The notes under the pieces were generated by a model. That model ran no database searches. It was not told where the DNA came from and saw only the letters and a list, made by a program, of their open reading frames with translations. From an uncultured virus (IMG/VR IMGVR_UViG_3300021400_000484) (lineage: Duplodnaviria > Heunggongvirae > Uroviricota > Caudoviricetes), in IMG/VR virus record IMGVR_UViG_3300021400_000484, positions 1 through 64,000 of that record: 64,000 nucleotides of DNA, one strand, 5' to 3'. Each line of letters opens with the position of its first letter. Positions within the stretch are counted from its first letter, which is position 1. Both the position numbers and the translations under genes were made by a program. Below are positions 1-64,000 of this stretch, one piece after another.

Positions 1-3000
1 GGAATTAAATTATAAATTACTGAACTAGTAGCCTGTACTCCAACAACCTCTTTTCTTACTGGTGTAGACAAGTAAGCATTGATCGTACTCAACATAAAAG
101 ATTCAGATGCTAAGATTGCTGTCGTTGCTGTATCAGCATTTCCTGTTAAAGTACCAGTCAAAGTACCAGTAAATGTTTTATTACCAGATATTGTTTGTAC
201 AGTATCTGTAGTAACATGGTTTGTAGGTAAATCAGAAGAAGTTATAAATCCAGCACCATTGGTTAATTGATTTGTATTTGTTGGAACGGTAATGTTTGCT
301 GTGACATTAGAAACATTATTTGCATTAAAAGTAGCTACATTTGATCCATTCTTTTGAATGGTTAATGTTCCATTACCGATTGTTGGTGTATTGTCTAAAT
401 CATTATAATCATTTGTTACAGCAGCAGCACCGACTGTTTCAACAATAACGTCAGGCTCAAACATTGAAACCTTAATAAAGGTATTAGAATTTACCTGAGT
501 TATAGATGCACTGTAAGTAGATGCTGATGAAAGTGTTATTGTGCGAGTATCGTCTATAACACCATTAGTTGTTGTAAGAGTATAGCTACCGCCAAAATTT
601 ACAGTTAGTGAATAAGATGCAGTTGTTGATTGCATTCTTGTTCTTACAATATATGTTCCAGCGGGCATTGGAGTGCCAGATACAGGGAACGAGCCAGAAA
701 TACCACTTAGTGTAAGATTACCACTACCAGACACGTTTGTTCTAGTCATGCTACATATAAAATCAGAACTATAAATGTCATCTGGGATGTGTAAATCTAC
801 ATTTTTATTTGTAATAGTTTGCGTTGTACCATCGACGGAAATAGATGTGAGTGGAATGTCTGATGATGTTATATATGAACTTGAATCAACAGAACCGTCT
901 GCTTTTAAGAATTGAGATGAAGTACCATTTTTCTTTATAAAGCTATAAGCATATATATTCTTCCAATATTTAGAAGAACTACCTAAATCGTATGCGTTAT
1001 AAGTGTCTGGAATAATATCATCTTTTGCTGTTACTTGTGTATCGGTAGCTGTTAATTTTGCTGTTGTAGTTGAATTTGCTGTATATGATAAGTTAGTTGC
1101 ATTTGTTGCATTTATTGCGTTTGTTGCCGTAGTAGCGGTGTTTGCATTTCCTGTGAATGTTGTGCCATTTATTGTTGTTATAAATGCAGAAGTTACATAA
1201 CTTGAACCATCTCCTATATATTGAGCATATAAAGCGTTCCATCTATTATTGCTAGATCCTAAACTAAAGCTACCATCAGATAATGGTAAAACTTTACAAC
1301 CAAAAGAAAAACTACTATTTGTGCTAGAATGATCAATATTTACATCTAAAATTGTTCTTTTTACATTGAACCAAGTTCCCGCTATATCATCATTTGATGC
1401 TATTTTATTAAGAACTTGCATTTTTAAACTAAATGGTGAAACTATAAATTGAGCTTGCCCATTAGTAGAATTGTTTGATCTAAATCTTGTACATATAGCA
1501 GGATATGCAGTAGAATCTGCATCTTCTGTAATAAATGTCACGGTTTCCATGCCATTTTTATTTGTAATATAATCAATTCTATTAAATTTTTGATTTTTAC
1601 AAATAAAAGTGCTTGTGCTTGGTACATAAGACGCGCCATTACCTGTCTCATCAATAGCCGTTGGTGTATATAAAGTTTTATTAGCACGATCTGTTGTACT
1701 TGAATTTACACTTCCTGCAAAAACAATAGGACAAATATAACTAGCTGATGAGTTTCCAAGTAAGCCTACATTGTCTGCATTTGTGGCAGTAGTAGCTGTA
1801 TCAGCATTTCCTGTGAGTGTACCTGTTAGTGTGCCAGAAAACGTTTTATTTCCAGTAATGGTTTGAGCTGTATCGGTTGTTACATGATTTGTTGGTAAAT
1901 CGGACGAGGTAATAAAACCTGCACCATTTGTTAGCTGGTTTGTATTTGTTGGGATCTTACGATTTGTTCCATCGGCGACATCATCCAAGTTTAAAGTAAT
2001 ATCACTTGAGAGTGCTTTACTATTTACTTTTCTTGAAGTTGGAACGTAATTACTTAATTTACGTGTAGACCCATCAGCTACTTCGTCTAAATTATAAGAA
2101 GGCTTATTTGTAGTCTTAGCCCATGATGGAACTGTAGGATCAGTTTCTGTATATGAAGTTAAATAGCCAGCGTCATTATTAAATGCACTTACATTTGTTG
2201 GGACATCAGAAGATGTAATAAATCCAGAGTCATTTGTTAAATCTGATGTTTTAGATGGTAAAACAACGCCTGACCATAATTTAATACCATTGCCATCATG
2301 ATAATACACAGGATGGTTTTGGAAAAGTTCTACTGCTGTTGCAGATGTGGCTGTCCCTAAAAAGATATAAATCTTGCCATCATTTGATGTTGGTAAATCT
2401 TGAACAGTTGGGGTTGTTGAGTCAATTATAGCAGACCCATCTGCTTGTGGGGCACATTTTACATATACTGGTTTTTCAGCTGTTAATGCGAGAGTTCCAC
2501 CATTTACATTAAACGAGTAACCTAATGATAAATTATACTGATCCCATATAGTTGCAGCTGCTAAATTAGCGCCAGTTGCATAGTTTGTACTTGCAGAAGT
2601 ATAAACAATTCTACCGAATGGATTAATCGGTCTTTGATTTACTGCTCTCGCTGTGGTAGCATCGTTAGTAGAGTTTACAGACGCAGGTACCCATAAGTTA
2701 CCGTTCGCTGATGTAAAGTATAATTTATAATATCTTGCTGTATCAGATACATTCATTACTGTGGAATTAGTTCTTAACTGATAACCAACGGTATTTGAGT
2801 TTGAATCGTACCATTCATTCATTCTCCATACTTTTTCGTATGAAGTTGATCCTACTGTACGATTTAATAATAATGTTAATTGAACTACTGAGCCAATACC
2901 AATATGAGTACTTGTAGCCGTACTTCCAGCGTTTCTTCTAACAGGAATAGCACCTGTTGTTGTGCCGTCTGGTAAAGTTAATTCTAATGTTATAGCTGTA

Positions 3001-6000
3001 GAAGTACATGCTACTGGTACAAAGTAGTTCACGCACATACCTTCATATATTGAATCTTGTATGGTATTACCTTTCCATAAAGATGTTGATGAAGTTTGTG
3101 TACCGACAATAAACTCTTGACCACGTTTAAATACAAAGTTGTCGATATCTTCACTTGATGAAGTGCTTCCAATCTTTAACTTATTTTCAGCTATTGTTTT
3201 AGCACCAGTTATTTCTTGTGCTGTGTCTGTAGTTGCATGATTAGTTGGAAGATCTGAAGACACCAAGTAACCAGCATCGTTTATAAATGAACTTACATTT
3301 GTTGGAATATCAGCTGAAGTAATAAATCCAGAATTATTTGTTAAATCTGAAGTGCTGTCTGGTATTTGTGAGACTGTTGCAAATCCCTGGCTTGATATAT
3401 AAGATGCTACTGCTTTAGAAGTAGGTAAGTTTGTTGATGAAGATGTCATAGTAGTTTCATCAACATCTACATAAGCACCCTCTTTTAGGTTAGTCTTTAA
3501 CTCGTATGGAGTTAAAGCAGCAGAGGTTATATAACCTGAATCGTTATTTAGCTCACTGACATTAGTTGGTAGTTCACTACTTGTAATGAATCCAGAATCA
3601 TTATTTAATGCAGATATATTTGTTGGTATATCTGATGTAAGTGCCATTGTACCTGAGTTTGAAGGCACTGTAATCTGATAAGAACTACTCTTACATATTT
3701 TCCCAGCAATATATAAATCTTTCCATCTATATGATGAAGTACCAATGTCTATTGAATTATCCAAACCTGAAACAGGTCTAAATGTTGTTGCTTCAAAAGT
3801 ATATTTACCTGCATAAGTTGATCCTGATCTAGTACCATAAGCTAAACCACCAGAAGGATTTGAACCAAACCAAGCATTACCAAGAACTAATTTAGCATTA
3901 TTAGCAAAGGTTGCTGATGTTGCAATAGGTAAAATTAAATTATTAGAGTCATCAATAATAACATTGCTATTTTGAACTTCACCAGATGTACCGTTAAATC
4001 TAACTATTGCGTTGTCTGTAGATGAAACTTTTAAAACATAATCATCTAAAGAGGATGAAGTAATAAAGTTAGAATCATTTGTTAATTCAGAAGTTTTAGT
4101 AGGTACACTTGAAGCTAAAGCAAAACCTTGATCTGATATATAAGATTTAATAGCAGAGGTAGTTGGTAAATTAGCATCTGTATTCATATCTGTGGAATAG
4201 TTCTTTGTTGAAGCTGTTCCAAGATTTAAATTAGTTATTGCTGAACTAATTTGTGTATTAGTTTCTGTTTTAGTATAATAATTAGAGGCATCGAATATAT
4301 CAGAAATAGGGATCTCTATATCCTCTTTACCAGCATCTGTATTAAAAGAGATAACTAATTTATCATTAGAAATTTCTACAGTATCTATCATACCATCTTT
4401 AATAAAAGCAGATGCATCTATGTCTGTATTTAATTTAGTACTAGAGGAATTATAAAATTCTATTTTCTTTGTTGTAGCATTATATTGTGCAGAAGCAACT
4501 ACACCTGCTAAAGATTGATGTGATGTTAAATATCCAGCATCATTATTAAAAGCACTAACATTAGTAGGAATAGAAGCACTAGTAATAAATCCACTATCAT
4601 TTGTTATTTCCGATGTTTTTGTTGGAATAAGTGGCTCAATATAAGATGTTATAGCATTAACTGTAGCTAAATTTGTAGAAGTTTTAGTAGAAGATGTTAT
4701 AGAAGTATTAACATCTTTATAAGCACCATCTTTTAAATTTGATTTTAATTCAAAGTCTGGCAAATCCTCATCAGTTAAGTATCCACTATCATTATTAAGT
4801 TGAGAGACATTTGTAGGTACTTGTGAAACTGTAGCATAATTTAAACCTGATATATAAGAGGCAATAGCTTTTCCCGTAGGTAAATTTGTAGATGTAGATG
4901 TCATGGTTGTCTCATCTACGTCTATATAAGCACCTTCTTTTAGATTAGTTTTCAATTCATAAGGCGTTAATGCACTTGATGTAATATAACCTGCATCATT
5001 AGTAAGTTGAGAAACTTTTGTTGGGAGTGATGCTGATGTTATATACGTACTTGAATCTAATGAACCATCACCTTTAACAAACTGAGATGATGTACCATCG
5101 GTTGTTCTGAATCTAGGTGCTGTTAAATCGTGGTATAACGTCTGAGCAACAGTTTTATTAAATACAGACATTTGTTGTAATGTACCACGTGTCTGATAAA
5201 ATGCCACCTCTGTTACGTTAGCTGTAACACTGTCTTTGGCATTTATCGTAATTTCCATTTGAGTTACGCCATAAAAGCCAGTGTTTACACCACGATATAA
5301 AGCCTGATTACTATTTTTACATACATTAGTTAAAGTAATACTATGCCATCCTGGATTCTGCGCCCAGTCAGAATAAACGCGACATGTAACAGATTCAGGT
5401 ACATTAGTATAGTAAAAAGCTACCTCAAGATAACCATAAGGATACCCTCCGCTCCACATTTTTGTATTATTCTTACCAGATATAAGTATAACACCAGTGC
5501 CATTTTTAGGTACTACAACATTTGTTTCAAATGAGCCATCAAATAATGAAGCTGAAGCATTGTTATTGCTAAATCCAGTTAATGTGACATCATATCGTTT
5601 ATTTGCTGCCCACAATGTGTTATGAATCTCATACTGCCATAATCTTCTATTATCAAAGCCATTTATAGTTGAGATAACTTCACTATAAGGGATATAATTA
5701 TTTAATTTTCTAGTAGAACCATCTAACACATCATCTAAATTTAATGTAATATCAGATGAAAGTGCTTTATTATTTACTTTTCTTGAAGTAGGAACATAGT
5801 TTGATAGTTTTCGTGTTGATCCATCTGTAACTTCATCTAAATTGTATGATGGTTTATTAGCTTGTTTAGCCCAATTTGGAACTGTAGGATCTGCCTCTGT
5901 TGTAATATATCCAACATCATTATTAAATGCACTAATATCAGATGGAATACTAGCTGAAGTAATAAATCCAGAATTATTTGTTAAATCTGATGTCTTTGTT

Positions 6001-8303
6001 GGAACAGTGATATTTACATTTTTATTTGTTACTGTTTGTGCTATATTATTAACAGATATAGACTCTATTACATTATTTTCACCAGTTGCTATCGTGACAT
6101 TACCAGTTCCTATTAAAGACTGATTATTAATTGTTTTAATAGACTGATGAGATGTTAAAAAGTTTGAATCATTTGTGAGTTGAGAAGTTTTAGTTGGTAA
6201 CTTTCTTGTTGACCCATCTGTAACTTCATCTAAAGTATAAGATGGTTTAGTGGATTGCTTAGCCCATGAAGGGACAGTTGGATCTGTTTCTGTAAATGAT
6301 GTTAAATACCCAACATCATTATTGAATGCAGAAACATCTTCTGGGATATCTGATGAAGTAATAAAACCAGCATCATTTGTTAAATCTGATGTGTTTGTTG
6401 GTATAGTTGGTTTATTTAATAAATCATTATAAGAACCAGACGTAGCCACAGAATGCAAACCTAGATTTATTGTTTTTTCTGTATCCGTGTTTGTTGTAAA
6501 GGAATCGCCAGTATCAGACGTATTTTTCTTTATTGTTATTGTCGTGTCGTTTACTGTTGGTATAGTTGGTTTATTTAACAAATCATTATAACTACCGCTT
6601 GTTGCGACAGTAGCTAACCCTAAATTGATCGTTTTTTCTATATCTGTATTTGTAGTAAACGAGTCACCAGTATCAGAAGTGTTTTTCTTTATTGTTATTG
6701 TTGTATCATTAACAGTAGGAATAACAGTAGTATCTGGCAATGCATGAACTTCAGCGGCTGTATATGAAGGTTTATTTGGCTGTTTTGCCCAAGATGGAAC
6801 GGTTGGATCTGTTTCTGTATAAGAAGTTAAATATCCTGCGTCATTAGTAAATGAACTAACATTTGTTGGAATATCAGATGAAGTAATAAAACCAGAATCA
6901 TTTGTCAAATCTGAAGTATTTGTTGGTATTGAATCTTCTAAGTCATCAATCTTTGCTGAGTTTATAAATGATTGATGTGTTATTTGAGTGACGACACCAT
7001 CTTTCAAGGTGTACATAGGATGTTCTGGTAATAATGAAATTGTTGTAGCTGAATAAGCTATACCAACTAGAACATAAATATCATCTGTTGTAACTTCTTG
7101 TGCATGATAATTAGGATTGTTAAAATAGAATTTCCCATCATTATGAAATGTACCAACAAAATAAAATGGCTTTCCTATGATTAGATGGGTTGTTGTTACA
7201 TCAGCAAAATAATTTGTATAAGATAAGGTATTATAAATATTATAATGAGTTGCGGTAGTGTTAGATCCAGAATTTACTTTAGTAGTACCTGAAGTATAAA
7301 AGATTACATCAGGATAAAACCCACTAGTATTTAAAACATGACTAGCTACGTTAGTAGAATAAGATAACATGATTGATTCCCATGTATCTACACCTGTGCG
7401 CATAACAAGGCATCTACCGTAAATACCATTAGTACCAGCTTTTAAAGGTTGTGCTGTGGAAATATAACTTGTTGTATTGCCATCAACATAATCTGAATCT
7501 GCGAACCATCCTTTAGCAATAGTTGTTGAACCTATGACAACATTTTCCATATATGTTAATTGAATAACAGAACCAACTGGAAAATGTGTACCTACAGCCG
7601 TTGTTCCCCTAAAATAAATAGGTATAGCATCTGTTTCATTTCCATTTGATAAAGTTAAGGTAAGAGTAGAACTAGCTTTGCCTGCAAAAGGTAAAAAGTA
7701 GTTTATACACATTCCTTCATACAAACTATCTCTAATAGTATTACCAGTCCAAGAAGCCGTTGAAACAGATTGTGTACCTCTAATTAATTCTGTATCTTTA
7801 TTTTTTAATAATTCGTCTACTTGAGGCTTAGAATAAACAGAATAAGTATCATCAGATGAAATTTCTGGATTTTCAATATGTACAATACCATCATTGTTAT
7901 GAGAAGCATTAGGCATTCCTGCTTGTATTGATGAAAATAAAAATCCATTTGTAAACACAGAAAAATCTAAAGATAAAAATAAAGTTAGCGGTTGACCATT
8001 TTTTTGAACTATTGGTGTTGTTTGTGAATAACCAGCAACAATTTTCTTTTCATTATTATCATTTATGTAAAATAAAATTGTTTTTGATTGATATTCTGAT
8101 ATACTTAAATCTCGTATTCTAACATTTCCAATATTCTTATTTAAATTACCACATGCTTCTTCATCTAAATTTACTGTGTAAGAAGATATGTCTGATAAAG
8201 TGGTTATCTCTTCTATATAATCATATAACAAAATAATTCCGTCAAAAATAACTTGTGAAGAAATCAATGTTTGACCATAATTTGTTAATTCAACTTGAAA
8301 CAT
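1..8303 (-). CDS. Giant tail fibre / receptor-binding protein, >2,760 aa, runs off the window's left edge
   Basis: ATG at 8303 after SD AGGGGA. The same frame is open at position 3, and the ORF track lists nothing here, consistent with no in-window stop. N-terminus MFQVELTNYGQ resembles the adjacent fibre; many fibre-shaft repeats (TETDPTVPSWAK, IPTKTSDLTNDSGFITS). Confidence 0.85.
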   Translation of the reverse strand, partial: MFQVELTNYGQTLISSQVIFDGIILLYDYIEEITTLSDISSYTVNLDEEACGNLNKNIGNVRIRDLSISEYQSKTILFYINDNNEKKIVAGYSQTTPIVQKNGQPLTLFLSLDFSVFTNGFLFSSIQAGMPNASHNNDGIVHIENPEISSDDTYSVYSKPQVDELLKNKDTELIRGTQSVSTASWTGNTIRDSLYEGMCINYFLPFAGKASSTLTLTLSNGNETDAIPIYFRGTTAVGTHFPVGSVIQLTYMENVVIGSTTIAKGWFADSDYVDGNTTSYISTAQPLKAGTNGIYGRCLVMRTGVDTWESIMLSYSTNVASHVLNTSGFYPDVIFYTSGTTKVNSGSNTTATHYNIYNTLSYTNYFADVTTTHLIIGKPFYFVGTFHNDGKFYFNNPNYHAQEVTTDDIYVLVGIAYSATTISLLPEHPMYTLKDGVVTQITHQSFINSAKIDDLEDSIPTNTSDLTNDSGFITSSDIPTNVSSFTNDAGYLTSYTETDPTVPSWAKQPNKPSYTAAEVHALPDTTVIPTVNDTTITIKKNTSDTGDSFTTNTDIEKTINLGLATVATSGSYNDLLNKPTIPTVNDTTITIKKNTSDTGDSFTTNTDTEKTINLGLHSVATSGSYNDLLNKPTIPTNTSDLTNDAGFITSSDIPEDVSAFNNDVGYLTSFTETDPTVPSWAKQSTKPSYTLDEVTDGSTRKLPTKTSQLTNDSNFLTSHQSIKTINNQSLIGTGNVTIATGENNVIESISVNNIAQTVTNKNVNITVPTKTSDLTNNSGFITSASIPSDISAFNNDVGYITTEADPTVPNWAKQANKPSYNLDEVTDGSTRKLSNYVPTSRKVNNKALSSDITLNLDDVLDGSTRKLNNYIPYSEVISTINGFDNRRLWQYEIHNTLWAANKRYDVTLTGFSNNNASASLFDGSFETNVVVPKNGTGVILISGKNNTKMWSGGYPYGYLEVAFYYTNVPESVTCRVYSDWAQNPGWHSITLTNVCKNSNQALYRGVNTGFYGVTQMEITINAKDSVTANVTEVAFYQTRGTLQQMSVFNKTVAQTLYHDLTAPRFRTTDGTSSQFVKGDGSLDSSTYITSASLPTKVSQLTNDAGYITSSALTPYELKTNLKEGAYIDVDETTMTSTSTNLPTGKAIASYISGLNYATVSQVPTNVSQLNNDSGYLTDEDLPDFELKSNLKDGAYKDVNTSITSSTKTSTNLATVNAITSYIEPLIPTKTSEITNDSGFITSASIPTNVSAFNNDAGYLTSHQSLAGVVASAQYNATTKKIEFYNSSSTKLNTDIDASAFIKDGMIDTVEISNDKLVISFNTDAGKEDIEIPISDIFDASNYYTKTETNTQISSAITNLNLGTASTKNYSTDMNTDANLPTTSAIKSYISDQGFALASSVPTKTSELTNDSNFITSSSLDDYVLKVSSTDNAIVRFNGTSGEVQNSNVIIDDSNNLILPIATSATFANNAKLVLGNAWFGSNPSGGLAYGTRSGSTYAGKYTFEATTFRPVSGLDNSIDIGTSSYRWKDLYIAGKICKSSSYQITVPSNSGTMALTSDIPTNISALNNDSGFITSSELPTNVSELNNDSGYITSAALTPYELKTNLKEGAYVDVDETTMTSSSTNLPTSKAVASYISSQGFATVSQIPDSTSDLTNNSGFITSADIPTNVSSFINDAGYLVSSDLPTNHATTDTAQEITGAKTIAENKLKIGSTSSSEDIDNFVFKRGQEFIVGTQTSSTSLWKGNTIQDSIYEGMCVNYFVPVACTSTAITLELTLPDGTTTGAIPVRRNAGSTATSTHIGIGSVVQLTLLLNRTVGSTSYEKVWRMNEWYDSNSNTVGYQLRTNSTVMNVSDTARYYKLYFTSANGNLWVPASVNSTNDATTARAVNQRPINPFGRIVYTSASTNYATGANLAAATIWDQYNLSLGYSFNVNGGTLALTAEKPVYVKCAPQADGSAIIDSTTPTVQDLPTSNDGKIYIFLGTATSATAVELFQNHPVYYHDGNGIKLWSGVVLPSKTSDLTNDSGFITSSDVPTNVSAFNNDAGYLTSYTETDPTVPSWAKTTNKPSYNLDEVADGSTRKLSNYVPTSRKVNSKALSSDITLNLDDVADGTNRKIPTNTNQLTNGAGFITSSDLPTNHVTTDTAQTITGNKTFSGTLTGTLTGNADTATTATNADNVGLLGNSSASYICPIVFAGSVNSSTTDRANKTLYTPTAIDETGNGASYVPSTSTFICKNQKFNRIDYITNKNGMETVTFITEDADSTAYPAICTRFRSNNSTNGQAQFIVSPFSLKMQVLNKIASNDDIAGTWFNVKRTILDVNIDHSSTNSSFSFGCKVLPLSDGSFSLGSSNNRWNALYAQYIGDGSSYVTSAFITTINGTTFTGNANTATTATNAINATNATNLSYTANSTTTAKLTATDTQVTAKDDIIPDTYNAYDLGSSSKYWKNIYAYSFIKKNGTSSQFLKADGSVDSSSYITSSDIPLTSISVDGTTQTITNKNVDLHIPDDIYSSDFICSMTRTNVSGSGNLTLSGISGSFPVSGTPMPAGTYIVRTRMQSTTASYSLTVNFGGSYTLTTTNGVIDDTRTITLSSASTYSASITQVNSNTFIKVSMFEPDVIVETVGAAAVTNDYNDLDNTPTIGNGTLTIQKNGSNVATFNANNVSNVTANITVPTNTNQLTNGAGFITSSDLPTNHVTTDTVQTISGNKTFTGTLTGTLTGNADTATTAILASESFMLSTINAYLSTPVRKEVVGVQATSSVIYNLI
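6396..6713. repeat. Tandem ~159-bp (53-aa) duplication inside the giant fibre gene
   Basis: TGTTGGTATAGTTGGTTTATTT starts at 6396 and 6555; similarity continues through each unit. Confidence 0.85.
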
Positions 8304-8360
8304 ATCATCCCCTTAATATTTGTTACACAGTATTTGAAGTTTTTTCTTATATAAAAATTT

Positions 8361-8391
8361 GCCGCAGAACGCTGTATTAACGAACTGCGGC
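8361..8391 (-). terminator. Putative intrinsic terminator hairpin between fibre genes
   Basis: GCCGCAG...CTGCGGC stem in the intergenic gap. Confidence 0.5.
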
Positions 8392-8423
8392 ATTTTATCG
8401 TTTGTGTCGGTTATTCGTTATTA

Positions 8424-10802
8424 CTAATTACTAATTTTTTGTGCCAATACCAAGCAAGGTTCTGTTGCTGTACGCTTAACCGCTACTGACAAAAGCCTCC
8501 ATGTGCCTGTCATGGCAGGTGCTACTGATTTATAAGATATTTGCCCAGACATTGGCAAGGAAATTCCTACTGGTTTTAGATATGTACCACTAACGGTTTG
8601 ACCATAAGCTTTTTCTGCTCCGACTTCAGAATATATAAATAAGCCAATAGAACCAACAGCATCAGCTGTCGATAAAGCATCTAATACATCCTCTTTTGCA
8701 TCATCAATCGCAGAACGAACCGTACCAAGCGTTGGTAGTTTAGAATTATTTGTTGTATCAGCCCATGTTGAATCACTATACGAAGAATAAATGCTAGAGC
8801 CTGTTACACTTCCATTTAAGATGACACCACCATTGAATGTGTTTGTATATCCTGCTGCGAATGTATTACTTGCTGCAACCTTTGCATAGGCAGACATGTC
8901 GCCAGTAAAAGAATTTAAATAATCAACAGTAACCAATCGACCATCTTCTAACGTTCCACCAGTTACATCACGATAAGATGCGACAAAATCACCAGAAGCA
9001 TCGGGTATGCTTGTGGAAGTTCCTGCTGTCTTTCTTAAATCTAATGCACTAACATTATCTAATTTTACAGTAAAAGCACCGTTTGTTGTGTCATATTCTG
9101 TCGAAACATCTTTTGAAGAACCGTCAGCAAGAATTGTTAATGTATTATTTGTAGTGATATGCTGACCGTCTGGAATTGAGAGTGTATTAGTAGATGCTGT
9201 CGATTGTTTTATAACAAGTGGAGATGCGATTGTCTGTGATGTCGCAGAAGTTAATTTTACAAAAACACTAGACAAATCGGATATAGCAGAATCAACATGA
9301 TCATAAACAGCTTTTGTTGAAGGCGCATTCGTTGTTGAAGAAGTTGACTCTATTGTTTGATCTAAGCTTGCTTTGGCAACAAACAAAGAACTTGTTTCAG
9401 ATTTTGTGTAAGCATCTACACCATACTCGCCGACATAGTGCCAATAAAACCCTGACTTATTGTATGCAGCAATATCTCTCGTACCAGACGTAGGTGTTCC
9501 TGAAAGCAAAGTATAGACAGTTGAAATTCCTTCGGAAGATGTATCAATTGTTCCGTCTGGATTTGATTTATCATGCAATAGTTGTACTTTATCATTAGCA
9601 TTTAAATTTGAAGCATCTAATGTTGCTAAATCAGAGCGTAAATCTACAATATCTGCTAAATTTTGACCTGCGTTAATACCATCAATTTGAGACTGCAAAT
9701 TCTGGTCTGCCAGTTGGAATGCACTCGTAACAGAAGCATCACCTGCATTTATCGCGGATCTAATAGTTCCTAGAGTTGGTAGTTTTGCATTGTTTGCAGA
9801 ATTATCCCATGAAGTAGCATCATAAGTTGAATAAACGCCATCGCCTGTGTAAGAAGATGCAACAACACCGTCAGAAAATGTTTTAACTCCATTGATAGTT
9901 TCATTTCCAACTAAATGAACATAATTTCCATCAATTTGACTTAGTTTTGTTTCAACGTAAGATCTAACAGCATGAGATGTAACTAATTTTTTAGCCGCGT
10001 CTGTTTCTGTGTCGTTAGTGTCTACTGCATTTGAATACAAAGCTGCGATATAAGAACCATTTACAAGTTTTGAAGTATCTGTAATTGCACCGCTTGTAAT
10101 CGTCGGTGAAGATGCGACAGCAGTACCTGTTACATAACCATCTACTGATATACTTGAAACACCACTAACAGCACTTCCAGTTACAGCTATTTCTACTGTT
10201 TGTGTTGGTGAACTATAATCATTAACGATGTTAAGAGAAGAAATGTTTACTGACCCAGTATCAGGAGTTCCTGCTGTTGTGTTCCACGGAACATATTTAG
10301 GTGATCCAGATATTTTTGAGTCAATAACAGACTCAACTACAGATGCTGAATATACTGTTGAACTCTTTTGTGTCTCACCAGTTGCGGCAGCAAACCTTAC
10401 TACGCCATCTCTAAATGTTGTTGCATACGGTAAATTTATATGTGTTGTAATAAATGAACATTTTTCTGCATCATCAAATTGAGCAGTTATTCTTAATTTT
10501 AACTTTTTATTCGCTTCTTTTACAACAGAAACATTTTCAGATGTTGCAAGTTCAGTTTCGCCTGACTTTAATCTAATTTGAGTGATTGTGTAAGCACTTG
10601 AAGAATTATCGTCAAAATCAATTACGACATAATCACCAATTCCTGAATCATCTGCGACAACACTTCCAGAAAATTCTGTAATCGTTTTAATCGAAGTCGA
10701 TTCATTATATAAAACAATAGAATCAATTAATACAGGATTGGATCCTTCAGTTGCACTGTTTAATGCAGATTGACCTGCTGTTGTAGCTGTAAATTTTATC
10801 AT
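8424..10802 (-). CDS. Tail fibre / baseplate-attached fibre protein (792 aa)
   Basis: S/T-rich; YVHLVGNETINGVKTF fibre motif; N-terminal domain like the giant fibre; SD GGAGG. Confidence 0.8.
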   Translation of the reverse strand: MIKFTATTAGQSALNSATEGSNPVLIDSIVLYNESTSIKTITEFSGSVVADDSGIGDYVVIDFDDNSSSAYTITQIRLKSGETELATSENVSVVKEANKKLKLRITAQFDDAEKCSFITTHINLPYATTFRDGVVRFAAATGETQKSSTVYSASVVESVIDSKISGSPKYVPWNTTAGTPDTGSVNISSLNIVNDYSSPTQTVEIAVTGSAVSGVSSISVDGYVTGTAVASSPTITSGAITDTSKLVNGSYIAALYSNAVDTNDTETDAAKKLVTSHAVRSYVETKLSQIDGNYVHLVGNETINGVKTFSDGVVASSYTGDGVYSTYDATSWDNSANNAKLPTLGTIRSAINAGDASVTSAFQLADQNLQSQIDGINAGQNLADIVDLRSDLATLDASNLNANDKVQLLHDKSNPDGTIDTSSEGISTVYTLLSGTPTSGTRDIAAYNKSGFYWHYVGEYGVDAYTKSETSSLFVAKASLDQTIESTSSTTNAPSTKAVYDHVDSAISDLSSVFVKLTSATSQTIASPLVIKQSTASTNTLSIPDGQHITTNNTLTILADGSSKDVSTEYDTTNGAFTVKLDNVSALDLRKTAGTSTSIPDASGDFVASYRDVTGGTLEDGRLVTVDYLNSFTGDMSAYAKVAASNTFAAGYTNTFNGGVILNGSVTGSSIYSSYSDSTWADTTNNSKLPTLGTVRSAIDDAKEDVLDALSTADAVGSIGLFIYSEVGAEKAYGQTVSGTYLKPVGISLPMSGQISYKSVAPAMTGTWRLLSVAVKRTATEPCLVLAQKISN

Positions 10803-10845
10803 GTCGCCTCCAATAGCAAATGCTATGGTTATAGGTTAAAACAAA

Positions 10846-11697
10846 TTATAAATTATACTCTATTATTTCAGTGTACGGTGTATCTATATTGTTATTGGAA
10901 TTGTCGTTATTGTTTTCGCTATTGGTATTTCCATTTTCTCCAACGTCAATAACAGGATCGTCAGAAACTTTGATTGCAAGAACAACACAAGGTGAAGTAG
11001 GATTTGTATTTTTTGTTTCTGTTAATAATTTCCATGTGCCAGTTACTTTGCTTTCTCTTAAATCAGAAATGCTAAAACATCCAGAATTAGGCGCGTTAAA
11101 GCACATCGGATGGAGATCAGATCCTTTTACCAACGAAGCATATTTAGCAGGTTGACCATTTTCATTGTAATATAAGAACATAGCCATTGCTCCGATTTCA
11201 TCCATATCGGTGACATCTTCCATCGGAGTATCATTATATATTGGAGCAATTTCATACCATTGTGCTGTATCGACATCCCAATATAATTTTAAATAAGGAT
11301 TATACCAGCATTTTACTTCGCCATCGCGTGCATAATAAACAATAGAAGGCGTCTGTGTTATGCCGAAATTATCCTGTAATTCTTGTTCTGTATAAAAATT
11401 GCCTTTATAATAAAGTCTGCCATCAGATGAATAAATAAATTTTTCTCTTTTATCAATGATATAGAGATAAGTATGTTTTGTGTCAGATGGTTGTGGTTCG
11501 ATTGTGTCTATATTGTGTTTGTTGCAATCGTAAATCTGTAAAACATGGATCTGTCTAACAAGATCGAGCATGAGTGGTTCGCACGCAACGTTCGCATAGA
11601 TCGTCTCATCGTTTTCTCTAACCCCAACGGGGGATTTAAAACGTTTTTGAAGTTGCATTCTGACTAGCTCATCATATTTAGACATAACAATTACCAA
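10846..11697 (-). CDS. Fibre-associated protein; C-terminal domain paralogous to the 792-aa fibre tip
   Basis: IGAMAMFLY...TGTWKLL...PCVVLAIKVS aligns with VGSIGLFIY...TGTWRLL...PCLVLAQKIS. Confidence 0.7.
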   Translation of the reverse strand: MVIVMSKYDELVRMQLQKRFKSPVGVRENDETIYANVACEPLMLDLVRQIHVLQIYDCNKHNIDTIEPQPSDTKHTYLYIIDKREKFIYSSDGRLYYKGNFYTEQELQDNFGITQTPSIVYYARDGEVKCWYNPYLKLYWDVDTAQWYEIAPIYNDTPMEDVTDMDEIGAMAMFLYYNENGQPAKYASLVKGSDLHPMCFNAPNSGCFSISDLRESKVTGTWKLLTETKNTNPTSPCVVLAIKVSDDPVIDVGENGNTNSENNNDNSNNNIDTPYTEIIEYNL

Positions 11698-12018
11698 TTA
11701 GAGATTTTTGATAAATTCAATCAAATCAGCACATAACAATATCTGCTGAAACGGACATTCTTTTGTATCATTAAATGTTGGTCTTAACCTGATTACATTG
11801 TCCATTAGTGCTTGTTGGTTTATTCTTACAACTGCATACTTCGTATAGTGTGAAGTAAGCATACAGATGATTTTAAGCATGGACAGCTTTTCAAGTACGT
11901 CCATAGGTGATATGGATAGCAAAGATGCCGTCTGGATTACATCCAAGAATCCGAATGGCGCATAAAGACCATCATTTATTGATATGAATGTGTCATCTGA
12001 TGAATAATTTAGTTCCAT
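11698..12018 (-). CDS. Hypothetical protein
   Basis: 106-aa ORF with SD GAGG, co-directional with neighbours. Confidence 0.6.
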   Translation of the reverse strand: MELNYSSDDTFISINDGLYAPFGFLDVIQTASLLSISPMDVLEKLSMLKIICMLTSHYTKYAVVRINQQALMDNVIRLRPTFNDTKECPFQQILLCADLIEFIKNL

Positions 12019-12168
12019 GAGTGACCTCTTATATTTTTTATAAAATTTAAAATTTTAGAGTTGACAATCTGTTTCAACTAAATTTAATATAGATATAATT
12101 GTCAACTCGTTTTCGATATTTGTTTGTTATTTCAAATCAACAAAGCGGTTGATCTTCAACAATTTAGT

Positions 12169-13293
12169 TTATGCAGTCCAACGTTCAATATCATTTTTTG
12201 TATAGAAGCAATCCTTAATGGATTTATCCATACGGATTTTAATAGGGACTGCGTTCATAAAACGATCTTCATTAAATGAGAAAAATGAAGATGAAAATTC
12301 GACGACAGAACCAATGTTCAATATTTGCCTAGGATTAAATGCGCGTGAACAAAGCACGTTTAAATAAGATGTTGGTATATCTGCAACTGGCTTTGATATG
12401 TCGCTGTCAACAAATGCTGATAAAGATATTATCTTTTGATCTGTCTTTACAACATCAGAAACAAAGCCCTCAAGTGTATCTTCTATAATTGAGTAATCGA
12501 AAGCATTTCCTTTTACTTTAACCCAGTTATATTTTGAGCGAGTTCCTTTCGTTGAATATTTAGATGAGAAATTTTTGATAACAACGCCCTCGCCACCTTT
12601 GCTTTTTATGTGGTTATAAAAGTCAATTTTTTTGATTTTTGAATATTTTGTAACTGTTATTTTTCTATCCGAGATTGATTCAACGATATGTTCTGTTATA
12701 TATCGTCTGAAATACCAAGGTTCTTCTGTAATATAATTATCATTAAAATATATGCAGTCGAAAGCATAAAGTTTATATTTGTTTTCTGAAATCACGAGTT
12801 CGCAGTCCAATAGAAATGTTTTATAAAATTTGTCTGGACTTTTAAGACTAAGTTTTATGAAGCTATTCGTTATATTTTTCGGCAACAAAGTGTCTTCATT
12901 ATTTTCACGACCAAACAATTCATATCCATTGTTTTTGTCGTATGCGTAATTAAATGCGAGATAACATCTTATGCCATCAATTTTTTCGTCTGCAATATAT
13001 TCATCTGATTTCCAAAGCTCTATTTGATCTTTGTTCTCTAATGATTTCATTCTCAAGCATAACATCGGTGTGTCTGAATGGATGATGCTTTTATATGATT
13101 CTGGATATAAGTGCGCATATTCTGTATTATAAAAATGCTCACGAATGATTCTACATTTTTCAGCTTTACTTAATTCCTTTTTATTCTCGTTGTGATTCTC
13201 ACAGTTAATGTTAGTATTGTTGTCTATACAAACTCTTATATCATTAAAAATGCTATTGATTTCTTTTGCGTTATGAGTCGTTTCGATAGACAT
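12169..13293 (-). CDS. ATP-dependent DNA ligase
   Basis: Motif I EKIDGIR, LLDCEL, YAFDCI, GEGVVIK, WVKVK. ATG 13293 follows SD GGAG (ORF track extends to 13338). Confidence 0.9.
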   Translation of the reverse strand: MSIETTHNAKEINSIFNDIRVCIDNNTNINCENHNENKKELSKAEKCRIIREHFYNTEYAHLYPESYKSIIHSDTPMLCLRMKSLENKDQIELWKSDEYIADEKIDGIRCYLAFNYAYDKNNGYELFGRENNEDTLLPKNITNSFIKLSLKSPDKFYKTFLLDCELVISENKYKLYAFDCIYFNDNYITEEPWYFRRYITEHIVESISDRKITVTKYSKIKKIDFYNHIKSKGGEGVVIKNFSSKYSTKGTRSKYNWVKVKGNAFDYSIIEDTLEGFVSDVVKTDQKIISLSAFVDSDISKPVADIPTSYLNVLCSRAFNPRQILNIGSVVEFSSSFFSFNEDRFMNAVPIKIRMDKSIKDCFYTKNDIERWTA

Positions 13294-13505
13294 AATGATC
13301 TCCAAAAAAAATGGTGTGTTCAGTCGCACATCTGCCATAGATATTTGACTAAAAACTTGACAATGTGCTAAATGATGTATGTTTTTTGTTTTTTAGAATA
13401 ATATTCTAAAAATCTACTTTCTATGTTTTTAGAGAGTAGAATAGCATATATATTATATGGCACAAAAAAAATGGCGTCAACTTTTGTTGACACCAACCTG
13501 AAAAA

Positions 13506-14216
13506 TTAATCTTTGCACTCGGCCACATAAATCATCTTAATCACTGTTATGGCTAGTGCGTAACTTTGATAAGATTTTGACCGAACTTTTTTTATTGAAT
13601 CATTGTAGCGATAATTTGTTTTGCGTTTCAAGTTAGAGCCGCCAGCGTTATAGGCGGCAATTCCCCAAAGAGCATTACCATTGAAAGCATCTACGTTACG
13701 TTTAATGTATTGCGCTGCGGCTTCGGTAGCTTTTCGGTAATCATTGCGTTCATCGACTTTTGAATTTATGACAAGACCATAGTGTCTTGATATGTAAGGC
13801 ATGAGCTGCCACAATCCTTTTGCTTGTTTGCTTGAAACGTTGTTTGTTATTCCGCCTGATTCTGCGAGCGCTAAATAAATCCAGTATTTTGAAATGTTGT
13901 GTTTTTCTAAGATGGATTCGACCTCATCTCTTATCGGCTCGATCTGTTCAAGATAGGAATTGAGCGATGATGGATAATTCCATTCTGATATTAGGTCAAT
14001 CATTTCGTTGTAATCACATGTGGGACAGAAATCAGTTAATGCTTGGCATTTTGGCTTTGCTTCTGATTTGTTGAATGTGCCCAAAAGAACAAGAAATAAG
14101 ATTGCGACCGTTACAAATAAAACCTTTCTTAAAATTAACATTGTTTTTCCTCGAAAACGATTAGTCTTTAGTTTACCAGCACGCGACATTGCATACCTGT
14201 TTGGATGGCTAATCAA
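13506..14216 (-). CDS. Lytic transglycosylase (SLT/MltD-like) with N-terminal hydrophobic segment
   Basis: LALAESG catalytic Glu, AKGLWQLMP, VDERND, IAAYNAG. Confidence 0.9.
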   Translation of the reverse strand: MISHPNRYAMSRAGKLKTNRFRGKTMLILRKVLFVTVAILFLVLLGTFNKSEAKPKCQALTDFCPTCDYNEMIDLISEWNYPSSLNSYLEQIEPIRDEVESILEKHNISKYWIYLALAESGGITNNVSSKQAKGLWQLMPYISRHYGLVINSKVDERNDYRKATEAAAQYIKRNVDAFNGNALWGIAAYNAGGSNLKRKTNYRYNDSIKKVRSKSYQSYALAITVIKMIYVAECKD

Positions 14217-14291
14217 AGAAATGCGTGCCGAGCTTTTTGCAAGGCACGCATCCCAAATATCACAATAAGCGATATGAGCAAAATTTTGAGG

Positions 14292-15941
14292 TTAGCTTCT
14301 GCTATCCGTTATGGCAACTTCTGCCTTTACTTCAATTTGCGTCATATCATTTAGCAAAACATAAGCGACAGTCTCAGCTTTTTCGCTACCACCATCTTTA
14401 GCGATAACGTGAAGCTGATAATTTCCAATTGTTAGAGAACTTTCAGTGGTGTCTATTGGTGTGCCAGAGACAAGAACGATCTCATCTTTGATAACTCGCC
14501 CGAATTGATTCTGTATTTCGGTGATAGCACCAGTCACAGATAGTGTGTTTCCGTTCCATTCAGATCCACTTGCGCCTGCCATTTCAGCCGTATCATCAAT
14601 TGTTGCTTTAAGATCGCCTGTTTTTACAGTCCAATTTTCTTTAGCTTTAAATGGCCTGCTGTCAACAACTTCGACATCAAACGTCATTGGGCTTATTGCA
14701 GTGTCTTCTGTAAATGACACAGTAACGTGAGCCTTTGATGATGACTGATTTAAATTGAGTGATTTTTCGACGACAACATCACCAATGACAGGTGTTGTGC
14801 CTGTAGCTGTAGCTGTAATGCCTGTTGCTGCGACAACAGCAGAATCGCCTTTAAATGTGAATCCAGCATTTGAGTAAGTAAGTTCGAGTGGTGCAGACTG
14901 TGTGAAAGTAAAGTCAGAAACTTCGGTGGCTGCATCACGTTCATCCGCTTTATAAACGATTGGCAGAACGATTGTAAGAGGTCTGATATCTGCATGTTCA
15001 AATGTCACAGAGGCAAATAGTGTATTATGGAGTTTTATTGCGGTGTCTTCGCCCTGTCCAACATAAGCAGTTGGATTCTCAGGAAATGCAGTTCCGACGG
15101 CAACGGTGCAAGTAGGATCAACTGTAAATGCTTCATGTGTTCTTGGATCAATCAGTCCACCAACAACTGTGACTTCAAGTTTGGCAGGATCATTATCTTT
15201 AATTTCACCTTTAAGCCCTTTACATGAAGTGGCATTGTCGCCATTTAATTCTGTGACTTCAAGGTTTGTTCCATCTTCAACAACAGGAATGACCGCTTCA
15301 ACACGCTCATCGACAACAAGAATCTGAACGCTTGTAAAAGATGCGTTCAAAGATTTGTCTTCTGGTCTAAAAATAAGTGGAATAACATTATTCGCACGAG
15401 GGTTGATTTTTAGTGTAATTGCATCCATATCAGAAAAATCAATACTGAATGGATTCTTAATGCTTTCGTCGATAATAAGTTTAACATCATCAATTGACAG
15501 AGTTCCTGCGACTTCTTCTCCGTCGGCTTTGTGTGCTTTCATGTCTAATGCGTCGAGCAGCGCATTAACATTTATAGTGATTGGATCGCCTTTGAATTTC
15601 TCAGCAGTGCTTGAACTGTCGAAACTTACGATAGTAGAATCAGACGTTTTCACAACAACTTTTCGTGGTGAAATCTTATATCCGAGTTTATCGAATGATA
15701 AAAGCCTGTCGCTGATTGTATAAGATTCTTGACGTTCAACGCCGCAAACCTCTTTACTGATTCCACCATAAACAGGATTATGGTCAACAGGGATATTCTC
15801 GGTTCTGTTTTCAGCGCAAATGCGATTGTTCAATTCTTTATAATCCAAACCACCATCTTTAGCTAATAGTTCGACGCGTGGACGTAGAAGTTGGGCGGCT
15901 GTGATTTCTGCATATATACTGACTTGTGGTAATACTGACAT
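14292..15941 (-). CDS. Putative virion structural protein (acidic, beta-rich), paralog of 38731-40683
   Basis: SD AGGAG; CTATCTAA motif upstream; shared blocks AAQxLxPRV and IxNQxG. Confidence 0.65.
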   Translation of the reverse strand: MSVLPQVSIYAEITAAQLLRPRVELLAKDGGLDYKELNNRICAENRTENIPVDHNPVYGGISKEVCGVERQESYTISDRLLSFDKLGYKISPRKVVVKTSDSTIVSFDSSSTAEKFKGDPITINVNALLDALDMKAHKADGEEVAGTLSIDDVKLIIDESIKNPFSIDFSDMDAITLKINPRANNVIPLIFRPEDKSLNASFTSVQILVVDERVEAVIPVVEDGTNLEVTELNGDNATSCKGLKGEIKDNDPAKLEVTVVGGLIDPRTHEAFTVDPTCTVAVGTAFPENPTAYVGQGEDTAIKLHNTLFASVTFEHADIRPLTIVLPIVYKADERDAATEVSDFTFTQSAPLELTYSNAGFTFKGDSAVVAATGITATATGTTPVIGDVVVEKSLNLNQSSSKAHVTVSFTEDTAISPMTFDVEVVDSRPFKAKENWTVKTGDLKATIDDTAEMAGASGSEWNGNTLSVTGAITEIQNQFGRVIKDEIVLVSGTPIDTTESSLTIGNYQLHVIAKDGGSEKAETVAYVLLNDMTQIEVKAEVAITDSRS

Positions 15942-16002
15942 ATCATTCTCTCCTAGAAGAATAAGTTGTTGCCAAAAAGACGATCTATATTAGATAGGGC
16001 GG

Positions 16003-16383
16003 TCAATGATTAAGAAATTTTCCATAATTTTTACGGAAATATCTGTATAGTGGATAGAAAATCCGTTTTGGTGGTGTATAAAGAGTTCCATAGTCAATTG
16101 AACGAATAAGTGTACTGTATGGAATGTCTTTATATGTTCCTTTTTTATAATCAATAATTATTGATTTTTTATCTTTTGATATTGATACTTCAAAAAAAGT
16201 AAGCAGTGTTTTCGTTGGTATATACTTCTTGAGAAGCGGGCACATCACACCATATACACGAAAAAAAGACAGTCGTGTTGCAATGATTTTATAAAAATTC
16301 TTTTTTATATTCTCATAATTTGATTCAGTGAATCTGAATTTGCTAACAATATTGATCGGCAACTGAAAGTCTGTACTTTTCAT
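16003..16383 (-). CDS. Hypothetical protein
   Basis: 126-aa ORF overlapping the upstream gene. Confidence 0.55.
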   Translation of the reverse strand: MKSTDFQLPINIVSKFRFTESNYENIKKNFYKIIATRLSFFRVYGVMCPLLKKYIPTKTLLTFFEVSISKDKKSIIIDYKKGTYKDIPYSTLIRSIDYGTLYTPPKRIFYPLYRYFRKNYGKFLNH

Positions 16384-16885
16384 ATGTATCTAAAATCTCT
16401 CTTTGTCTATTTAATGTCTTTTTTAGAAAGAAAATATCTTGACTGTCAAACACATGATTTTTTGTGTTTATAAGGCTTTCATAAATAATATCATCTTCTT
16501 CAGCAGTAATGCTTCTTGGTAATATTTCATAATAATTTATGCGCTCAATACATTTGTTATTTTTCATATATTTATTGATGTTATCACACATTTGAAATGC
16601 TTTTTCCAATTTTTCTATTTGCTCTTTTTTATGTTCTATATATTCAGAAAGATCTCGAATGTTTTTGTTTCGTGTTTCATCTTTTATCATTTTTATGTTT
16701 TCATCACTCAATCCATTTTGTATATTTTCTTTTCGTTTTCTTTTGATTGAACTTCTGAGGCTTACTATTCCTCTTAAATCTTCAATTTTTTTATTGCAAG
16801 GTTCGCTGTTCTTATCTAATATTAACTTGTCATTTATAACATTAAAAATGACATCATAGAAATTTAATTGTTTGTTTTCACACAT
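16343..16885 (-). CDS. Hypothetical coiled-coil protein
   Basis: 180-aa ORF. Confidence 0.55.
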   Translation of the reverse strand: MCENKQLNFYDVIFNVINDKLILDKNSEPCNKKIEDLRGIVSLRSSIKRKRKENIQNGLSDENIKMIKDETRNKNIRDLSEYIEHKKEQIEKLEKAFQMCDNINKYMKNNKCIERINYYEILPRSITAEEDDIIYESLINTKNHVFDSQDIFFLKKTLNRQREILDTYEKYRLSVADQYC

Positions 16886-16896
16886 GGCATTGAATT

Positions 16897-17883
16897 ATGG
16901 CTGACTATAATCCAGAAACACATAATTTTTCAGAAGCTAAGACTGCCTCTGTTGCAACTTTAGATAGTATAACAGGATTGCTCAAAAAAGCAATAAAAGG
17001 AAACGTTGTAACTGTTGCTGGCAAAAAGACATATGATGGTTATATCGACGATGAGAAAACCATATTTGCATTAGAGAAAGCAATAAAAGAACTTGACTAC
17101 TGGATTAACCAAATGCCAGACCCAGAACCAGACCATGAAGATGAATCGCCGAAAACAAAAGCAGAAGAATTTAAAAAAAATATCGAAACAGTAAAAGACA
17201 CTTTAGAATCGACTTCAAAGCTCAATGATGCTTATATAGAAATGGCAAACAATGGTGCGCCACTTGTTGAATTTAAGTCAGTTGAATCACCTGTCGCAGA
17301 ATGGTCGCCAACAGATGACGACATGCCTTATATTGAACTTTGGGGAAAGACGCAAAGTAATGGTCTTGCAAAATTGAAAGATCTAAATGGAACTGTTTCG
17401 TTGCGTGGCCAATATGGAAACTTTGATGTAGAAAGTGAATCAGAATTTGATAGAAATAAATGTAGGTTTAATGTTGTACTCGCAGTCAAGGATGGTTCTG
17501 GAAATTATGTAACAAAGCCTGTTTATAATGGCAGTGGAACTTATGAAGGTAATACGGTTTATCTCGTAATTCGTGGTGAAACGGTTACTGATGGCGATAA
17601 TGAAAAGGTTGGTCGCCAATATTACGATTTTGATGTAAAAGATAGAACCGTTAAGATTGTAAAGATTGGAAACAGAATGATGGCTCATGTTGGCTTTGAT
17701 TTTGTTTTTCCGATTGGAGCAAGCAGGGATAAGTATTTAGAATATCCAGAAAAATATTTCTCTATTGCAAAGACACTGCCACCTTATAATTTGGAAGATA
17801 TTGACACTTCTGATATTAACAAATATTACGAAGAAAATGGATTCTGGCTTTACGTTGTCGATAACAGAAATGAATATGAGTGA
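16897..17883 (+). CDS. Hypothetical protein
   Basis: 328-aa ORF followed by a terminator-like hairpin. Confidence 0.7.
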   Translation: MADYNPETHNFSEAKTASVATLDSITGLLKKAIKGNVVTVAGKKTYDGYIDDEKTIFALEKAIKELDYWINQMPDPEPDHEDESPKTKAEEFKKNIETVKDTLESTSKLNDAYIEMANNGAPLVEFKSVESPVAEWSPTDDDMPYIELWGKTQSNGLAKLKDLNGTVSLRGQYGNFDVESESEFDRNKCRFNVVLAVKDGSGNYVTKPVYNGSGTYEGNTVYLVIRGETVTDGDNEKVGRQYYDFDVKDRTVKIVKIGNRMMAHVGFDFVFPIGASRDKYLEYPEKYFSIAKTLPPYNLEDIDTSDINKYYEENGFWLYVVDNRNEYE

Positions 17884-17890
17884 AAAAAAA

Positions 17891-17910
17891 GAGCCGCGAT
17901 AATGCGGCTC
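17891..17910. terminator. Intrinsic terminator hairpin between convergent genes
   Basis: A-run then GAGCCGC-GATAAT-GCGGCTC. Confidence 0.6.
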
Positions 17911-17987
17911 AAATTTTATAAAGAAGCGAGCGAGAAAACCCACTAGGCTTTAGCCCGTGGGATGAAAACGATCTATTTTTTTAATAA

Positions 17988-19253
17988 TTAAACTTTCTCT
18001 ACACATATTAACCGATTTCTCCTCGGTGATATTCTTTTGCATAGGTTTAATTTCGGAGTCCTATTGCTCTTACCTAAATGACTAAAATCTACTTTCTTGC
18101 CATATATATTCATAAGTACGGCATATCCACTACTCATACGACCTTTGATAAAATATTCTCTTCCAAAATATTTTACCTTGTCGAATTTTCTGAATCCATG
18201 TATTTTGCCTGTTTCTATTCTTAACTCGCTTCGAGTTCCTTTTGTTTGTTGCATATCACCATGTGGAATATCTCGTTTAACATAAACTAACTCATTTAGG
18301 TTTATTATTGTTTCGCCTCCACTAGCAATAACGCAAGCATCTAAGTGATGGTCTTTTGCTATATTTAAATTCTGTCTGTTGGCTTTAGTTATATATCCAA
18401 ATGTTTCGATAGCTTCTGGATAATATTTCAATAATCGTATTCGGATAGAATTCATTTGTGTTGCGTGCTTTAATTGGCCTTTTGGTTCACCTTTTAATTT
18501 CAGTTTGATTTCTCTATTATGTAGTTTTTTATGACAATCATGGCATAGCGTTATTAAATTTTCTGGACTATCTCCACCACCATTAGACCTAAAAATTATA
18601 TGATGCACTTCTAATTTTACGCCTTTCTTTTTGGTTTTACATATATGACATTTATATCCGTCTCGGTTCAATACCATTGCTTTTGTATTCTCAAATCCAT
18701 AATTAGTTCCTTTTTGATAACCCCACTTAGCTATTTTTGGATTAGCCAGAGAAGGATTTTTCAGTAGATGAGGATCAAAAGTCCCTGTCTCTAATACTAA
18801 TTTAGTTATCGGAAGAATAGACTTAATGAACTCTATTTCCTTTATGTGACTGTGATATTTGCTTATCATAGTTGGACTAAATCTATTTGAACGAATAGAA
18901 TTCCTGCGATAATTAAATCTAGCTTTTCTATACCGCGTTTTTCTATTACGCCTGTTTCTGCGATAGGTTCTACGCCTATCCATCTTTTCTTTAATATCAT
19001 TTCTGATTATAACTTTAGATGTATAGACTATTTTTCCGTCATTTGTAGAAACAGCATTTCCTATAACCGAACTCCCAGTATCAACACCAAGTGTTAGCTC
19101 CTGTACGATCTCTGGAATTTCATAGAGTAGCTTAATCGTGAATGGCATTCGTCGAACAACTTTTGCTTTACCAGCTTTAAGAAGTTTGCGAACATGTCCA
19201 TGCCTATTTGTTGGCATTAAAGGCTTGTTCTCTTTTGTTAATACATAAACCAT
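17988..19253 (-). CDS. iscB: RNA-guided endonuclease IscB
   Basis: PLMP N-terminus, RuvC-I LGVDTGS, Arg-rich bridge helix RRTYRRNRRNRKTRYR, RuvC-II LVLE, HNH (CHIC...EVHH...NLITLCHDCH), RuvC-III HHLDA. Confidence 0.95.
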   Translation of the reverse strand: MVYVLTKENKPLMPTNRHGHVRKLLKAGKAKVVRRMPFTIKLLYEIPEIVQELTLGVDTGSSVIGNAVSTNDGKIVYTSKVIIRNDIKEKMDRRRTYRRNRRNRKTRYRKARFNYRRNSIRSNRFSPTMISKYHSHIKEIEFIKSILPITKLVLETGTFDPHLLKNPSLANPKIAKWGYQKGTNYGFENTKAMVLNRDGYKCHICKTKKKGVKLEVHHIIFRSNGGGDSPENLITLCHDCHKKLHNREIKLKLKGEPKGQLKHATQMNSIRIRLLKYYPEAIETFGYITKANRQNLNIAKDHHLDACVIASGGETIINLNELVYVKRDIPHGDMQQTKGTRSELRIETGKIHGFRKFDKVKYFGREYFIKGRMSSGYAVLMNIYGKKVDFSHLGKSNRTPKLNLCKRISPRRNRLICVEKV

Positions 19254-19548
19254 AAAACATCCTAAAAAAACTGTAAGTCTGGGTTATTGCTAATCCAGTA
19301 ATGAGTATCTTATATCTGTTACCAATATAAGAATCCTTCTTCAACTCGACAAAGATAGAAAGGCTTTTTAAACATACTCCACAAGGCTGTAATTACTCTG
19401 ACCTAACTTAGTTGTATGCGACATATCCTTAGTCTGTTGCGTCAACCGAGGGTGTCTTGACCTAACTATCGTAGCTAGAATTTCTCCTAACTTAGTCTGG
19501 TAAACCATTTAACAGAAGCCCACCGTCTTTAAACGGTGGGTAGTTCAC
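19254..19548 (-). ncRNA. IscB omegaRNA (HEARO-like) scaffold; guide comes from the flank at ~19549-19568
   Basis: Minus strand begins GTGAACTACCCACCGTTTAAAGACGGTGGGCTTC...CCAGACTAAG...CTACGATAG, typical of IscB omegaRNA 5' scaffolds, directly upstream of iscB. Confidence 0.85.
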
Positions 19549-19562
19549 ATGTTTGACAATAA

Positions 19563-20639
19563 TCAGACATCATCTTCTGCAAGCGTCTTAGCTTTAAAGC
19601 AACAATCGCAAAATCTATTCTGATAAAACGTTGCATATCCAGCAGCTTTTGACAGCTTTTCAAACACTGCATAATTTTTTTTCAGTGTTTCGTCATCAAC
19701 ATCATCTCTAACGTTGTATAGTAGATTGTAGCACTCATTGCATATAGACGACACAATATCCTTTATTGTCGTTCCATGTATGATTTCTTTTTTGATATAT
19801 TTCTTTGGAATCTTTGTTTCCATAGCAAGATGCTTTAAATAAGCCTCGGAATCAATTGCTTGCGCAACTTCAAATTTTAGCTTGTTTATATTATCATAAA
19901 GGAAATCTTCTGATTCACCAAGAATTGTTGAAACGTTTGTGTCGATATCAACATCTTTTTTAAATGCAGGCTTGCATTCTGTGATGCCTTTAATGTCGAA
20001 AATGATAGGAATATCTTTCCCATCAACTTTTCTAAAGGCGCACGGATGAATTGTTGTCTTAATCGAACCAAGACGATTGCAACGCAGCCATCCGCCATAA
20101 CTGTGATGCTTCAATCCAAACCCGATTGTAATAATGCCACAATTGTTTTCATAGTGATAAACAACGAGTGCATCATCTAATTCGCTGTCAGTCCAATCTT
20201 TTGATGCGTTAGGGTCTGCATCATTGCTTCCAATCTTATACCAATTTCTGATTGCAGCCATAATGTCACCAACTTTGATTGGTTCTGTGTCTGCGGCAAC
20301 GTCTTCAACGAATCTATCTTTTACTAACAAATAAAAGTCAATTTCAGACACAGCAAACATCTGCATCAATGCTTCAATAATTTTTTCTGGCTTCAATACT
20401 AAAATATCAAAGTGCTTGCTACCTATACCGCAGGCCATTGCTAATTTTTTAAGACAATCTTCGTTTAATATGACAGTCTCAGTCTTGTTTTCTTCTGTTG
20501 GAATAGTTAGTTTATAGTCAAAGCCGATCATGCCATCAAAATGCTCAATCGAAATGTTGCCCATCGTTGGATTGAACATAAGAATTTTTGCGTTGTCAGT
20601 CATCGTTAAAGCGTTCAAGCAATCACATAGTTTTTGCAT
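19563..20639 (-). CDS. Hypothetical protein
   Basis: 358-aa ORF with SD AGGAG. Confidence 0.75.
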   Translation of the reverse strand: MQKLCDCLNALTMTDNAKILMFNPTMGNISIEHFDGMIGFDYKLTIPTEENKTETVILNEDCLKKLAMACGIGSKHFDILVLKPEKIIEALMQMFAVSEIDFYLLVKDRFVEDVAADTEPIKVGDIMAAIRNWYKIGSNDADPNASKDWTDSELDDALVVYHYENNCGIITIGFGLKHHSYGGWLRCNRLGSIKTTIHPCAFRKVDGKDIPIIFDIKGITECKPAFKKDVDIDTNVSTILGESEDFLYDNINKLKFEVAQAIDSEAYLKHLAMETKIPKKYIKKEIIHGTTIKDIVSSICNECYNLLYNVRDDVDDETLKKNYAVFEKLSKAAGYATFYQNRFCDCCFKAKTLAEDDV

Positions 20640-20663
20640 GTTTGTTCTCCTTTGTGCAGTGTG

Positions 20664-21413
20664 TTATTTCTTTTGCTTTGCCTGAATTTCGGCAAAGTGC
20701 TTTGGACATACGGGGATATAAAGACCCCAAGACGGGTTTATAACACCTTCTCCATTATTGCAAGCCCTTTCTGGATTGATTGCAGAGAAAACAGCACGTC
20801 TATTGCAATATGAACATATTGTCTTAATTTCAGTGATTTCATCAGCTTGAGCCATAAGAACAGCGGCGGCATCCCATAAAACACCATCGCTGTTTGTGCG
20901 CAAACCGTAGCACATCACAGGCAGGCATAGATTTATCGTAATATCTTTATCTTTATATAATGATAAAAAGTCTTCACCTAATAAAACCAACATTACAGGA
21001 TCGTGTTTGTCGAACCTAACTGTAATTCCAGAAGCAGATAGTTTTCGTAAATCGTTAATTTGCTCAACAGTCAGGAATTGAGCTTCATCCACAATGACAG
21101 CTTCAGCCACTTTGTTTACTGACTTTTCTAATTCTTTTAATGTCTTTAATTTAGATTTATCCTTATATATTTGAATAAATCTATCAACAACGTATTCTGT
21201 TATCTTTTGCAGGACGCTTTCGTTTGTTCCAAGTGTAATATCTGGCGTTGCACTTAACCCTGCACGGGATTCTACTTTGTCGGAACGAGTATCCATTTGA
21301 GGTCTGATTAGTATTGCTTTTCTGCCTTGCAATTCATAATTTTTATAGACAGCTAACAGATTAAGCGTTTTGGATGATGATACTGTTCCATAATTGAAAT
21401 ATAACTTTGACAT
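20664..21413 (-). CDS. tdk: Thymidine kinase
   Basis: LYFNYGTVSSSKT P-loop, DTRS..VESRAG, VIVDEAQFL, VMCYGLRTN, ADEITEIKTICSYC...C zinc motif. Confidence 0.93.
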   Translation of the reverse strand: MSKLYFNYGTVSSSKTLNLLAVYKNYELQGRKAILIRPQMDTRSDKVESRAGLSATPDITLGTNESVLQKITEYVVDRFIQIYKDKSKLKTLKELEKSVNKVAEAVIVDEAQFLTVEQINDLRKLSASGITVRFDKHDPVMLVLLGEDFLSLYKDKDITINLCLPVMCYGLRTNSDGVLWDAAAVLMAQADEITEIKTICSYCNRRAVFSAINPERACNNGEGVINPSWGLYIPVCPKHFAEIQAKQKK

Positions 21414-22045
21414 GATGATAAAGAACTCCTTGTTTTTGTGATAGGACTTGTTCGCGACAAGCGAACGAATATAGTATTATATCATTATATATAACAGTAG
21501 ATCAAAGACTTTTTCTTATATTACAAATGATCTTACAATATACGGTATTTGTAAGATCATTGTAGTTAGCTATATTAAGAACCTTTATTTACAACATCGT
21601 CAGAATAACATCTGTTGCTGTTGATTTACTACCAATGTAGTATGGTTTGCCATCGCAAATGTAGATTTTATGCTGTATTACAAGTATTACATAATTGTGA
21701 ACAAAAAAACTTTTGAAAATTAAAAAACAAATAACGAATGAACACAAGAATGAAAATTTCTTGTGTTCCATGTGTGATAAACATTAGTTGTCTTTTAAAC
21801 TAGAATTATAAGCTATTTGATGTCTCTACTACATGTGTAATACTGGTTTTAATATAATGTATAGGCTTTATCTATGTATTACATATATTACAAAATTTTC
21901 ATCAAAAATTTTTCAAATTTTAACAACGAAAATTTGTTTAAAGACTGATAATAAAATTTTTTAAAAGCAATACTGTATATGTCAACAAAACCATTACTGC
22001 GTATGAATGAGACTGTCCTACAACCACACATAATTTGTAGGAGTA

Positions 22046-22549
22046 TTGCTATATTCAAAACAACTGTCTTGGGTATCTATATTATATACGTCATATAGCA
22101 ATCGTTTATTCTATATGGGAGATTTTATTATGTATAAAGATAAACACTTAATCATAAATATCTTGATTGCATTGTGGGAATTACCACAAATTCTTATAGG
22201 GCTTATTATTTTAGCGATATTCCATAATAAGACTACATATACAAATCCATGCAATCATATCTCAGTTTGGAATATCAATGCACACGGTGCATTCGGAACT
22301 GCATGTTTCTCGTTAGGCCCTATCATTGTTACATGTAATGATAAAGTCGCAGAGAGAACGCTTAGACATGAAACTGGACATAGTAAACAATCAGTTATAT
22401 TAGGTATGTTTTATCTTATTGCTGTTGCAATCCCTAGTGTATTTCTATTTCAGTATAAAAAACTTTTCAAAAAATCTCAGGAATTCTACCTGTCGTCATA
22501 TCCAGAAAATTGGGCAGAAAAATTGGGTGGAAATATAACAAATAAATAA
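22046..22549 (+). CDS. Small membrane protein with HExxH motif (putative zinc metallopeptidase-like)
   Basis: WELPQ hydrophobic helix, FSLG, HETGHSKQS, E at ENWAEKLG; real start is probably 22116 or 22130. Confidence 0.65.
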   Translation: MLYSKQLSWVSILYTSYSNRLFYMGDFIMYKDKHLIINILIALWELPQILIGLIILAIFHNKTTYTNPCNHISVWNINAHGAFGTACFSLGPIIVTCNDKVAERTLRHETGHSKQSVILGMFYLIAVAIPSVFLFQYKKLFKKSQEFYLSSYPENWAEKLGGNITNK

Positions 22550-22593
22550 AATAACAATTGACATATTATTATATCTATAACATAGTTATTATG

Positions 22594-22680
22594 ACGAGGC
22601 TAGGCTGATCCCCGAAAAGAAGATTTATCCACTTCTTGCCTCGTTTTTATATTGGATATAAGTGTTAAGGATAAAACACC
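22594..22680 (+). promoter_or_regulatory. Structured leader RNA motif, copy 1
   Basis: ACGAGG-CTAGG..CCGAAAA-GAAG[ATTTATCCA]CTTC-TTG-CCTCGT; downstream TGGATA and hairpin GTGTT[AAGGATAA]AACAC-C-ATG. Confidence 0.75.
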
Positions 22681-23979
22681 ATGAGAAATTTGAAAACATT
22701 AGAAGAAAGAAGAAAAGAATTAGTAGGAAGAACTTTTGGAAAACTAACTGTAAAAGATGTTCAACCAAATGTGATAGAATCTACTGGTAAACGAGATGGT
22801 TATATTGCTATTTGTTTATGTTCATGTGGTAGAGAAAAAATAGTAAAAATAAATAAACTTTTATCGAATCATACAAAATCATTTGGGATGTGTCCTAGAG
22901 ATTATTTAGTTTATTCAAAAAAAGTATATACAAAATATAAAAAAGAATTTGTTGGGAAAACCTTTGGTAAATTAACTGTTATAGACATAAAACAATGTTA
23001 TACTTCTAACGGGAAGAAACATGGTTATGAGGCAATGTGTATTTGTGAATGTGGAAATACAATTACAGTATCAACTCATGATTTATCAACAGGTCATACT
23101 AAATCTTGTGGATGTTTTAAAGGTCATTATGCGAGTGAAAGTATTATTAAGTGGAGAAATAGTCATCCAGAAGAATCTAATAGTTTTGTCAAAAAATTAA
23201 GAGAATGGCATAAAAATAACACAGAAAAATCATTAGAAATATCTTGTAAAAATTTAAAGAAAGCAGAACAATGGAAAAGAGAACATCCTAAAGAATGTGA
23301 GGCCATACTAAAGAAAGCACAAGAAAAAGCTAAAACATGGAGAATTGATAAACCACAAAAATACAAGGAAGCATTAGAAAAAACAAAAAAATATTGGAAG
23401 AATCATCGTGACGAAATGATAAAAATTAGAAGAAAAATGTTGCTGTCGAGAACGTCGAAAGAAGAAAATGATGTTTTGTGTTTTTTAGAATCTTTAGGAT
23501 ATGATGTAGAAAGACAATTTTATTTAATGAATCATTTTTATGACTTTAGAATTGGAAATTTTTTGATTGAATATCATGGTTCTTCATATCATTATGCCAA
23601 ATATGAATGTTTAAAAAAACCAGAAGTAGGTGAACCTTCAAACCCAAAGCCAATAGAATATCATTTAAATTTAAGAGATATTGCTATACAAAATGGGTTT
23701 AATATAATACAGATATGGGACTATAATTGGATTAATAAAAAAGATTTTGTTCAAAATTTATTAAGAGAACAGCTTTCAGGTAATGCTAACTATAAAGATT
23801 ATTTAGAAGAAGGATTATTGAATAATGATTATGGTTTTATAATAGATGGAGAACAAATTCCACCAAAAGGTATTTGGATATCTACTAAATTTAGAAAAGT
23901 AGTAAAAGAAAGTTTTGAACGTGGAAAGACTCTTGTTTATAATTCAGGATATACTAAAGTATTCAAAGATGAAACGTAA
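22681..23979 (+). CDS. Free-standing homing-endonuclease-like protein
   Basis: Two G(R/K)TFGKLTV...CxCxCG...HTKS repeats, a helical linker, and a C-terminal Vsr/DUF559-like YDFRI..LIEYHG..H motif. Confidence 0.75.
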   Translation: MRNLKTLEERRKELVGRTFGKLTVKDVQPNVIESTGKRDGYIAICLCSCGREKIVKINKLLSNHTKSFGMCPRDYLVYSKKVYTKYKKEFVGKTFGKLTVIDIKQCYTSNGKKHGYEAMCICECGNTITVSTHDLSTGHTKSCGCFKGHYASESIIKWRNSHPEESNSFVKKLREWHKNNTEKSLEISCKNLKKAEQWKREHPKECEAILKKAQEKAKTWRIDKPQKYKEALEKTKKYWKNHRDEMIKIRRKMLLSRTSKEENDVLCFLESLGYDVERQFYLMNHFYDFRIGNFLIEYHGSSYHYAKYECLKKPEVGEPSNPKPIEYHLNLRDIAIQNGFNIIQIWDYNWINKKDFVQNLLREQLSGNANYKDYLEEGLLNNDYGFIIDGEQIPPKGIWISTKFRKVVKESFERGKTLVYNSGYTKVFKDET

Positions 23980-24063
23980 ATTAATTTTTTTGTTGACTTA
24001 TTATTTCTAAAGGTTTACATACGAAAAATGTAGATAGACTTTTTTTATCTTTCTATCTATATT

Positions 24064-24159
24064 TAGGTGGATAGCCCGACGGGGTGAAAAGAAGAATCGT
24101 CAGCTTCCTGCCACCTATCTTATCTCTATAATTCTGACGTGTATTATTGACGGAATACC
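24064..24159 (+). promoter_or_regulatory. Structured leader RNA motif, copy 2
   Basis: TAGGTGG-ATAG..GAAAA-GAAG[AATCGTCAG]CTTC-CTG-CCACCTA; downstream CTGACG and GTATT[ATTGACGG]AATAC-C. Confidence 0.75.
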
Positions 24160-24162
24160 ATT

Positions 24163-24324
24163 ATGACAAATCACCATCGTAAAAGTTTAAATTTGCTTGT
24201 ACAATTTGTTATGAAGATTATGGATATAGTAAATTTTAACAAGGTGAAAGTGTATTCTTTAGGCATGAGATTACATAGACATAACGGTATTTATTTGCTT
24301 TATTCAATGATTGTATTTAATTGA
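24163..24324 (+). CDS. Small 53-aa ORF after leader copy 2 (possible remnant)
   Basis: ATG 4 nt after the motif hairpin, open to TGA at 24324; no recognisable motif. Confidence 0.3.
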   Translation: MTNHHRKSLNLLVQFVMKIMDIVNFNKVKVYSLGMRLHRHNGIYLLYSMIVFN

Positions 24325-24341
24325 ATTGAAGGAGTACTGTT

Positions 24342-27065
24342 ATGATGAAAGAAATCAATCCGTTGGTGTCTTATTGCTTTAGAATGGCAAATACAGAAAG
24401 CAAAACGAGAAGGGAAATTCTTGACGATATAGCAGTAATGCTAGACGAAATAAAAGTGCATGATGGCCTTGAAGCGCTGAGTGTGCAGAATAAAAATGTG
24501 TTCCTAATTCGTAATTGTGAGTTTGAAACATTTAAGCTAGGCAAATTTACAATCAACGAATCAGATATAAAAATGCGTGATAACATTGCATCAAAGATTG
24601 TTAAATTCTTCGATATGGTGCATGTCAGGAATAATTGCTATGTTGAGTTGACGCCTTATGGGATTTCAATTTATGCCAAATTTAGGAATAAGGTTAAGCT
24701 GGACAAAGACGGTGCTGTTTTTGGAAAGCATAATCTTTGCTTCTGCGAGGCTGGTTATAACGAAAACACAAATGATTTCGTAATGGTTGCGCCGACGAAC
24801 ATTCCTTGCTCAACAGGTAGTCTCGTTTTTAAAAGCATCACACATAGCGATTTAAGAGAATTTGTAAATAACGAGAAAAAGAGAATAGTATTTAGTGATA
24901 CAGTTGACGAACCAGTACGACAGATGTCTTTTTGCACGGCAAAAGATTTTATCATTACATGCTATAACGCTTATTTGTTTGCCAAGAATAATGAGATTTC
25001 ATTTGCACTGGAATCAGGTGAAACTATAAACACGACGAATCCTTTTACGAAGCAGAAATTAATTTTCACAGAAGAACAGACACAATGGCTGTTGGAAAGC
25101 AAATCTGATTTTTCAAAGCTGATGATGATTAGCAAAGAAATTTTAAAGCAAAGTAATTTTATATATGATGATGTGACAGAAAAATTTTATGATGAAAACT
25201 GCAATTCTTATACGAGGGATGATATTGCAGAGAAAATCATAACAATGAATAGTTCGGTGAATCTAAACGAATTTAAAAAGAAAATATTGTCTGAACTTAT
25301 ATCATACGAGCGGTATGGAATTAAGAAAAGTGACATTTGCAAGATGCTCATGGAAAAGCGCATGGCGTCTGTGAAAGAATACACATATTCAATCGAAAAG
25401 TTCTGTGCGCGAGTTGGATTTGATCAGTATGAAACAGAAAATATGAAACGTGTGCTTTGCGCTCTTGTGCAAAAGCAGCTAAACCCTGAGACTGTATTTC
25501 AGCAGGTTGTCTATTTCGTAAGTAAACGTCAGGGTGTCGGCAAGACTTTGTTTTGGCAAGCTATTGGTGAAGAATTAAATCCGATAGCCTCTTATCATAA
25601 AGTATCGACTAAAGAACCTATTAGGGATTTGGCTATATATGCAAGGGAAACACCTTTGCTTTTATTCGATGAAGCAAATCTATTAGATGCAAATTTCAAC
25701 AATTTTTTGAATCAATATACATCTGATAAAGGATTTACTTATCGCAAGTTATATACACACGAATCTGTTATGGCTGTAAAGAGGAGTATTCCTATCGTTT
25801 TAGCCAATCATATTTCTGGTGCTGTCTTGTTTGGCGAACAGATAGGTGCGCGTCGTCCGTGGATTTTTGATTTCAGTAGAAACGGAATTGAACGGAATAC
25901 TTTTAAGGCTTTCCATTATAAAAAAGGTGAAGCTAAACATGGCAAGGTGACTGCAAAAAATCTTATTGATGATGCGTGCTTTATTGTTAAACAAAACCTA
26001 GGCAATCCTAATTTTGAATGCGGTGACAATCCGAATCGAAAAGTTTATACAGAATTAAGAAATAAATATTATGTTGATTCTGATTCATTGGATTGTCAGG
26101 TTGAGCTAAGATTGCATGATATTATTGATTATGCGAATAAACATAAAGAACTTTTTTACTGGCATAAAGTGAAGTCTGGTGAAGCATATCCTGCAATATG
26201 CTTGACGCCGCAAAAGTGGGCGCAGCTTCTACATGATGGATATGTTAGTGGAATTGAAACAAAACAAAAAGGCGACAAAGCAGATGACGACGTGTTTAAA
26301 TATAGTTCGTCGAGATTTGCTAGGGTTTCGCTTAGTGTTAAGACAATCATAAATAGAATACTTGTGAAGTTCCCAAATGGATGCAATGATCCAAAGACAA
26401 TGTGTGATGCATCTTGCGGCTATCGTAAATCTGTGAGGGGGATTCCTATTTGGGATTTATTGACTGAATTTAAGAACCAAATAATGAAACCAAAGCCAGA
26501 GAAATTTAATTATTGTGGTTCTTGCTATGATTATGAAAATGATTTCGTATATGTGACTGATGATGGCGAAATCTTTGAACGTGATTCATCTGAAAATAAG
26601 TTTTTTGATGATGATGTCATTGAATATGATTGTTTAAAAGTTAAGAATAGCTGTGATTTAATCAGAAATAAAAAAGAAAAAACAAGTGTTAATGAAAGCA
26701 AGCCTGTTGAACATTCAAAGACAAACGAAAACACAAAGCATGGATTTCATAAGAGAAATTTGTGCAAAAGTAAGAGTATAAATAAGATAAGTATTGCGAA
26801 AACAATGCTATTGTCAGATTCGCAAAGCATGGAATTGTCAAAAGATTCATCTTTTGATAAAGTGTGTAAGGTCGTCGATGCAGTTATTAAGCAGAACGAA
26901 AAGAATCTTATGATACTTCAACAGTTAGAAACGTTGGATAAAGACTTTTCTGATGATCAGCGAGATATACTGCATGATATTTTATTGACTCATGAGGATA
27001 ATTATAGTGGCGCTGTTGTCGGCGTCGATCTGGCTGTTAAGCGTGAAGACGAAATACTATTCTAA
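24342..27065 (+). CDS. VapE-like P-loop NTPase (putative replicative primase-helicase-type protein)
   Basis: SD AAGGAG; Walker A QGVGKT, Walker B LLFDEA, FTYRKLY, IVLAN, GARRPW. Confidence 0.75.
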   Translation: MMKEINPLVSYCFRMANTESKTRREILDDIAVMLDEIKVHDGLEALSVQNKNVFLIRNCEFETFKLGKFTINESDIKMRDNIASKIVKFFDMVHVRNNCYVELTPYGISIYAKFRNKVKLDKDGAVFGKHNLCFCEAGYNENTNDFVMVAPTNIPCSTGSLVFKSITHSDLREFVNNEKKRIVFSDTVDEPVRQMSFCTAKDFIITCYNAYLFAKNNEISFALESGETINTTNPFTKQKLIFTEEQTQWLLESKSDFSKLMMISKEILKQSNFIYDDVTEKFYDENCNSYTRDDIAEKIITMNSSVNLNEFKKKILSELISYERYGIKKSDICKMLMEKRMASVKEYTYSIEKFCARVGFDQYETENMKRVLCALVQKQLNPETVFQQVVYFVSKRQGVGKTLFWQAIGEELNPIASYHKVSTKEPIRDLAIYARETPLLLFDEANLLDANFNNFLNQYTSDKGFTYRKLYTHESVMAVKRSIPIVLANHISGAVLFGEQIGARRPWIFDFSRNGIERNTFKAFHYKKGEAKHGKVTAKNLIDDACFIVKQNLGNPNFECGDNPNRKVYTELRNKYYVDSDSLDCQVELRLHDIIDYANKHKELFYWHKVKSGEAYPAICLTPQKWAQLLHDGYVSGIETKQKGDKADDDVFKYSSSRFARVSLSVKTIINRILVKFPNGCNDPKTMCDASCGYRKSVRGIPIWDLLTEFKNQIMKPKPEKFNYCGSCYDYENDFVYVTDDGEIFERDSSENKFFDDDVIEYDCLKVKNSCDLIRNKKEKTSVNESKPVEHSKTNENTKHGFHKRNLCKSKSINKISIAKTMLLSDSQSMELSKDSSFDKVCKVVDAVIKQNEKNLMILQQLETLDKDFSDDQRDILHDILLTHEDNYSGAVVGVDLAVKREDEILF

Positions 27066-27077
27066 AAAGGATTTAGA

Positions 27078-27347
27078 ATGTCTGACTACGAGAACGAATA
27101 TAACAATATGCTCAACGCATTGAAAAATGGAGAAAATCCATTTAAGCGTTCTGAACAAGTCGAGAAATGGCACGAAGAACTTGACAATGAAAAATTCAAA
27201 TGTGAAATGATTTATCAGGAACGACAGAAGAAAAAAGAATCAGAAGAACGTGATAATCATTTTAAATTGTGGAGCGAACGTGCTGTCGAAGACAATGATC
27301 TTGATTGCATTTTCGGAAAAACGCCATTGCCAAAAAAGAAAAATTGA
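27078..27347 (+). CDS. Hypothetical protein
   Basis: 89-aa ORF with SD AGGA. Confidence 0.6.
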   Translation: MSDYENEYNNMLNALKNGENPFKRSEQVEKWHEELDNEKFKCEMIYQERQKKKESEERDNHFKLWSERAVEDNDLDCIFGKTPLPKKKN

Positions 27348-27424
27348 ATTAGAAAAAACTAGCATTCGCATATCCATGTTGGATAGGCATAACATACACT
27401 TTTTTGCAAAAAAGGAAACAAACC

Positions 27425-28606
27425 ATGCAGATCAATTTCGATGAGAATTGTTCAAATTCAGAAAGAATCGCAAAAGACCTTATTGAAAAGGTTTTGGATT
27501 TTGTGGACAGATCAAAGTCAAAACGCAAAGACACTGTTCGTGAAACACTAAAAAATTATGATGCTGCGCTCATAAATGTATTTGATAAGATGATTGAGCG
27601 CAAGGCGATCATACTTCATTCAGAGAGTGTGAATGGTCATCGTAGAACAATGATTTCGACAGCACCGCGCAATCTCGTTTTTTATTCAGTTAAAAAGATG
27701 ACCAATGAAGTTCCTTCCATAGATGAAATGGAAACAGCATTTAAAGAGACATGGCTAAATAGCACTGTTCAGCCACCAAAGAACTGTGAAAAGTTCTGCG
27801 GTCTTAAAACTGAAAAAGATGCGTTCAAAACGTTTATGGATATGTCTTTTGGTGATTTCTATATCCTTGCTTCTTATTGTTTTTGTGAATATGACAGAAT
27901 TAAACAAAGAAAAGAAAAAGAAGAATTGCTTGCAAAGAAATCAAAAGAGTTGAAGCAGGAAAAAGTCAAAGTTCAATCGCAGCAGAAAGTTGAAGTCAAA
28001 CAAATTGAAAAAGCAGACAAGCCGAAATCTGCAAAAGATGATGCGCTTCAACATATTGCAAAAACATTGCAAAAGAAAAGTACTGACAAAGCACAGACGC
28101 CAAAAGTCGAAGAACAACAGCCTGCCGCCGCCGCACCTGTAACAGAAGATGTCATGGAAACAATCTTGGATGATATGTCTAAATTTAACGAGGATGAGGC
28201 CAAGGGTGTTTCAAAGAATACTGCTTTTGACCAATACCGCAATAAGCGTGAAAAATTGCGTAAATCTGTTGCTGATAAGATTGATGCGCTTCACATGCTT
28301 GCTGACATCAATGCTTATTTAAAATATAGCCTCGTTGAATTAAAGCGCATGTTAGACCCTGCGTTGTTCCGTGGCAACCAATATGCAAATCTCAAGTATT
28401 CAAACAATGAAGTGTTTGAGTGTGGATTTGATAATACAAACATTCTTATGACAAAGATTTGTTTGGATATTGAATCATTAGAAAGAATGAAAACAATTGT
28501 TGACAATGCTCTCGAAGTAAAGTCTCTTTTTGAGAAAGCAAAAGATAATTTTGAGGATGGTGTCACAAAGGAAGAACTTGAGATTGTAAAATCTTTGGCA
28601 AAATAG
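27425..28606 (+). CDS. Hypothetical protein
   Basis: ~393-aa ORF with SD AAGGA, followed by a terminator. Confidence 0.75.
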   Translation: MQINFDENCSNSERIAKDLIEKVLDFVDRSKSKRKDTVRETLKNYDAALINVFDKMIERKAIILHSESVNGHRRTMISTAPRNLVFYSVKKMTNEVPSIDEMETAFKETWLNSTVQPPKNCEKFCGLKTEKDAFKTFMDMSFGDFYILASYCFCEYDRIKQRKEKEELLAKKSKELKQEKVKVQSQQKVEVKQIEKADKPKSAKDDALQHIAKTLQKKSTDKAQTPKVEEQQPAAAAPVTEDVMETILDDMSKFNEDEAKGVSKNTAFDQYRNKREKLRKSVADKIDALHMLADINAYLKYSLVELKRMLDPALFRGNQYANLKYSNNEVFECGFDNTNILMTKICLDIESLERMKTIVDNALEVKSLFEKAKDNFEDGVTKEELEIVKSLAK

Positions 28607-28651
28607 AAAATATATAGTTGCGAAATTATATATATTTGTATTATATAATAA

Positions 28652-28681
28652 AGCCGTGTCGAAAGATGCGGCTTTTTTTTT
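28652..28681 (+). terminator. Intrinsic terminator
   Basis: AAGCCGTGTC-GAAA-GATGCGGCTT plus T-run. Confidence 0.8.
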
Positions 28682-28849
28682 GTATGGGTTTCGGCGATAG
28701 CCTACATTCAAAGGGAAATTGATAATTTTGAAAGCATGGAAGCTAAAAGAACAAAGAAAAGAATTGTTGATTGATGATGCACTTATACACTCATTCTGTT
28801 TCTTTGTATTGTTTGTTATATTAATGATTATAATTGGAGCATTATTAGA

Positions 28850-29515
28850 ATGTATGAAAATCTAAAAAATAATAATGATTGTGATAAAAATTCAAATTTA
28901 ATTTGTTTTAGAAAATCAGTTTTTGCTGGAATTTGCATATCTATAGGCGGAACTGTTTATCTTAGTATTGGCGGCATTGCAGGTGCGGTGCTATTCGCGT
29001 TTGGTCTGCTTGCTGTCGTACATTATCAGCTTCCACTTTATACAGGAAAAGTTGGTTTTATAAAAACAAAGCATGACGCAAAAATGTTGCCGCTTATCTT
29101 ATTAGGAAATATAGTTGGTGCTTTCTTTTTTGCGCTTGCTATGAAATGTGCGAAGCCTGATTTGATACAGGTCGCAAATTCTATTGTAGAAAAACGTGTC
29201 AGTTTAAATTTATTGCAGATGCTTATATTACCAATTGGATGCGGAATAATTATGACTACGGTTGTTAAATTTGCAAGGCAAAAGAAATTTATTCCACTGC
29301 TGATTGGAATACCTGTATTCATTCTTTGTGGTTTTATACACAGCATTGCAGACGCTTTTTATTATTCAATGGCATCTTTAAGCACTTTTACTGATAATGC
29401 ACTATCTATTGTTATAGCATATATCTGTGCAGTAATTGGTAATTTTATTGGTTGTGTATTACCAAACGAATTTAATTTTGGATTCTTTTTGGATGCAGAT
29501 GACAATAGCAAATAG
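28850..29515 (+). CDS. Formate/nitrite transporter (FNT) family channel
   Basis: AGICISIG, LYTG, GNIVG, GFIHSIAD, GNFIG motifs; about six TM helices. Confidence 0.85.
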   Translation: MYENLKNNNDCDKNSNLICFRKSVFAGICISIGGTVYLSIGGIAGAVLFAFGLLAVVHYQLPLYTGKVGFIKTKHDAKMLPLILLGNIVGAFFFALAMKCAKPDLIQVANSIVEKRVSLNLLQMLILPIGCGIIMTTVVKFARQKKFIPLLIGIPVFILCGFIHSIADAFYYSMASLSTFTDNALSIVIAYICAVIGNFIGCVLPNEFNFGFFLDADDNSK

Positions 29516-29554
29516 TCTGCATTATTATATAACCATATTTTTAAGGATATTATT

Positions 29555-30295
29555 ATGTCACCATGCAATTTTAGATTTAGCAAGCCTAAAAATGGTTTAT
29601 TTATTCCAGTTATCGGTGCGATAGCGACAGGCAAATCTAGTTTTACAAAAGCATTAGGTGAAGTTATTAGAGAAGAATCAGGTGAGTGTAGATGCTTTTA
29701 TGAGCCAGCGGCAAAAGAGGATGGCGAGGCTTCCGTGTTTATGCCATTGTTTTATAAAGATCAACAACGTTGGGGATTTACAGTGCAAGTTGAAATGCTG
29801 ACAAAACGTTTAAAGCAGCATAAACTTGCTCAAACATTAAGCCGTGATGGAATTTCGAGTGTTGCTGATTCTGCTATTTGGTCTGATGGTGTTTTCGTTA
29901 ATTTGTTAGAAAAAGACGGAAAGATGACACATGATGAAGCAAATTTGTATTATGATTTGTTCGCAGAAATGACTTGTGGAAATCTGTCTTATCCAACAGC
30001 TATAATATATTTGTCAGTCACACCAGAAAAAGCACTTGAAAGGTTAAACAAGCGCATGACAGAAAAAGCAGGTCGTAAAATGGAAGCAAATATTCCGATT
30101 TCTTATCTTGCAGGCTTAATTGCAGAATATAATGAACTTGTTTCACATCTTAGAAATTTCTGTCATGTTTTGACTGTTGATTGGATGCAGGATAGAACAC
30201 CTATTGAAATAAAAGAATCTGCTAGAGAAATATTGCACACAATAAAAGAATTGAGAAAAAATTGTCCAATAGGTTGTCAAATCGGATTAGAATGA
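29555..30295 (+). CDS. Deoxynucleoside kinase (dAK/dGK family)
   Basis: GAIATGKSS, YEP, FYKDQQRWGFTVQ, IYLSVTPE..LERL..R..E. Confidence 0.9.
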   Translation: MSPCNFRFSKPKNGLFIPVIGAIATGKSSFTKALGEVIREESGECRCFYEPAAKEDGEASVFMPLFYKDQQRWGFTVQVEMLTKRLKQHKLAQTLSRDGISSVADSAIWSDGVFVNLLEKDGKMTHDEANLYYDLFAEMTCGNLSYPTAIIYLSVTPEKALERLNKRMTEKAGRKMEANIPISYLAGLIAEYNELVSHLRNFCHVLTVDWMQDRTPIEIKESAREILHTIKELRKNCPIGCQIGLE

Positions 30296-30351
30296 TATAA
30301 TATATCTATGTTTGATCGTTTCCTACTTACGATTCAAGCATGTAACCACCG

Positions 30352-30391
30352 AATCCCCATCATGATAATTCGTTGTGATGGGGATTTTTTT
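30352..30391 (+). terminator. Intrinsic terminator
   Basis: AATCCCCATCAT...GTGATGGGGATT plus T-run. Confidence 0.8.
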
Positions 30392-30476
30392 ATAATTTAC
30401 ATATTTAAACAAATTTGATATTTAATGATATTAGGATAGGAAATGGATATTCCGATGTTCTTTGATAATATAATGA

Positions 30477-31259
30477 TTGGAGAATGTTATGCCATTAGAT
30501 TTAATATCACTTGTGCAGTGGTTAAAATTCAACGAAAGAGAAACGGATGAATTTTTCTCTGCATGTATGAATAATAGAATCAAAACGAGTTCGAGGGTAA
30601 CAAAAAGAAGTATAAACGAACTAATTGAATTGGATAGGGAATATTTAAAAAAAGCATATAATGCAAAAACGACAACAAAAATAGAAGAAATAAGGTCTGG
30701 TGTTAAGGTTGATTACGTTTCACAAAAATTTTATCTTAAATATATTGACTGGTATATTGTAAAGCCACTTGGAAAAAATGGATTGGATTCATATCGTGTT
30801 TTCTTTCCATTATATCTGCCAAACACAGAAGCACTTGAGCAAATAAAGAATTATCTTGTCGATTTCCGATGTCCGTGTTTTCCTTTTGATTATATTTCGC
30901 TGACAGATATGACAGATGGCAAGGAAACAATTATTTTTATCGGTGCGATGAATGAGGCCGAGCCGATGTGTAAAAGTCCATTGGGTCACAAATGGGAGTG
31001 GAATGTTTTTCGCGAGGATGTTAAAGAAATTTACCTTGCAAAATGCAGCCATTGTGGTATTGAGAGAGAAGCTGTAATTGGTGATAATCGAAATCACCAG
31101 TGGAATGAGAATCACGGATGGCGGTATCTGTCACCTGACAACATTCCATTTACAGACGGCAGCAAGGAAAAAGTCGAAATTTCTTACGAAGATGACGATG
31201 AATCATGTGATCTTTGTGATGCAGATGATTTCGACGAATATGATGACGATGACATCTAA
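30477..31259 (+). CDS. Hypothetical protein with C-terminal zinc ribbon and acidic tail
   Basis: C....GHKW...CSHCG motif. Confidence 0.65.
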   Translation: MENVMPLDLISLVQWLKFNERETDEFFSACMNNRIKTSSRVTKRSINELIELDREYLKKAYNAKTTTKIEEIRSGVKVDYVSQKFYLKYIDWYIVKPLGKNGLDSYRVFFPLYLPNTEALEQIKNYLVDFRCPCFPFDYISLTDMTDGKETIIFIGAMNEAEPMCKSPLGHKWEWNVFREDVKEIYLAKCSHCGIEREAVIGDNRNHQWNENHGWRYLSPDNIPFTDGSKEKVEISYEDDDESCDLCDADDFDEYDDDDI

Positions 31260-31280
31260 CACACAGCACAGAGGAAAACA

Positions 31281-31541
31281 ATGAACGACAGCAAACAACT
31301 TATTACTCGTTACAACACACTGTTAAAAAAACAAAAGGATTCAGAGACAAGGCTTGTTGAGCTACGCACACAGTATAAGGTTGCAAAAGACGAGCTGGAT
31401 GCGCTGACACAGCAATTAAAGCAAGACTTCAATGTGAACAGCATAGATGAGGCGAAAGACTTGCTTGAGCAATACAGACTTGATATTGAAATGGAGTTAG
31501 ATTCGCTTGAGGAAAATGTGAATCAATTGGACGGGATCTGA
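31281..31541 (+). CDS. Small coiled-coil protein (SbcC-associated)
   Basis: SD GAGG; heptad pattern; precedes the SbcC-like ATPase half. Confidence 0.7.
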   Translation: MNDSKQLITRYNTLLKKQKDSETRLVELRTQYKVAKDELDALTQQLKQDFNVNSIDEAKDLLEQYRLDIEMELDSLEENVNQLDGI

Positions 31542-31679
31542 TGCTTGCGTTGCAATCAATCATATTCTGCCTACTTGCAAATGGGGTTGGTTATCAGACA
31601 TATTCGGATGCCAATCACGATTGCTTTTTGGTTTGCAAAAATTTTTTCCAAGTCGAACGCATTTGCGTGGGGAACAGCA

Positions 31680-32336
31680 ATGAATACTAACTACCTAAGA
31701 ACAATACAGGTCAAGCAGCGTATTGCAGAATTGACGAATAAAGTGAGCAATGCGAGGTTTACTGTCGAACAATCTGAAGAAGTTATACGGACAACGACAG
31801 AAGAACTCGAAGCATTAACTCATCAAATAAACATATTGAGCAAGGCACAAAAAGTTGTTCAAGAAATGATTGCAAGTTATTCGCTTGAGCAAATCAAACG
31901 TCTTGAGGTTGTTGTTACTCGGTGTCTCAGAACAGTCTTTTATGATAAGGAATTGTCATTTGAAGTTGAGATTGTTGACAAACGCAATGTAAAGAATGTC
32001 TTTTTTTACATTACAGAGACGGTCGGCGACAAAACATATCGTTTCCCGTTAGATACTTCATCTGTTGCTGGCGGTATTCTCGTTGTCACGTCTTTTATTA
32101 TACAGATTTATTTCATTACATTTTTTAAGTTGCCACAAATTGTTTTCTTGGATGAGGCGTTTTCTCAGGTTTCGGATCAATATATACCATTTTTGAATCA
32201 GCTTCTTTATGGACTTAAAGATGCCTATGGTCTTATTGTTGTTCTGATTACACATGATCCAAGATTTTCTGAACTTGCAGAACGAACTTATGAGGTGGCA
32301 AATGGCGTTTATAGTTTGGTAGAAAGCGATCTATGA
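31680..32336 (+). CDS. SbcC/Rad50-like recombination protein, C-terminal ABC-ATPase half
   Basis: Coiled coil, signature-like VAGG, Walker B VFLDEAFS, H-loop LITHD; no Walker A. Confidence 0.8.
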   Translation: MNTNYLRTIQVKQRIAELTNKVSNARFTVEQSEEVIRTTTEELEALTHQINILSKAQKVVQEMIASYSLEQIKRLEVVVTRCLRTVFYDKELSFEVEIVDKRNVKNVFFYITETVGDKTYRFPLDTSSVAGGILVVTSFIIQIYFITFFKLPQIVFLDEAFSQVSDQYIPFLNQLLYGLKDAYGLIVVLITHDPRFSELAERTYEVANGVYSLVESDL

Positions 32337-32340
32337 TTTT

Positions 32341-32859
32341 GTGGGGGCTGTTGTGCAAAGTCTGTCAGTAGTATGTGTGTCAACAAAAAATAATAATGTG
32401 TTTTCTGATTCTTTAAACTATGAGAATAACAACACAGATAGCGACGAACCTATTGAGCTTGACTTTTCATCTGTCAAGAAATTGGACTTTACACATGCGC
32501 TCATAAACAATGGTGTCGGCGAATACAAGCTGGAAGTCAAAAAGAAAGTGCCAGAATTTAATGAGGTAAAAAATGCGTGGACATTGAGCCATGTTTATTG
32601 GAGACATGACGATCCAGAACCGAATGGTTTTCAAAATCTAAAAGCGACGGTTGAACTTATGATTAGGTCGATGCGTTGCGCTTATAAGCAAAATATAAAT
32701 ATAAAGCATTGCCAGAGCGTTGAACTTTTGATTCCTGAGACGGAAAAAGAGGGTGATAATGTTAAAGCAAGGCTAATCAGCTTCGTTGTTGAAAAATTAA
32801 AGAACGGCAAATACAACGAAGATACATCTGCATATGTAACATTCTGCGATCTTAAATAG
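32341..32859 (+). CDS. Hypothetical protein
   Basis: 172-aa ORF within the operon. Confidence 0.55.
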   Translation: MGAVVQSLSVVCVSTKNNNVFSDSLNYENNNTDSDEPIELDFSSVKKLDFTHALINNGVGEYKLEVKKKVPEFNEVKNAWTLSHVYWRHDDPEPNGFQNLKATVELMIRSMRCAYKQNINIKHCQSVELLIPETEKEGDNVKARLISFVVEKLKNGKYNEDTSAYVTFCDLK

Positions 32860-32869
32860 GAAACACACC

Positions 32870-33901
32870 ATGTCAACTCTCAACAATTTTTTGAAAATAA
32901 AATCAGTAAAGCCAGAATTTATTGTTGTCGGAGATGCACACTTTTGTGACAAAGCTCCGAGTTGTCGCGTCGATAATTATTCTGAGACTTGCTTAAAAAA
33001 ACTTGAATTTGTTTTAGATTATTGCGTTGACAATCAAATTCAAGTTGTCGTTATGGAAGGTGATTTCTTTCATAAGCAGCAAATACCTATTCCATATCTG
33101 ACAAAGATAATACGAACGATCAATGAAAAGAAAACAGAATATAAGATAAAGAATAAAGCGGATTTAGTGATTGCAACAATAATTGGTAATCATGATTTGC
33201 CATTTGAAAATTATAAATTCATTGAAAAGTCACCGTTATATCTTATGTTTGAGGCTGGTGCGCTAACTCATTTTAGATTTATAGAAATAAAATCTGGTCG
33301 CACTTCAATAAATATAAGTGGCTTTGATTATGCAAAAGAAATAGAGAAATCGACAGCAGAAAATGAATGCTGTGTTGCACATTGCTTTTATGGTTTCGAT
33401 TTTGTTAAGGCAATTCCTGATGAAGCTAAAGAAGCCGCAAGAGATCGCATAACAGAAGAACAGGCAGCAGAACTCGGATATAAAGTCTATTTCTTAGGCC
33501 ATGACCATACTTATTATGGTGTGGCAGAAAAAGATGATTATACTGTTGTTCGATGCGGATCTCTTTTGAGAAATTCATCACACGTTCAACAAATCAATAG
33601 ACTTCCATGCTTTCATCATGTTAAATATTATGATGGCAATTATGAATTTGAAAAAGTCATGGTTGCTGCGGAAGCGAGCGAATCTGTTTTTACAAAACAG
33701 TCATTAGAAAAGCCAAAAAAGCCAGAACTTGACGAAACAGTAAAACAGAAAATATCAGATATAATATTTCAGTTGTCAGCAGATATAAAAGAAGAAAATT
33801 CTGTGACTGAAATTCTTGACAATATAATTAAGGAAAAGAATATTGAAACAGAAGTTAGAGACGTTCTGTTAAGATATTTCTCAAGAGAAAATATTATATA
33901 A
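32870..33901 (+). CDS. SbcD/Mre11-like metallophosphoesterase nuclease
   Basis: GDAH, GDFFH, GNHD, AH, LGHDH, GSLLR motifs. Confidence 0.9.
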   Translation: MSTLNNFLKIKSVKPEFIVVGDAHFCDKAPSCRVDNYSETCLKKLEFVLDYCVDNQIQVVVMEGDFFHKQQIPIPYLTKIIRTINEKKTEYKIKNKADLVIATIIGNHDLPFENYKFIEKSPLYLMFEAGALTHFRFIEIKSGRTSINISGFDYAKEIEKSTAENECCVAHCFYGFDFVKAIPDEAKEAARDRITEEQAAELGYKVYFLGHDHTYYGVAEKDDYTVVRCGSLLRNSSHVQQINRLPCFHHVKYYDGNYEFEKVMVAAEASESVFTKQSLEKPKKPELDETVKQKISDIIFQLSADIKEENSVTEILDNIIKEKNIETEVRDVLLRYFSRENII

Positions 33902-33915
33902 TCTTGGAGTTGGCT

Positions 33916-35052
33916 ATGCGCTTAGTTTTTAATCGTGACATTCTTTTGTCAGCACTTGAAAAAATTTGCAGCGTTGCTGGTGGAAAATCAACTTTTGCAA
34001 TTCTTTCAAGTTTTTTGATTGAAGTAAAAGATGGTGTTTGCACTTTTACCGCAACGGATTTGACTGATATTGTACAGTTGGTAGTTGAGGCACAAGTCGA
34101 TGACGATTGTGCTTTTCTGTTGAAAGCAAAAGAAACACTTGAAATTATAAAAGGATTGCCAAAAGGCGAAATAACTTTTGAACTCACTGAATCTGCAATA
34201 AAAATTTCAAGTGGTAAATTTAAGGCCAATATGAATATTGCTGATAGGTCGGAATTTCCTAACGTTGTTATCAGTGATGTTAAGGCAGGATTGAAGTTTA
34301 AAAGTTCTGAATTGAAGAATGCACTTAGCCAAGTCTCGCAATTTGTTTCAACAGATAATTCAAGACCAGAATTTTGCGGCGTGCATCTTGACCATAAATT
34401 TGAAAATAAAGAAGCTGTTGTCACAATGGTTTCAACCGATGGTCATAGGCTCGCAAAAGCAGAATTGTCAGCAGAAGATATGAATGGTCTGGATGCTAAT
34501 TCAGATGGTTATATTCTTTCAACAAAAGCCGTGACGATGCTTTCTAAATTCTTTTCAGAAGAAGAAAGTGTTTTATTCTCATTGGAAAAGAAAAAATCAG
34601 AAGGCAACAAAGCAATATTTAAGGGTGACAAAATTACAGTTGTCAGTTCGTTGATTTCTGGAAGATTTCCTGATTTTTCTGCTGTAATTCCACAAACATT
34701 TAAGAGCTTTGTTGTTGATAAAAATTTGTTGATTGCAAGTCTTAAACGAAGTTCTTTATTTAATCCAAAGCAGCCATTGGTTCGGATTAAGTTGTCTGAG
34801 AACAATGTAAATATTTGCTCGTCTGGACAAATGGGAAGTATGTCAGATGATGTCGAATGCAAATATATAGGTGAAGAAATTATAATTGGTTTAAACGCCA
34901 AATATTTACAGGAATCATTATCAATTGTAGATGATTTGTTTGCCGTCGTCGGAGTTGTTGATCCTGATTCGCCGATTGTGGTCATGTCTGAGACTGATTT
35001 TGATGCAAAGAATTTTGGAACATTATCAGTTATCATGCCGATGATGATTTAG
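33916..35052 (+). CDS. dnaN: DNA polymerase III beta sliding clamp
   Basis: ATDL, EFP, SRPEFCGV, VSTDGHRL, GRFPD, IGLNAKYL, VIMPM C-terminus; SD GGAG. Confidence 0.93.
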   Translation: MRLVFNRDILLSALEKICSVAGGKSTFAILSSFLIEVKDGVCTFTATDLTDIVQLVVEAQVDDDCAFLLKAKETLEIIKGLPKGEITFELTESAIKISSGKFKANMNIADRSEFPNVVISDVKAGLKFKSSELKNALSQVSQFVSTDNSRPEFCGVHLDHKFENKEAVVTMVSTDGHRLAKAELSAEDMNGLDANSDGYILSTKAVTMLSKFFSEEESVLFSLEKKKSEGNKAIFKGDKITVVSSLISGRFPDFSAVIPQTFKSFVVDKNLLIASLKRSSLFNPKQPLVRIKLSENNVNICSSGQMGSMSDDVECKYIGEEIIIGLNAKYLQESLSIVDDLFAVVGVVDPDSPIVVMSETDFDAKNFGTLSVIMPMMI

Positions 35053-35070
35053 AAACGACATTCTATCTAA

Positions 35071-35100
35071 TAAAAGGATGGCTAACTGGTCATCCTTTTA
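35071..35100 (+). terminator. Intrinsic terminator
   Basis: TAAAAGGATGGC-TAACTG-GTCATCCTTTTA. Confidence 0.75.
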
Positions 35101-35217
35101 TTTTATTATTATGGGGAATTGATATGATGCGAGACGCAAACCAACGAGGCTTTAGCCCGTGGTTTAGGCGAACAATAATAATTTGAAAAGAATTTCAAAC
35201 TGTTCTATCTATATAAT

Positions 35218-35317
35218 GTGTGGCTAGGTTGTCGAGAGCCGAAAAGATGTAAAGCCTAACGTCCGCCACACTCTCTTTTCAAGAGATAAATTAGGCTAGT
35301 ATTCAAGGCTAAATACC
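35218..35317 (+). promoter_or_regulatory. Structured leader RNA motif, copy 3 (tnpB leader)
   Basis: GTGTGG-CTAGG..CCGAAAA-GATG[TAAAGCCTAA]CGTC-CG-CCACAC; downstream TTAGGCT and GTATT[CAAGGCTA]AATAC-C-ATG. Confidence 0.75.
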
Positions 35318-36505
35318 ATGTTCAAAGCATTCAAATATAGGCTCTATCCAACTGCACCTCAAGCAGAGAAAATCAACCAAAACATAGGTTGTGCTAGATT
35401 CGTCTATAACCAACTACTGGACGATAGAATCAAGGTCTATAAGGAAACAAAGCAAAAGTCTAAAAAGACTTACTATGACTTGAAGAAAGAACACACATTT
35501 CTTAAAAATGCTGATAGCCGAGCATTACTTCATGCCAGAGAAAACTTGGACGCCGCTTACGATAAGTTTTTTAAAGAGCCAAATACAGGGTTTCCAAAGT
35601 TCAAGTCAAAGCACAAATGCCGATGGAGTTACACCACAGACAATAACAATGATTCTGTTCGGTTTGACGGTCATAGACTGAAAATTCCGAAAATAGGGTA
35701 CATCAATGTCGTTGAGCATAGACAGCATGAAGGACGCATTCTTTCAGCGACAATAAGCAAAGAAAGAAGTGGAGAGTACTATGCCTCTGTTTTATGTGAG
35801 ATAGAACAGCCAAGATCATTACCTATTACAGATAGAGTTGTAGGTATTGATCTAGGATTGCATGATATTGTTGTTTGTTCAGATGGAACTAGAGTTGAAG
35901 CACCAAAGCATTTTCGTAATTCTGAACAGAAATTAGAAAAGAAACAAAGAGAATTTGCTAGAACTCAGAAAGGAGGTAAGGGATATGAGAAAGCTAGAAT
36001 TAAAGTAGCTAAGTGCTATCAGAAAATAAAGAACCAGAGAAATGATTTTCTTCAAAAGTTGTCCACCAAACTTATAAAAGAAAACCAAATTATTTGTTTG
36101 GAAGACCTATTTGTCAAAGGTATGGAACAAAACAAGAAACTAGCTAAATCAGTTACAGATGCTAGTTTTGCTAAATTTGTTTCTATGCTTGAGTACAAGG
36201 CAGAATGGTATGGACGTAAAATAATCAAGATAGACCGTTTTTATCCCAGTACACAGCTTTGTAATGGTTGTGGATGTAAGAACGTGTCTGTTAAAGGCTT
36301 ACGAGGCTTAAAGTTTCGTGAATGGACTTGTCCTGAATGTGGTGAAGTACATGATCGTGACTTAAATGCCGCAATGAACATCCTCAAAGAAGGGTTAAGG
36401 GATTTGAACCTACGGAACGTGGGGGATAGCGAGCTTACTGTGTGTCACACTAACAGGTTTTCTATTAGTGGAGATACGCTTGCACTCGAAGCCTACCGCA
36501 TTTAA
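35318..36505 (+). CDS. tnpB: RNA-guided endonuclease TnpB
   Basis: KAFKYRLYP HTH, GCARFVYN, RuvC GIDLG / CLEDL / HDRDLNAA intact, zinc finger CNGC..CPECG. Confidence 0.95.
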   Translation: MFKAFKYRLYPTAPQAEKINQNIGCARFVYNQLLDDRIKVYKETKQKSKKTYYDLKKEHTFLKNADSRALLHARENLDAAYDKFFKEPNTGFPKFKSKHKCRWSYTTDNNNDSVRFDGHRLKIPKIGYINVVEHRQHEGRILSATISKERSGEYYASVLCEIEQPRSLPITDRVVGIDLGLHDIVVCSDGTRVEAPKHFRNSEQKLEKKQREFARTQKGGKGYEKARIKVAKCYQKIKNQRNDFLQKLSTKLIKENQIICLEDLFVKGMEQNKKLAKSVTDASFAKFVSMLEYKAEWYGRKIIKIDRFYPSTQLCNGCGCKNVSVKGLRGLKFREWTCPECGEVHDRDLNAAMNILKEGLRDLNLRNVGDSELTVCHTNRFSISGDTLALEAYRI

Positions 36506-36566
36506 TGCGCTATGCGAAAGCACACGCGAGGCGGTGGGTAGTTCACATGATTAAGAAAACAAGAAA
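36405..36566 (+). ncRNA. TnpB omegaRNA (reRNA) overlapping the tnpB 3' end; guide from the flank starting at 36547
   Basis: ACCTACGGAACGTGGGGGATAGC...GAAGCCTACCGC...GTAGTTCAC is typical right-end scaffold architecture; 5' boundary approximate. Confidence 0.7.
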
Positions 36567-36683
36567 AGTAGAGAATAAGAAAAGAATTAGCAAACGTTTT
36601 GAATCACAGTGGGTAGTTCATATGATTAAGAAAACAAGAAAAGTAGAGAATAAGAAAAGAATTAGCAAACGTTTTGAATCACA
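36534..36683 (+). repeat. 75-bp tandem duplication spanning the IS right end and the start of the flanking gene
   Basis: 36534-36608 vs 36609-36683, one mismatch (TTCAC/TTCAT). Confidence 0.95.
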
Positions 36684-37479
36684 GCGTCCAGTTCGCAATA
36701 TTGAAGAAGTTCTTGCTGATATGGATGAAACAGCACGCGGTATTATGCGTTATGGCGTAGAAAACGCAGGTATTGCAGATTTAATGGGTGCGGCAGAACA
36801 AAATCTTGATGCTGATTATTGGAAAGCTGACAAAGAAGGTGATGAGGAAACAAAAAAAGCCATCGAAGATGAGATGGAACGCATGGAAAACGAAGCTACT
36901 GAATGTTGCGGAAAAATTATTGATGCCATTGACTCTGTATGGCCTGTTTCTGAATTAACACCTGCTCAAAAGCAGCGACTTGGCTGGGAACTTGATGATT
37001 TAAAAGCCTATGATACGCGTGCGATGGAAGATCCAAATACGTTTGTAAAACTCATTGTTGCTGAATATGCATTAAGTGAAGACAACGGTCTTCTTGAAGC
37101 ACTTGAATTTGCTTGTCAGAATGCACTTGATGAGACAGAAGAAATTGATATGGATGAGTCCGTGCAGCGTCGTCGCCGCAATCTACGTCGTGTGATTGAG
37201 AGCCGCCGCGCTCGCGCTAAAAAAGAAAGTAAACGTCGTGTATCAAAATGTCGTAAATTTGAAAACGCTCTTTATAATGAATTAGAACTCATTGAGGGCA
37301 CTTATGTTCTTATGCAAGATGTAGATCGTTATGATGATGTTGATTATGACACAAGACGAGAAGCTGTTGCTGCGATGATTGAAGCACAAGATGATGGCGA
37401 AGAAGATATGTGGGTTGGATGTGTTGAACGAATAAATGGTAGATTGGAAATTATGTTTGTAGAAGGTGAATCAGCATAA
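36547..37479 (+). CDS. Hypothetical acidic/basic protein (possible internal virion protein)
   Basis: ORF also extends in frame to an ATG at 36505; xES motifs beside Arg-rich patches. Confidence 0.7.
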   Translation: MIKKTRKVENKKRISKRFESQWVVHMIKKTRKVENKKRISKRFESQRPVRNIEEVLADMDETARGIMRYGVENAGIADLMGAAEQNLDADYWKADKEGDEETKKAIEDEMERMENEATECCGKIIDAIDSVWPVSELTPAQKQRLGWELDDLKAYDTRAMEDPNTFVKLIVAEYALSEDNGLLEALEFACQNALDETEEIDMDESVQRRRRNLRRVIESRRARAKKESKRRVSKCRKFENALYNELELIEGTYVLMQDVDRYDDVDYDTRREAVAAMIEAQDDGEEDMWVGCVERINGRLEIMFVEGESA

Positions 37480-37920
37480 TTAATTTCCAAAAATACTAGC
37501 AACATGCTTAAAATCGAAAGCTAGTTCTAGTTGATCATATTCTTTGTATGGTCGCAGAACTAGCTTTTTTGTTGTCGGGCTGTCTTCAAAAAATACGATA
37601 CTCACACACATTTCTATGAATTGTTCGATTGTTAAATTCTCATTATATTCAGAAACAATTCTGATTGTTTCATTCTGTGATTCCAAATAATCAGAAAATT
37701 TTTTTAGAATTGTGCGTACTGAATTTATATCGTTTGATGTTGTAATTACCAAAGGACAACCGCCCATTAGATTATAAACAAAAGATGTTTTTTCTTTTGC
37801 CATCATCTTTTGCATATTGCGTGTGGCTTTTTCTAAAGCGTTTATGCTTTTTAGCAATTTTGAATCAATTTCTTTTTTGTCGTTTTTTGCCATGGCTTCA
37901 CCAAAATAACGTTCGCACAT
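37480..37920 (-). CDS. Hypothetical protein
   Basis: 146-aa ORF convergent with the previous gene. Confidence 0.6.
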   Translation of the reverse strand: MCERYFGEAMAKNDKKEIDSKLLKSINALEKATRNMQKMMAKEKTSFVYNLMGGCPLVITTSNDINSVRTILKKFSDYLESQNETIRIVSEYNENLTIEQFIEMCVSIVFFEDSPTTKKLVLRPYKEYDQLELAFDFKHVASIFGN

Positions 37921-37977
37921 TTCTATCTATAAGAATATTGTTTTGTTTTCTTTTCTTTTAACGAATGGGGAAGTTTT

Positions 37978-38706
37978 ATGAAAAAAAATATATATCGTGA
38001 ATCTACGATTTACGAAAACTTTGTCTATCCCCGATATGTTTCAGAATTGGATGGATTTAAATTTAAGCCGATTTATAAACCTTATGATTTTGATGTCGAT
38101 TATGCAGAATCATTTTTAGCTCATCATCGTGAAGATGAACTCTGGTATCAAAAAGACAAATTAGCACAAATGATTGTAGCTGACAATGATCTTGCGATAA
38201 AAGATGCAGATGACAAGTTGGTTTATATAGCCGATTGTGAAACATATATTCCGACAGCCGAAGATACAGACAATGTTTATTATCTAAATGAATTATTGGA
38301 TGATGAGGCTTGTTGGATTCACAGGGCTTGTGGCACTTGGATAGGCAATACAAACAGAAATGAACGTATTACCGAAATGAAATCTACTGATGTTAATGAA
38401 TCATGGCATTCAGAAACAATCGTAGATAGTGAAGAATATACAGTATCTTTGAAACGTATTTGGGGCTTTGAGCCAGACAAAGCAGAATCATCATCTGATA
38501 TTTCAAAAGGAATCATTGACGGATTCTCAAAGAAATATTATTCAGTCTTGGTAAAAAAAGACGGCGAAAAAGATGTTTACATTCCGACTGTCAATGGCAC
38601 GCCGTTGACAGACACGCAGATAGCAAATATTATTTCGACAAGTGGAACAGGTGAAACTAGAGAAGGTTATCCAACCAATGATGGAAATCTTTTGGTTTCT
38701 GATTAA
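37978..38706 (+). CDS. Hypothetical protein
   Basis: SD GGGGA; CTATCTAT motif upstream. Confidence 0.7.
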   Translation: MKKNIYRESTIYENFVYPRYVSELDGFKFKPIYKPYDFDVDYAESFLAHHREDELWYQKDKLAQMIVADNDLAIKDADDKLVYIADCETYIPTAEDTDNVYYLNELLDDEACWIHRACGTWIGNTNRNERITEMKSTDVNESWHSETIVDSEEYTVSLKRIWGFEPDKAESSSDISKGIIDGFSKKYYSVLVKKDGEKDVYIPTVNGTPLTDTQIANIISTSGTGETREGYPTNDGNLLVSD

Positions 38707-38730
38707 TTATCATTTTTAGGAGTTAAAATT

Positions 38731-40683
38731 ATGGCTGACAGAACATTACTTTTTAAAACAGATGCAGGAAAAGAACTGAATGCCGCACAGGTTTTAGAAC
38801 CACGCGTAAAACAGGCAGAAGCTCTCGGTGCAAAAACAGTTGACCAGCTACCTTTAGATCGCGTTCTCGCTCGCGATAAAGATGGCAACTTAGTTGCTTG
38901 CCCTATTCTCACCGACATGCTTAATACAGACTTTGTAACCGTTCTTCGTCACGACATGGACGGTAAAGAGGGTGATGGCATGTTCGTTACTTTCGCAACT
39001 ACTTCAAATGCAGAAAATGGCGGTATTGACCCAGAAAAGAGCCTGCTCGTTTCTATGAGCGATCTTATTGTCGCCGTCGAAGTTCCCGCTGAGATTACAG
39101 CCGATGTTACATCCGAAACACTGACTGGCGATCCTCTTTGCAAATATTTTGGTAAACCAATTCGTCTTGATGGCTCTGACGTTCAAGAAGCACAGTGGAA
39201 ACTTATTTCAGAACGTACCGTTCGTCTTCACAAAAACAATGGTCAGTCTGTTGGTGGCAAATGGGAACTCGATCTCGAAACAATTGCGACACGCAATCCA
39301 GAAGTTCTCCATCTCGAAGCCTCTGCTGAAAGTGAATATCTTAGCATTGCATTAGACCCATCCAAATTACAGACAATCCCTGTTATCTTTACACCCGAAG
39401 ATGGTCAGGATCAGTTCAAACTTTTGCTCTTTATTGAGCCGTTTGATCAGCGTCCAGCACAGAAACAGATGAAAATTAGCAATTCGACAGCCGAACCCGC
39501 CGAAGCTATGTTCCTTCGTCCTTGGATTATCGTTGGTACTGATCTGACAAAAGCTAACATGACAGGTGCTAAAGGCGAGGGTGGATGTCTAAAAGTTGCT
39601 GGTTTAACAGATTGTGTGAAAGCTGTTGATGCAGAGGATGGTTCTACTGTAAGTGTTACCGTTACGGTTGTCCCCGATGCCGTTGGCTTTAATACCACTG
39701 GTGAACTCGATGCAGTCAAACTTCCATCTGTTCCCGCCGAAAAAGCAGATTCACAGCTTCAGAACCTCGTCGAGAATGGTCTGTTCACTGTGAAAGCAAT
39801 TGTCAGTGCAGAGGGTTATGAGACTCAGGAAATCGAACTCGGTGTCTGTATCAATTGTGAAGACCAGCGCGGCAAACACTTTGCAATTGAAGGCGTTGAC
39901 GCACTTGAACTCGCCGCTGTCGTTGCCAATGCACCTGCCGAAGCTGGCGAACTTGTTGCCACTACACGTCACAATGAGGACGACAAATTAAAGGCTGATG
40001 ATCTTGCGTCTGTCGTGTCTGCTGGGATCACTGGTAAAGATGGCGATGATGATGTTGCATTAACAATTACACTGGTTGATGAACTTGGTGCTGCTGATGA
40101 CGGTGGCGACCCAACACCAGTAGCTCTTAATCCTTTGTTTGTCGTTAGCGGAGAACTTGAGCCTACTGGCCATGTTCTTGTTAAATGTACACCGACATCT
40201 GATGATTATGTTGAATGCACAATCAAAGTTCCTGTCGCAATCACAGACAAACGTTTGTCTGATGGTGCAGAGAAATGGACGCTTGATTGGGATGCGCCAT
40301 CACTCGAAATCGTTCTTGCAGAAGAAGGCAAGAAACTTTCTGCTGTCGTCGTTAAAGCTGTCGCAGGTGTGCCAGAAGATTCATCTGATCCAAATTCCGC
40401 TGTCGTTGCGCCAGAGGGTTGCTGCCCAGTGACACTTGACGAACTCGAAACAATCACAAATCAGTGGGGTGAAACAGAAACAGTTAAGGCTGTTGTTGTC
40501 GGTGTTGTCGATAGCAAACATCCACTTTCACCTGAGACTTGCGATGTCGTTTCCGTCCCAGAAGGTGCTGACACTGCAAGCGATGGCAATGGTTGCTTGA
40601 TCAATGTCAGTATTCTTACTGTATCAGGTCGCGTTATTGTCAAGAAAGTTCATGCAGATGTTGTCGATAATCGAGCCGAATAA
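38731..40683 (+). CDS. Putative abundant virion structural protein (acidic, V/A/D-rich)
   Basis: SD AGGAG, biased codon usage, paralog of 14292-15941. Confidence 0.7.
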   Translation: MADRTLLFKTDAGKELNAAQVLEPRVKQAEALGAKTVDQLPLDRVLARDKDGNLVACPILTDMLNTDFVTVLRHDMDGKEGDGMFVTFATTSNAENGGIDPEKSLLVSMSDLIVAVEVPAEITADVTSETLTGDPLCKYFGKPIRLDGSDVQEAQWKLISERTVRLHKNNGQSVGGKWELDLETIATRNPEVLHLEASAESEYLSIALDPSKLQTIPVIFTPEDGQDQFKLLLFIEPFDQRPAQKQMKISNSTAEPAEAMFLRPWIIVGTDLTKANMTGAKGEGGCLKVAGLTDCVKAVDAEDGSTVSVTVTVVPDAVGFNTTGELDAVKLPSVPAEKADSQLQNLVENGLFTVKAIVSAEGYETQEIELGVCINCEDQRGKHFAIEGVDALELAAVVANAPAEAGELVATTRHNEDDKLKADDLASVVSAGITGKDGDDDVALTITLVDELGAADDGGDPTPVALNPLFVVSGELEPTGHVLVKCTPTSDDYVECTIKVPVAITDKRLSDGAEKWTLDWDAPSLEIVLAEEGKKLSAVVVKAVAGVPEDSSDPNSAVVAPEGCCPVTLDELETITNQWGETETVKAVVVGVVDSKHPLSPETCDVVSVPEGADTASDGNGCLINVSILTVSGRVIVKKVHADVVDNRAE

Positions 40684-40704
40684 TCTTTGATTATTCTGAA
40701 ACTG

Positions 40705-40739
40705 TCCCACTATCTATAAACGGTAGTGGGATTTTTTTT
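40705..40739 (+). terminator. Intrinsic terminator overlapping a CTATCTAT motif
   Basis: TCCCACTATC...GGTAGTGGGA plus T-run. Confidence 0.75.
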
Positions 40740-40754
40740 CACTCGGAGATTGTT

Positions 40755-40949
40755 ATGCTATTTCAGTGTCAAGGAATTAAAAAGAACGGTAAAAAATGCA
40801 AATCATCTATACTGTATAAGTGTAAATATTGCGGATTTATCGGCTGTCGTGTAAGTGGATGTTCAAATCAGCAGTTCAAAGGTCATACCTGCGTTGTTTG
40901 TGGAAAGACAAATACACCGCTTACTAAATATAATCCGCCGTCTAAATAG
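40755..40949 (+). CDS. Small Cys-rich zinc-binding protein
   Basis: SD GGAG; CQG..KNGKKC, CKYC, CVVC. Confidence 0.6.
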   Translation: MLFQCQGIKKNGKKCKSSILYKCKYCGFIGCRVSGCSNQQFKGHTCVVCGKTNTPLTKYNPPSK

Positions 40950-40980
40950 CTATTCTTTTTGTGTTTGTTTGTAGTGTCTG

Positions 40981-41352
40981 ATGTTTCGATTTAAACATAA
41001 TTCTAAATTTGTTGTTAGAAGATCAAATAATATTGCTTGTGTTCAATGCAAAAATTGCAAAGGTTGTGTAGGCTGTTATAAATGCAAAAATAGTACTTGC
41101 TGCGTATCTTGTTCAAAATCATCAAATTTGAAAGATTCCAAAAAATGCACAAACTGCCATGATTCAAAAGTATTAGTATCATGTAGAAATTGTTATTTCT
41201 GTGAACTTTGCACAAATTGTGTGTATTGTTATCATTGCAAATTTTGTAAACACGCATTGGCAAGTACTTTGTGTGTAAGTTGCATTTCTATCTATCATTG
41301 CCGCTTGTGCGATGACATTAGCAACCAGCAAATGATTATTTGTGATGATTAA
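40981..41352 (+). CDS. Cys-rich CxxCxxC repeat protein
   Basis: Cys or Ser at every third residue over ~90 aa. Confidence 0.55.
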   Translation: MFRFKHNSKFVVRRSNNIACVQCKNCKGCVGCYKCKNSTCCVSCSKSSNLKDSKKCTNCHDSKVLVSCRNCYFCELCTNCVYCYHCKFCKHALASTLCVSCISIYHCRLCDDISNQQMIICDD

Positions 41353-41360
41353 TTTTTTTG

Positions 41361-41391
41361 TTGACTTGTTTTTGTATTTTGTATATCTAAT
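41361..41391 (+). promoter_or_regulatory. Candidate promoter for the RNA gene cluster
   Basis: TTGACT-17 nt-TATCTAAT. Confidence 0.45.
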
Positions 41392-41498
41392 GTATTCGTC
41401 TGGTTGATTCAGACAATCTTTGACAATAGAATAAACCTCCTTTTTAGAACTTTGTCAATTTTGTGTGAATAATCGTGATGATTATGATCATACCGTTT

Positions 41499-41581
41499 GG
41501 GTAGGTAGCGAAGTGGCTAAACGCGGCGGGCTGTAAACCCGCTCCCCTACGGGTTCGGTGGTTCAAATCCATCCCTACCCA
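41499..41581 (+). tRNA. tRNA-Tyr(GTA)
   Basis: GGGTAGG/CCTACCC acceptor, GCGGG-CTGTAAA-CCCGC anticodon arm, long variable arm, GGTTCAAATCC. Confidence 0.95.
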
Positions 41582-41585
41582 TTGT

Positions 41586-41662
41586 TGGAAATTAGTTTAA
41601 CTGATAAAACAACCGACCTTTGTTGGGGTCGTTAGATGAAAGTTTGAATCTTTCATTTCCAG
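41586..41662 (+). ncRNA. tRNA-like RNA with atypical anticodon arm (or degenerate tRNA-Gln)
   Basis: TGGAAAT/ATTTCCA acceptor, D arm, GAAAG-TTTGAAT-CTTTC T arm; CGACC/GGTCG closes an 8-nt loop. Confidence 0.6.
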
Positions 41663-41667
41663 TTAAT

Positions 41668-41980
41668 CTTATTGTGGTTGGGTTAGAAGCAAACATCCTT
41701 AATGAGTGTGGCAATCGCCAATAGCATATCCTGATTCTATATCTTCCAAGATGTAGAACGCATTAAAGCTACACCGCCCTCTAATGTTTAGCTAGCATTA
41801 TGGCAAATCAGCTAAAGTAAAATTTAGCGAAAGAGTGAATAGGCGGATCAGGCTATATATCAAATTGATAGAGTGAAGTGTAATGGTATATAGGTGAGTC
41901 GGTCACTCCGAGGATAGCAGGTAATCACCCCGTAAATGGTAAGGATTACACTCCACTTTGGCGTAACAGCACACAATGAG
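41668..41980 (+). ncRNA. ~310-nt multi-stem RNA containing 23S rRNA H43/H44 (L11-binding) look-alike sequences
   Basis: Closing stem CTTATTGTG/CACAATGAG; GTTGGGTTAGAAGCAAACATCCTTAATGAGTG near the 5' end and GGCGTAACAGCAC near the 3' end; multiple internal helices. Confidence 0.7.
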
Positions 41981-42404
41981 ATTTTAAAGTCCCGTTAAAA
42001 TCGGGCAATGTTGGCGAGGCTAACCAACACAGAGGTTTTAGGTGCATGTCCTGTTGCTGAAAAAGAGCAGCTATCTAAAAACACCTGAGTCTTTAGAAAT
42101 TTTCAAAGTTCTTTGAAAATTGAATAAAGTATTAGTAATATGGTTATGAACTCTGTGTCGGGCTAGTAGCCTCGGCTATGATGCTATCTTGATTCGTAGT
42201 ATCTAATCATATTATTATTCAATAAATCATTGCTACGAAGAGCAAGTTGTGAGAGTAAAGAATGGAGTTACTTAGTAAGTGCGCATAATTAAGTAACAAA
42301 AGGATTAGGGTAGCAAACGTAGAGCCTGGAAAAGCCCTAACGTATGGTATTGGGAATGATTTATTGCTTAGTCAAATTTCGTGAAGGAGCAATACTGATA
42401 AGTT

Positions 42405-42553
42405 AAGTACCGTAGGAACTACGGGAACTAATGTCTGTGGAGGGTATGGACGCTACGCCGCAAAGCGGCAATGCTGAGTATTCGTTGAAGCAGAAAGGAA
42501 TATCCGTGAGGATTCCATAGAATCCAACGGACTAAAGTACGTTGGTAGTTCAA
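42405..42553 (+). ncRNA. Orphan TnpB-type omegaRNA / IS605 right end, copy 1
   Basis: TACCGTAGGAACTACGGGAA...CTGTGGAG...GAAGCAGAAA...GAATCCAACGG..CGTTGGTAGTTCAA; no tnpB attached. Confidence 0.8.
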
Positions 42554-42580
42554 TATCATGTACCTAGGAATTTGGCTTTT

Positions 42581-42653
42581 GCACCAATAGCACAGTTGGA
42601 AGTGCAACGGTCTTCTAAGCCGTGGGTCGCAAGTTCGAGTCTTGCTTGGTGTA
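42581..42653 (+). tRNA. tRNA-Arg(TCT)
   Basis: GCACCAA/TTGGTGT acceptor, ACGGT-CTTCTAA-GCCGT, GTTCGAGTC. Confidence 0.92.
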
Positions 42654-42766
42654 CTACCCATCTTCACCTATTAATTTAGGTCTGTAAAGCATACGGATGA
42701 GATACTAGTTAATCATTCTATAAGGTGCAAAAAGAGGGGAAGTAGGAATGCAGTGACCTACTGTTT

Positions 42767-42842
42767 AGCGGTGTAGCAGAAAGGTTCATGCGGTGGCCTT
42801 ATAAGCCATGTCATTATGTGGGTTCGACCCCCACCACCGCTA
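42767..42842 (+). tRNA. tRNA-Ile(TAT)
   Basis: AGCGGTG/CACCGCT acceptor, GTGGC-CTTATAA-GCCAT, GGTTCGACCC. Confidence 0.88.
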
Positions 42843-42920
42843 TTGCCGTTGGGATACGACATGTTCGAGTTTTCGAGGACTAAATAACCCCGATAGCCTG
42901 TGTCGTTAAACAGGCATTAA

Positions 42921-43040
42921 GCCGTGAAAGTTCAGTTGGTCGTAACGGGTCAAGATTCTTCGGTTAAACAATTTAGTGAAGTTATACCTAAAGATACGGA
43001 GATGTGATGCAGACTTTGGGTTCGATTCCCAAACACGGCA
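42921..43040 (+). ncRNA. tRNA-like RNA with greatly extended anticodon arm (120 nt)
   Basis: GCCGTG/CACGGC-A acceptor, D loop AGTTGG, TTGGG-TTCGATT-CCCAA T arm; ~65-nt central stem. Confidence 0.7.
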
Positions 43041-43042
43041 TA

Positions 43043-43129
43043 GGGCGTGTAGTTTAATATGGTAAAACAACTCTCGCGAGGAATATAGAAATATATTCGG
43101 AGAAATAGGTTCGAGTCCTGTCACGTCCA
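43043..43129 (+). ncRNA. tRNA-like RNA lacking an anticodon (GAAA-capped arm)
   Basis: GGGCGTG/CACGTCC-A acceptor, D arm, ATAGG-TTCGAGT-CCTGT; centre GAATATA-GAAA-TATATTC. Confidence 0.72.
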
Positions 43130-43133
43130 TTAA

Positions 43134-43219
43134 GTCATACAAGTTTAGTAGGGTAAACGCCCGCAGTAAGGATTGATCACCTCTGTTGGGAGATTCAGGT
43201 TCGAGTCCTGAGTATGACA
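43134..43219 (+). ncRNA. tRNA-like RNA with elongated bulged anticodon arm
   Basis: GTCATAC/GTATGAC-A acceptor, D arm, TCAGG-TTCGAGT-CCTGA; centre CCC-GCAG-TA-AGG[ATTGATCA]CCT-CTGT-T-GGG. Confidence 0.72.
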
Positions 43220-43305
43220 TTTCCCTATGTCTGGTAGGGAAACGTTGCGTGGAAGGGGAGCATCGTGAACACTCCCTTCAAGCAATCGAATTATTTATAG
43301 TTGAT

Positions 43306-43612
43306 AGAAAACCCATGGGCTTTAGTCCGTGGGATGAAAAAGATAAAAATAAAAATCTTTTTGGTTGATTCAATATCTTATTTAGTGTAAATAAGATTCA
43401 GAATTAAACGATAACCAAGTTTAATTCTTATTTAAATTTAACTTAACATAGTTTAGGTTAAAAAAGTACCGTAGGAACTACGGGAACTTAGGTCTGTGGA
43501 GGGTATGGACGCTATGCCGAAAAGAGGCATAGCTGAGTATTCGTTGAATCAGAAAGGAAGATTCGTGAGGACTCCGAAGAATCCAACGGTCTTTAGTCCG
43601 TTGGTAGTTCAA
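43306..43612 (+). mobile_element. 307-bp IS200/IS605-derived miniature element carrying omegaRNA scaffold copy 2 (43464-43612)
   Basis: TTGAT then left end AGAAAACCCATGGGCTTTAGTCCGTGGGATGAAAA; right end ...CGTTGGTAGTTCAA; no protein gene. Confidence 0.82.
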
Positions 43613-43683
43613 AGTACTGAGATCTCCTATAAGTAATTGCGGATTGTAATAAGTAACTAAGACCAGACAACTTAGTTACTTTT

Positions 43684-43998
43684 GCCAGTGTGGTGGAATT
43701 GGTAGTCACAGCGGACTTTTGGTTATTTGAGCCATACAATAGGAAACTTTGTATGGGATGTGGGCTAATTCGGTGAAAGTCTTAGCAAGTAAAGTTGAAG
43801 ATAACGCCGAGCTAAATCAGAATTTAATATTCTGTAAACGTGTAGAGAACATACACCCACAACCTAAACACTTAATAGTGCATGGTTAAGACATGTTCCA
43901 GACTACAACCCTTATAATAAGGGGCTATGGAAACTTAGAGTAGTAAGAAAATCCGCTTCTCTTTAATGAGAGTATGAGTTCGAGTCTCATCACTGGTA
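43684..43998 (+). tRNA. tRNA-Leu(TAA) interrupted by a group I intron (exons 43684-43718 and 43948-43998)
   Basis: Splicing joins GCGGACTT|AAAATCCGC to give anticodon TAA; GCCAGTG/CACTGGT acceptor; long variable arm. Confidence 0.92.
43719..43947 (+). ncRNA. Group I self-splicing intron (229 nt, no ORF)
   Basis: Follows exon U and ends in G; CTAATTCGGTGAAA..AACGCCGAGCTAA (P4-P6), GTAGAGAACAT/ATGTTCC (P7 region), GTGGG/CCCAC (P3). Confidence 0.88.
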
Positions 43999-44084
43999 TT
44001 GGAGAGAACAAACAGAATTAAACTCTGCTTGTTACAAACAGAGTATGATCGGCTTGCCGACCCCAGCTCTGTCTCTCCATTTCG

Positions 44085-44178
44085 TGTGCTGATAAAGTTT
44101 GGTGCTTTAGCTAAGTACTTAGTGTCAATGTGATTTGCAATTAACATTGATAGCAGGTTCGATTCCTGCCAGCACGAT
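44085..44178 (+). ncRNA. tRNA-like RNA with canonical T arm and acceptor but remodelled core
   Basis: TGTGCTG/CAGCACG acceptor, GCAGG-TTCGATT-CCTGC, internal hairpins TAAAG/CTTTA and TGTCAATGT/ACATTGATA. Confidence 0.6.
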
Positions 44179-44278
44179 AATGGCGAAACTGCATGTGCGG
44201 GTGATTTGCTTTTGAGCATAAAACACATGTGCGGCTTTGCCATTTGCTTTTGAACAATTTTGTCTTTTGAGACGAAAA

Positions 44279-44308
44279 GAAAAGCCTAGCGCTCGTGCTA
44301 GGCTTTTT
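44279..44308. terminator. Bidirectional terminator ending the RNA cluster
   Basis: AAAAAGCCTAGCG-CTCG-TGCTAGGCTTTTT between convergent units. Confidence 0.85.
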
Positions 44309-44309
44309 G

Positions 44310-46244
44310 TTATTTCTTGAGTGCCGCTTCGAGTTGCGGATTATCATATTTAATCCATCCAATAAGTTCAAGTTCGCTCGTAAGCAGGCCACCTTTTATT
44401 GTATCTGTGATGGATTGTACATAATATCCGACGGATGATTTGTGTGAATCAGTCCAGCTAGATAGTGATGCAGGAACACCAATGTTTGAGTTGAAATGAT
44501 TTCCGTCACTTGTGCTTGAATTTTCCCAATTACCAGCAAGTGAAACGTTGCTATTGTATTTGAGTTTAACCCTGTCAAGTTCATCCTGATATTCTTTAGA
44601 CGCAACAATAGCCTGCCATTTTTGTTTTTCAGTTGCTGAAATATCTGAGATTTGGTCTGGATTTGTGTTTGTGCCTTTAGCTTTTGCAGCGCGTTCTGAA
44701 TTTGGTGTGCTTTTATCACCGTGTTTGTTCCACCAAGCATTGTAGGCTTCGACGTTTACGTTGACTTTCTCGTTTGGGGTATTCACGTCCCAGATTTGAA
44801 GATCGGTTTCGGATTTGTTGATGTTTGATTCGGTTTTAGATTGCTTTGCGCCACCAGGTATCAGATATTCAAATTTAACAATCTGGCACAACCCTATATA
44901 TGGCCAATTTATCAACGTTGCCGACCCCTGATAGTTTGTGATATGTAACTTTCTCGTTATCATTTGAGCTTCTTGTTTTGCATCATCCTCAGTATGTGCA
45001 TAAAGTGGAATTTTACGTTTTATTACTTTCGCGTTCTGGTCTTGTTTATCTTTATCTTTTGGAACTTTAGGAAATTCAAGTGTATGCTCTTTTTTGTTCT
45101 CGTCATACCATATAAATGTGAAGTAAAACTGTGAAATAAAAGATCGAGAATCAAAGTTGATAGACATTGATTGCACAATGCTATTTTTGAATCCGTATTT
45201 GAGAACGAGCGCTCCATTGTCTTCGGACATGTATTCCTGCATGTTTAATGATTCAATGGTTTCTTTGTTTCCCATATCTTCTGCTGTGTCTTGCTGCGCT
45301 TTGTAGTTCCCGAATGCTTCGGCTTTTCCATCTTCAAGTAGATGGATTGCATCTTTTCTTGTCATAGGAACAGGCATAAAGAAAACAGAACCATCTAATT
45401 GATAAACAAGTTGATAAGGTGATGCCGCAAATTCTTCATTTTTGCATTTTGCGATAGAACAAAGTTTTCTATTTATAAAATCAACAACATTTGAATAGTC
45501 TTTTGTTGGGAATTTTTGTGTTTTTGTTAGTTCTTCTGTTGTAACAACTATTCCTTGCCAGTGTTCTTTTTCCAATAAATTTTTAACAAGACCTGACACA
45601 GTATTGAATTTGTTTTTGTTGTCGTTGTCTTTTCCTAAAATATATACAGTTTCTTTAACGTCGTTTCCATCTTTATCCCTTGCTTCTGGGAAATCATCAA
45701 ACCATTGTGGTGGGACTGGACTCATCTTTAAAGACCATTCGACGCCAGCGTTTGTTATGTTTTCTGTTGCTTCATTTATAAAGCAGTGCATTTTGAATGG
45801 TGGTGGTTGTTTTCCGCCGCCGCCTTTTGAAATACCATAAGTTACGAGGCAGTGAACTTTCTGATTTTTTACAGATTCCATTATGAGATTTTCAAATTGA
45901 ACAAAAGTAGGATCAAATATAGTCAGATTGCATTCAGTAGCACCACCAGACGCTTGCCAGAATCCCTTATGACTGTTTACCTGTTTAGGTACTTGTCGCT
46001 TGCATGTGAATGATTTTATATAGCTGTTGAATCCACTGTCATGCAAAGCATGATGCTTTATACCTTGTTCACTATATTCTTTATCATTTAAAGGAATATT
46101 TGTTATTTGGACTTCACCAATACTGACATTTATATATGCGAAATTGGTTACATTTGTATTACCGCCCGTGCCTACTTTTCCATCTTCTAATGGATTCTTT
46201 TTTGGTTCTTCTGCCATTGCTTTTCTCTGAAAAAAAGAAGCCAA
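44310..46244 (-). CDS. Putative baseplate hub / tail protein
   Basis: 644-aa ORF in the tail module; LTIFDP near the N-terminus and YYVQSITDTIKGGLLTSELEL C-terminus typical of gp27/late-control-D-like hubs. Confidence 0.6.
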   Translation of the reverse strand: MASFFQRKAMAEEPKKNPLEDGKVGTGGNTNVTNFAYINVSIGEVQITNIPLNDKEYSEQGIKHHALHDSGFNSYIKSFTCKRQVPKQVNSHKGFWQASGGATECNLTIFDPTFVQFENLIMESVKNQKVHCLVTYGISKGGGGKQPPPFKMHCFINEATENITNAGVEWSLKMSPVPPQWFDDFPEARDKDGNDVKETVYILGKDNDNKNKFNTVSGLVKNLLEKEHWQGIVVTTEELTKTQKFPTKDYSNVVDFINRKLCSIAKCKNEEFAASPYQLVYQLDGSVFFMPVPMTRKDAIHLLEDGKAEAFGNYKAQQDTAEDMGNKETIESLNMQEYMSEDNGALVLKYGFKNSIVQSMSINFDSRSFISQFYFTFIWYDENKKEHTLEFPKVPKDKDKQDQNAKVIKRKIPLYAHTEDDAKQEAQMITRKLHITNYQGSATLINWPYIGLCQIVKFEYLIPGGAKQSKTESNINKSETDLQIWDVNTPNEKVNVNVEAYNAWWNKHGDKSTPNSERAAKAKGTNTNPDQISDISATEKQKWQAIVASKEYQDELDRVKLKYNSNVSLAGNWENSSTSDGNHFNSNIGVPASLSSWTDSHKSSVGYYVQSITDTIKGGLLTSELELIGWIKYDNPQLEAALKK

Positions 46245-46270
46245 CTATTTAGCTGGCTTCTGTATCTTTG

Positions 46271-46441
46271 CTAATAAGATTTTTTTGATTTCTGATCATA
46301 ATTAGAAAAAAATTCATTTTCACGATTTCGATTTTTCTTTTGTTTTTTTTGTTTGGCATCAGATCTTGTAGATTCCCTGATATCATCTAAATCATAATTA
46401 TCCAGATAGCAATCGTGACCTTTGATTTTGAATTTTGACAT
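46271..46441 (-). CDS. Small basic hypothetical protein (56 aa, below ORF-track cutoff)
   Basis: MSKFKIKGHDCYLDNYD...KKSY*, SD AAGGA. Confidence 0.5.
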   Translation of the reverse strand: MSKFKIKGHDCYLDNYDLDDIRESTRSDAKQKKQKKNRNRENEFFSNYDQKSKKSY

Positions 46442-46461
46442 AAAAATAAGATCCTTTAAAT

Positions 46462-46719
46462 TTATCGCCGTCGTCGAGGCGGTTTAGGTTTGTGGTTCGC
46501 GCTGCTTTGCTTGCTGCGTTCTTTTAACGCAGCTTCTCGTGCATCTGCCTCATCTTTTTTGCGCTTACCAAGTTTATCATAAAAGGCATCTAACTCAAAT
46601 GGGAATAATTCGTCTGTGTCAGCCAGAGACGTGTGTGCATAATAAGCCAACTCAAATTGTTTCTGCTGGATTGCGTCCAAGTACGCCCTTCGATACTCTA
46701 ATCCCTGCGGGGAGTTCAT
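46462..46719 (-). CDS. Tail/baseplate assembly chaperone, second ORF (T4 gp51-like)
   Basis: QFELAYYAHTSLADTDELFPFELDAFY pattern; overlaps the upstream chaperone by 68 nt. Confidence 0.6.
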   Translation of the reverse strand: MNSPQGLEYRRAYLDAIQQKQFELAYYAHTSLADTDELFPFELDAFYDKLGKRKKDEADAREAALKERSKQSSANHKPKPPRRRR

Positions 46720-47464
46720 GTGGCTTCCGAAAAAATTGTTCTGTTGGCGTTAAAATAGAAGTGTGTTCAGTTCTGCAATGAGGGCATTTCACAATTTGTT
46801 TATTGTCAATTCCAAACTCAATGCTTTGGTCAATTAATTGTAGATAGCCATAGTCATCTGGTGAGCATCCCAACACAAATTCTATTTTAGATTCAAGTGA
46901 TGGGATGATATTATCAATGCGTTTAATCATGCAAGCAAAGTAATAGAATAATAATTCTGAATTTTCATCTATTTCAGCAAATCTTTTTTTACGCTTTTCA
47001 ACGAGATCTTGTGCATCTCTTAATTCATTTGGAAGCACGACACCGACGGCGACACGTTTTCCTGAGTCTGGTAGAATAATTGGTATTGGGTATTCATCCA
47101 AATCTAAGTAAGTGCATTCGATATTGTTTAAATCCCATGTGACATCAAATTGTTTGTGACAAGAACTACATTCTCGTTTTGTTACATATTGAGAACCGAG
47201 TGTGATTGCTCTGATTCGTGTAAACAAAGCAGTGCGGTCTTCGACATGCAAATCTTTGCAGTCCATGTTAAATTCACCGACAATGCAATTCTTTATTAAT
47301 GTGTTAATGGCAGATGCAGAATTACTACCGAACAGACCTTTCATGTCTTTTGTTTTAAATGGACAAACAACCAATGATTCTGGTACATGATATTCTGGTG
47401 GATATATGATACCTCTGGATGGCAGGAATACTTCTTCATTTAACACTGTTTTGTTTTCTGGCAT
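46652..47464 (-). CDS. Baseplate hub/tail assembly chaperone (T4 gp26-like)
   Basis: LPSRG..Y, DR..LF..IRAITLG, CSSC, LPDSG, CPHC, EQFFR. Confidence 0.75.
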   Translation of the reverse strand: MPENKTVLNEEVFLPSRGIIYPPEYHVPESLVVCPFKTKDMKGLFGSNSASAINTLIKNCIVGEFNMDCKDLHVEDRTALFTRIRAITLGSQYVTKRECSSCHKQFDVTWDLNNIECTYLDLDEYPIPIILPDSGKRVAVGVVLPNELRDAQDLVEKRKKRFAEIDENSELLFYYFACMIKRIDNIIPSLESKIEFVLGCSPDDYGYLQLIDQSIEFGIDNKQIVKCPHCRTEHTSILTPTEQFFRKPHELPAGIRVSKGVLGRNPAETI

Positions 47465-47501
47465 TGCAATTACCTCAAGATTATATTGTTTGTTGAAAAA
47501 T

Positions 47502-47520
47502 CTATCTAACTATTAGATAG
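47502..47520. promoter_or_regulatory. Inverted pair of CTATCTAA motifs (candidate bidirectional late promoter)
   Basis: CTATCTAA-CTA-TTAGATAG between the divergent chaperone and tape-measure genes. Confidence 0.6.
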
Positions 47521-47570
47521 TATTTTATTCATTTTATATGCTTGAAAATAAACAAGTCAAGGAAAATATC

Positions 47571-50500
47571 ATGGCAAAAAGTAATGAAGAATCTTTTAAT
47601 AGTTTTGTAGCAGATCATCTTAGTTCTATTGATGATGACAAGCTTGCTAGAATAGCTGATGCGGTTGCTAGGTTTACAAGCAATTATAATAATTATGTAA
47701 AAACACAGCAGCAGGCAGAAAAAAAGAATGAAGTAGTAAAAGAAATAAAAGCAAGCGAAAAGAATAGAAAAGCTGATGCTGTAAAAAATGAAAATTATTT
47801 GAAGCGAATGGCTGAAAATTCAAATGTTCAGTCAAAGACGCTAACGAAAATATTAGAAGAATCTTTGGATTCAAAGTCCGCTCAAGAAACTTTACAAAAA
47901 ATCCAAGAAAGTGCTTTGTCTTCAAACAAGGCAATGAATCAGGATATTATAAAAGGTCTTAGTGAACTTGCTGCGTCGTCTGCCGAAAATGCAAAGACAT
48001 CTGACAAGTTATATAGCTTGACAGAGGATATGCAAAAAGAAAATGCTCAAGCCAGACTTCAAAGCCTGTTGAAAGATACAAAGAGATTTAGGCTTGAAAG
48101 TAATTATTGGAAAAGTCTAACTGGCAATATCAAAAAATTATCATCTGAATTTCATGATTTCAAAAACAATCCAAGTGCTTGGATGGCAGAAGCAATGGGC
48201 GATATGCTAGGAAAAGCGTTGGATAAGTCTATTGATGGCGTAAAAGAGACATTAAGTGCTGGTCTTAAATCAATAACAGATGGCCTTAGTGGTTTAAAAA
48301 ATAGCATTTTTGATATGATGGCAGACCAGAAAAAACGTGCGGAAGGTCTGGCTCAAGAATTTAATAGAAGCTATTTGGAAGCGTCTGGTGCTTTGGGAAA
48401 ATCAAATTTAGCTGTTTCAAGATTAGCACAAACTGGTGAACTTGATATATCGAGAACATCTAAAAACGTTGATACTATTACGTCAAAATTATTGAGGCGT
48501 TTTGGTGATGACTTAGCAGGGATGGAGCAAGACGTATATGAAAAGCATTTTAAAGCATATGCGCAGCTAATAAATGCAGGTGCTGCTGATAAGATTGATG
48601 AAATAGAAGAAATTGCTGGTGGTAATGAAAAGCTGATGGAGGAGATGATAAAAACAGAAACTCAGCTTGCGGGCATAAGAAGCAGACAAGATCTAAGAAT
48701 ACAAAAAGGAATGGATGCTGCGATAATGACAGCAGAAGAAGCTCATAAACTTGGGATGACTTATGAGCAATCCATTAGGGCTAATGAAAAGAATCAGATT
48801 TTTGTTGCTAAAGTATTGTCTTCAAATAAGGAATTGGGTGTTGAGGAAATAAAAGCATTTACAGCATTACAAAAAACATTGATGTCGCAGGATTTTGTGA
48901 CGAATATTTTGGATGATAAGAATGTAAATCTTAGTCAGCTTATTGGTCTTGATGCAAATCAGGTTAAAAAGATTTTGTCCAGTGGTTCTGATAAAGACCG
49001 TTTGGACTTTATGAATAGAGTTGTTCAGAGCGGTGCATATAACGAAATCCCAGCGTTAAAGCGTATGATGGAAGATTTGGGATTTGATGCACAATCTTTG
49101 AATGTATTGTCGAAACAAGGTGGATTAAAAATAGATGATGATTCTATAAAGAAGATAACAGATGCACAAAATAAAGATTTTTCAGAAATAAACGATGTCT
49201 TGCTTAGTTCTGGATCTAAAATAAATGAAGAAATTAGAACAAGGATTTCTATATTAAGCGCAGAAGGGATAAGAAATAAAGATAAATCTTTTACAAAAGC
49301 AGGTGAAATTCAACTTGAGGCTTTAAAGGAATTTAATACTTTAGAAAAAATAATAAGAGAAGAAAGCCTTGAAACTAAAGAACAAAAACAAAATGCTAAA
49401 GAACTATATAATTTGATAAAAGATTATTCTGATGGAAATCAAGAAGCAATAGAAAAGTTTAGTAATTTATCTGATAGTGATAAAGAACTTGCTGAGAAAA
49501 TATTGATTGCCTCAGACAAATCAGAAAAATTAGTTAAAGATCAGATTCAAATTTCGGAAACGTTATCAGATGCTCAAGATTTAGGATTAGACAAAGCATT
49601 GTCAGGCGGTGGACTGTCTGGTTTGTTTAGTGGATTGTTAGATGTAGGCTTAAAATCAGCATATTCGCCAGAATATCAAGAAAAGCTGTCATCTTTTATG
49701 GATAATATAAAGAAATCAATAGAGCCTGCCGTTAATGTATTTAAAGAATTATTGATAGATCCGATAATAGATTCATTAAAAAATAATATAGGAATGTTAT
49801 TAGGTGATATTCTTGTAGGCGTCAAAGGTATTTGGCGAAACATGACAAAATCAGAATATTCTGATGAAGAAAAAATATTGGATAAATATAGATTTGTTAG
49901 AGAAGGTTTTGGAGATATTTCAACAGATAGAAAGAAGATTGCATCAGGCGCTAGTGGCTTTTCAGATGAATATAAAAATGCAATTAAAAATATTGATAAA
50001 ATGTCTTTGAGTGACATTAGTAATTTAAAAGGTGTATCAGAGAAAGAAAGAGCAAAATTACAAATACATAAGGCCACTAACAGTGAAGTGATGAATACAG
50101 GTGGAAAAGTTGTAGGAATTGATGAAATAACAAAACTAGATTACATGGATAATAATACTCAAAGACAAATACAAAATCTTTTGAAGAAAAGCGATATAAC
50201 ATTAGTACAAAATTCAAAAGGTAAATATACAGATACAGTTGGCAATGCTTCTTTGAATGATTTAGTTACGTTAATAAATGAATCAGATGATTCAACAGGA
50301 AGAACAGCTTCTAAATTTTTAGGTCTTGATCCTGATGTCAATGAGTCTGAAATTTTTAAACTAATGGAAGCTTTGTATAAAAAAGGTTTTGGCAATCAAG
50401 TTGGTAATTTCTATGATTTATTTGGTGTTGACAAATCTTTTGTTTGGAATCCTAAAGACATGTTAGTTTTAGGAAGTTATTTCTTATTAAAGAAGAATCT

Positions 50501-51902
50501 TGATATTGGTGCAAGAAGATATCCAAATAATTATAATCTATTTAATTATGAGCTGTTTGATCATAACAAAGAAAGTAATTCTCATATTCTTATAAATAAT
50601 AAGCCTGTTGAATATGCAAATGGTGGTATTGTTGCGGCGACAGCGGGTGGTAAGCAAGTTACGGTTGGCGAGGCAGGTCACGATGAAATTATTTTGCCGA
50701 CAGACCCAGCAAAGCAGGCACGCGCACAGTACTTGTTGCAACAAGCACAAGAAAAATATGGTCTGTATGCAAACAACCCAGACGAAGCTTCTGCAAAGTT
50801 AAAAGAGCAAATGTCTGAGTTGCTATTTGATTTGCGTATTCTAATGATTCAACTTGATCCAATGCGTGACATAACAGCCATGCGAAGTGTCATGTCTGCG
50901 TTCGGTCTGTTAAAGAATGCAAGTGTCATTGCGAATCCTGATGCTGCCACTGATGCGAATCAGCCAGAAGAATTAATTGGTGAGGGCTTACCGAAATTAG
51001 GCGAACCAATAAAAGACGCAGCAAATCTTGGTTCTATTCGTGCTGCAATTATAAATGAGGCAAAGAAATATACGGGTACACCGTATGCTTTAGCGCCCGC
51101 AGGTCTGGTTTGCAATCAGTTGGTCAATGCGGCTTATGCGGGGGTTCTTGGTAAAAAGAACTATGCGGAGATGTTAAGAACGCTGGGATATGCACATGAT
51201 GAAATGCACACAATTTCTGGGTTTATTCCAGAGATAAGAAAAGGGTCTTCGGATAAGGTGCTGTTGGCAAGTTCAGTTGAGTATTCATCGCTGTCAAGCC
51301 TAGCGAAACCTGGTGACTTGGTTTTCTCATCGAATACAGGAAAAACGCCAAACGGTTTAAATCCAGACAATCATGGCCATGTTAATCTATTCATTGATAA
51401 AGACAGCAAAATTGATTCAACCTCAATGAAAATAAACGGTAAAGATGGCGTCGGCGTTCACAAGCCATATAAAGGCAAACATATGCTTATGAATCTTTTA
51501 GACAACATGCCTGAATCTTGGTATGTTGAAAAAGGTCTTTTGAAACCTGATTCGTCTAGCGAGCGAAATATAATTGGTTTAAACGCTGATGGTACGCCTA
51601 TATATGCTAACAATGCAAATATGTCATCATACGATCCAGCATTGCAGTCAACGCCAAATGCAAGTTATGTAAGCGATCAAGTCAACAGAGCAGATCAAGC
51701 TAAAATTGAAAAGGAACGCCGCAACGCAGAAAAGCAAAATAGAACAGCAGTTGAGCAAATAAGAGAGGTTATAAATAATCTTGGAATAAAGATGACACAC
51801 ATGGATATGCAAAGACAAATGAGTGTTAGTGTTCCGCCTGACAAGACATTCTGTACAAGTGGAATGAGTTCAAGTTCTGGTATGTGTTATAGCATCGGAT
51901 AA
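47571..51902 (+). CDS. Tape measure protein with C-terminal NlpC/P60 peptidoglycan hydrolase domain
   Basis: Long helical body; YANGGIV...VGEAGHDEIILP motif; AKKYTGTPY...VCNQLV...PGDLVF...HGHV. Confidence 0.85.
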   Translation: MAKSNEESFNSFVADHLSSIDDDKLARIADAVARFTSNYNNYVKTQQQAEKKNEVVKEIKASEKNRKADAVKNENYLKRMAENSNVQSKTLTKILEESLDSKSAQETLQKIQESALSSNKAMNQDIIKGLSELAASSAENAKTSDKLYSLTEDMQKENAQARLQSLLKDTKRFRLESNYWKSLTGNIKKLSSEFHDFKNNPSAWMAEAMGDMLGKALDKSIDGVKETLSAGLKSITDGLSGLKNSIFDMMADQKKRAEGLAQEFNRSYLEASGALGKSNLAVSRLAQTGELDISRTSKNVDTITSKLLRRFGDDLAGMEQDVYEKHFKAYAQLINAGAADKIDEIEEIAGGNEKLMEEMIKTETQLAGIRSRQDLRIQKGMDAAIMTAEEAHKLGMTYEQSIRANEKNQIFVAKVLSSNKELGVEEIKAFTALQKTLMSQDFVTNILDDKNVNLSQLIGLDANQVKKILSSGSDKDRLDFMNRVVQSGAYNEIPALKRMMEDLGFDAQSLNVLSKQGGLKIDDDSIKKITDAQNKDFSEINDVLLSSGSKINEEIRTRISILSAEGIRNKDKSFTKAGEIQLEALKEFNTLEKIIREESLETKEQKQNAKELYNLIKDYSDGNQEAIEKFSNLSDSDKELAEKILIASDKSEKLVKDQIQISETLSDAQDLGLDKALSGGGLSGLFSGLLDVGLKSAYSPEYQEKLSSFMDNIKKSIEPAVNVFKELLIDPIIDSLKNNIGMLLGDILVGVKGIWRNMTKSEYSDEEKILDKYRFVREGFGDISTDRKKIASGASGFSDEYKNAIKNIDKMSLSDISNLKGVSEKERAKLQIHKATNSEVMNTGGKVVGIDEITKLDYMDNNTQRQIQNLLKKSDITLVQNSKGKYTDTVGNASLNDLVTLINESDDSTGRTASKFLGLDPDVNESEIFKLMEALYKKGFGNQVGNFYDLFGVDKSFVWNPKDMLVLGSYFLLKKNLDIGARRYPNNYNLFNYELFDHNKESNSHILINNKPVEYANGGIVAATAGGKQVTVGEAGHDEIILPTDPAKQARAQYLLQQAQEKYGLYANNPDEASAKLKEQMSELLFDLRILMIQLDPMRDITAMRSVMSAFGLLKNASVIANPDAATDANQPEELIGEGLPKLGEPIKDAANLGSIRAAIINEAKKYTGTPYALAPAGLVCNQLVNAAYAGVLGKKNYAEMLRTLGYAHDEMHTISGFIPEIRKGSSDKVLLASSVEYSSLSSLAKPGDLVFSSNTGKTPNGLNPDNHGHVNLFIDKDSKIDSTSMKINGKDGVGVHKPYKGKHMLMNLLDNMPESWYVEKGLLKPDSSSERNIIGLNADGTPIYANNANMSSYDPALQSTPNASYVSDQVNRADQAKIEKERRNAEKQNRTAVEQIREVINNLGIKMTHMDMQRQMSVSVPPDKTFCTSGMSSSSGMCYSIG

Positions 51903-51923
51903 CTTAATTAAGGGAAATATACA

Positions 51924-52715
51924 ATGCGAATAATCGACTATGACAATGCAATGGAAGCTCGCTGGAGGGCTTATTATAAAAATTCTTACTTCGTTAATTC
52001 AGAAGAACACGCGCTTAATGAAGTAAGAAATCGAATTATTCAGGAAAATCCATCATTTGATCAAACAACTCAGTCTATATTTCCTGTTCTGACAATACGC
52101 AGAATTGGAATACCTGAGATGCTTGAGGATATGAATTTGCCAGCCGCAATAGATGGTCTTCGCTTCGGAAAACAAGAATGTCGTGTGCCATTCATTAAAT
52201 TTAAATTGCGTTATCAGGTAGATTTATATGCAACGTCAAGACAGAACTTTGACGAAATGGCTGTCGAAATACAAGAAAATCTCACGAGATTTCAGTTTAT
52301 GTGTATCATAACGAATGATCCTGTTTGGGGTGCGATGGATATTACAATAGATAAGGAAGGTGTCGAAGACAATAGTGATATAGACAGCAGAGAGGAATCA
52401 GTTAATATTTATCGTGCATCTTTTACATATACAATAGATGCTATTATATCTCGTAAATTTAGACATCTTAGTGTTAAAAAATTTGTCATAGAACTCGATG
52501 ACACAACACAAGATACTGGTGTCAGTGATGGTACAATAGTAGATGGATACCAAGCTACTCAAAACAATATACCCGTTCCAAGTAATCTGCCACAAATGGA
52601 AAATGCAAGTCTTGTTTATGATGAGGAAACAAAAACATATAAAGAAGTTTCATCTGAATATACAGACAAGCCATTAACATATTCAGCTTATGGTCGTGCA
52701 GAAAAAGATTATTAA
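51924..52715 (+). CDS. Putative tail completion/terminator protein
   Basis: FPVLTIRR, LRYQVDLYA, IYRASFTYTIDA; lies before the sheath genes. Confidence 0.6.
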   Translation: MRIIDYDNAMEARWRAYYKNSYFVNSEEHALNEVRNRIIQENPSFDQTTQSIFPVLTIRRIGIPEMLEDMNLPAAIDGLRFGKQECRVPFIKFKLRYQVDLYATSRQNFDEMAVEIQENLTRFQFMCIITNDPVWGAMDITIDKEGVEDNSDIDSREESVNIYRASFTYTIDAIISRKFRHLSVKKFVIELDDTTQDTGVSDGTIVDGYQATQNNIPVPSNLPQMENASLVYDEETKTYKEVSSEYTDKPLTYSAYGRAEKDY

Positions 52716-52821
52716 AAAACAAAAAAATCTATTTCGCGCATTTCTATCTAAACAAATAAGACTGTTTATAACTAACGAACGTTAGAATCTTTAGTCTTTT
52801 ATAATTATTTAGGAGTTAAAC

Positions 52822-53034
52822 ATGGCATACGTTATTTCTGTCAGACAGACCACACAAGTTCAGGTTGTTGAAAACGGCGAAACAAAAGCAATGACACTTT
52901 TACCGAACAAAAGATATGTAATCAACAATCCAAAAAGCAAACAGATTTTAGACATGAAAAAAGTTTCAATCATTAAGATGCGTCCAGCTTCTTCGAGAGA
53001 TGAAAGCTGTTGCGAGAATATTGACATTAAATAA
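52822..53034 (+). CDS. Small virion-associated hypothetical protein
   Basis: SD AGGAG; CTATCTAA upstream; precedes the sheath. Confidence 0.65.
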   Translation: MAYVISVRQTTQVQVVENGETKAMTLLPNKRYVINNPKSKQILDMKKVSIIKMRPASSRDESCCENIDIK

Positions 53035-53099
53035 TTATCTTAAAGACTAGGATTCGTTATTCTTAATCAATAAATATATTATATTTAGGGGTAATTATC

Positions 53100-54047
53100 A
53101 TGGCAATATATGAGCGAACACAAAGAGAATCAGCCCATGTCTTTTCTAGGGTGGTTGATAAATCGAAAGTCCCGTCTGCACTCAATTGGGCAGCGCTTGG
53201 ATGCGTCACAGCCTCTAAGGGTGAGCTGAATAAAGTCTATCAAATTAACACAACAGACTTGCTTGCTTCCACTTTCGGTGAGCCTACAACAGATCATATT
53301 GCACTTGTTTGCGCCGATAAAATCATCGCAGAAGATAACACCATGTTTATCATCCGCGTCGCCCACGAAAATTCACTTCGTGGCGCACAAGTCATCGTTT
53401 CAACTGATGATATTTATGGTGACAAAAAAGGCGAACTTATGGCTATTGGTATTGTTGATGGCAATGTAACGCCTGCTGATGATAGCAATGCGAAACAAGA
53501 TTTAGTCATTCATGTCGTTAATGATGATGATGACAAATCTCCATTGACAAATATTGTTAGCGATTTATCAATGGACATAGTTGACGATCCTATTAGGATG
53601 GAAAATTCATCTGTGACTGCGACTTATCGTGAAGTCTATCAGTTAGATGATAAAGGCAACAAATCTTATAGTGAAGAACTGTGTTTGTTGCTTTCAGATG
53701 TCGTAAGTCAAAAAGAGACAGCTATCATTGAAATTCGCAAGTCTGGTGAAGCAGATTCAGAACCACTTGAATCATCACAGTATGAGGCAAATTGGTTCTA
53801 TTCAGATGGATATGCAAAACGTTCTGTAATCGTTTTGAAACCATCATCAAATATTGTCGAAAATACCCCATGCGATATTATTTTTGAAATGGATCAAGTT
53901 TTACAGCGTGCTTATGGCACGGCATCACCAAACAAAGTCACTTTCCCAATCGCAATAAAAACGACTGATGAAGGCGGCGGCGGCGGCGGTGATGATGATT
54001 TTGGTTCTATTACGAGTCTTCCCTTTGAAATCGACGATGGCGAATGA
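53100..54047 (+). CDS. Tail sheath N-terminal part plus accessory domain
   Basis: SAHVFSRVVDKS...SKGELNKVYQINT..FGEP...MFIIRVA matches sheath N-termini. Confidence 0.75.
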   Translation: MAIYERTQRESAHVFSRVVDKSKVPSALNWAALGCVTASKGELNKVYQINTTDLLASTFGEPTTDHIALVCADKIIAEDNTMFIIRVAHENSLRGAQVIVSTDDIYGDKKGELMAIGIVDGNVTPADDSNAKQDLVIHVVNDDDDKSPLTNIVSDLSMDIVDDPIRMENSSVTATYREVYQLDDKGNKSYSEELCLLLSDVVSQKETAIIEIRKSGEADSEPLESSQYEANWFYSDGYAKRSVIVLKPSSNIVENTPCDIIFEMDQVLQRAYGTASPNKVTFPIAIKTTDEGGGGGGDDDFGSITSLPFEIDDGE

Positions 54048-54065
54048 ATCTAATTTGGAGGGAAT

Positions 54066-54491
54066 ATGGCTAGTAAGAATATAAAAGTAAAACTTACAAT
54101 GACCGATTTCGACAAAACGATAGCATCACAGCTCGGTATATCTAAAAATGATATAAAGACAAACATAGAAACAAGTGGTTTGTCATTAGTAAAATATATA
54201 ATGAAGCCAACTCAGTATAATATTTTAAATAATGATGAATCAGTTTTTATGATTGGTGCTGGCGATCCAAATTCTTTTGCGTTTATTACTCAAATAAATC
54301 AAATAACTCAGTTGTCTTGTGTAAAACAATTGGAAGATAAATCGTATTCTATTTTCGCTCATTTAGGCGTTGAATTTTTAAATGAAGATGATACGCCTTA
54401 TGAGATGCCAGATTCCGCTGATATTCTCTATGAAAGCGTACCAATCTATTTCGGTAATGTCGAAATCGTTCATAATGACGTTCAGATATAA
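54066..54491 (+). CDS. Hypothetical protein between the sheath halves
   Basis: 141-aa ORF with SD GGAGG. Confidence 0.7.
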   Translation: MASKNIKVKLTMTDFDKTIASQLGISKNDIKTNIETSGLSLVKYIMKPTQYNILNNDESVFMIGAGDPNSFAFITQINQITQLSCVKQLEDKSYSIFAHLGVEFLNEDDTPYEMPDSADILYESVPIYFGNVEIVHNDVQI

Positions 54492-54533
54492 AGTAACTCG
54501 TTAGACTACTTTTTATATAAAGAGGTAAAAACT

Positions 54534-57329
54534 ATGCTAGAATTAAACGATATTAAAAATGTTAAAGCTGGAATTGATATGTCTAATGTAAAGACTGTTT
54601 CACTTTCACACAGTGTTGTTAATACCAAGAGCCTTTCTTATCGACAGGCTGAAAGCGAAAGTGCTGCTAAAGCATTGTTGCCTAAGTATGTTGTTTATGT
54701 CGAGAATGATGGTTCTTCTCTGGAACATATTAAAACATCTGATACAAGTCCAGCAGGGAAAGTTGTTTTAACAAATAAGACTCAAGCTGATATTGAATCA
54801 GATTCTTTTAGTTGGGATGATGCAAATGATCTTATCGAGTTTGATACAGATGGCGTTACCATTAAAAACAATGGTGTCGTCGAAATTATAAAGCAGGAAG
54901 AAGTTGAAGTCGATGTCTTTAATGACAGTGAGAAAACTTTTGAGGAAGCAACAGGAAGTGCCACTTATGCAAGCATGATTGATCTTTCAACTAATTTTGC
55001 TGATATTGATACTGTTGCAATAAAGAATATACATGTTGTTGGTGATGATGATGGTACAGTTGTTGACGTGATTAATCAGAACTTTGAAGCGTCGCTCAAT
55101 CCTACGTCAATATCACTTTGTTTAAAGAAGTCAGAAGAAAATGTTTGGTCATTGTTAGAGAATGACGCACCTGTTTCTTCAGTGAATTTAACCACATTGC
55201 TCGTAGGGCCAACTTTCACATTAAATGTTGTTGACAATAAATTAAAAATTGAAGCATCTGAAACTATTCAATATTTAACAGCAACAGCTATTTGTGCAAC
55301 GATTAGTAAAGATACACAAACACAAGATCTTCCAAAACCTGATAAGATTGCTACAATGTCATTTGGTCAGGATGGTAAAAACAAATCACATACAGTCGCT
55401 CCAGCAACTATTACAAAAACAAATAAATTCGTCAACGGTCTTAAAATCGCTGTCAAATTTAATGTCGATGAAGTTGTTTTCGTTAATCTTGGAACATTAA
55501 AACCATCTGATGGAACTATCAAAGTTAATGATATTTTACTGTCTGATTATATCGACGAAAGTGAAGCCGAAAGCGAAAACACAAGACTGTTAAAGAAAAT
55601 TCAAGCACTCGGTGCAGAGGGAATCAATAATGTCCACTGCCTGACTGTAAATAAGACTGAAAAAGATTATCATGTTATCAATTGGGAAACAAGCGAAAGC
55701 GAATTAAAAGAATTGCATCCACAAGATGAGGAAGGCAACAACCTCGAAAATATCGTTGCTGGTTCTGTAATTCTTAGCACTTCCGCCGAAGATCCATACG
55801 ATGCAGAAAAAGGTCTTAACAATCAGGATGAGGGCGTTATCATTCTATCCGATCACCCAGTAAAAGAAGTTGTCGATGATGATGGTTTCGTACATCTTGT
55901 TCTCGATGAAACTGCTGTCACTTCTAATGGCGTTCTTAACCGTTTCCGCAGCGTTAGTTTTGACCTTAACGGCGAAACAGTTAAATGCTTTGAGAAAGAA
56001 GCATACTCAGTCGGTAAAGTGTTCTATAACACTGGTGTTGTTGAGCTTAATAATGCAGTCCCAGTTGTTGCAGGTTCTTCACCTGCTCTACACTGCAATG
56101 CAGAAGGCATGGACAATCTCAAGTTCAATATTAAGAACAAGGGTACTGATGGCAATAAATACTCGCTAAAGATTCTCAAAGACCATACAGAGAATAATGG
56201 CGATGTTATTTATAACGTCTCACTCATGCTCAACGGCACTGAACTTGACTCAATCGTTTGCTCATCAAATCCCGATGGCTCAATCATCGAAGGCACAGAT
56301 GCAAAAGGCAATATCGTTGACGTTGACGTACCGTTTATTGGCACTCTCGATCAAGATACATTCTCAGCCGCATTCACAAGCTATGATTTCGATGCACTCA
56401 AATCATTGCACGAAATGACTTATAATTTCGATGGCGGTACGGATGGTGTCGATGGCATTACTGCAAAAGATTACATCGGTTACAAAGATGAATCAGGTAC
56501 CGCTGGCGCTTGGTTGTTCGATGACGTTAAATATCCTGCACAGATGTGGCCATCACTCGGCTATACCGACAAAGAGTTCTACATGGCAGCACAGGATATT
56601 GCTTGGAATCGTAAAGACACAACTTGCGTCTGGGATATTCCAAAGGGATATTCAAAGAAAACTGCTATCGAATATCGTGAAGAAGAACCAATCCCATCAC
56701 AGTGGTGGACGGAACTTTACTACAATTGGTGCAATGATGTGTATAATGGCGCAATCGTTGAATTACCACCTTCATACTATGTGACTAAGAATTCGCTTGC
56801 ATCTTACAAGCTGAACGGAACTTGGTTCCCAGTCGCAGGCAAAGAACGTGGTACAATTGATGCCGCCTCCGTCATCAACCAAGTTCCTGCTAAATTAGAC
56901 CGCGATGAGTTCATTACTCACAACATCAATCCGATCTATGACACTGGTAATCAGGGTATTCAGATCTATGGAAACGAAACACTCAATGCTCAATACACAG
57001 ACCTTTCCGCAGCGCACATAGCTCGTACTTTGACTTATATTCGTTCAAAGGTCGATGCTTATACCGAAACACTTAAATTTGAACTCAATGATGTTATTCT
57101 TTGGAGAACGTGGATTGACTATGTAAAGAATAATATTCTGGATAGAATTAAGTCAGGTCGCGGACTTGCTTGGTATCGCGTTAGCATGGGTAATGACACA
57201 ACGACTGCCGCAGAATTAGCAAATCGTATAGTTCGTGGTATTGTAGAGCTTCAGTTCGTCCCAGATGCAGAAATCTTTAAGATTGATTATGTGGTTTATT
57301 CATCTGCGGCTGACAACTCCACGTTCTAA
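54534..57329 (+). CDS. Tail sheath C-terminal part with large N-terminal accessory region
   Basis: GGTDG, LPPS, WFPVAGKERG, DRDE...INPI, IYGNETL, FELND, PDAEIFKIDY. Confidence 0.9.
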   Translation: MLELNDIKNVKAGIDMSNVKTVSLSHSVVNTKSLSYRQAESESAAKALLPKYVVYVENDGSSLEHIKTSDTSPAGKVVLTNKTQADIESDSFSWDDANDLIEFDTDGVTIKNNGVVEIIKQEEVEVDVFNDSEKTFEEATGSATYASMIDLSTNFADIDTVAIKNIHVVGDDDGTVVDVINQNFEASLNPTSISLCLKKSEENVWSLLENDAPVSSVNLTTLLVGPTFTLNVVDNKLKIEASETIQYLTATAICATISKDTQTQDLPKPDKIATMSFGQDGKNKSHTVAPATITKTNKFVNGLKIAVKFNVDEVVFVNLGTLKPSDGTIKVNDILLSDYIDESEAESENTRLLKKIQALGAEGINNVHCLTVNKTEKDYHVINWETSESELKELHPQDEEGNNLENIVAGSVILSTSAEDPYDAEKGLNNQDEGVIILSDHPVKEVVDDDGFVHLVLDETAVTSNGVLNRFRSVSFDLNGETVKCFEKEAYSVGKVFYNTGVVELNNAVPVVAGSSPALHCNAEGMDNLKFNIKNKGTDGNKYSLKILKDHTENNGDVIYNVSLMLNGTELDSIVCSSNPDGSIIEGTDAKGNIVDVDVPFIGTLDQDTFSAAFTSYDFDALKSLHEMTYNFDGGTDGVDGITAKDYIGYKDESGTAGAWLFDDVKYPAQMWPSLGYTDKEFYMAAQDIAWNRKDTTCVWDIPKGYSKKTAIEYREEEPIPSQWWTELYYNWCNDVYNGAIVELPPSYYVTKNSLASYKLNGTWFPVAGKERGTIDAASVINQVPAKLDRDEFITHNINPIYDTGNQGIQIYGNETLNAQYTDLSAAHIARTLTYIRSKVDAYTETLKFELNDVILWRTWIDYVKNNILDRIKSGRGLAWYRVSMGNDTTTAAELANRIVRGIVELQFVPDAEIFKIDYVVYSSAADNSTF

Positions 57330-57388
57330 TTCTGTTAAATAAAACAAACTATAAATTTTATTTAACAAAACAACCAAAAGCCTCAAAA

Positions 57389-59236
57389 TTAAATTTTGAG
57401 GCTTTTATTTTTCCAAATCCATCTTTTGTTTCCGCATCTAAAAACTTTATAAAATCCAAGAGAGTGCATTATAAAGTCTTCTTTTGATGAGGCGTTTTCG
57501 CAAATAGCTTTTTTGTATAAATCTGGGTATTTATATTTTAAATGTTTAGGTTGACATTGTTGTCTTGTATAAAACATATTGTCTTTAGCCCAATAATAAG
57601 GCAAGTCTGTTATTGATTCAAAAAAGAAACCTAGTTTTTTGTAGACTTCACCAGTGAAGTAATCACAGTCGCTGTAAGTTATTATGCTTTCAGGGGTAAA
57701 TTCCTTTTCAAAAGCAGAAAATATTTTTTCTGCTCCGCCAATAACTGAGTAACCAAACTTTACGCAATATCTTGATAAATCCCATTCAACCTCTTTTTGT
57801 TTACCAAATTTAGGTTTTGAAAAAGTCATAACAGAAATTAAGTCATCATTATAAAACAGCCCATAAGCAATAAGATTTCCGCTAGATTTACCTTTTAAAT
57901 GATATTTATCACAGAATTTGTTCGCATCTTTCAAATCTATTTTTTTTACTGTCGTTTTTCTTCCATATATTATTGTTTTTTGAATAAATAAATCTTTAAG
58001 AAATTGTTTAATTTTTTCTTTGTTTTCTATCCAGTCTTTGTCGAATATTGATATTAATCTTATGTTCTGTCGCTCACAAATTAAGTATTTATTTAAATTA
58101 TGTTCTTTTGTTTGCGTGAATCGTTCGCCATGCCATAAACTACCATTATATTCTATTGCAATATTTTTATCTTTACAGAATATGTCTAATTCGAGAAACC
58201 GATTAGATTTTTCACTTTTTATGGTTGTACGATTCCTTTTTTCTGCATTTGGATAAAATAACTTTATATAATTATAAATGGCATCTTCACTTGCAGATAT
58301 ACTTTGCTTGCAGTGTGGACATTTACAGGCAGGTTCCCCAGTCGAAATAACGATATGATTTCCAACATACTGGTTGTATATTCCATGTTTTTGACAATAA
58401 AAATCTAAATATTCAGTTGATGATATTTCTGATTTTTTAGCTCTTTCCTTATCATATTCATGTGCTAATTCATTTATAAACCAATCTGGATAGCAAGGAC
58501 GGTTTTTTATTATTGTTTTATTTCTTGATATTTTTTTATTTATTCTTCCACACACAGGACATCCCTGATTAGGTTTCCCAGTGGAAATGTAAATATGTGC
58601 ATCGACTCTTTGTTTATAATTTCCATGAATGTGACATTTAAATTCTATTTTATCAGACCAATTAAGTTCTTTAGAAATAGCTTTCTGTTTGTCATTATCA
58701 TTTGCTATATCATTTATAAACCATTGGGGAAATTTCCTTTTTTGCTTGTTTTTTTCTTTAACAGATTGTTTTTGTTTTATTATACCACATAGAGGACAAC
58801 CTTGCTTTTTAGATGATGTTTTGAAATCGATATGGTCTGCAACTATTTGGTTATAAACGCCATGTTCTTTACAAAAGAATTCTATTCTTTCATTATATTT
58901 TAAATCCTTATTTATTGCTTTCTGTTTGTTTTCTTCTGAATAGATTTCATCTATAAACCATTTCGGATATTCAGGTCTTTTTGATTTCTTTGTTTCTGAA
59001 AATTTAGCTTTTCTTTTAATTTCACTACATAGCTGACAACCTTTACGTTTTTCACCTGTGCTAAGTTTTATATGATCTGAAATTCTCTGTGTATAACATC
59101 CATGCTCTTTGCAGAAAAAATCTACAACATCCGAACTTTTTAGCTCATTATTCTTTGCTTTTTGTTTATCTTCTTCGTGAGCTAGTTCATCAATAAACCA
59201 GTCAGGAAATGCAGTTCTGTTTTTGATGTTTTTCAT
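57389..59236 (-). CDS. Free-standing homing-endonuclease-like protein with four zinc-ribbon repeats
   Basis: 4x PxWFIxE...FxCxxHGxYxQ...CxxC, then ELDIFC..IAIEYNGSLWH nuclease motif and a C-terminal LSRYC..GGA..TYSD domain. Confidence 0.8.
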   Translation of the reverse strand: MKNIKNRTAFPDWFIDELAHEEDKQKAKNNELKSSDVVDFFCKEHGCYTQRISDHIKLSTGEKRKGCQLCSEIKRKAKFSETKKSKRPEYPKWFIDEIYSEENKQKAINKDLKYNERIEFFCKEHGVYNQIVADHIDFKTSSKKQGCPLCGIIKQKQSVKEKNKQKRKFPQWFINDIANDNDKQKAISKELNWSDKIEFKCHIHGNYKQRVDAHIYISTGKPNQGCPVCGRINKKISRNKTIIKNRPCYPDWFINELAHEYDKERAKKSEISSTEYLDFYCQKHGIYNQYVGNHIVISTGEPACKCPHCKQSISASEDAIYNYIKLFYPNAEKRNRTTIKSEKSNRFLELDIFCKDKNIAIEYNGSLWHGERFTQTKEHNLNKYLICERQNIRLISIFDKDWIENKEKIKQFLKDLFIQKTIIYGRKTTVKKIDLKDANKFCDKYHLKGKSSGNLIAYGLFYNDDLISVMTFSKPKFGKQKEVEWDLSRYCVKFGYSVIGGAEKIFSAFEKEFTPESIITYSDCDYFTGEVYKKLGFFFESITDLPYYWAKDNMFYTRQQCQPKHLKYKYPDLYKKAICENASSKEDFIMHSLGFYKVFRCGNKRWIWKNKSLKI

Positions 59237-59319
59237 GGTGCTTTACCTTTAACACATACCTGAATTTTAGAGGGCAGGGAAGCAGGTAAATCTTCCTTTT
59301 CGGTTGGCCGACCTAGCCC
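59237..59319 (-). promoter_or_regulatory. Structured leader RNA motif, copy 4
   Basis: GGG-CTAGG..CCGAAAAG-GAAG[ATTTACCTG]CTTC-CCTG-CCC; downstream CAGGTA and GTGTT[AAAGGTAA]AGCAC-C-ATG. Confidence 0.75.
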
Positions 59320-59510
59320 AAATACTTTATAGCATATATTAAATAGTTTGTTAATCTTTTTATGTTCGTACTAAGTATGTGTTGTAAATGAAGTCTAAAT
59401 TTTATCTTTCTATCTATAACAAAAGAGAGGTTTATCTTATCAATCTTTAGATTGGTTAAATCACAAATAGTTTTCATACATTATTCATCTTTATAATAGG
59501 AGACAAAGCT

Positions 59511-60134
59511 ATGGCGCAAGGCTGTTACCCAAATAGTAAAGGTAATTACGGTGGTTTAGGAGCTGATGTATTTAAGAAGAATGCTCAATACGAAGTACAA
59601 AGGACATGCCACTTCGAGGTTTCACTCACATACATCCCAGGCAACGACACACAATTTCCGCAGGAATTTCGCGTCGCCGTGTCAGAAGTTTCATTCCCAG
59701 AGTGGAGTGTTGGTGACATCACATTATACATGGGCAATCAGAGTGTAAAAGTTTCTGGCCAGCCAGAACTAGGTGATGCAACGATTACGCTTAATGATTA
59801 TATTGGTATTGATCTTGAACACAGACTCTATAATTGGTGGAGACGTGTTTATGATCCGCAAACAGGTTTGATGGGTCTTGCTATTGACTACAAGACCAAT
59901 ATGAAACTCATCATGTACGCGCCAGATGGTTCGATGGAGCGTTCGTGGGATTGTTATGGTGTTTGGCCGACGACAGCCCCAGCAGGTTCGTTCTCTTATG
60001 AGGGGTCAGACAAGCGTACAATCGACATGACATTAAAAGTTGACAATATGTATCCAGATCTTGACGCCCGTGCAGGCATTCGTGAAGAAGCTGCTGCTAT
60101 TAACGAGAATGGTGGTAGTATTCTTAGACCATAA
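59511..60134 (+). CDS. Tail tube protein (T4 gp19-like)
   Basis: FEV, VSFP, GNQSVKVSG, LYNWW..VYDPQTG, DYK, YGVWPT; downstream of the sheath. Confidence 0.88.
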   Translation: MAQGCYPNSKGNYGGLGADVFKKNAQYEVQRTCHFEVSLTYIPGNDTQFPQEFRVAVSEVSFPEWSVGDITLYMGNQSVKVSGQPELGDATITLNDYIGIDLEHRLYNWWRRVYDPQTGLMGLAIDYKTNMKLIMYAPDGSMERSWDCYGVWPTTAPAGSFSYEGSDKRTIDMTLKVDNMYPDLDARAGIREEAAAINENGGSILRP

Positions 60135-60762
60135 GGTTCGTAAACATATCGCCATAATCTTTATACCACGGCTGCGGATGCATTCTTTCAACGAAGAATC
60201 CCAGCCGTTTTAGTTTAAGCATTTCTCGTTTTTCAGCATCTTTGCCTGAATCATCATTGTCGAAAGATAGAATTACATGATTGGTTAAAGTTCGCAAGAC
60301 TTCCATTTTCAAAACGGATATTGAATCAGTTAGACAAGCGAGTACATTTTTATTTATGTTATTTTTTATGTATTCGCAATCTGCTGTTCCTTCGCATATA
60401 ACAATAGGATCTGTGAACTTTCTTTCGGAAGGCAGGCAGCCGATGTTATAAAACATTGATGGTGTGCCGTTAGAAATATTGATAAAACGTTTATTCTTTG
60501 TGGCGCGGCATATAATTTCAATTATGCAGCCATCAATGATATTTGGAATAAACATAACCTGTTTTTCTGTATTTACGAATTCAACTAGGTTTTGTGGTAA
60601 ATCAGATAGTTTGTTGTTTTCTAACAAACCAGACAGGTTGGTTATATCAAATATTTTGAAGTTTTTATTATAGTAGTACCCAATGTAATGATACTTGCTG
60701 ATTTTGCTTTCGTTTTCTTCGATGCACCTTGCACACGAATAGATTTCATTTAGAGTTGTCAT
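60124..60762 (-). CDS. DNA primase, Toprim-domain protein
   Basis: ICEGTAD, LSFDNDDSG, KDYGD; no zinc-binding domain. Confidence 0.82.
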   Translation of the reverse strand: MTTLNEIYSCARCIEENESKISKYHYIGYYYNKNFKIFDITNLSGLLENNKLSDLPQNLVEFVNTEKQVMFIPNIIDGCIIEIICRATKNKRFINISNGTPSMFYNIGCLPSERKFTDPIVICEGTADCEYIKNNINKNVLACLTDSISVLKMEVLRTLTNHVILSFDNDDSGKDAEKREMLKLKRLGFFVERMHPQPWYKDYGDMFTNLMV

Positions 60763-60817
60763 TTTTTTTTATGTTTGTTTTGAGAAAAATTGCAGTTTTT
60801 TCAATTTAGTTTGTTTG

Positions 60818-61879
60818 TTATTTTCCGTTCACGGGTTCTCGGATATCTCTGCTTGGTGAGCTAATAAATATTTCAGGTTCTTCTTCATCGCAGAATCCAG
60901 AAGTAAGATTTATGCAATTTCTCAAGAACCCATCTTTTTCGCGTATTGTTATTATTGTTGGTGTGACGAATTCTGGATTTATGTTATTTTCTGTTTCTGT
61001 ATAGTTTGTCATAAATCCATATTCGATCAGAAGATCGTTTAGTAGTGTAGTGAATATTTTACCTTTTAGGTTTAAAGTTATAGTGCCTTCATAATTATAT
61101 TCATTTTTCATTTCTGCTGTGTATTGAGCGAGAATGATTCCTTTTATGAAAGCATAGAAGCAGTTAAACTTTACTTTTTTATCTATAAGATTTGCAACGT
61201 TTTTGTCGTCTCTGTCGTTTGCGGCAATAACGTAATAATGTCTTTTTATGTATTGGTCAATTTCTTCTTTTTCATAAACAGGATAATAGTTACCGTCCTC
61301 GTCTTGAACATATTTGGTATTCTTGGCAACAAAGTCAATGGCATATTCAGGTGATCCAGTTGTCTTTTCTCCTTCAGAATCAAGCACATAATTCCAACTT
61401 CCATCGTTGGTTATGTAATGCCATTTATCGCTGCCATCTTTTAATTTTACATAAATCTGTGAAGAATCTCTAAGTCTTGTGCTTTCGGTATAACCGATTT
61501 CATTATCACTATTTTTTACTATGTAAAATAGTTTGAATAGTGGTGCTGGCGGTCGCTGCGATATTGGGTCATAAGTGAGCCACCAATCATCGAACATCAT
61601 TCTTAAAGAATTTACAATTATCCTGTAATTATCTTCATTATTGTTTTCGTTTTCAAAAACATAATTAAGCAAATTTGTTAATTTATCAAATTCAGTTGTT
61701 GGTATTAAAGGATTCCATTGCAGATCAATTCTGAACTGCGATGATAAATTTCCTTGAGACAGTGCGTAGCCAAAAACGCCCCAAATAGTTGGAATAAGGC
61801 GAATCCAATCATCGGTTACGATCTGCCAGTATCTTATATAACCAGTTGTTTTATCTGTTGAAAAATATTGCCTAATCAT
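60818..61879 (-). CDS. Hypothetical protein
   Basis: 353-aa ORF. Confidence 0.7.
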   Translation of the reverse strand: MIRQYFSTDKTTGYIRYWQIVTDDWIRLIPTIWGVFGYALSQGNLSSQFRIDLQWNPLIPTTEFDKLTNLLNYVFENENNNEDNYRIIVNSLRMMFDDWWLTYDPISQRPPAPLFKLFYIVKNSDNEIGYTESTRLRDSSQIYVKLKDGSDKWHYITNDGSWNYVLDSEGEKTTGSPEYAIDFVAKNTKYVQDEDGNYYPVYEKEEIDQYIKRHYYVIAANDRDDKNVANLIDKKVKFNCFYAFIKGIILAQYTAEMKNEYNYEGTITLNLKGKIFTTLLNDLLIEYGFMTNYTETENNINPEFVTPTIITIREKDGFLRNCINLTSGFCDEEEPEIFISSPSRDIREPVNGK

Positions 61880-62001
61880 ATTTTTTTAGTTTGCTTATTT
61901 TTATGATATAGACTAATAATACATATTAGTCGTTTGTTATTACCATTTATAAACGATTACGAACGACATATCAATCCCTTTTTGATATTAGATATAAATG
62001 C

Positions 62002-62757
62002 GTGCTTATGTTTAATTCAGATGACAATTCCCATTTAACAGATTATCAGCTTGAACTCTTTTTAATGCGGAAAGAGATGCAAGATAAGGTCGATGAAACG
62101 TTGCTGAAAAACCCAAGGCGCAAGCTACCGAAAAAGAAAGCCAAACCGAATTCGGCATGGGTTATGTCTGAAATGAGAACTGATGATGGTGCTGTCACTG
62201 ATGTTGGTTGGGATCGCATTGAATCGCTTACACGCACAATTTTAAGAAAACATTTTCCGTCTATATCAATATATAAAGACCTTATTCAGATTGGTGTTAT
62301 TAAAGCAGCGCAAGTAATAATGGAAGATCCAGAAAATGGTGTTTATCGTTCGCTGAGAACTTATATTTATACTTGCATTAGAAATGAAATATCAAATTAT
62401 CTTTATCATACGCATAAGCGCACACGCGAGACAAGTGATGGTTTGATGTTTTGCAAGACAAGTTTTAAGCATTCGTCTATTGATAATAAATATATAGACA
62501 TGGTGTTTAATCGACTTCCAAAGAAATATAATAAATATAAAGAATTTATTACATCTGTCATTGCAGTGCTTTCTGATTCAGAAGATGAATATGATGACGA
62601 ATTGCTGTTTAATGAAGTGAGAATAAGAAGCTCTGAGCAAAACCTTGAACTTACGGATGAGGAGCTTAGAGAGAGTTTTGTCGATTTTATTCTGCCAGTT
62701 GAGAAACAAATAATAACATTGATTGTCAATGCAATACTTGTAGATCAGAGATCATAG
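62002..62757 (+). CDS. Sigma70 region-2-like protein (putative phage sigma factor)
   Basis: DLIQIGVIKAAQ...SLRTYIYTCIRNEISNYL. Confidence 0.65.
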   Translation: MLMFNSDDNSHLTDYQLELFLMRKEMQDKVDETLLKNPRRKLPKKKAKPNSAWVMSEMRTDDGAVTDVGWDRIESLTRTILRKHFPSISIYKDLIQIGVIKAAQVIMEDPENGVYRSLRTYIYTCIRNEISNYLYHTHKRTRETSDGLMFCKTSFKHSSIDNKYIDMVFNRLPKKYNKYKEFITSVIAVLSDSEDEYDDELLFNEVRIRSSEQNLELTDEELRESFVDFILPVEKQIITLIVNAILVDQRS

Positions 62758-62773
62758 GAGCTGAGTTCGCATA

Positions 62774-63490
62774 ATGTCTTCAATAACATCACTCTGTACT
62801 GTAATAAAACATGAATTTAAGGATATAGAAACAAAACTGGCATTGCTCGCTTTGGCAAACAAGAAACAGTGTGATTTCATTGAAATGCTTTATTATATAT
62901 TGGAGAATGATACACCTCTTTTTATAGAATTGTTTGGCGGACAGTTGTTAAAAATACCGACAAAAAATGAATTTCTCAAAGCAGAAAATAGTATAAGACT
63001 TTTCTTATATACGGTTGCGCATTCAGATAAGCCGAATCCTTTTATATGTACGTCATATCGTTTTGGTGTTTATATGGATCGTGTTTATTCAAATTTCATT
63101 GATAATTATGAAATTTTCATAAAGAACAAACCGACGAGCGAAATTGAACTTGAAGTGACAAACAAGGATTTGGATGCACTCGAAAAAATGTATTTAATTG
63201 CGAAAGAATCCCTCGCGAAAATAAAAGATGATTCGTCATTAAATAAAAGATATAGTAAATTCAGTAGTGGCAATAAGAAAAAAGAAGAACAAACAAATAA
63301 TGATAATTCCGAATATGACTTGCCTAATTCTGCTATGCTTCCAGAAGAAACAAGTGATGAAGACGCATATACATATTTGGAAACTGAATTTAATTACAAC
63401 TTTGACGAAAACATTGATCTATCTACGATTAAAGAAGTGGATGATGATGATGAGAAAGATTGCGCAAAGCAGCTTTCACTTTTTAAATAG
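62774..63490 (+). CDS. Hypothetical protein
   Basis: 238-aa ORF with SD AGGAG; FIELFGGQLLKIP. Confidence 0.7.
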   Translation: MSSITSLCTVIKHEFKDIETKLALLALANKKQCDFIEMLYYILENDTPLFIELFGGQLLKIPTKNEFLKAENSIRLFLYTVAHSDKPNPFICTSYRFGVYMDRVYSNFIDNYEIFIKNKPTSEIELEVTNKDLDALEKMYLIAKESLAKIKDDSSLNKRYSKFSSGNKKKEEQTNNDNSEYDLPNSAMLPEETSDEDAYTYLETEFNYNFDENIDLSTIKEVDDDDEKDCAKQLSLFK

Positions 63491-63500
63491 GTGAATCGTC

Positions 63501-64000
63501 ATGGCTAGTTTTACGAAGATCCCAAAGGATGATGATAAAAACGAAACTGTCGAAATACTTGCAGATACGATAGAGACTTCACTAAAAAAAGAAGTATCTG
63601 AATTAACGGAGCGGCAGCGCGATGAGTTTTTTAACTGGTTGTGTGGGCGGAGTGAGTCAATACCACCTTTTGTTGAGGGGCTAGTCAATAACCTTGCATA
63701 TAAAATAAACACTTCGATGGGATTTCTTTGTGCGATGTCTGTGTCTCGTTTATATAGGCTAACACAGTTTATGAGCGAGGCAGAGGAAATTATTTTCGAT
63801 CCAAATATGCTTAAAGCAATGTCAACAAAGGAAATCACCGAGACGTATAAAACTGCATCTACGGTTATCATGCAGACAATGGAGTTTATCCGACGTTATC
63901 TTGCACAGAATCAGGATGCAATCAATTTTGACACTAATTCTGGTTCGTCTGCTGTGTCGCAACTACTATCAACGTTGCCGCCAGAAAAACTTGCTCAATT
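63501..64000 (+). CDS. Hypothetical protein, partial (runs off the window)
   Basis: SD AGGTG, ATG at 63501 (MASFTKIPKDDD...), open to the window end. Confidence 0.65.
   Translation, partial: MASFTKIPKDDDKNETVEILADTIETSLKKEVSELTERQRDEFFNWLCGRSESIPPFVEGLVNNLAYKINTSMGFLCAMSVSRLYRLTQFMSEAEEIIFDPNMLKAMSTKEITETYKTASTVIMQTMEFIRRYLAQNQDAINFDTNSGSSAVSQLLSTLPPEKLAQ

Follow-up and report, generated by a model that had tools for sequence, protein, structure and literature searches.

Four sites in the genome of an uncultured gut phage carry the same structured element just ahead of a start codon, and the locus raises the question of what this element is and how it acts on the genes that follow it. The window, that is the whole stretch of DNA analysed here, comprises 64,000 nt of IMG/VR record IMGVR_UViG_3300021400_000484, a complete virus record of 77.7 kb. 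All four belong to Rfam family int-alpA (RF02996), and judging from sequence comparison the leader RNA most likely limits the amount of protein made from the gene it leads.

Architecture of the four leader copies

The leaders are present at 22,594–22,680 (+), 24,064–24,159 (+), 35,218–35,317 (+) and 59,237–59,319 (−), and all four have the architecture described in the initial annotation. The shared order is helix P1, a (C/A)TAG joiner, P2, GAAAA, P3 with a loop of 9–10 nt, the closing strand P1′, a linker and a short site A. Downstream of site A, every copy has a hairpin (H4) of 5 bp closing an 8-nt loop, followed by C (CATT in copy 2) and ATG (Table 1). Copy 2 has the joiner variants AUAG and UGAAAAG; in copy 3, CCG replaces CCUG and the linker holds an additional hairpin.

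Compensated changes between the window copies can be read directly in P3 (GAAG/CTTC versus GATG/CGTC) and in H4 (GTGTT/AACAC versus GTATT/AATAC versus GTGTT/AGCAC), in agreement with the covariation claimed for P3 and the last stem. Single-sequence folding recovered P1, P3 and H4 in copies 1, 3 and 4, not in copy 2. The folding z-scores of copies 1–4 (−1.0, −0.4, −2.3 and +0.7) were unremarkable and give weak support for structure.

Table 1. Coordinates of the leader copies, their parts and the adjoining features in the window.
Feature	Coordinates	Strand	Remarks
Promoter-like site before copy 1	22558..22586	+	TTGACA, 17 nt, CATAGT; ends 6 nt ahead of P1
Leader copy 1, P1 to start codon	22593..22683	+	RF02996 35.8 bits
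Copy 1 helices	P1 22593–22600 with 22638–44; P2 22603–13; P3 22619–35	+	
Copy 1 P3 loop	22623..22631	+	Complementary to site A 22653–22658 and site B 22669–22675
Copy 1 hairpin H4	22662–22679	+	Site B inside H4 loop
432-aa gene led by copy 1	22681..23979	+	phrog_374 3.4e-19, residues 8–86: HNH/homing endonuclease-like
Leader copy 2	24064..24165	+	RF02996 40.7 bits, above gathering score
Copy 2 helices	P1 24064–70 with 24111–17; P2 24074–85; P3 24091–24107, loop 24095–24103	+	
Copy 2 sites and start	Site A 24134–39; H4 24141–58 with site B 24148–53; ATG at 24163	+	
25-codon ORF directly 3′ of copy 2	24163..24240	+	
907-aa VapE-like gene	24342–27065	+	Pfam VapE-like_dom 2.1e-07; begins 100 nt past the 25-codon ORF
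Leader copy 3	35217..35320	+	RF02996 35.6 bits, slightly below cut-off
Copy 3 helices	P1 35218–24 with 35265–71; P2 35227–40; P3 35246–63, loop 35250–59	+	
Copy 3 sites and start	Site A 35291–97; H4 35299–35316 with site B 35306–10; ATG at 35318	+	
tnpB led by copy 3	35318..36505	+	Pfam OrfB_IS605 9.2e-29, Cas12f1-like_TNB 2.1e-25, HTH_OrfB_IS605 1.3e-18
Leader copy 4	59234..59323	−	RF02996 30.1 bits, below cut-off
Copy 4 helices	P1 59316–19 with 59272–75; P2 59302–13; P3 59278–96, loop 59283–91	−	
Copy 4 sites and start	Site A 59257–62; H4 59238–55 with site B 59242–48; ATG 59236–59234	−	
615-aa gene led by copy 4	57389..59236	−	PHROGs HNH/homing endonuclease: phrog_559 3.7e-88, phrog_3339 8.6e-68

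Family assignment

The initial annotation could not place the elements in a named family; all four copies match RF02996. The gathering cut-off of this model is 35.8 bits. Copy 1, whose score equals the cut-off, was counted above it once and was absent from the whole-window gathering scan, and copies 3 and 4, both below it, have genome E-values of 3.4e-7 and 9.2e-6. With model R1, for which copy 1 was itself a training sequence, its leader scored 49.7 bits. The int-alpA three-way junction with the joiners CUAG, CGAAAAG and CCUG is present and supported by covariation, and the occurrence in phages and prophages agrees as well: homologs were found in at least 120 viral contig stretches and in cultured phages of Salmonella, Enterobacter, Klebsiella, Vibrio, Edwardsiella and Pantoea. 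Among the matches listed, RF02996 matched 41 of 48 whole viral records with pattern matches, 28 of them above the cut-off.

The int-alpA motif is an orphan that Rfam lists as an sRNA gene without an assigned function. It reportedly comes from the survey of 224 candidate RNAs by Weinberg and colleagues in 2017. Our literature search found 'int-alpA' mentioned as a gene order or as a table entry, and no functional study of int-alpA or RF02996; a search for DUF1376 together with an RNA motif gave no match, and one on homing endonuclease, pseudoknot and Shine-Dalgarno (SD) gave no paper on the int-alpA RNA. The name is absent from the main text of that survey (PMC5737381). A strong match to a characterised Rfam family had been named as an outcome that would take away the novelty of the element; the Rfam match exists, and work characterising the family was not found.

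Complementarity of the P3 loop to two sites

In all four copies the P3 loop is complementary both to site A and to the last hairpin loop (site B), as had been proposed. The matches to sites A and B, respectively, measure 6 and 7 nt in copy 1, 6 and 5 nt in copy 2, 7 and 5 nt in copy 3, and 6 and 7 nt in copy 4, with calculated duplex energies of −6.1 and −7.6, −7.9 and −7.0, −9.3 and −7.8, and −7.3 and −7.5 kcal/mol. Two sites of the observed lengths arose in 81, 34, 18 and 22 of 20,000 mononucleotide shuffles of the downstream stretches of copies 1–4. Each window loop finds two sites solely in its own leader, and no leader of a second copy offers it two; the one long cross match, between the copy 1 loop and the copy 3 leader (7 nt), is A/T-rich and involves a single site.

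Homologs were selected by an exact junction-nucleotide pattern from the matches listed, and this makes the set a biased sample of the family. Of the 99 non-redundant viral homologs listed, 88 have a best loop match of 5 nt or more in their own leader together with another of 4 nt or more, compared to 12.4% of 7,518 mismatched loop/leader pairs; at the stricter setting of at least 6 and at least 5 nt, the values were 55 of 99 listed homologs versus 1.0% of mismatched pairs. The two duplexes are nearly equal in energy across the homologs listed (−7.7 versus −7.2 kcal/mol). The same two-site design was present at eight bacterial loci reached via the downstream protein, without the RNA pattern.

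Helices and loop/site pairings both covary. Across 69 aligned sequences, 84.0% of helix cells were paired compared to 65.0% in shuffles, and both-sided changes occurred in 11 of 15 pairs. The covariation score was 0.442; shuffles gave 0.132, and sliding the partners gave no more than 0.104. Sites A and B are direct copies of a 5–7 bp word and the P3 loop is its inverted copy, a layout that could also stem from DNA-level repeats, such as operator half-sites or recombination sites, instead of RNA pairing. This we regard as very improbable: nearly every homolog has a word of its own (81 distinct P3 loops in the 107 sequences listed), the surrounding scaffold is conserved as RNA structure, with compensated changes and G-U pairs, all homologs listed have the element immediately ahead of a start codon and on the coding strand, and one phage would need four different protein specificities.

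The positions of the sites are regular as well. In 73 of the 82 homologs listed, the match to site A extends to the last nucleotide of the P3 loop, flush with the P3 stem, and 2–3 nt remain on the 5′ side in 65 of 82; this register, the classical H-type arrangement, argues for intramolecular pairing. Among the matches listed, a linker of mostly 4–14 nt separates P1′ from site A, and the gap between the sites is mostly 6–10 nt long. The overlap of site B with the predicted SD is 4, 2, 4 and 5 nt in copies 1–4; in the homologs listed, site B overlaps the best SD:anti-SD duplex in 73 of 82 (by at least 3 nt in 54), and its 3′ end lies 1–12 nt ahead of the start codon in 77 of 82. These positions support the proposal that one pairing would cover the ribosome-binding position. 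An H4 with site B in its loop appeared in just 53 of 87 local folds of the homologs listed, so a loop-loop kiss is not universal.

Proposed mode of action

The best reading of these data, to which we assign a probability of about 0.55, is translational control in cis through alternative pairing of the P3 loop. The int-alpA elements would serve as 5′ leaders of self-contained cassettes with their own promoter, leader and gene, the conserved three-way junction displaying the variable P3 loop. Pairing with site A would form an H-type pseudoknot stacked on P3; pairing with site B, which lies in the H4 loop in the window, would overlap the SD and hide the ribosome-binding site. Because the two pairings are nearly equal in energy and mutually exclusive, the share of time that the loop spends at site B would determine a low initiation rate particular to each cassette. 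Repression by the B pairing, the decoy role of site A and the action in cis are inferred from sequence features. Precedents exist among phage homing endonuclease genes: I-TevI, mobE and segB have RNA structures that hide the ribosome-binding site (PMC3014915).

A plain hairpin over the ribosome-binding site would limit translation equally well, and a throttle in cis leaves the strongly conserved junction nucleotides and the palindromes in P2 (see below) unexplained.

Downstream genes and cassettes

Three copies had been described as leading nucleases. Pfam supports this for TnpB (copy 3), whereas the proteins led by copies 1 and 4 are named HNH/homing endonuclease by PHROGs only; both are without a Pfam domain above the cut-off and have an IEY(H/N)GS region in common, and no relative of solved structure was found for the copy 4 protein. 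A role in throttling toxic nucleases proved too narrow. Among the 85 downstream ORFs of the matches listed, 25 encode DUF1376 proteins, 10 are nuclease-like, 11 belong to other families and 39 match no family, and the link of int-alpA leaders to nucleases is accordingly partial. Non-nuclease genes beyond DUF1376 in this listed set comprise antirepressor, Rha, integrase, Dam, helicase, tail tube and unknown genes. The balance between sites A and B did not differ significantly between nuclease-type and DUF1376-type cassettes (Mann-Whitney p = 0.13). DUF1376 as an obligate partner was rejected, with a leader at only 8 of 80 bacterial DUF1376 loci, directly upstream in 7.

The leader lies within a homology block common to five TnpB loci in different phage contexts (the window and four others), extending from about 35,119–35,128 to the stop codon, which bears out its supposed portability. 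These five loci are those at least 78% identical to the window's TnpB. A left-end structure of IS200/IS605 TnpB elements was rejected, as the leader occurs at only 5 of 80 viral TnpB loci. Relatives of the copy 4 nuclease and of the primase in viral contigs were identical copies only, no near match was present among deposited phages, and no clean junction skipping a cassette was seen for 21,500–37,600 in the fragmentary contigs of four related gut runs.

The joiners CUAG, CGAAAAG and CCUG are nearly invariant amid helices and loops that all vary, which a plain throttle fails to explain. The junction might bind a protein or small ligand that decides between pairings A and B, in the manner of a riboswitch expression platform. 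We consider such a sensor quite unlikely, since the downstream genes share no metabolic theme and no candidate partner has emerged, and the junction may merely orient P3 for the pseudoknot. A riboswitch proper was rejected because the downstream genes have unrelated phage functions and no link to one pathway.

Transcript boundaries and P2 palindromes

A promoter-like site precedes copy 1; the count of such sites in the region was not above chance. The motif TATCTATA occurs 10–21 nt upstream of P1 in copies 1, 2 and 3, and genome-wide 12 times on the plus and twice on the minus strand. A −10-like hexamer ended 2–8 nt before P1 in 63 of the 99 homologs listed, versus 13 of 99 at control offsets, which places the leader at or near the transcript 5′ end. 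From such a position, the pseudoknot and the 5′-terminal junction could conceivably raise expression, in the way known for the repZ pseudoknot of IncI-alpha plasmids, either by protecting the mRNA 5′ end or by opening or positioning the ribosome-binding hairpin; the SD lies partly in the H4 stem in many homologs, and invasion of the H4 loop could open that stem. An activating or stabilising role nevertheless seems improbable: pairing at site B, given its frequent overlap with the SD in the homologs listed, would compete with the ribosome, no leader peptide lies ahead of the site, and the PK-repZ-type family was unmatched in all four regions at E-values up to 10.

The idea that P1 together with a T-run generally forms a terminator was rejected, as at least four T between P1′ and site A occurred in only 20 of the 87 sequences listed. 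The scan revealed no terminator-like site adjoining copy 1 or 2.

The P2 loop carries a 4-nt palindrome in 26 of 42 distinct loops among the matches listed, compared to 10.0 ± 2.5 in shuffles, of which 0 of 5,000 reached 26; nine different palindromes are represented in this listed set. P3 loops are depleted in 4-nt palindromes (7 of the 81 listed versus 18.7 ± 3.4). The window copies have GATC, TCGA and GGCC, copy 2 being without a palindrome. The enrichment hints at dimerisation.

A single loop is unable to occupy both sites at once, and a second molecule acting in trans fits equally well. By analogy with P1 c4 and P4 CI, a short P1–P3 RNA or a second leader might dock via the self-complementary P2 loops and place its own P3 loop on the vacant site, covering A and B and turning translation off when the transcript is abundant. 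We rate this self-addressed regulation as unlikely, if less so than the sensor and activation schemes above. It would account for two near-identical targets of one loop, yet pairing within one molecule is favoured by the way site A lies flush with P3, as in a pseudoknot, and by linker lengths that vary little. The P2 palindromes, which differ between window copies, would offer a docking surface, but a 4-bp kiss is weak. Copies within one genome have different loops, each matched by its own sites, which fits such addressing; old diverged copies would likewise show this. The sRNA type in Rfam and a consensus that is U-rich 3′ of P1′ suggest a separate transcript, but such a short RNA would have no evident 3′ end, because T-runs are rare and terminator-like sites were absent at copies 1 and 2. 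Tandem loop-complementary sites elsewhere in the 77.7-kb genome occurred at 1 to ~17 places per loop and strand, a chance level.

A related and somewhat less probable proposal casts the int-alpA leaders as self-addressed RNA-dosage sensors that would give each cassette protein-free feedback. Two parts would make up the private address: the P3 loop plus sites A and B, and the self-complementary P2 loop. With few transcripts, the resident P3 loop would sit on decoy site A and the gene would be translated; as transcripts accumulate, for example while phage DNA multiplies, leaders or their fragments would pair via the P2 palindromes and a partner P3 loop would cover the SD site, silencing that cassette alone. 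If true, this would amount to negative feedback without a protein, portable by any mobile gene.

Implications

For an orphan 'sRNA' that has stood in Rfam for years, these data provide a concrete hypothesis testable by mutation, namely a portable 5′ leader with a loop that pairs either at a decoy or at the ribosome-binding site. In many phages such leaders precede HNH-type nucleases, one TnpB clade, DUF1376 replication-module genes, antirepressors and small accessory cassettes. The TnpB case is notable in its own right, because a single clade of these elements has acquired a leader that is otherwise seen on phage cassettes. If confirmed, the mechanism would account for how phage cassettes that spread horizontally carry a limiter of their own expression, and would offer synthetic biology naturally orthogonal modules for translational control.

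Comparison with known systems

The window copies share the conserved joiners, the three-way junction and the phage/prophage setting with int-alpA of Rfam, whose consensus ends in AAGGG, complementary to CCUU in the consensus P3 loop. In contrast to the sRNA gene of the Rfam entry, they are 5′ leaders right before a start codon with two loop-complementary sites. They also differ in being A/T-rich, in having an additional hairpin whose loop contains the SD and, for copies 3 and 4, in scoring below the gathering cut-off.

The c4 RNA of P1/P7 and the CI RNA of P4 are small structured RNAs transcribed together with their own targets. The c4 RNA is released by RNase P and acts in trans through two loops (a′ and b′) on two different targets. 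One target of C4 RNAs lies at the ribosome-binding site, and loops and targets covary between related elements. The int-alpA leaders resemble them in being structured RNAs with their own two sites, one at the ribosome-binding site, and in loop/target covariation; they differ in using one loop for two near-identical sites. Identity with P4 CI / P1 c4 (C4, RF01695) was rejected, as no C4 match was found in the four regions at E-values up to 10; phage P4, used as positive control, scored 74.9 bits with C4 and did not match int-alpA.

In the repZ leader of IncI-alpha/IncB plasmids (PK-repZ), the loop of a distal hairpin pairs beside the SD of the replication gene, similar to the distal loop pairing near the SD described here. 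That pseudoknot activates translation and depends on a leader peptide being translated, and a separate antisense RNA blocks it; none of this was seen for the int-alpA leaders, and the family gave no match.

The predicted masking also recalls the RNA structures at the start of free-standing or intron-borne nuclease genes, which keep translation low at I-TevI, mobE (Aeh1) and segB (T4) (PMC3014915). Those are simple local hairpins whose effect depends on the promoter from which the transcript came, whereas in the int-alpA leaders a conserved distal junction would supply the masking strand, a second, putative decoy site is present, and, unlike the homing endonuclease hairpins, these leaders mostly precede non-nuclease genes among the matches listed.

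Family assignment and architecture of the leader RNAs

According to the Rfam scan of the window, copy 2 of the four leader RNAs belongs to int-alpA (RF02996), with a score of 40.7 bits (gathering score 35.8). Focused Rfam scans scored copy 1 at 35.8, copy 3 at 35.6 and copy 4 at 30.1 bits, the last two below the gathering score. While the initial annotation had found no named family for these elements, the Rfam check returned int-alpA for all four, and they are new members of this catalogued family. The complete virus record, which contains the window, is 77,744 bp long with inverted terminal repeats; its int-alpA matches are exactly these four copies.

Re-reading of all four places confirmed in detail the architecture as first described. 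Each copy consists of stem P1, a (C/A)TAG joiner, the short hairpin P2, a GAAAA joiner, hairpin P3 with a loop of 9–10 nt, and the return strand of P1. A linker of 8–19 nt leads to the short site A, followed on the 3′ side by a 5-bp hairpin, H4, which holds site B within its 8-nt loop in all four copies; the start codon lies 1 nt after H4, or 4 nt in copy 2. Sites A and B both complement the P3 loop, with A/B lengths of 6/7, 6/5, 7/5 and 6/7 nt in copies 1–4. A comparison of all four leaders revealed no case in which the loop of one copy had two such sites in the leader of another. Shuffled downstream stretches equalled the observed match pair in 81, 34, 18 and 22 of 20,000 trials, respectively. 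Single-sequence folding supported the structure weakly (z-scores from −2.3 to +0.7 for the four copies).

A hairpin-like stretch just 5′ of leader 3 carries 8-nt and 6-nt complements of the P3 loop of that copy; tandem matches of this kind arise by chance elsewhere in the genome too.

Coordinates of the leaders and associated features (window positions unless stated otherwise)
Feature	Position	Strand	Detail
Leader copy 1	22593–22683	+	
Leader copy 2	24064–24165	+	
Leader copy 3	35217–35320	+	
Leader copy 4	59234–59323	−	
P2, copy 1	22603–22613		palindrome GATC
P2, copy 3	35227–35240		palindrome TCGA
P2, copy 4	59302–59313		palindrome GGCC
Putative HNH/homing endonuclease gene, copy 1	22681–23979		PHROGs naming
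Putative HNH/homing endonuclease gene, copy 4	57389–59236		PHROGs naming; 615 aa
Region behind leader 2	24163–24341		
Block of tnpB and leader 3	about 35119–36505		
Hairpin-like stretch 5′ of leader 3	35147–35169		
Motif TATCTATA, examples	10881, 22074, 22572, 24054, 28938, 35206, 37924, 40711, 59411, 61180		
tRNA gene cluster	41499–43129	+	five genes
int-alpA core, Salmonella phage BIS08P22	19309–19356 (record positions)		

Two loop-complementary sites in int-alpA homologs

To find homologs, viral contigs were searched with an exact-match pattern that specified the junction nucleotides alone and left loops and sites free; this yielded at least 120 stretches. RF02996 matched at E ≤ 0.01 in 41 of the 48 whole records behind the listed stretches, with 28 above the cut-off; most of the 48 records had one int-alpA copy and three had two, among the matches listed. 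Removal of near-duplicates left 107 sequences with 81 distinct P3 loops among these matches, and P3 was well formed in 99 of the 107.

A leader counted as two-site when, up to 75 nt downstream, the best loop match spanned ≥5 nt and another match that did not overlap it spanned ≥4 nt. The loop/site covariation proposed from the four copies is present in homologs: 88 of the 99 among the matches listed had both sites, compared with 12.4% of 7,518 mismatched pairs, in which loops were set against leaders of unrelated loops. At stricter lengths (≥6 and ≥5 nt), the values were 55 of 99 among the matches listed and 1.0% of mismatched pairs. Within the DUF1376 subgroup of these matches, single-base differences in the loop were mirrored at both sites. 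The nested helices were assessed on an alignment of 69 pattern-selected sequences among the matches listed, with the structure taken from the Rfam model: 84.0% of cells were paired versus 65.0% in shuffles, both-sided changes occurred in 11 of 15 base pairs, and the covariation score was 0.442 versus 0.132 in shuffles. The same design was found in eight loci of bacterial contigs reached via the downstream protein rather than the RNA pattern; their titles name several phyla, but all except one are metagenome bins, making the taxon labels unreliable. Judged by sequence comparison, the two-site design is a property of the whole int-alpA family.

Predicted promoter position and pairing geometry

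A −10-like hexamer ended 2–8 nt 5′ of P1, as measured from its assumed first base, in 63 of 99 homologs versus 13 of 99 at control offsets (among the matches listed). The motif TATCTATA, probably part of a phage promoter, has 14 occurrences in the 77.7-kb genome (12 on the + and 2 on the − strand) and lies 10–21 nt upstream of P1 in three of the four leaders (copies 1–3). Because of these predicted hexamers and TATCTATA ahead of P1, the leader is predicted to begin at or close to the start of its own transcript, and its position fits a promoter-leader-gene cassette.

In 73 of 82 homologs among the matches listed, the site A pairing was flush with the 3′ loop end; 65 of the 82 had 2–3 unpaired nt on the loop's 5′ side. 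Such a predicted register corresponds to a classical H-type pseudoknot that stacks on P3 and is an argument for intramolecular pairing, at least at site A. The register at site B was usually shifted by one nucleotide (42/82, among the matches listed). Of these 82 homologs, 43 had the longer match at site A and 16 at site B, with equal lengths in 23. Mean duplex energies for homologs among the matches listed were −7.7 (A) and −7.2 kcal/mol (B), and the gap between the sites was mostly 6–10 nt. The corresponding A/B energies in window copies 1–4 were −6.1/−7.6, −7.9/−7.0, −9.3/−7.8 and −7.3/−7.5 kcal/mol.

In 73 of 82 homologs among the matches listed, site B overlapped the best SD:anti-SD duplex predicted, with overlaps of at least 3 nt in 54; in window copies 1–4 the overlap was 4, 2, 4 and 5 nt. 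The term "kissing loop" used in the initial annotation suits this phage and many of its relatives, though not every one, since site B lay in a hairpin loop in 53 of 87 local folds (among the matches listed).

Genes behind the leaders

The gene behind copy 3 encodes TnpB, and the proteins behind copies 1 and 4 are putative HNH or homing endonucleases, so named by PHROGs, with no Pfam domain. The latter two share just one short region containing IEY(H/N)GS (BLASTP E 3e-4), and neither has a relative of solved structure; the N-terminus of the copy 4 protein bears four Cys- and His-rich repeats. Behind leader 2 come a 25-codon ORF, a 100-nt gap and a 907-aa VapE-like gene. This ORF could be a leader peptide or the remnant of a lost gene; the comparison of the region covered identical relatives only.

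Across homologs, 85 downstream ORFs were scanned, comprising the 86 with at least 40 codons among the matches listed minus that of L041, a locus near-identical to window copy 4. Among these listed ORFs, 25 were DUF1376 and 10 nuclease-like (HNH, HNH_3, NUMOD, T5orf172, DUF559), two of the 10 with weak GIY-YIG matches only. A further 11 belonged to other families, represented singly (antirepressor, Rha, integrase, Dam, helicase, DUF551, DUF6291) or twice (HTH_36, tail tube), and 39 had no family match. The leader is thus not nuclease-specific, contrary to the association first proposed. The leader was present at 8 of 80 bacterial DUF1376 loci and at 5 of 80 viral TnpB loci, the latter all at least 78% identical to the window TnpB.

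The tnpB gene and its leader form one block, common to four other loci at 75–80% DNA identity in differing phage contexts. In all five loci, the block extends from ~100 nt 5′ of P1 to the tnpB stop codon, indicating that the leader travels with the gene. Viral TnpB genes at ≤56% identity have ordinary IS left-end hairpins in place of the int-alpA leader.

Elsewhere in the window, two of the five clustered tRNAs carry long insertions when compared with the tRNA model (11 nt for 6 positions and 31 nt for 17).

Possible mechanism

Given the positions of the sites, the simplest reading is that the P3 loop would mask the ribosome-binding site by pairing with site B. Site A, because of its flush pseudoknot register, would be the resident partner of the loop, acting as a decoy. 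With A and B energies nearly equal, the proportion of time for which the loop occupies site B would fix initiation at a low rate. This masking model leaves junction conservation, the need for two sites and the self-complementary P2 loops unaccounted for.

A 4-nt palindrome was present in 26 of 42 distinct P2 loops among the matches listed, compared with 10.0 ± 2.5 in shuffles, none of 5,000 reaching 26; palindromes in P3 loops were depleted (7 of 81 versus 18.7 ± 3.4, among the matches listed). Nine different palindromes occurred among the P2 loops of viral loci L008–L127 (among the matches listed), and no P2 palindrome was found in window copy 2. The palindromes may reflect like-with-like dimerisation of the leader RNA. 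Their enrichment hints at the main rival to simple masking, in which leaders of the same kind would pair via P2, adding a second P3 loop so that sites A and B could both be filled.

As far as the literature was searched, no mechanistic reading of int-alpA was found; such a reading is open to direct test. The int-alpA core in the cultured, P22-like Salmonella phage BIS08P22 is flanked by a KilA-N gene and a hypothetical gene of 89 aa and lies 5′ of the terminase genes; this phage could provide an experimental model. Other cultured carriers of the motif include Enterobacter phage Tyrion and Edwardsiella phage GF-2.

Comparison with known RNA families

The literature searched contained no functional account of int-alpA, whose name was met only as a gene order or table entry, and no mention of accession RF02996. 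The family presumably originates from a survey of candidate RNAs; the name is absent from the main text of that survey, PMC5737381. A pseudoknot may already be drawn in its supplement, and in the Rfam consensus the 3′ end AAGGG is complementary to CCUU of the P3 loop. We accordingly regard int-alpA as a functionally unexplained entry of the Rfam catalogue.

Membership in C4 (RF01695), the antisense RNA of P1 c4/P4 CI, was rejected, as a search of the window copies at E ≤ 10 gave no match to C4. Phage P4, in contrast, has no int-alpA match and matches C4 at 74.9 bits; int-alpA is thus distinct from the c4/CI family.

Follow-up and report, generated by a model that had tools for sequence, protein, structure and literature searches.

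The RNA-only region and its contents

The window analysed here is a 64,000-nt stretch (positions 1 to 64,000) of the uncultured virus record IMGVR_UViG_3300021400_000484, and the region under study, 41361–44308, is part of a complete gut phage genome of 77,744 bp (77.7 kb), a size at which the jumbo phage supposed in an earlier note on this DNA was not borne out. All RNA genes of the region lie on the + strand, and a strong terminator closes it. The genes called by ARAGORN in the 77.7-kb genome all fall inside the region and on one strand (6/6), and five Rfam tRNAs together with one intron-split tRNA-Leu, all in + orientation with no CDS between them, make up a tRNA array. Taken as a whole, the earlier description largely holds. 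No CDS in the region is credible; its longest ORFs, of 104 and 102 aa, run antisense over tRNA or tRNA-like genes, and a Pfam and PHROGs search of the internal ORFs gave matches for 0/4; the decoding tRNAs, tRNA-like units, ribosomal-RNA-like element, guide-RNA scaffolds and terminator that it listed were likewise recovered, as detailed below. Its statement that nearly all of the sequence folds into units was, however, too strong: when we summed the listed parts, about 2,045 of the 2,948 nt (69%) were assigned and about 31% were without assignment, and sliding-window folding z-scores across the region were only modestly negative.

Decoding tRNAs and a putative group I intron

Four decoding tRNAs are present on the + strand: tRNA-Tyr (GUA) at 41498–41582, tRNA-Arg (UCU) at 42581–42654 and tRNA-Ile (UAU) at 42766–42843, identified by ARAGORN and scoring 61.1, 66.9 and 57.6 bits with the Rfam tRNA model, respectively, and tRNA-Leu (UAA) at 43684–43998, which is split by a 229-nt putative group I intron at 43719–43947 (ARAGORN -i; Rfam RF00028). 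Tyr-GUA, Arg-UCU, Ile-UAU and Leu-UAA match the preferred A/U-ending codons of the phage, in which TAT, AGA, ATA and TTA are the commonest codons in their sets, and the four tRNAs would serve as readers for the favoured codons UAU, AGA, AUA and UUA of this AT-rich genome. The tRNA-Tyr with its leader is 99% identical to that of a 252-kb phage (L144), the principal relative used for comparison. The intron matches the full RF00028 model (1–253) at 37.5 bits (E 3e-8), under the gathering threshold of 50 bits. An intron of 227 nt lies in the tRNA-Leu of the 252-kb phage, and 4 compensatory pairs separate the two versions of the tRNA with its intron. This decoding tRNA would require self-splicing of its intron.

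A 312-nt RNA that copies the GTPase-associated centre

A cassette at 41585–42141, delimited by its absence from the syntenic cluster of the 252-kb phage, contains the GAC-like RNA reported earlier, which spans 312 nt (41669–41980, +) and whose ends copy the GTPase-associated centre (GAC) of 23S rRNA. Its 5′ module (41676–41709), found by pattern and regex class match, is a copy of H43 whose loop, UUAGAAGCA, lies at 41684–41692; a junction of the UAA type and GAGU come next. Between this and the 3′ module (41956–41980) lies a structured insert of about 240 nt. In the 3′ module, CUUUGGCGUAACAGCACAC, conforming to the family sequence CUUUGGCGUAAYAGCACAC, is followed by the strand pairing with the 5′ flank; the closing helix comprises 9 bp between 41669–41677 and 41972–41980. 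The rest of the cassette is a hairpin-rich tail (41981–42141, +) that is missing from the 252-kb phage and found no match in Rfam.

The GAC-like RNA belongs to a wider family. Its 5′ module gave blastn matches to 7 loci, and both end modules match many viral loci. At least 5 contiguous closing-helix pairs were found in 25/29 loci, and the mean run of 6.86 exceeded the values of all 200 partner permutations (mean 4.14, maximum 4.79). Around the GAC-like loci of other phages, tRNAs were found within 1.5 kb in 38/47, compared with 0/24 control loci, and all 188 of 188 such tRNAs are on the strand of the GAC-like RNA. A tRNA ends 15–23 nt before the GAC core in 16/47 loci and in 0/24 controls; in the window, the upstream tRNA of the same-strand array ends 17 nt before it. 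Among prokaryote and MAG contigs, 13 of the 18 GAC-like matches were also tied to tRNA arrays.

Of the 21 substitutions listed against an RNA contig of a relative, none falls in the two GAC modules, which total about 98 nt, and all 21 fall in the insert of about 207 nt, where two pairs are compensatory. A 361-nt RNA-library contig of a relative (X20) covers the GAC-like RNA alone (41677–42034), including the tail up to 42034, at a depth of 88.6 versus about 3 for neighbouring genes. The GAC-like RNA thus appears abundant in the metatranscriptome RNA library of a relative, such libraries being ones that may hold DNA, and contigs from them reveal presence rather than RNA ends, strand or a single precursor.

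A true 23S rRNA gene or fragment was considered and ruled out: continuous similarity beyond H42–H44 is lacking, and there is no other significant piece. With E. coli 23S alone (rrlH), the match is 20/24 nt around H43 (E 0.07). In the H43 copy of the window, two pairs that are G-C and C-G in E. coli and the family are replaced by G.A oppositions, and binding of uL11 is therefore not assured. The cassette would bring in an odd tRNA and a 312-nt RNA whose paired ends would rebuild the uL11-binding GAC, and the latter may titrate a ligand of this centre: uL11, or else a factor or toxin that targets the site.

tRNA-like units and hairpin RNAs

The five tRNA-like units proposed earlier are all present, on the + strand. 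The first, T2 (41585–41663), forms the opening part of the cassette that is missing from the 252-kb phage, and is a tRNA whose anticodon loop has 8 nt (UUUGUUGG) and can be read as Asn-GUU-like or Thr-UGU-like (ARAGORN ‘tgtt’; Rfam tRNA 46.6 bits). T4 (42922–43042), seen from its fold and an orphan T-arm at 43016, combines an acceptor stem and a T arm with an irregular arm of 66 nt where the anticodon arm would be; it is below every Rfam threshold and missing from the 252-kb phage. T5 (43043–43129; ARAGORN ‘Arg gcg’; Rfam tRNA 41.9 bits) has a lengthened anticodon arm that ends in a GAAA loop. T6 (43134–43221), likewise from its fold and an orphan T-arm at 43195, combines acceptor, D and T arms with a long irregular anticodon arm, and its position in the 252-kb phage holds a different sequence that has diverged beyond alignment. 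T9 (44085–44177; ARAGORN ‘Ser act’; fold) is class-II tRNA-like, with an ‘anticodon’ hairpin of 4-nt loop, and a true tRNA-Ser (GGA) stands at its position in the 252-kb phage. Judged by the RF00005 gathering threshold and a 7-nt anticodon loop, T4, T6 and T9 are not tRNAs, and their predicted folds have no anticodon loop; T4 and T6 had no match to RF00005 in Rfam at E up to 10, and T9 matched tRNA-Sec only (25.6 bits).

T5 shows one difference from its counterpart in the 252-kb phage in the MAFFT alignment (two by script alignment) while its neighbours diverge, and this syntenic comparison singles it out as an RNA apparently under strong constraint. Other small structures are also shared. T8 (44000–44080, +), predicted to fold into a closing stem with two hairpins, has a copy in the 252-kb phage that folds alike despite 23 differences, with 1 compensatory change on both sides. 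The hairpins 3′ of tRNA-Ile (42844–42918, +) show 3 differences from the same phage, and in another relative (L006) the hairpin at 42895–42914 keeps its pairing, with one compensatory pair and one wobble as judged by eye. In two covarying hairpins at 43222–43285 (+), 18 of the 24 pairs are the same in the 252-kb phage, 4 are preserved through changes on both sides and 2 are broken. The tRNA-like RNAs would retain the acceptor/T-arm half recognised by processing enzymes while missing a usable anticodon loop, and would serve as processing punctuation or decoys; T4, T6 and T9, for which conserved counterparts are absent, could be decaying tRNA genes.

Guide-RNA scaffolds of the TnpB type

Both omegaRNA-type scaffolds of the earlier description were confirmed on the + strand. 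R1 (42405–42553), an orphan TnpB reRNA/omegaRNA scaffold of the RAGATH-18 type ending in ...GTAGTTCAA, is an indel relative to the 252-kb phage, and R2 (43464–43612) lies within a 314-nt gene-less, PATE-like mini-transposon at 43299–43612 (+). This element has similar hairpins near both ends, shares 76% identity across 324 nt with copies in the 252-kb phage, and is missing from L006 as well as from an X20 contig that joins 43298 to 43613, an exact presence/absence difference. A search of the 77.7-kb genome for a cognate transposase of the Y1_Tnp type found none.

Against RAGATH-18 (RF03064), a 201-nt search gave a full-length match at 25.9 bits (E 0.0048), under the gathering threshold of 44.9 bits, and scaffold copies in L007 and L009 scored 26.9 and 25.8 bits. 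Eight of the 17 predicted pairs of the conserved structure show both-sided changes across 10 sequences. In four of the nine loci examined (L013, L014, L020 and L023), the 3′ end of a TnpB ORF runs into the motif, and the two copies here and the two in the 252-kb phage have no adjoining TnpB. The resident TnpB (35318–36505) is 34–40% identical to the TnpBs of the homologues and has a different 3′ region. The scaffolds are parts of TnpB transposons, not of translation, and are mobile-element passengers; the two in the island would have been left by mini-transposons.

Transcription and processing

The single promoter of the earlier note, TTGACT-17-TATCTA, is present at 41362–41390 (+) as read in the sequence, but it is weak and one of several candidates. 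It was not among the sites listed by the consensus scan, and it sits in sequence without a counterpart in the 252-kb relative. A better candidate is TTGATT-17-TAGAAT at 41404–41432 (+; consensus scan, 9/12 matches), at whose aligned place the 252-kb phage has TTGTTT-17-TTGAAT, as read by eye. Internal promoter-like sites also occur, for example at 42113–42141, and such sites are not commoner in the region than in shuffled sequence (14 found vs 12.3 ± 3.8 expected). The strong terminator was confirmed as a 13-bp hairpin at 44279–44308, an intrinsic two-way structure (13 pairs on the + strand and 11 on the − strand) common to the cluster and a convergent 644-aa gene.

We infer co-transcription and processing of the island, as well as all molecular function beyond decoding. 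Transcription of the island would run along the + strand and yield one precursor or a few, from which tRNA-maturing enzymes, RNase P at 5′ ends and RNase Z/E at 3′ ends, would excise the units. The cluster is an island of tRNA and ncRNA modules that tRNA-processing enzymes probably mature, and the release of small RNAs by this route, as supposed in the earlier note, is plausible. It has indirect support from the same-strand tRNAs around GAC-like loci, from those that end shortly before the GAC core, from the X20 contig confined to the GAC-like RNA and from the conserved, covarying spacers.

Modularity among related phages

The 252-kb phage carries a compact syntenic cluster that keeps T5 and T8 and is without the GAC cassette, T4 and both guide-RNA elements. 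Among close and more distant relatives, whole-module differences concern the GAC cassette, T4, R1, the mini-transposon, a tRNA-Val and a homing-endonuclease-like insert. The spacer at 42143–42404 (+) is present in RNA libraries, identical contigs in X15, X16 and X18 covering 42143–42445, and its parts at 42144–42207 and 42361–42401 are 77–83% identical to the 252-kb phage. Because the spacers are conserved and covarying in relatives, the earlier note withstands its own refuting condition, under which only the four canonical tRNAs would accumulate and the spacers would be unconserved. Direct observations comprise the anatomy, the family memberships, the conservation with covariation and which modules the relatives have or lack; modules are gained and lost one by one in related phages, and a single common purpose is not supported.

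Interpretation

Overall, these results are probably best explained by an island that is modular, encodes only RNA and has a phage tRNA array as its base, with modules of separate origin that would, most likely, do separate jobs. We also entertain, as a doubtful possibility, a joint reading in which phage tRNA arrays are the base from which decoys of the translation machinery are deployed: the GAC-like RNA, produced at levels like those of tRNAs, would capture uL11 or a GAC-aimed host factor or toxin; conserved tRNA-like RNAs lacking an anticodon loop, such as T5, would soak up enzymes that recognise the acceptor/T arm; and together these decoys would blunt stringent-response signalling or translation-targeting defences.

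The earlier note went further and proposed rRNA-like and tRNA-like RNAs assembled as a coherent toolkit of translation mimicry, for joint action at the ribosome or against translation-arresting defences. In its favour are the tie between GAC-like RNAs and tRNA arrays across phages, the frequency in these arrays of T-arm motifs outside called tRNAs (29/158, in 19/46 loci), the near identity of T5 in a different phage and the seeming abundance of the GAC-like RNA in an RNA library. This part of its interpretation was not supported: the modules are independent indels that vary as wholes among relatives, the syntenic cluster retaining T5 and T8 comes from a phage whose whole 252 kb is free of GAC-like RNA, the omegaRNA scaffolds are transposon parts, and no second rRNA-like piece was found in the region. 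As co-location is equally explained by a common need for tRNA-type processing and strong transcription, we regard such a toolkit as unlikely.

It is less probable still that the island is a decaying array, in which function is confined to the canonical tRNAs, the tRNA-like units being pseudogenes and the spacers a mix of neutral filler and transposon debris. The failure of T4, T6 and T9 against the Rfam tRNA model, the intact tRNA-Ser of the relative where T9 stands, the divergence of T6 past alignment and the indel nature of T4 fit this reading, but T5 is nearly unchanged yet incapable of decoding, the GAC-like RNA is in a large, covarying family, and compensatory changes on both sides were found in the hairpins at 43222–43285 (4), T8 (1), the intron-containing tRNA (4) and the GAC insert (2). 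Small proteins overlooked by ORF length filters can be dismissed with near certainty, for although 30–60 aa ORFs are numerous on both strands, they overlap structured RNA genes, mostly start with TTG or GTG and have no family matches, base pairs are preserved by substitutions relative to relatives, and tblastn with TnpB proteins revealed no coding remnant (best E 0.54).

The usual explanation for phage tRNA genes is codon supply or the replacement of tRNAs cut by host nucleases. Most of this tRNA operon is spent on RNAs incapable of decoding, one of which copies a functional ribosome site and looks abundant in an RNA library. The GAC cassette and T5 are short, well-defined RNAs amenable to binding, processing and infection assays, and the transposon-derived scaffolds in such arrays warn against treating every co-located RNA as one system.

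Comparison with known systems

The tRNA cluster of phage T4 encodes co-transcribed small stable RNAs (species 1 and 2) of unknown role. The island resembles it as an ORF-free, one-strand tRNA operon with extra RNAs predicted to be excised alongside the tRNAs, and differs in that the extra RNAs outnumber the tRNAs and include an rRNA-site copy, non-decoding tRNA-like units, an intron and transposon guide RNAs. In cyanobacteria and plastids, tRNA-Leu(UAA) carries a group I intron; the putative one of the phage likewise interrupts the anticodon loop, with U34 and A35 of the UAA anticodon on either side of it, and is distinguished by its gut phage location and its sub-gathering Rfam score.

Phage tRNAs, in arrays with altered anticodon loops, have been proposed to evade anticodon nucleases (PMC10264068). 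The 8-nt loop of T2 resembles such altered loops, whereas T4, T5, T6 and T9 are without any anticodon loop and hence unable to replace cleaved tRNAs. The IS607-family TnpB of ISFba1 uses a RAGATH-18-derived reRNA (PMC11061315). With this the scaffolds share a RAGATH-18-like core with a GGAG / CGNUGAA internal loop, 5′ and 3′ flanking hairpins and homologues that abut TnpB genes; they differ in their sub-threshold Rfam score, in the overlap of the TnpB ORF with the first part of the scaffold in the homologues and in that both copies here are without an adjoining TnpB. PATE-like non-autonomous IS200/IS605 elements encode omegaRNAs (PMC10055086), and the mini-transposon is like them ORF-free, with similar end hairpins, a right-end guide-RNA scaffold and presence/absence polymorphism. 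Unlike them, it lies in a phage tRNA island, in a phage with no Y1 transposase, and its family may be IS605 or IS607.

Compared with the GAC of 23S rRNA (top of H42, H43 and H44; E. coli 1051–1108), the GAC-like RNA has an identical 9-nt H43 loop (UUAGAAGCA), a stem with the U.U opposition, a junction of the UAA type, an H44-like loop reading GCGUAAYAGC and a closing helix. It differs in lying outside any rRNA gene, in the roughly 240 nt inserted between the junction and the H44-like loop, in its two top H43 pairs, which are G.A, and in a junction one base shorter. Within the phage GAC-like family, the window member is long (312 nt, within a range of 147–376 nt over 29 rows that include its own) and has a divergent H43 top, while sharing the same 5′ and 3′ modules, the covarying closing helix and the location in a tRNA array.

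Layout of the island and its phage

The earlier note had implied a jumbo phage, but the phage is mid-sized: its virus record of 77,744 bp is complete according to CheckV, and inverted repeats, perfect over 107 bp when measured, form the two termini. The genome encodes a baseplate protein of T4 type, proteins resembling the gp19 tail tube and a tape measure, a beta clamp of DNA polymerase III, TnpB, an IscB-like RRXRR and HNH protein, a member of the formate/nitrite transporter family (28850-29515) and a sigma-70-like protein with region 2 (62002-62757), the last two on the plus strand. An int-alpA RNA (RF02996, 40.7 bits, above gathering) lies at 24064-24133 on the plus strand, upstream of a 907-aa VapE-like-domain protein.

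Within this genome of 35% G+C, the cluster (41361-44308) has 40%, and all six genes called by ARAGORN in the whole genome fall within 41498-44177 on the plus strand, five of them scoring above gathering with the Rfam tRNA model. The proposed lack of a credible CDS was borne out: internal ORFs reach 104 aa at most, both of the longest run antisense to tRNA or tRNA-like genes, and none of the four ORFs tested matched Pfam or PHROGs. Directly upstream of the island, a Cys-rich 123-aa ORF (40981-41352, plus strand) has PHROG 15341, of unknown function, as its sole match.

The proposed promoter, TTGACT-17-TATCTA, is present at 41362-41390 on the plus strand, whereas promoter-like sites are not enriched in the cluster (14 versus 12.3 ± 3.8 in shuffled sequence). 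A second candidate, TTGATT-17-TAGAAT (41404-41432), has by eye a positional counterpart, TTGTTT-17-TTGAAT, in the related 252-kb phage, and internal candidates occur too, for example at 42113-42141. Since the phage encodes a protein with sigma-70 region 2, some of its promoters may escape a scan for the sigma-70 consensus. The strong terminator stands, at 44279-44308, and is two-way. The view that nearly all the sequence forms folded units had to be scaled down, as about 69% of the 2,948 nt could be assigned to nameable units by our own tally, and sliding-window folding z-scores were only modestly below those of the flanks, with weak separation. Sub-threshold Rfam matches comprised YrlA (27.6), SpF41, LOOT, HPnc0580 and others.

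Decoding tRNAs and tRNA-like units

Four decoding tRNAs were recovered on the plus strand, as had been claimed: Tyr-GUA, Arg-UCU and Ile-UAU, by ARAGORN and Rfam, and an intron-split Leu(UAA) (43684-43998) with a 229-nt insert in its anticodon loop (43719-43947). The insert matched the Rfam group I intron over the full model (37.5 bits against a gathering score of 50, E 3e-8), and ARAGORN with its intron option called the same gene. This putative group I intron separates U34 from A35, as in cyanobacteria and plastids, and is conserved in two different gut phages (43684-43998 in the window, 2733-3047 in the 252-kb phage L144). In the long ORFs of the phage, TAT, AGA, ATA and TTA each lead their codon sets in usage, and codon supply therefore accounts for the four decoding tRNAs.

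The five tRNA-like RNAs were likewise upheld, by fold or by Rfam. T2 (41585-41663) is a good Rfam tRNA (46.6 bits) with an 8-nt anticodon loop, and T5 (43043-43129) scores 41.9 bits with the same model, its 'anticodon arm' being a long helix capped by GAAA. T4 (42922-43042), T6 (43134-43221) and T9 (44085-44177) fail the Rfam tRNA model; each retains an acceptor stem of 6-7 bp and a canonical T arm, above a lower half that is irregular or closed. Such orphan T arms occur often in phage arrays, as 29 of 158 T-arm motifs at 46 loci lay outside called tRNAs. Exact-pattern scans for T5 and for the unit T8 (44000-44080) found no contigs beyond those already found.

A GAC-like RNA family linked to tRNA arrays

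Directly after T2, the 9-nt loop of 23S helix 43, UUAGAAGCA, was found at 41684-41692. Compared with E. coli rrlH alone, this H43 piece matched at 20 of 24 nt (E 0.07, strict blast), and the same strict search returned no other significant 23S piece in the cluster; a lenient whole-length 23S alignment was meaningless and was discarded. A pattern scan of viral contigs for the H43 loop gave at least 119 loci, and among the matches listed, 47 of 71 distinct full-flank loci carried the extended motif GGA.GU.GGCUUAGAAGCAGCCAUC.U.UAA.GAGU. The remaining approximately 24 of these 71 listed loci, representing a coding family or chance, were used as controls.

By blastn, the GAC-like RNA matched many family loci in its 5′ part (41669-41725) and again in a second one (41912-41980). 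The end of the latter, CUUUGGCGUAACAGCACAC, resembles 23S GCGUAAUAGCUCAC, and the strand following it pairs with the 5′ flank, through 9 bp in the window. Among the matches listed, 25 of 29 two-module loci had a closing helix of at least five contiguous pairs, and the mean closing run over these 29 loci was 6.86, compared with 4.14 (maximum 4.79) in 200 partner permutations. Because of these two-module matches and a closing pairing above permutations, 41669-41980 belongs to a structured RNA family, whose paired ends are predicted to rebuild H42-H43-H44 around a variable insert; the GAC-like RNA of the earlier note is thus retained as a family member. Unlike the family, the window member has G.A oppositions at both pairs beside the H43 loop and a junction shorter by one base.

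This family is bound to tRNA arrays. Among the matches listed, tRNAs lay within 1.5 kb of 38 of the 47 family loci versus 0 of 24 controls, all 188 tRNAs near family loci were on the strand of the GAC-like RNA, and at 16 of 47 loci a tRNA 3′ end preceded the core by 15-23 nt (17 nt in the window). The proposal that flanking tRNAs supply processing sites fits this family-wide geometry. A scan of prokaryote species genomes for the 3′ module located it at 18 sites (17 in MAG contigs), with the H43 loop upstream in 9 and same-strand tRNAs within 600 nt in 13. In the freely readable literature that we searched, no article turned up on a phage RNA mimicking the GAC, a GAC-like family or such an island.

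OmegaRNA scaffolds as mobile-element passengers

The scaffolds R1 and R2 form a 149-nt direct repeat (42405-42553 and 43464-43612, 89% identical) that matches RAGATH-18 weakly over its full length. RAGATH-18 has been described as the core of the guide RNA of IS607-family TnpB (PMC11061315). With a degenerate pattern, the same architecture was found in four other viral contigs, where it overlaps TnpB ORFs at their 3′ ends, and as two gene-less copies in the 252-kb phage; two further loci, L008 and L022, were rejected as chance or coding matches. A common fold of ten scaffold sequences showed compensatory changes at 8 of 17 pairs, and the identification as omegaRNA scaffolds held on these RAGATH-18-like features, the homologues at TnpB ORFs and the covarying fold.

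R2 lies in a mini-transposon of 314 nt (43299-43612) with similar hairpins near both ends. This unit is missing from a near-identical contig, is skipped exactly in an RNA-library contig that joins 43298 to 43613, and has copies elsewhere in the 252-kb phage (76% identical over 324 nt); R1 is an indel relative to the cluster of that phage. The R1 and R2 scaffolds are passengers of mobile elements. Gene-less PATE elements encoding omegaRNAs have been described (PMC10055086). No Y1 transposase was found in the phage genome, no TnpB coding remnant in the cluster (tblastn, five TnpB proteins), and no second match of at least 11 nt in the phage genome for the 24 nt following R1 or R2. The resident TnpB differs from the scaffold-bearing TnpBs, being 34-40% identical to them and having a different 3′ region.

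At the resident TnpB element (35318-36684), the right end (...GGGTAGTTCA) plus the first ~65 nt of flank is tandemly repeated in two 75-nt copies with one mismatch (36535-36609 and 36610-36684), so that the start of the next ORF is present twice. An IscB-like protein of 421 aa, combining RRXRR with HNH, is encoded at 17988-19253 on the minus strand, and the phage thus has both TnpB- and IscB-type genes; no HEARO/omegaRNA match passed Rfam gathering.

Gain and loss of modules among relatives

Against isolate phages, blastn of the cluster returned 46 records, none with at least 80% coverage and matching tRNA pieces only, and in viral and metagenome collections the flanking proteins led to nothing beyond near-identical contigs. 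Synteny was found in the 252-kb phage as a compact 1.66-kb island (1557-3221), in which, however, several modules are missing. In this island, leader and tRNA-Tyr (99% identical) are followed in order by two pieces of spacer, tRNA-Arg-UCU, a tRNA-Val not in the window, tRNA-Ile-UAU with trailing hairpins (93%), T5, a tRNA-like sequence at the place of T6, two hairpins, tRNA-Leu with a 227-nt intron (90%), T8 and, at the place of the window's T9, a true tRNA-Ser(GGA). Missing from it are the GAC cassette (41585-42141, comprising T2 and the GAC-like RNA with its tail), the segment 42208-42360, R1, T4 and the mini-transposon, and the H43 loop pattern is absent from the entire 252 kb of the phage. 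The tRNA-like sequence at the place of T6 (2490-2580) contains CUGAUGAG, the hammerhead core motif, which may be chance.

Between the two phages, T5 differs at one position (MAFFT; two by script alignment), whereas the adjacent unit is unalignable. T8 has 23 differing positions and the same three-helix fold, the hairpins at 43222-43285 have both-sided compensatory changes at 4 of 24 pairs with 2 broken, and tRNA-Leu with its intron has 4 of 100 pairs compensatory with 3 broken. In the near-identical sister contig L006 (41.5 kb, reverse strand), ~950 nt with a Cys-rich ORF are inserted after tRNA-Ile and end at a duplicated tRNA 3′ half, which looks like a homing-endonuclease-type insertion; the tRNA-Arg-UCU gene also differs, and a 76-aa ORF lies between tRNA-like pieces.

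Coverage in RNA libraries

Expression data were contigs of public runs, in which RNA libraries may contain DNA and which give neither RNA ends nor levels; they cover parts of the cluster only. A sheep-gut RNA library yielded one 361-nt contig that aligns to 41677-42034 and differs from it by 25 substitutions and 3 indels. Its depth was 88.6 versus 2.7-3.2 for contigs on the flanking phage genes, a hint only of abundant GAC-like RNA. All 21 listed substitutions fell in the insert (41712-41918) and none in the two GAC modules, and the insert held two compensatory pairs (41777/41803 and 41783/41799). Identical contigs on 42143-42445 occurred in three RNA libraries from two studies.

Interpretation

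The cluster is most simply read as a tRNA/ncRNA island of modular build. An array would be a good site to express any small RNA, being transcribed strongly from one strand and processed as tRNAs are, and cassettes bounded by tRNA-like structures are gained or lost singly. A joint role limited to the GAC-like RNA and T5-type tRNA-like RNAs is still conceivable. The joint translation-mimicry toolkit proposed earlier is weakened, because the modules are independent, the omegaRNAs are transposon-derived and no second rRNA-like piece was found. For the GAC-like RNA, the most likely mechanism, by analogy, would be titration of a ligand of the uL11 site. In isolation, the 58-nt domain of rRNA binds both uL11 and thiostrepton; the GAC-like RNA might also bind uL11, a possibility that we regard as less likely than not.

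Operons in which further stable RNAs accompany the tRNAs were already known, as were orphan omegaRNAs and PATEs. New here are the GAC cassette, whose limits emerge from the syntenic cluster, the selectivity with which its rRNA-like ends are conserved and the hint of its abundance, together with T5, which is non-decoding and yet strongly conserved, and the covariation in T8 and the hairpin RNAs.
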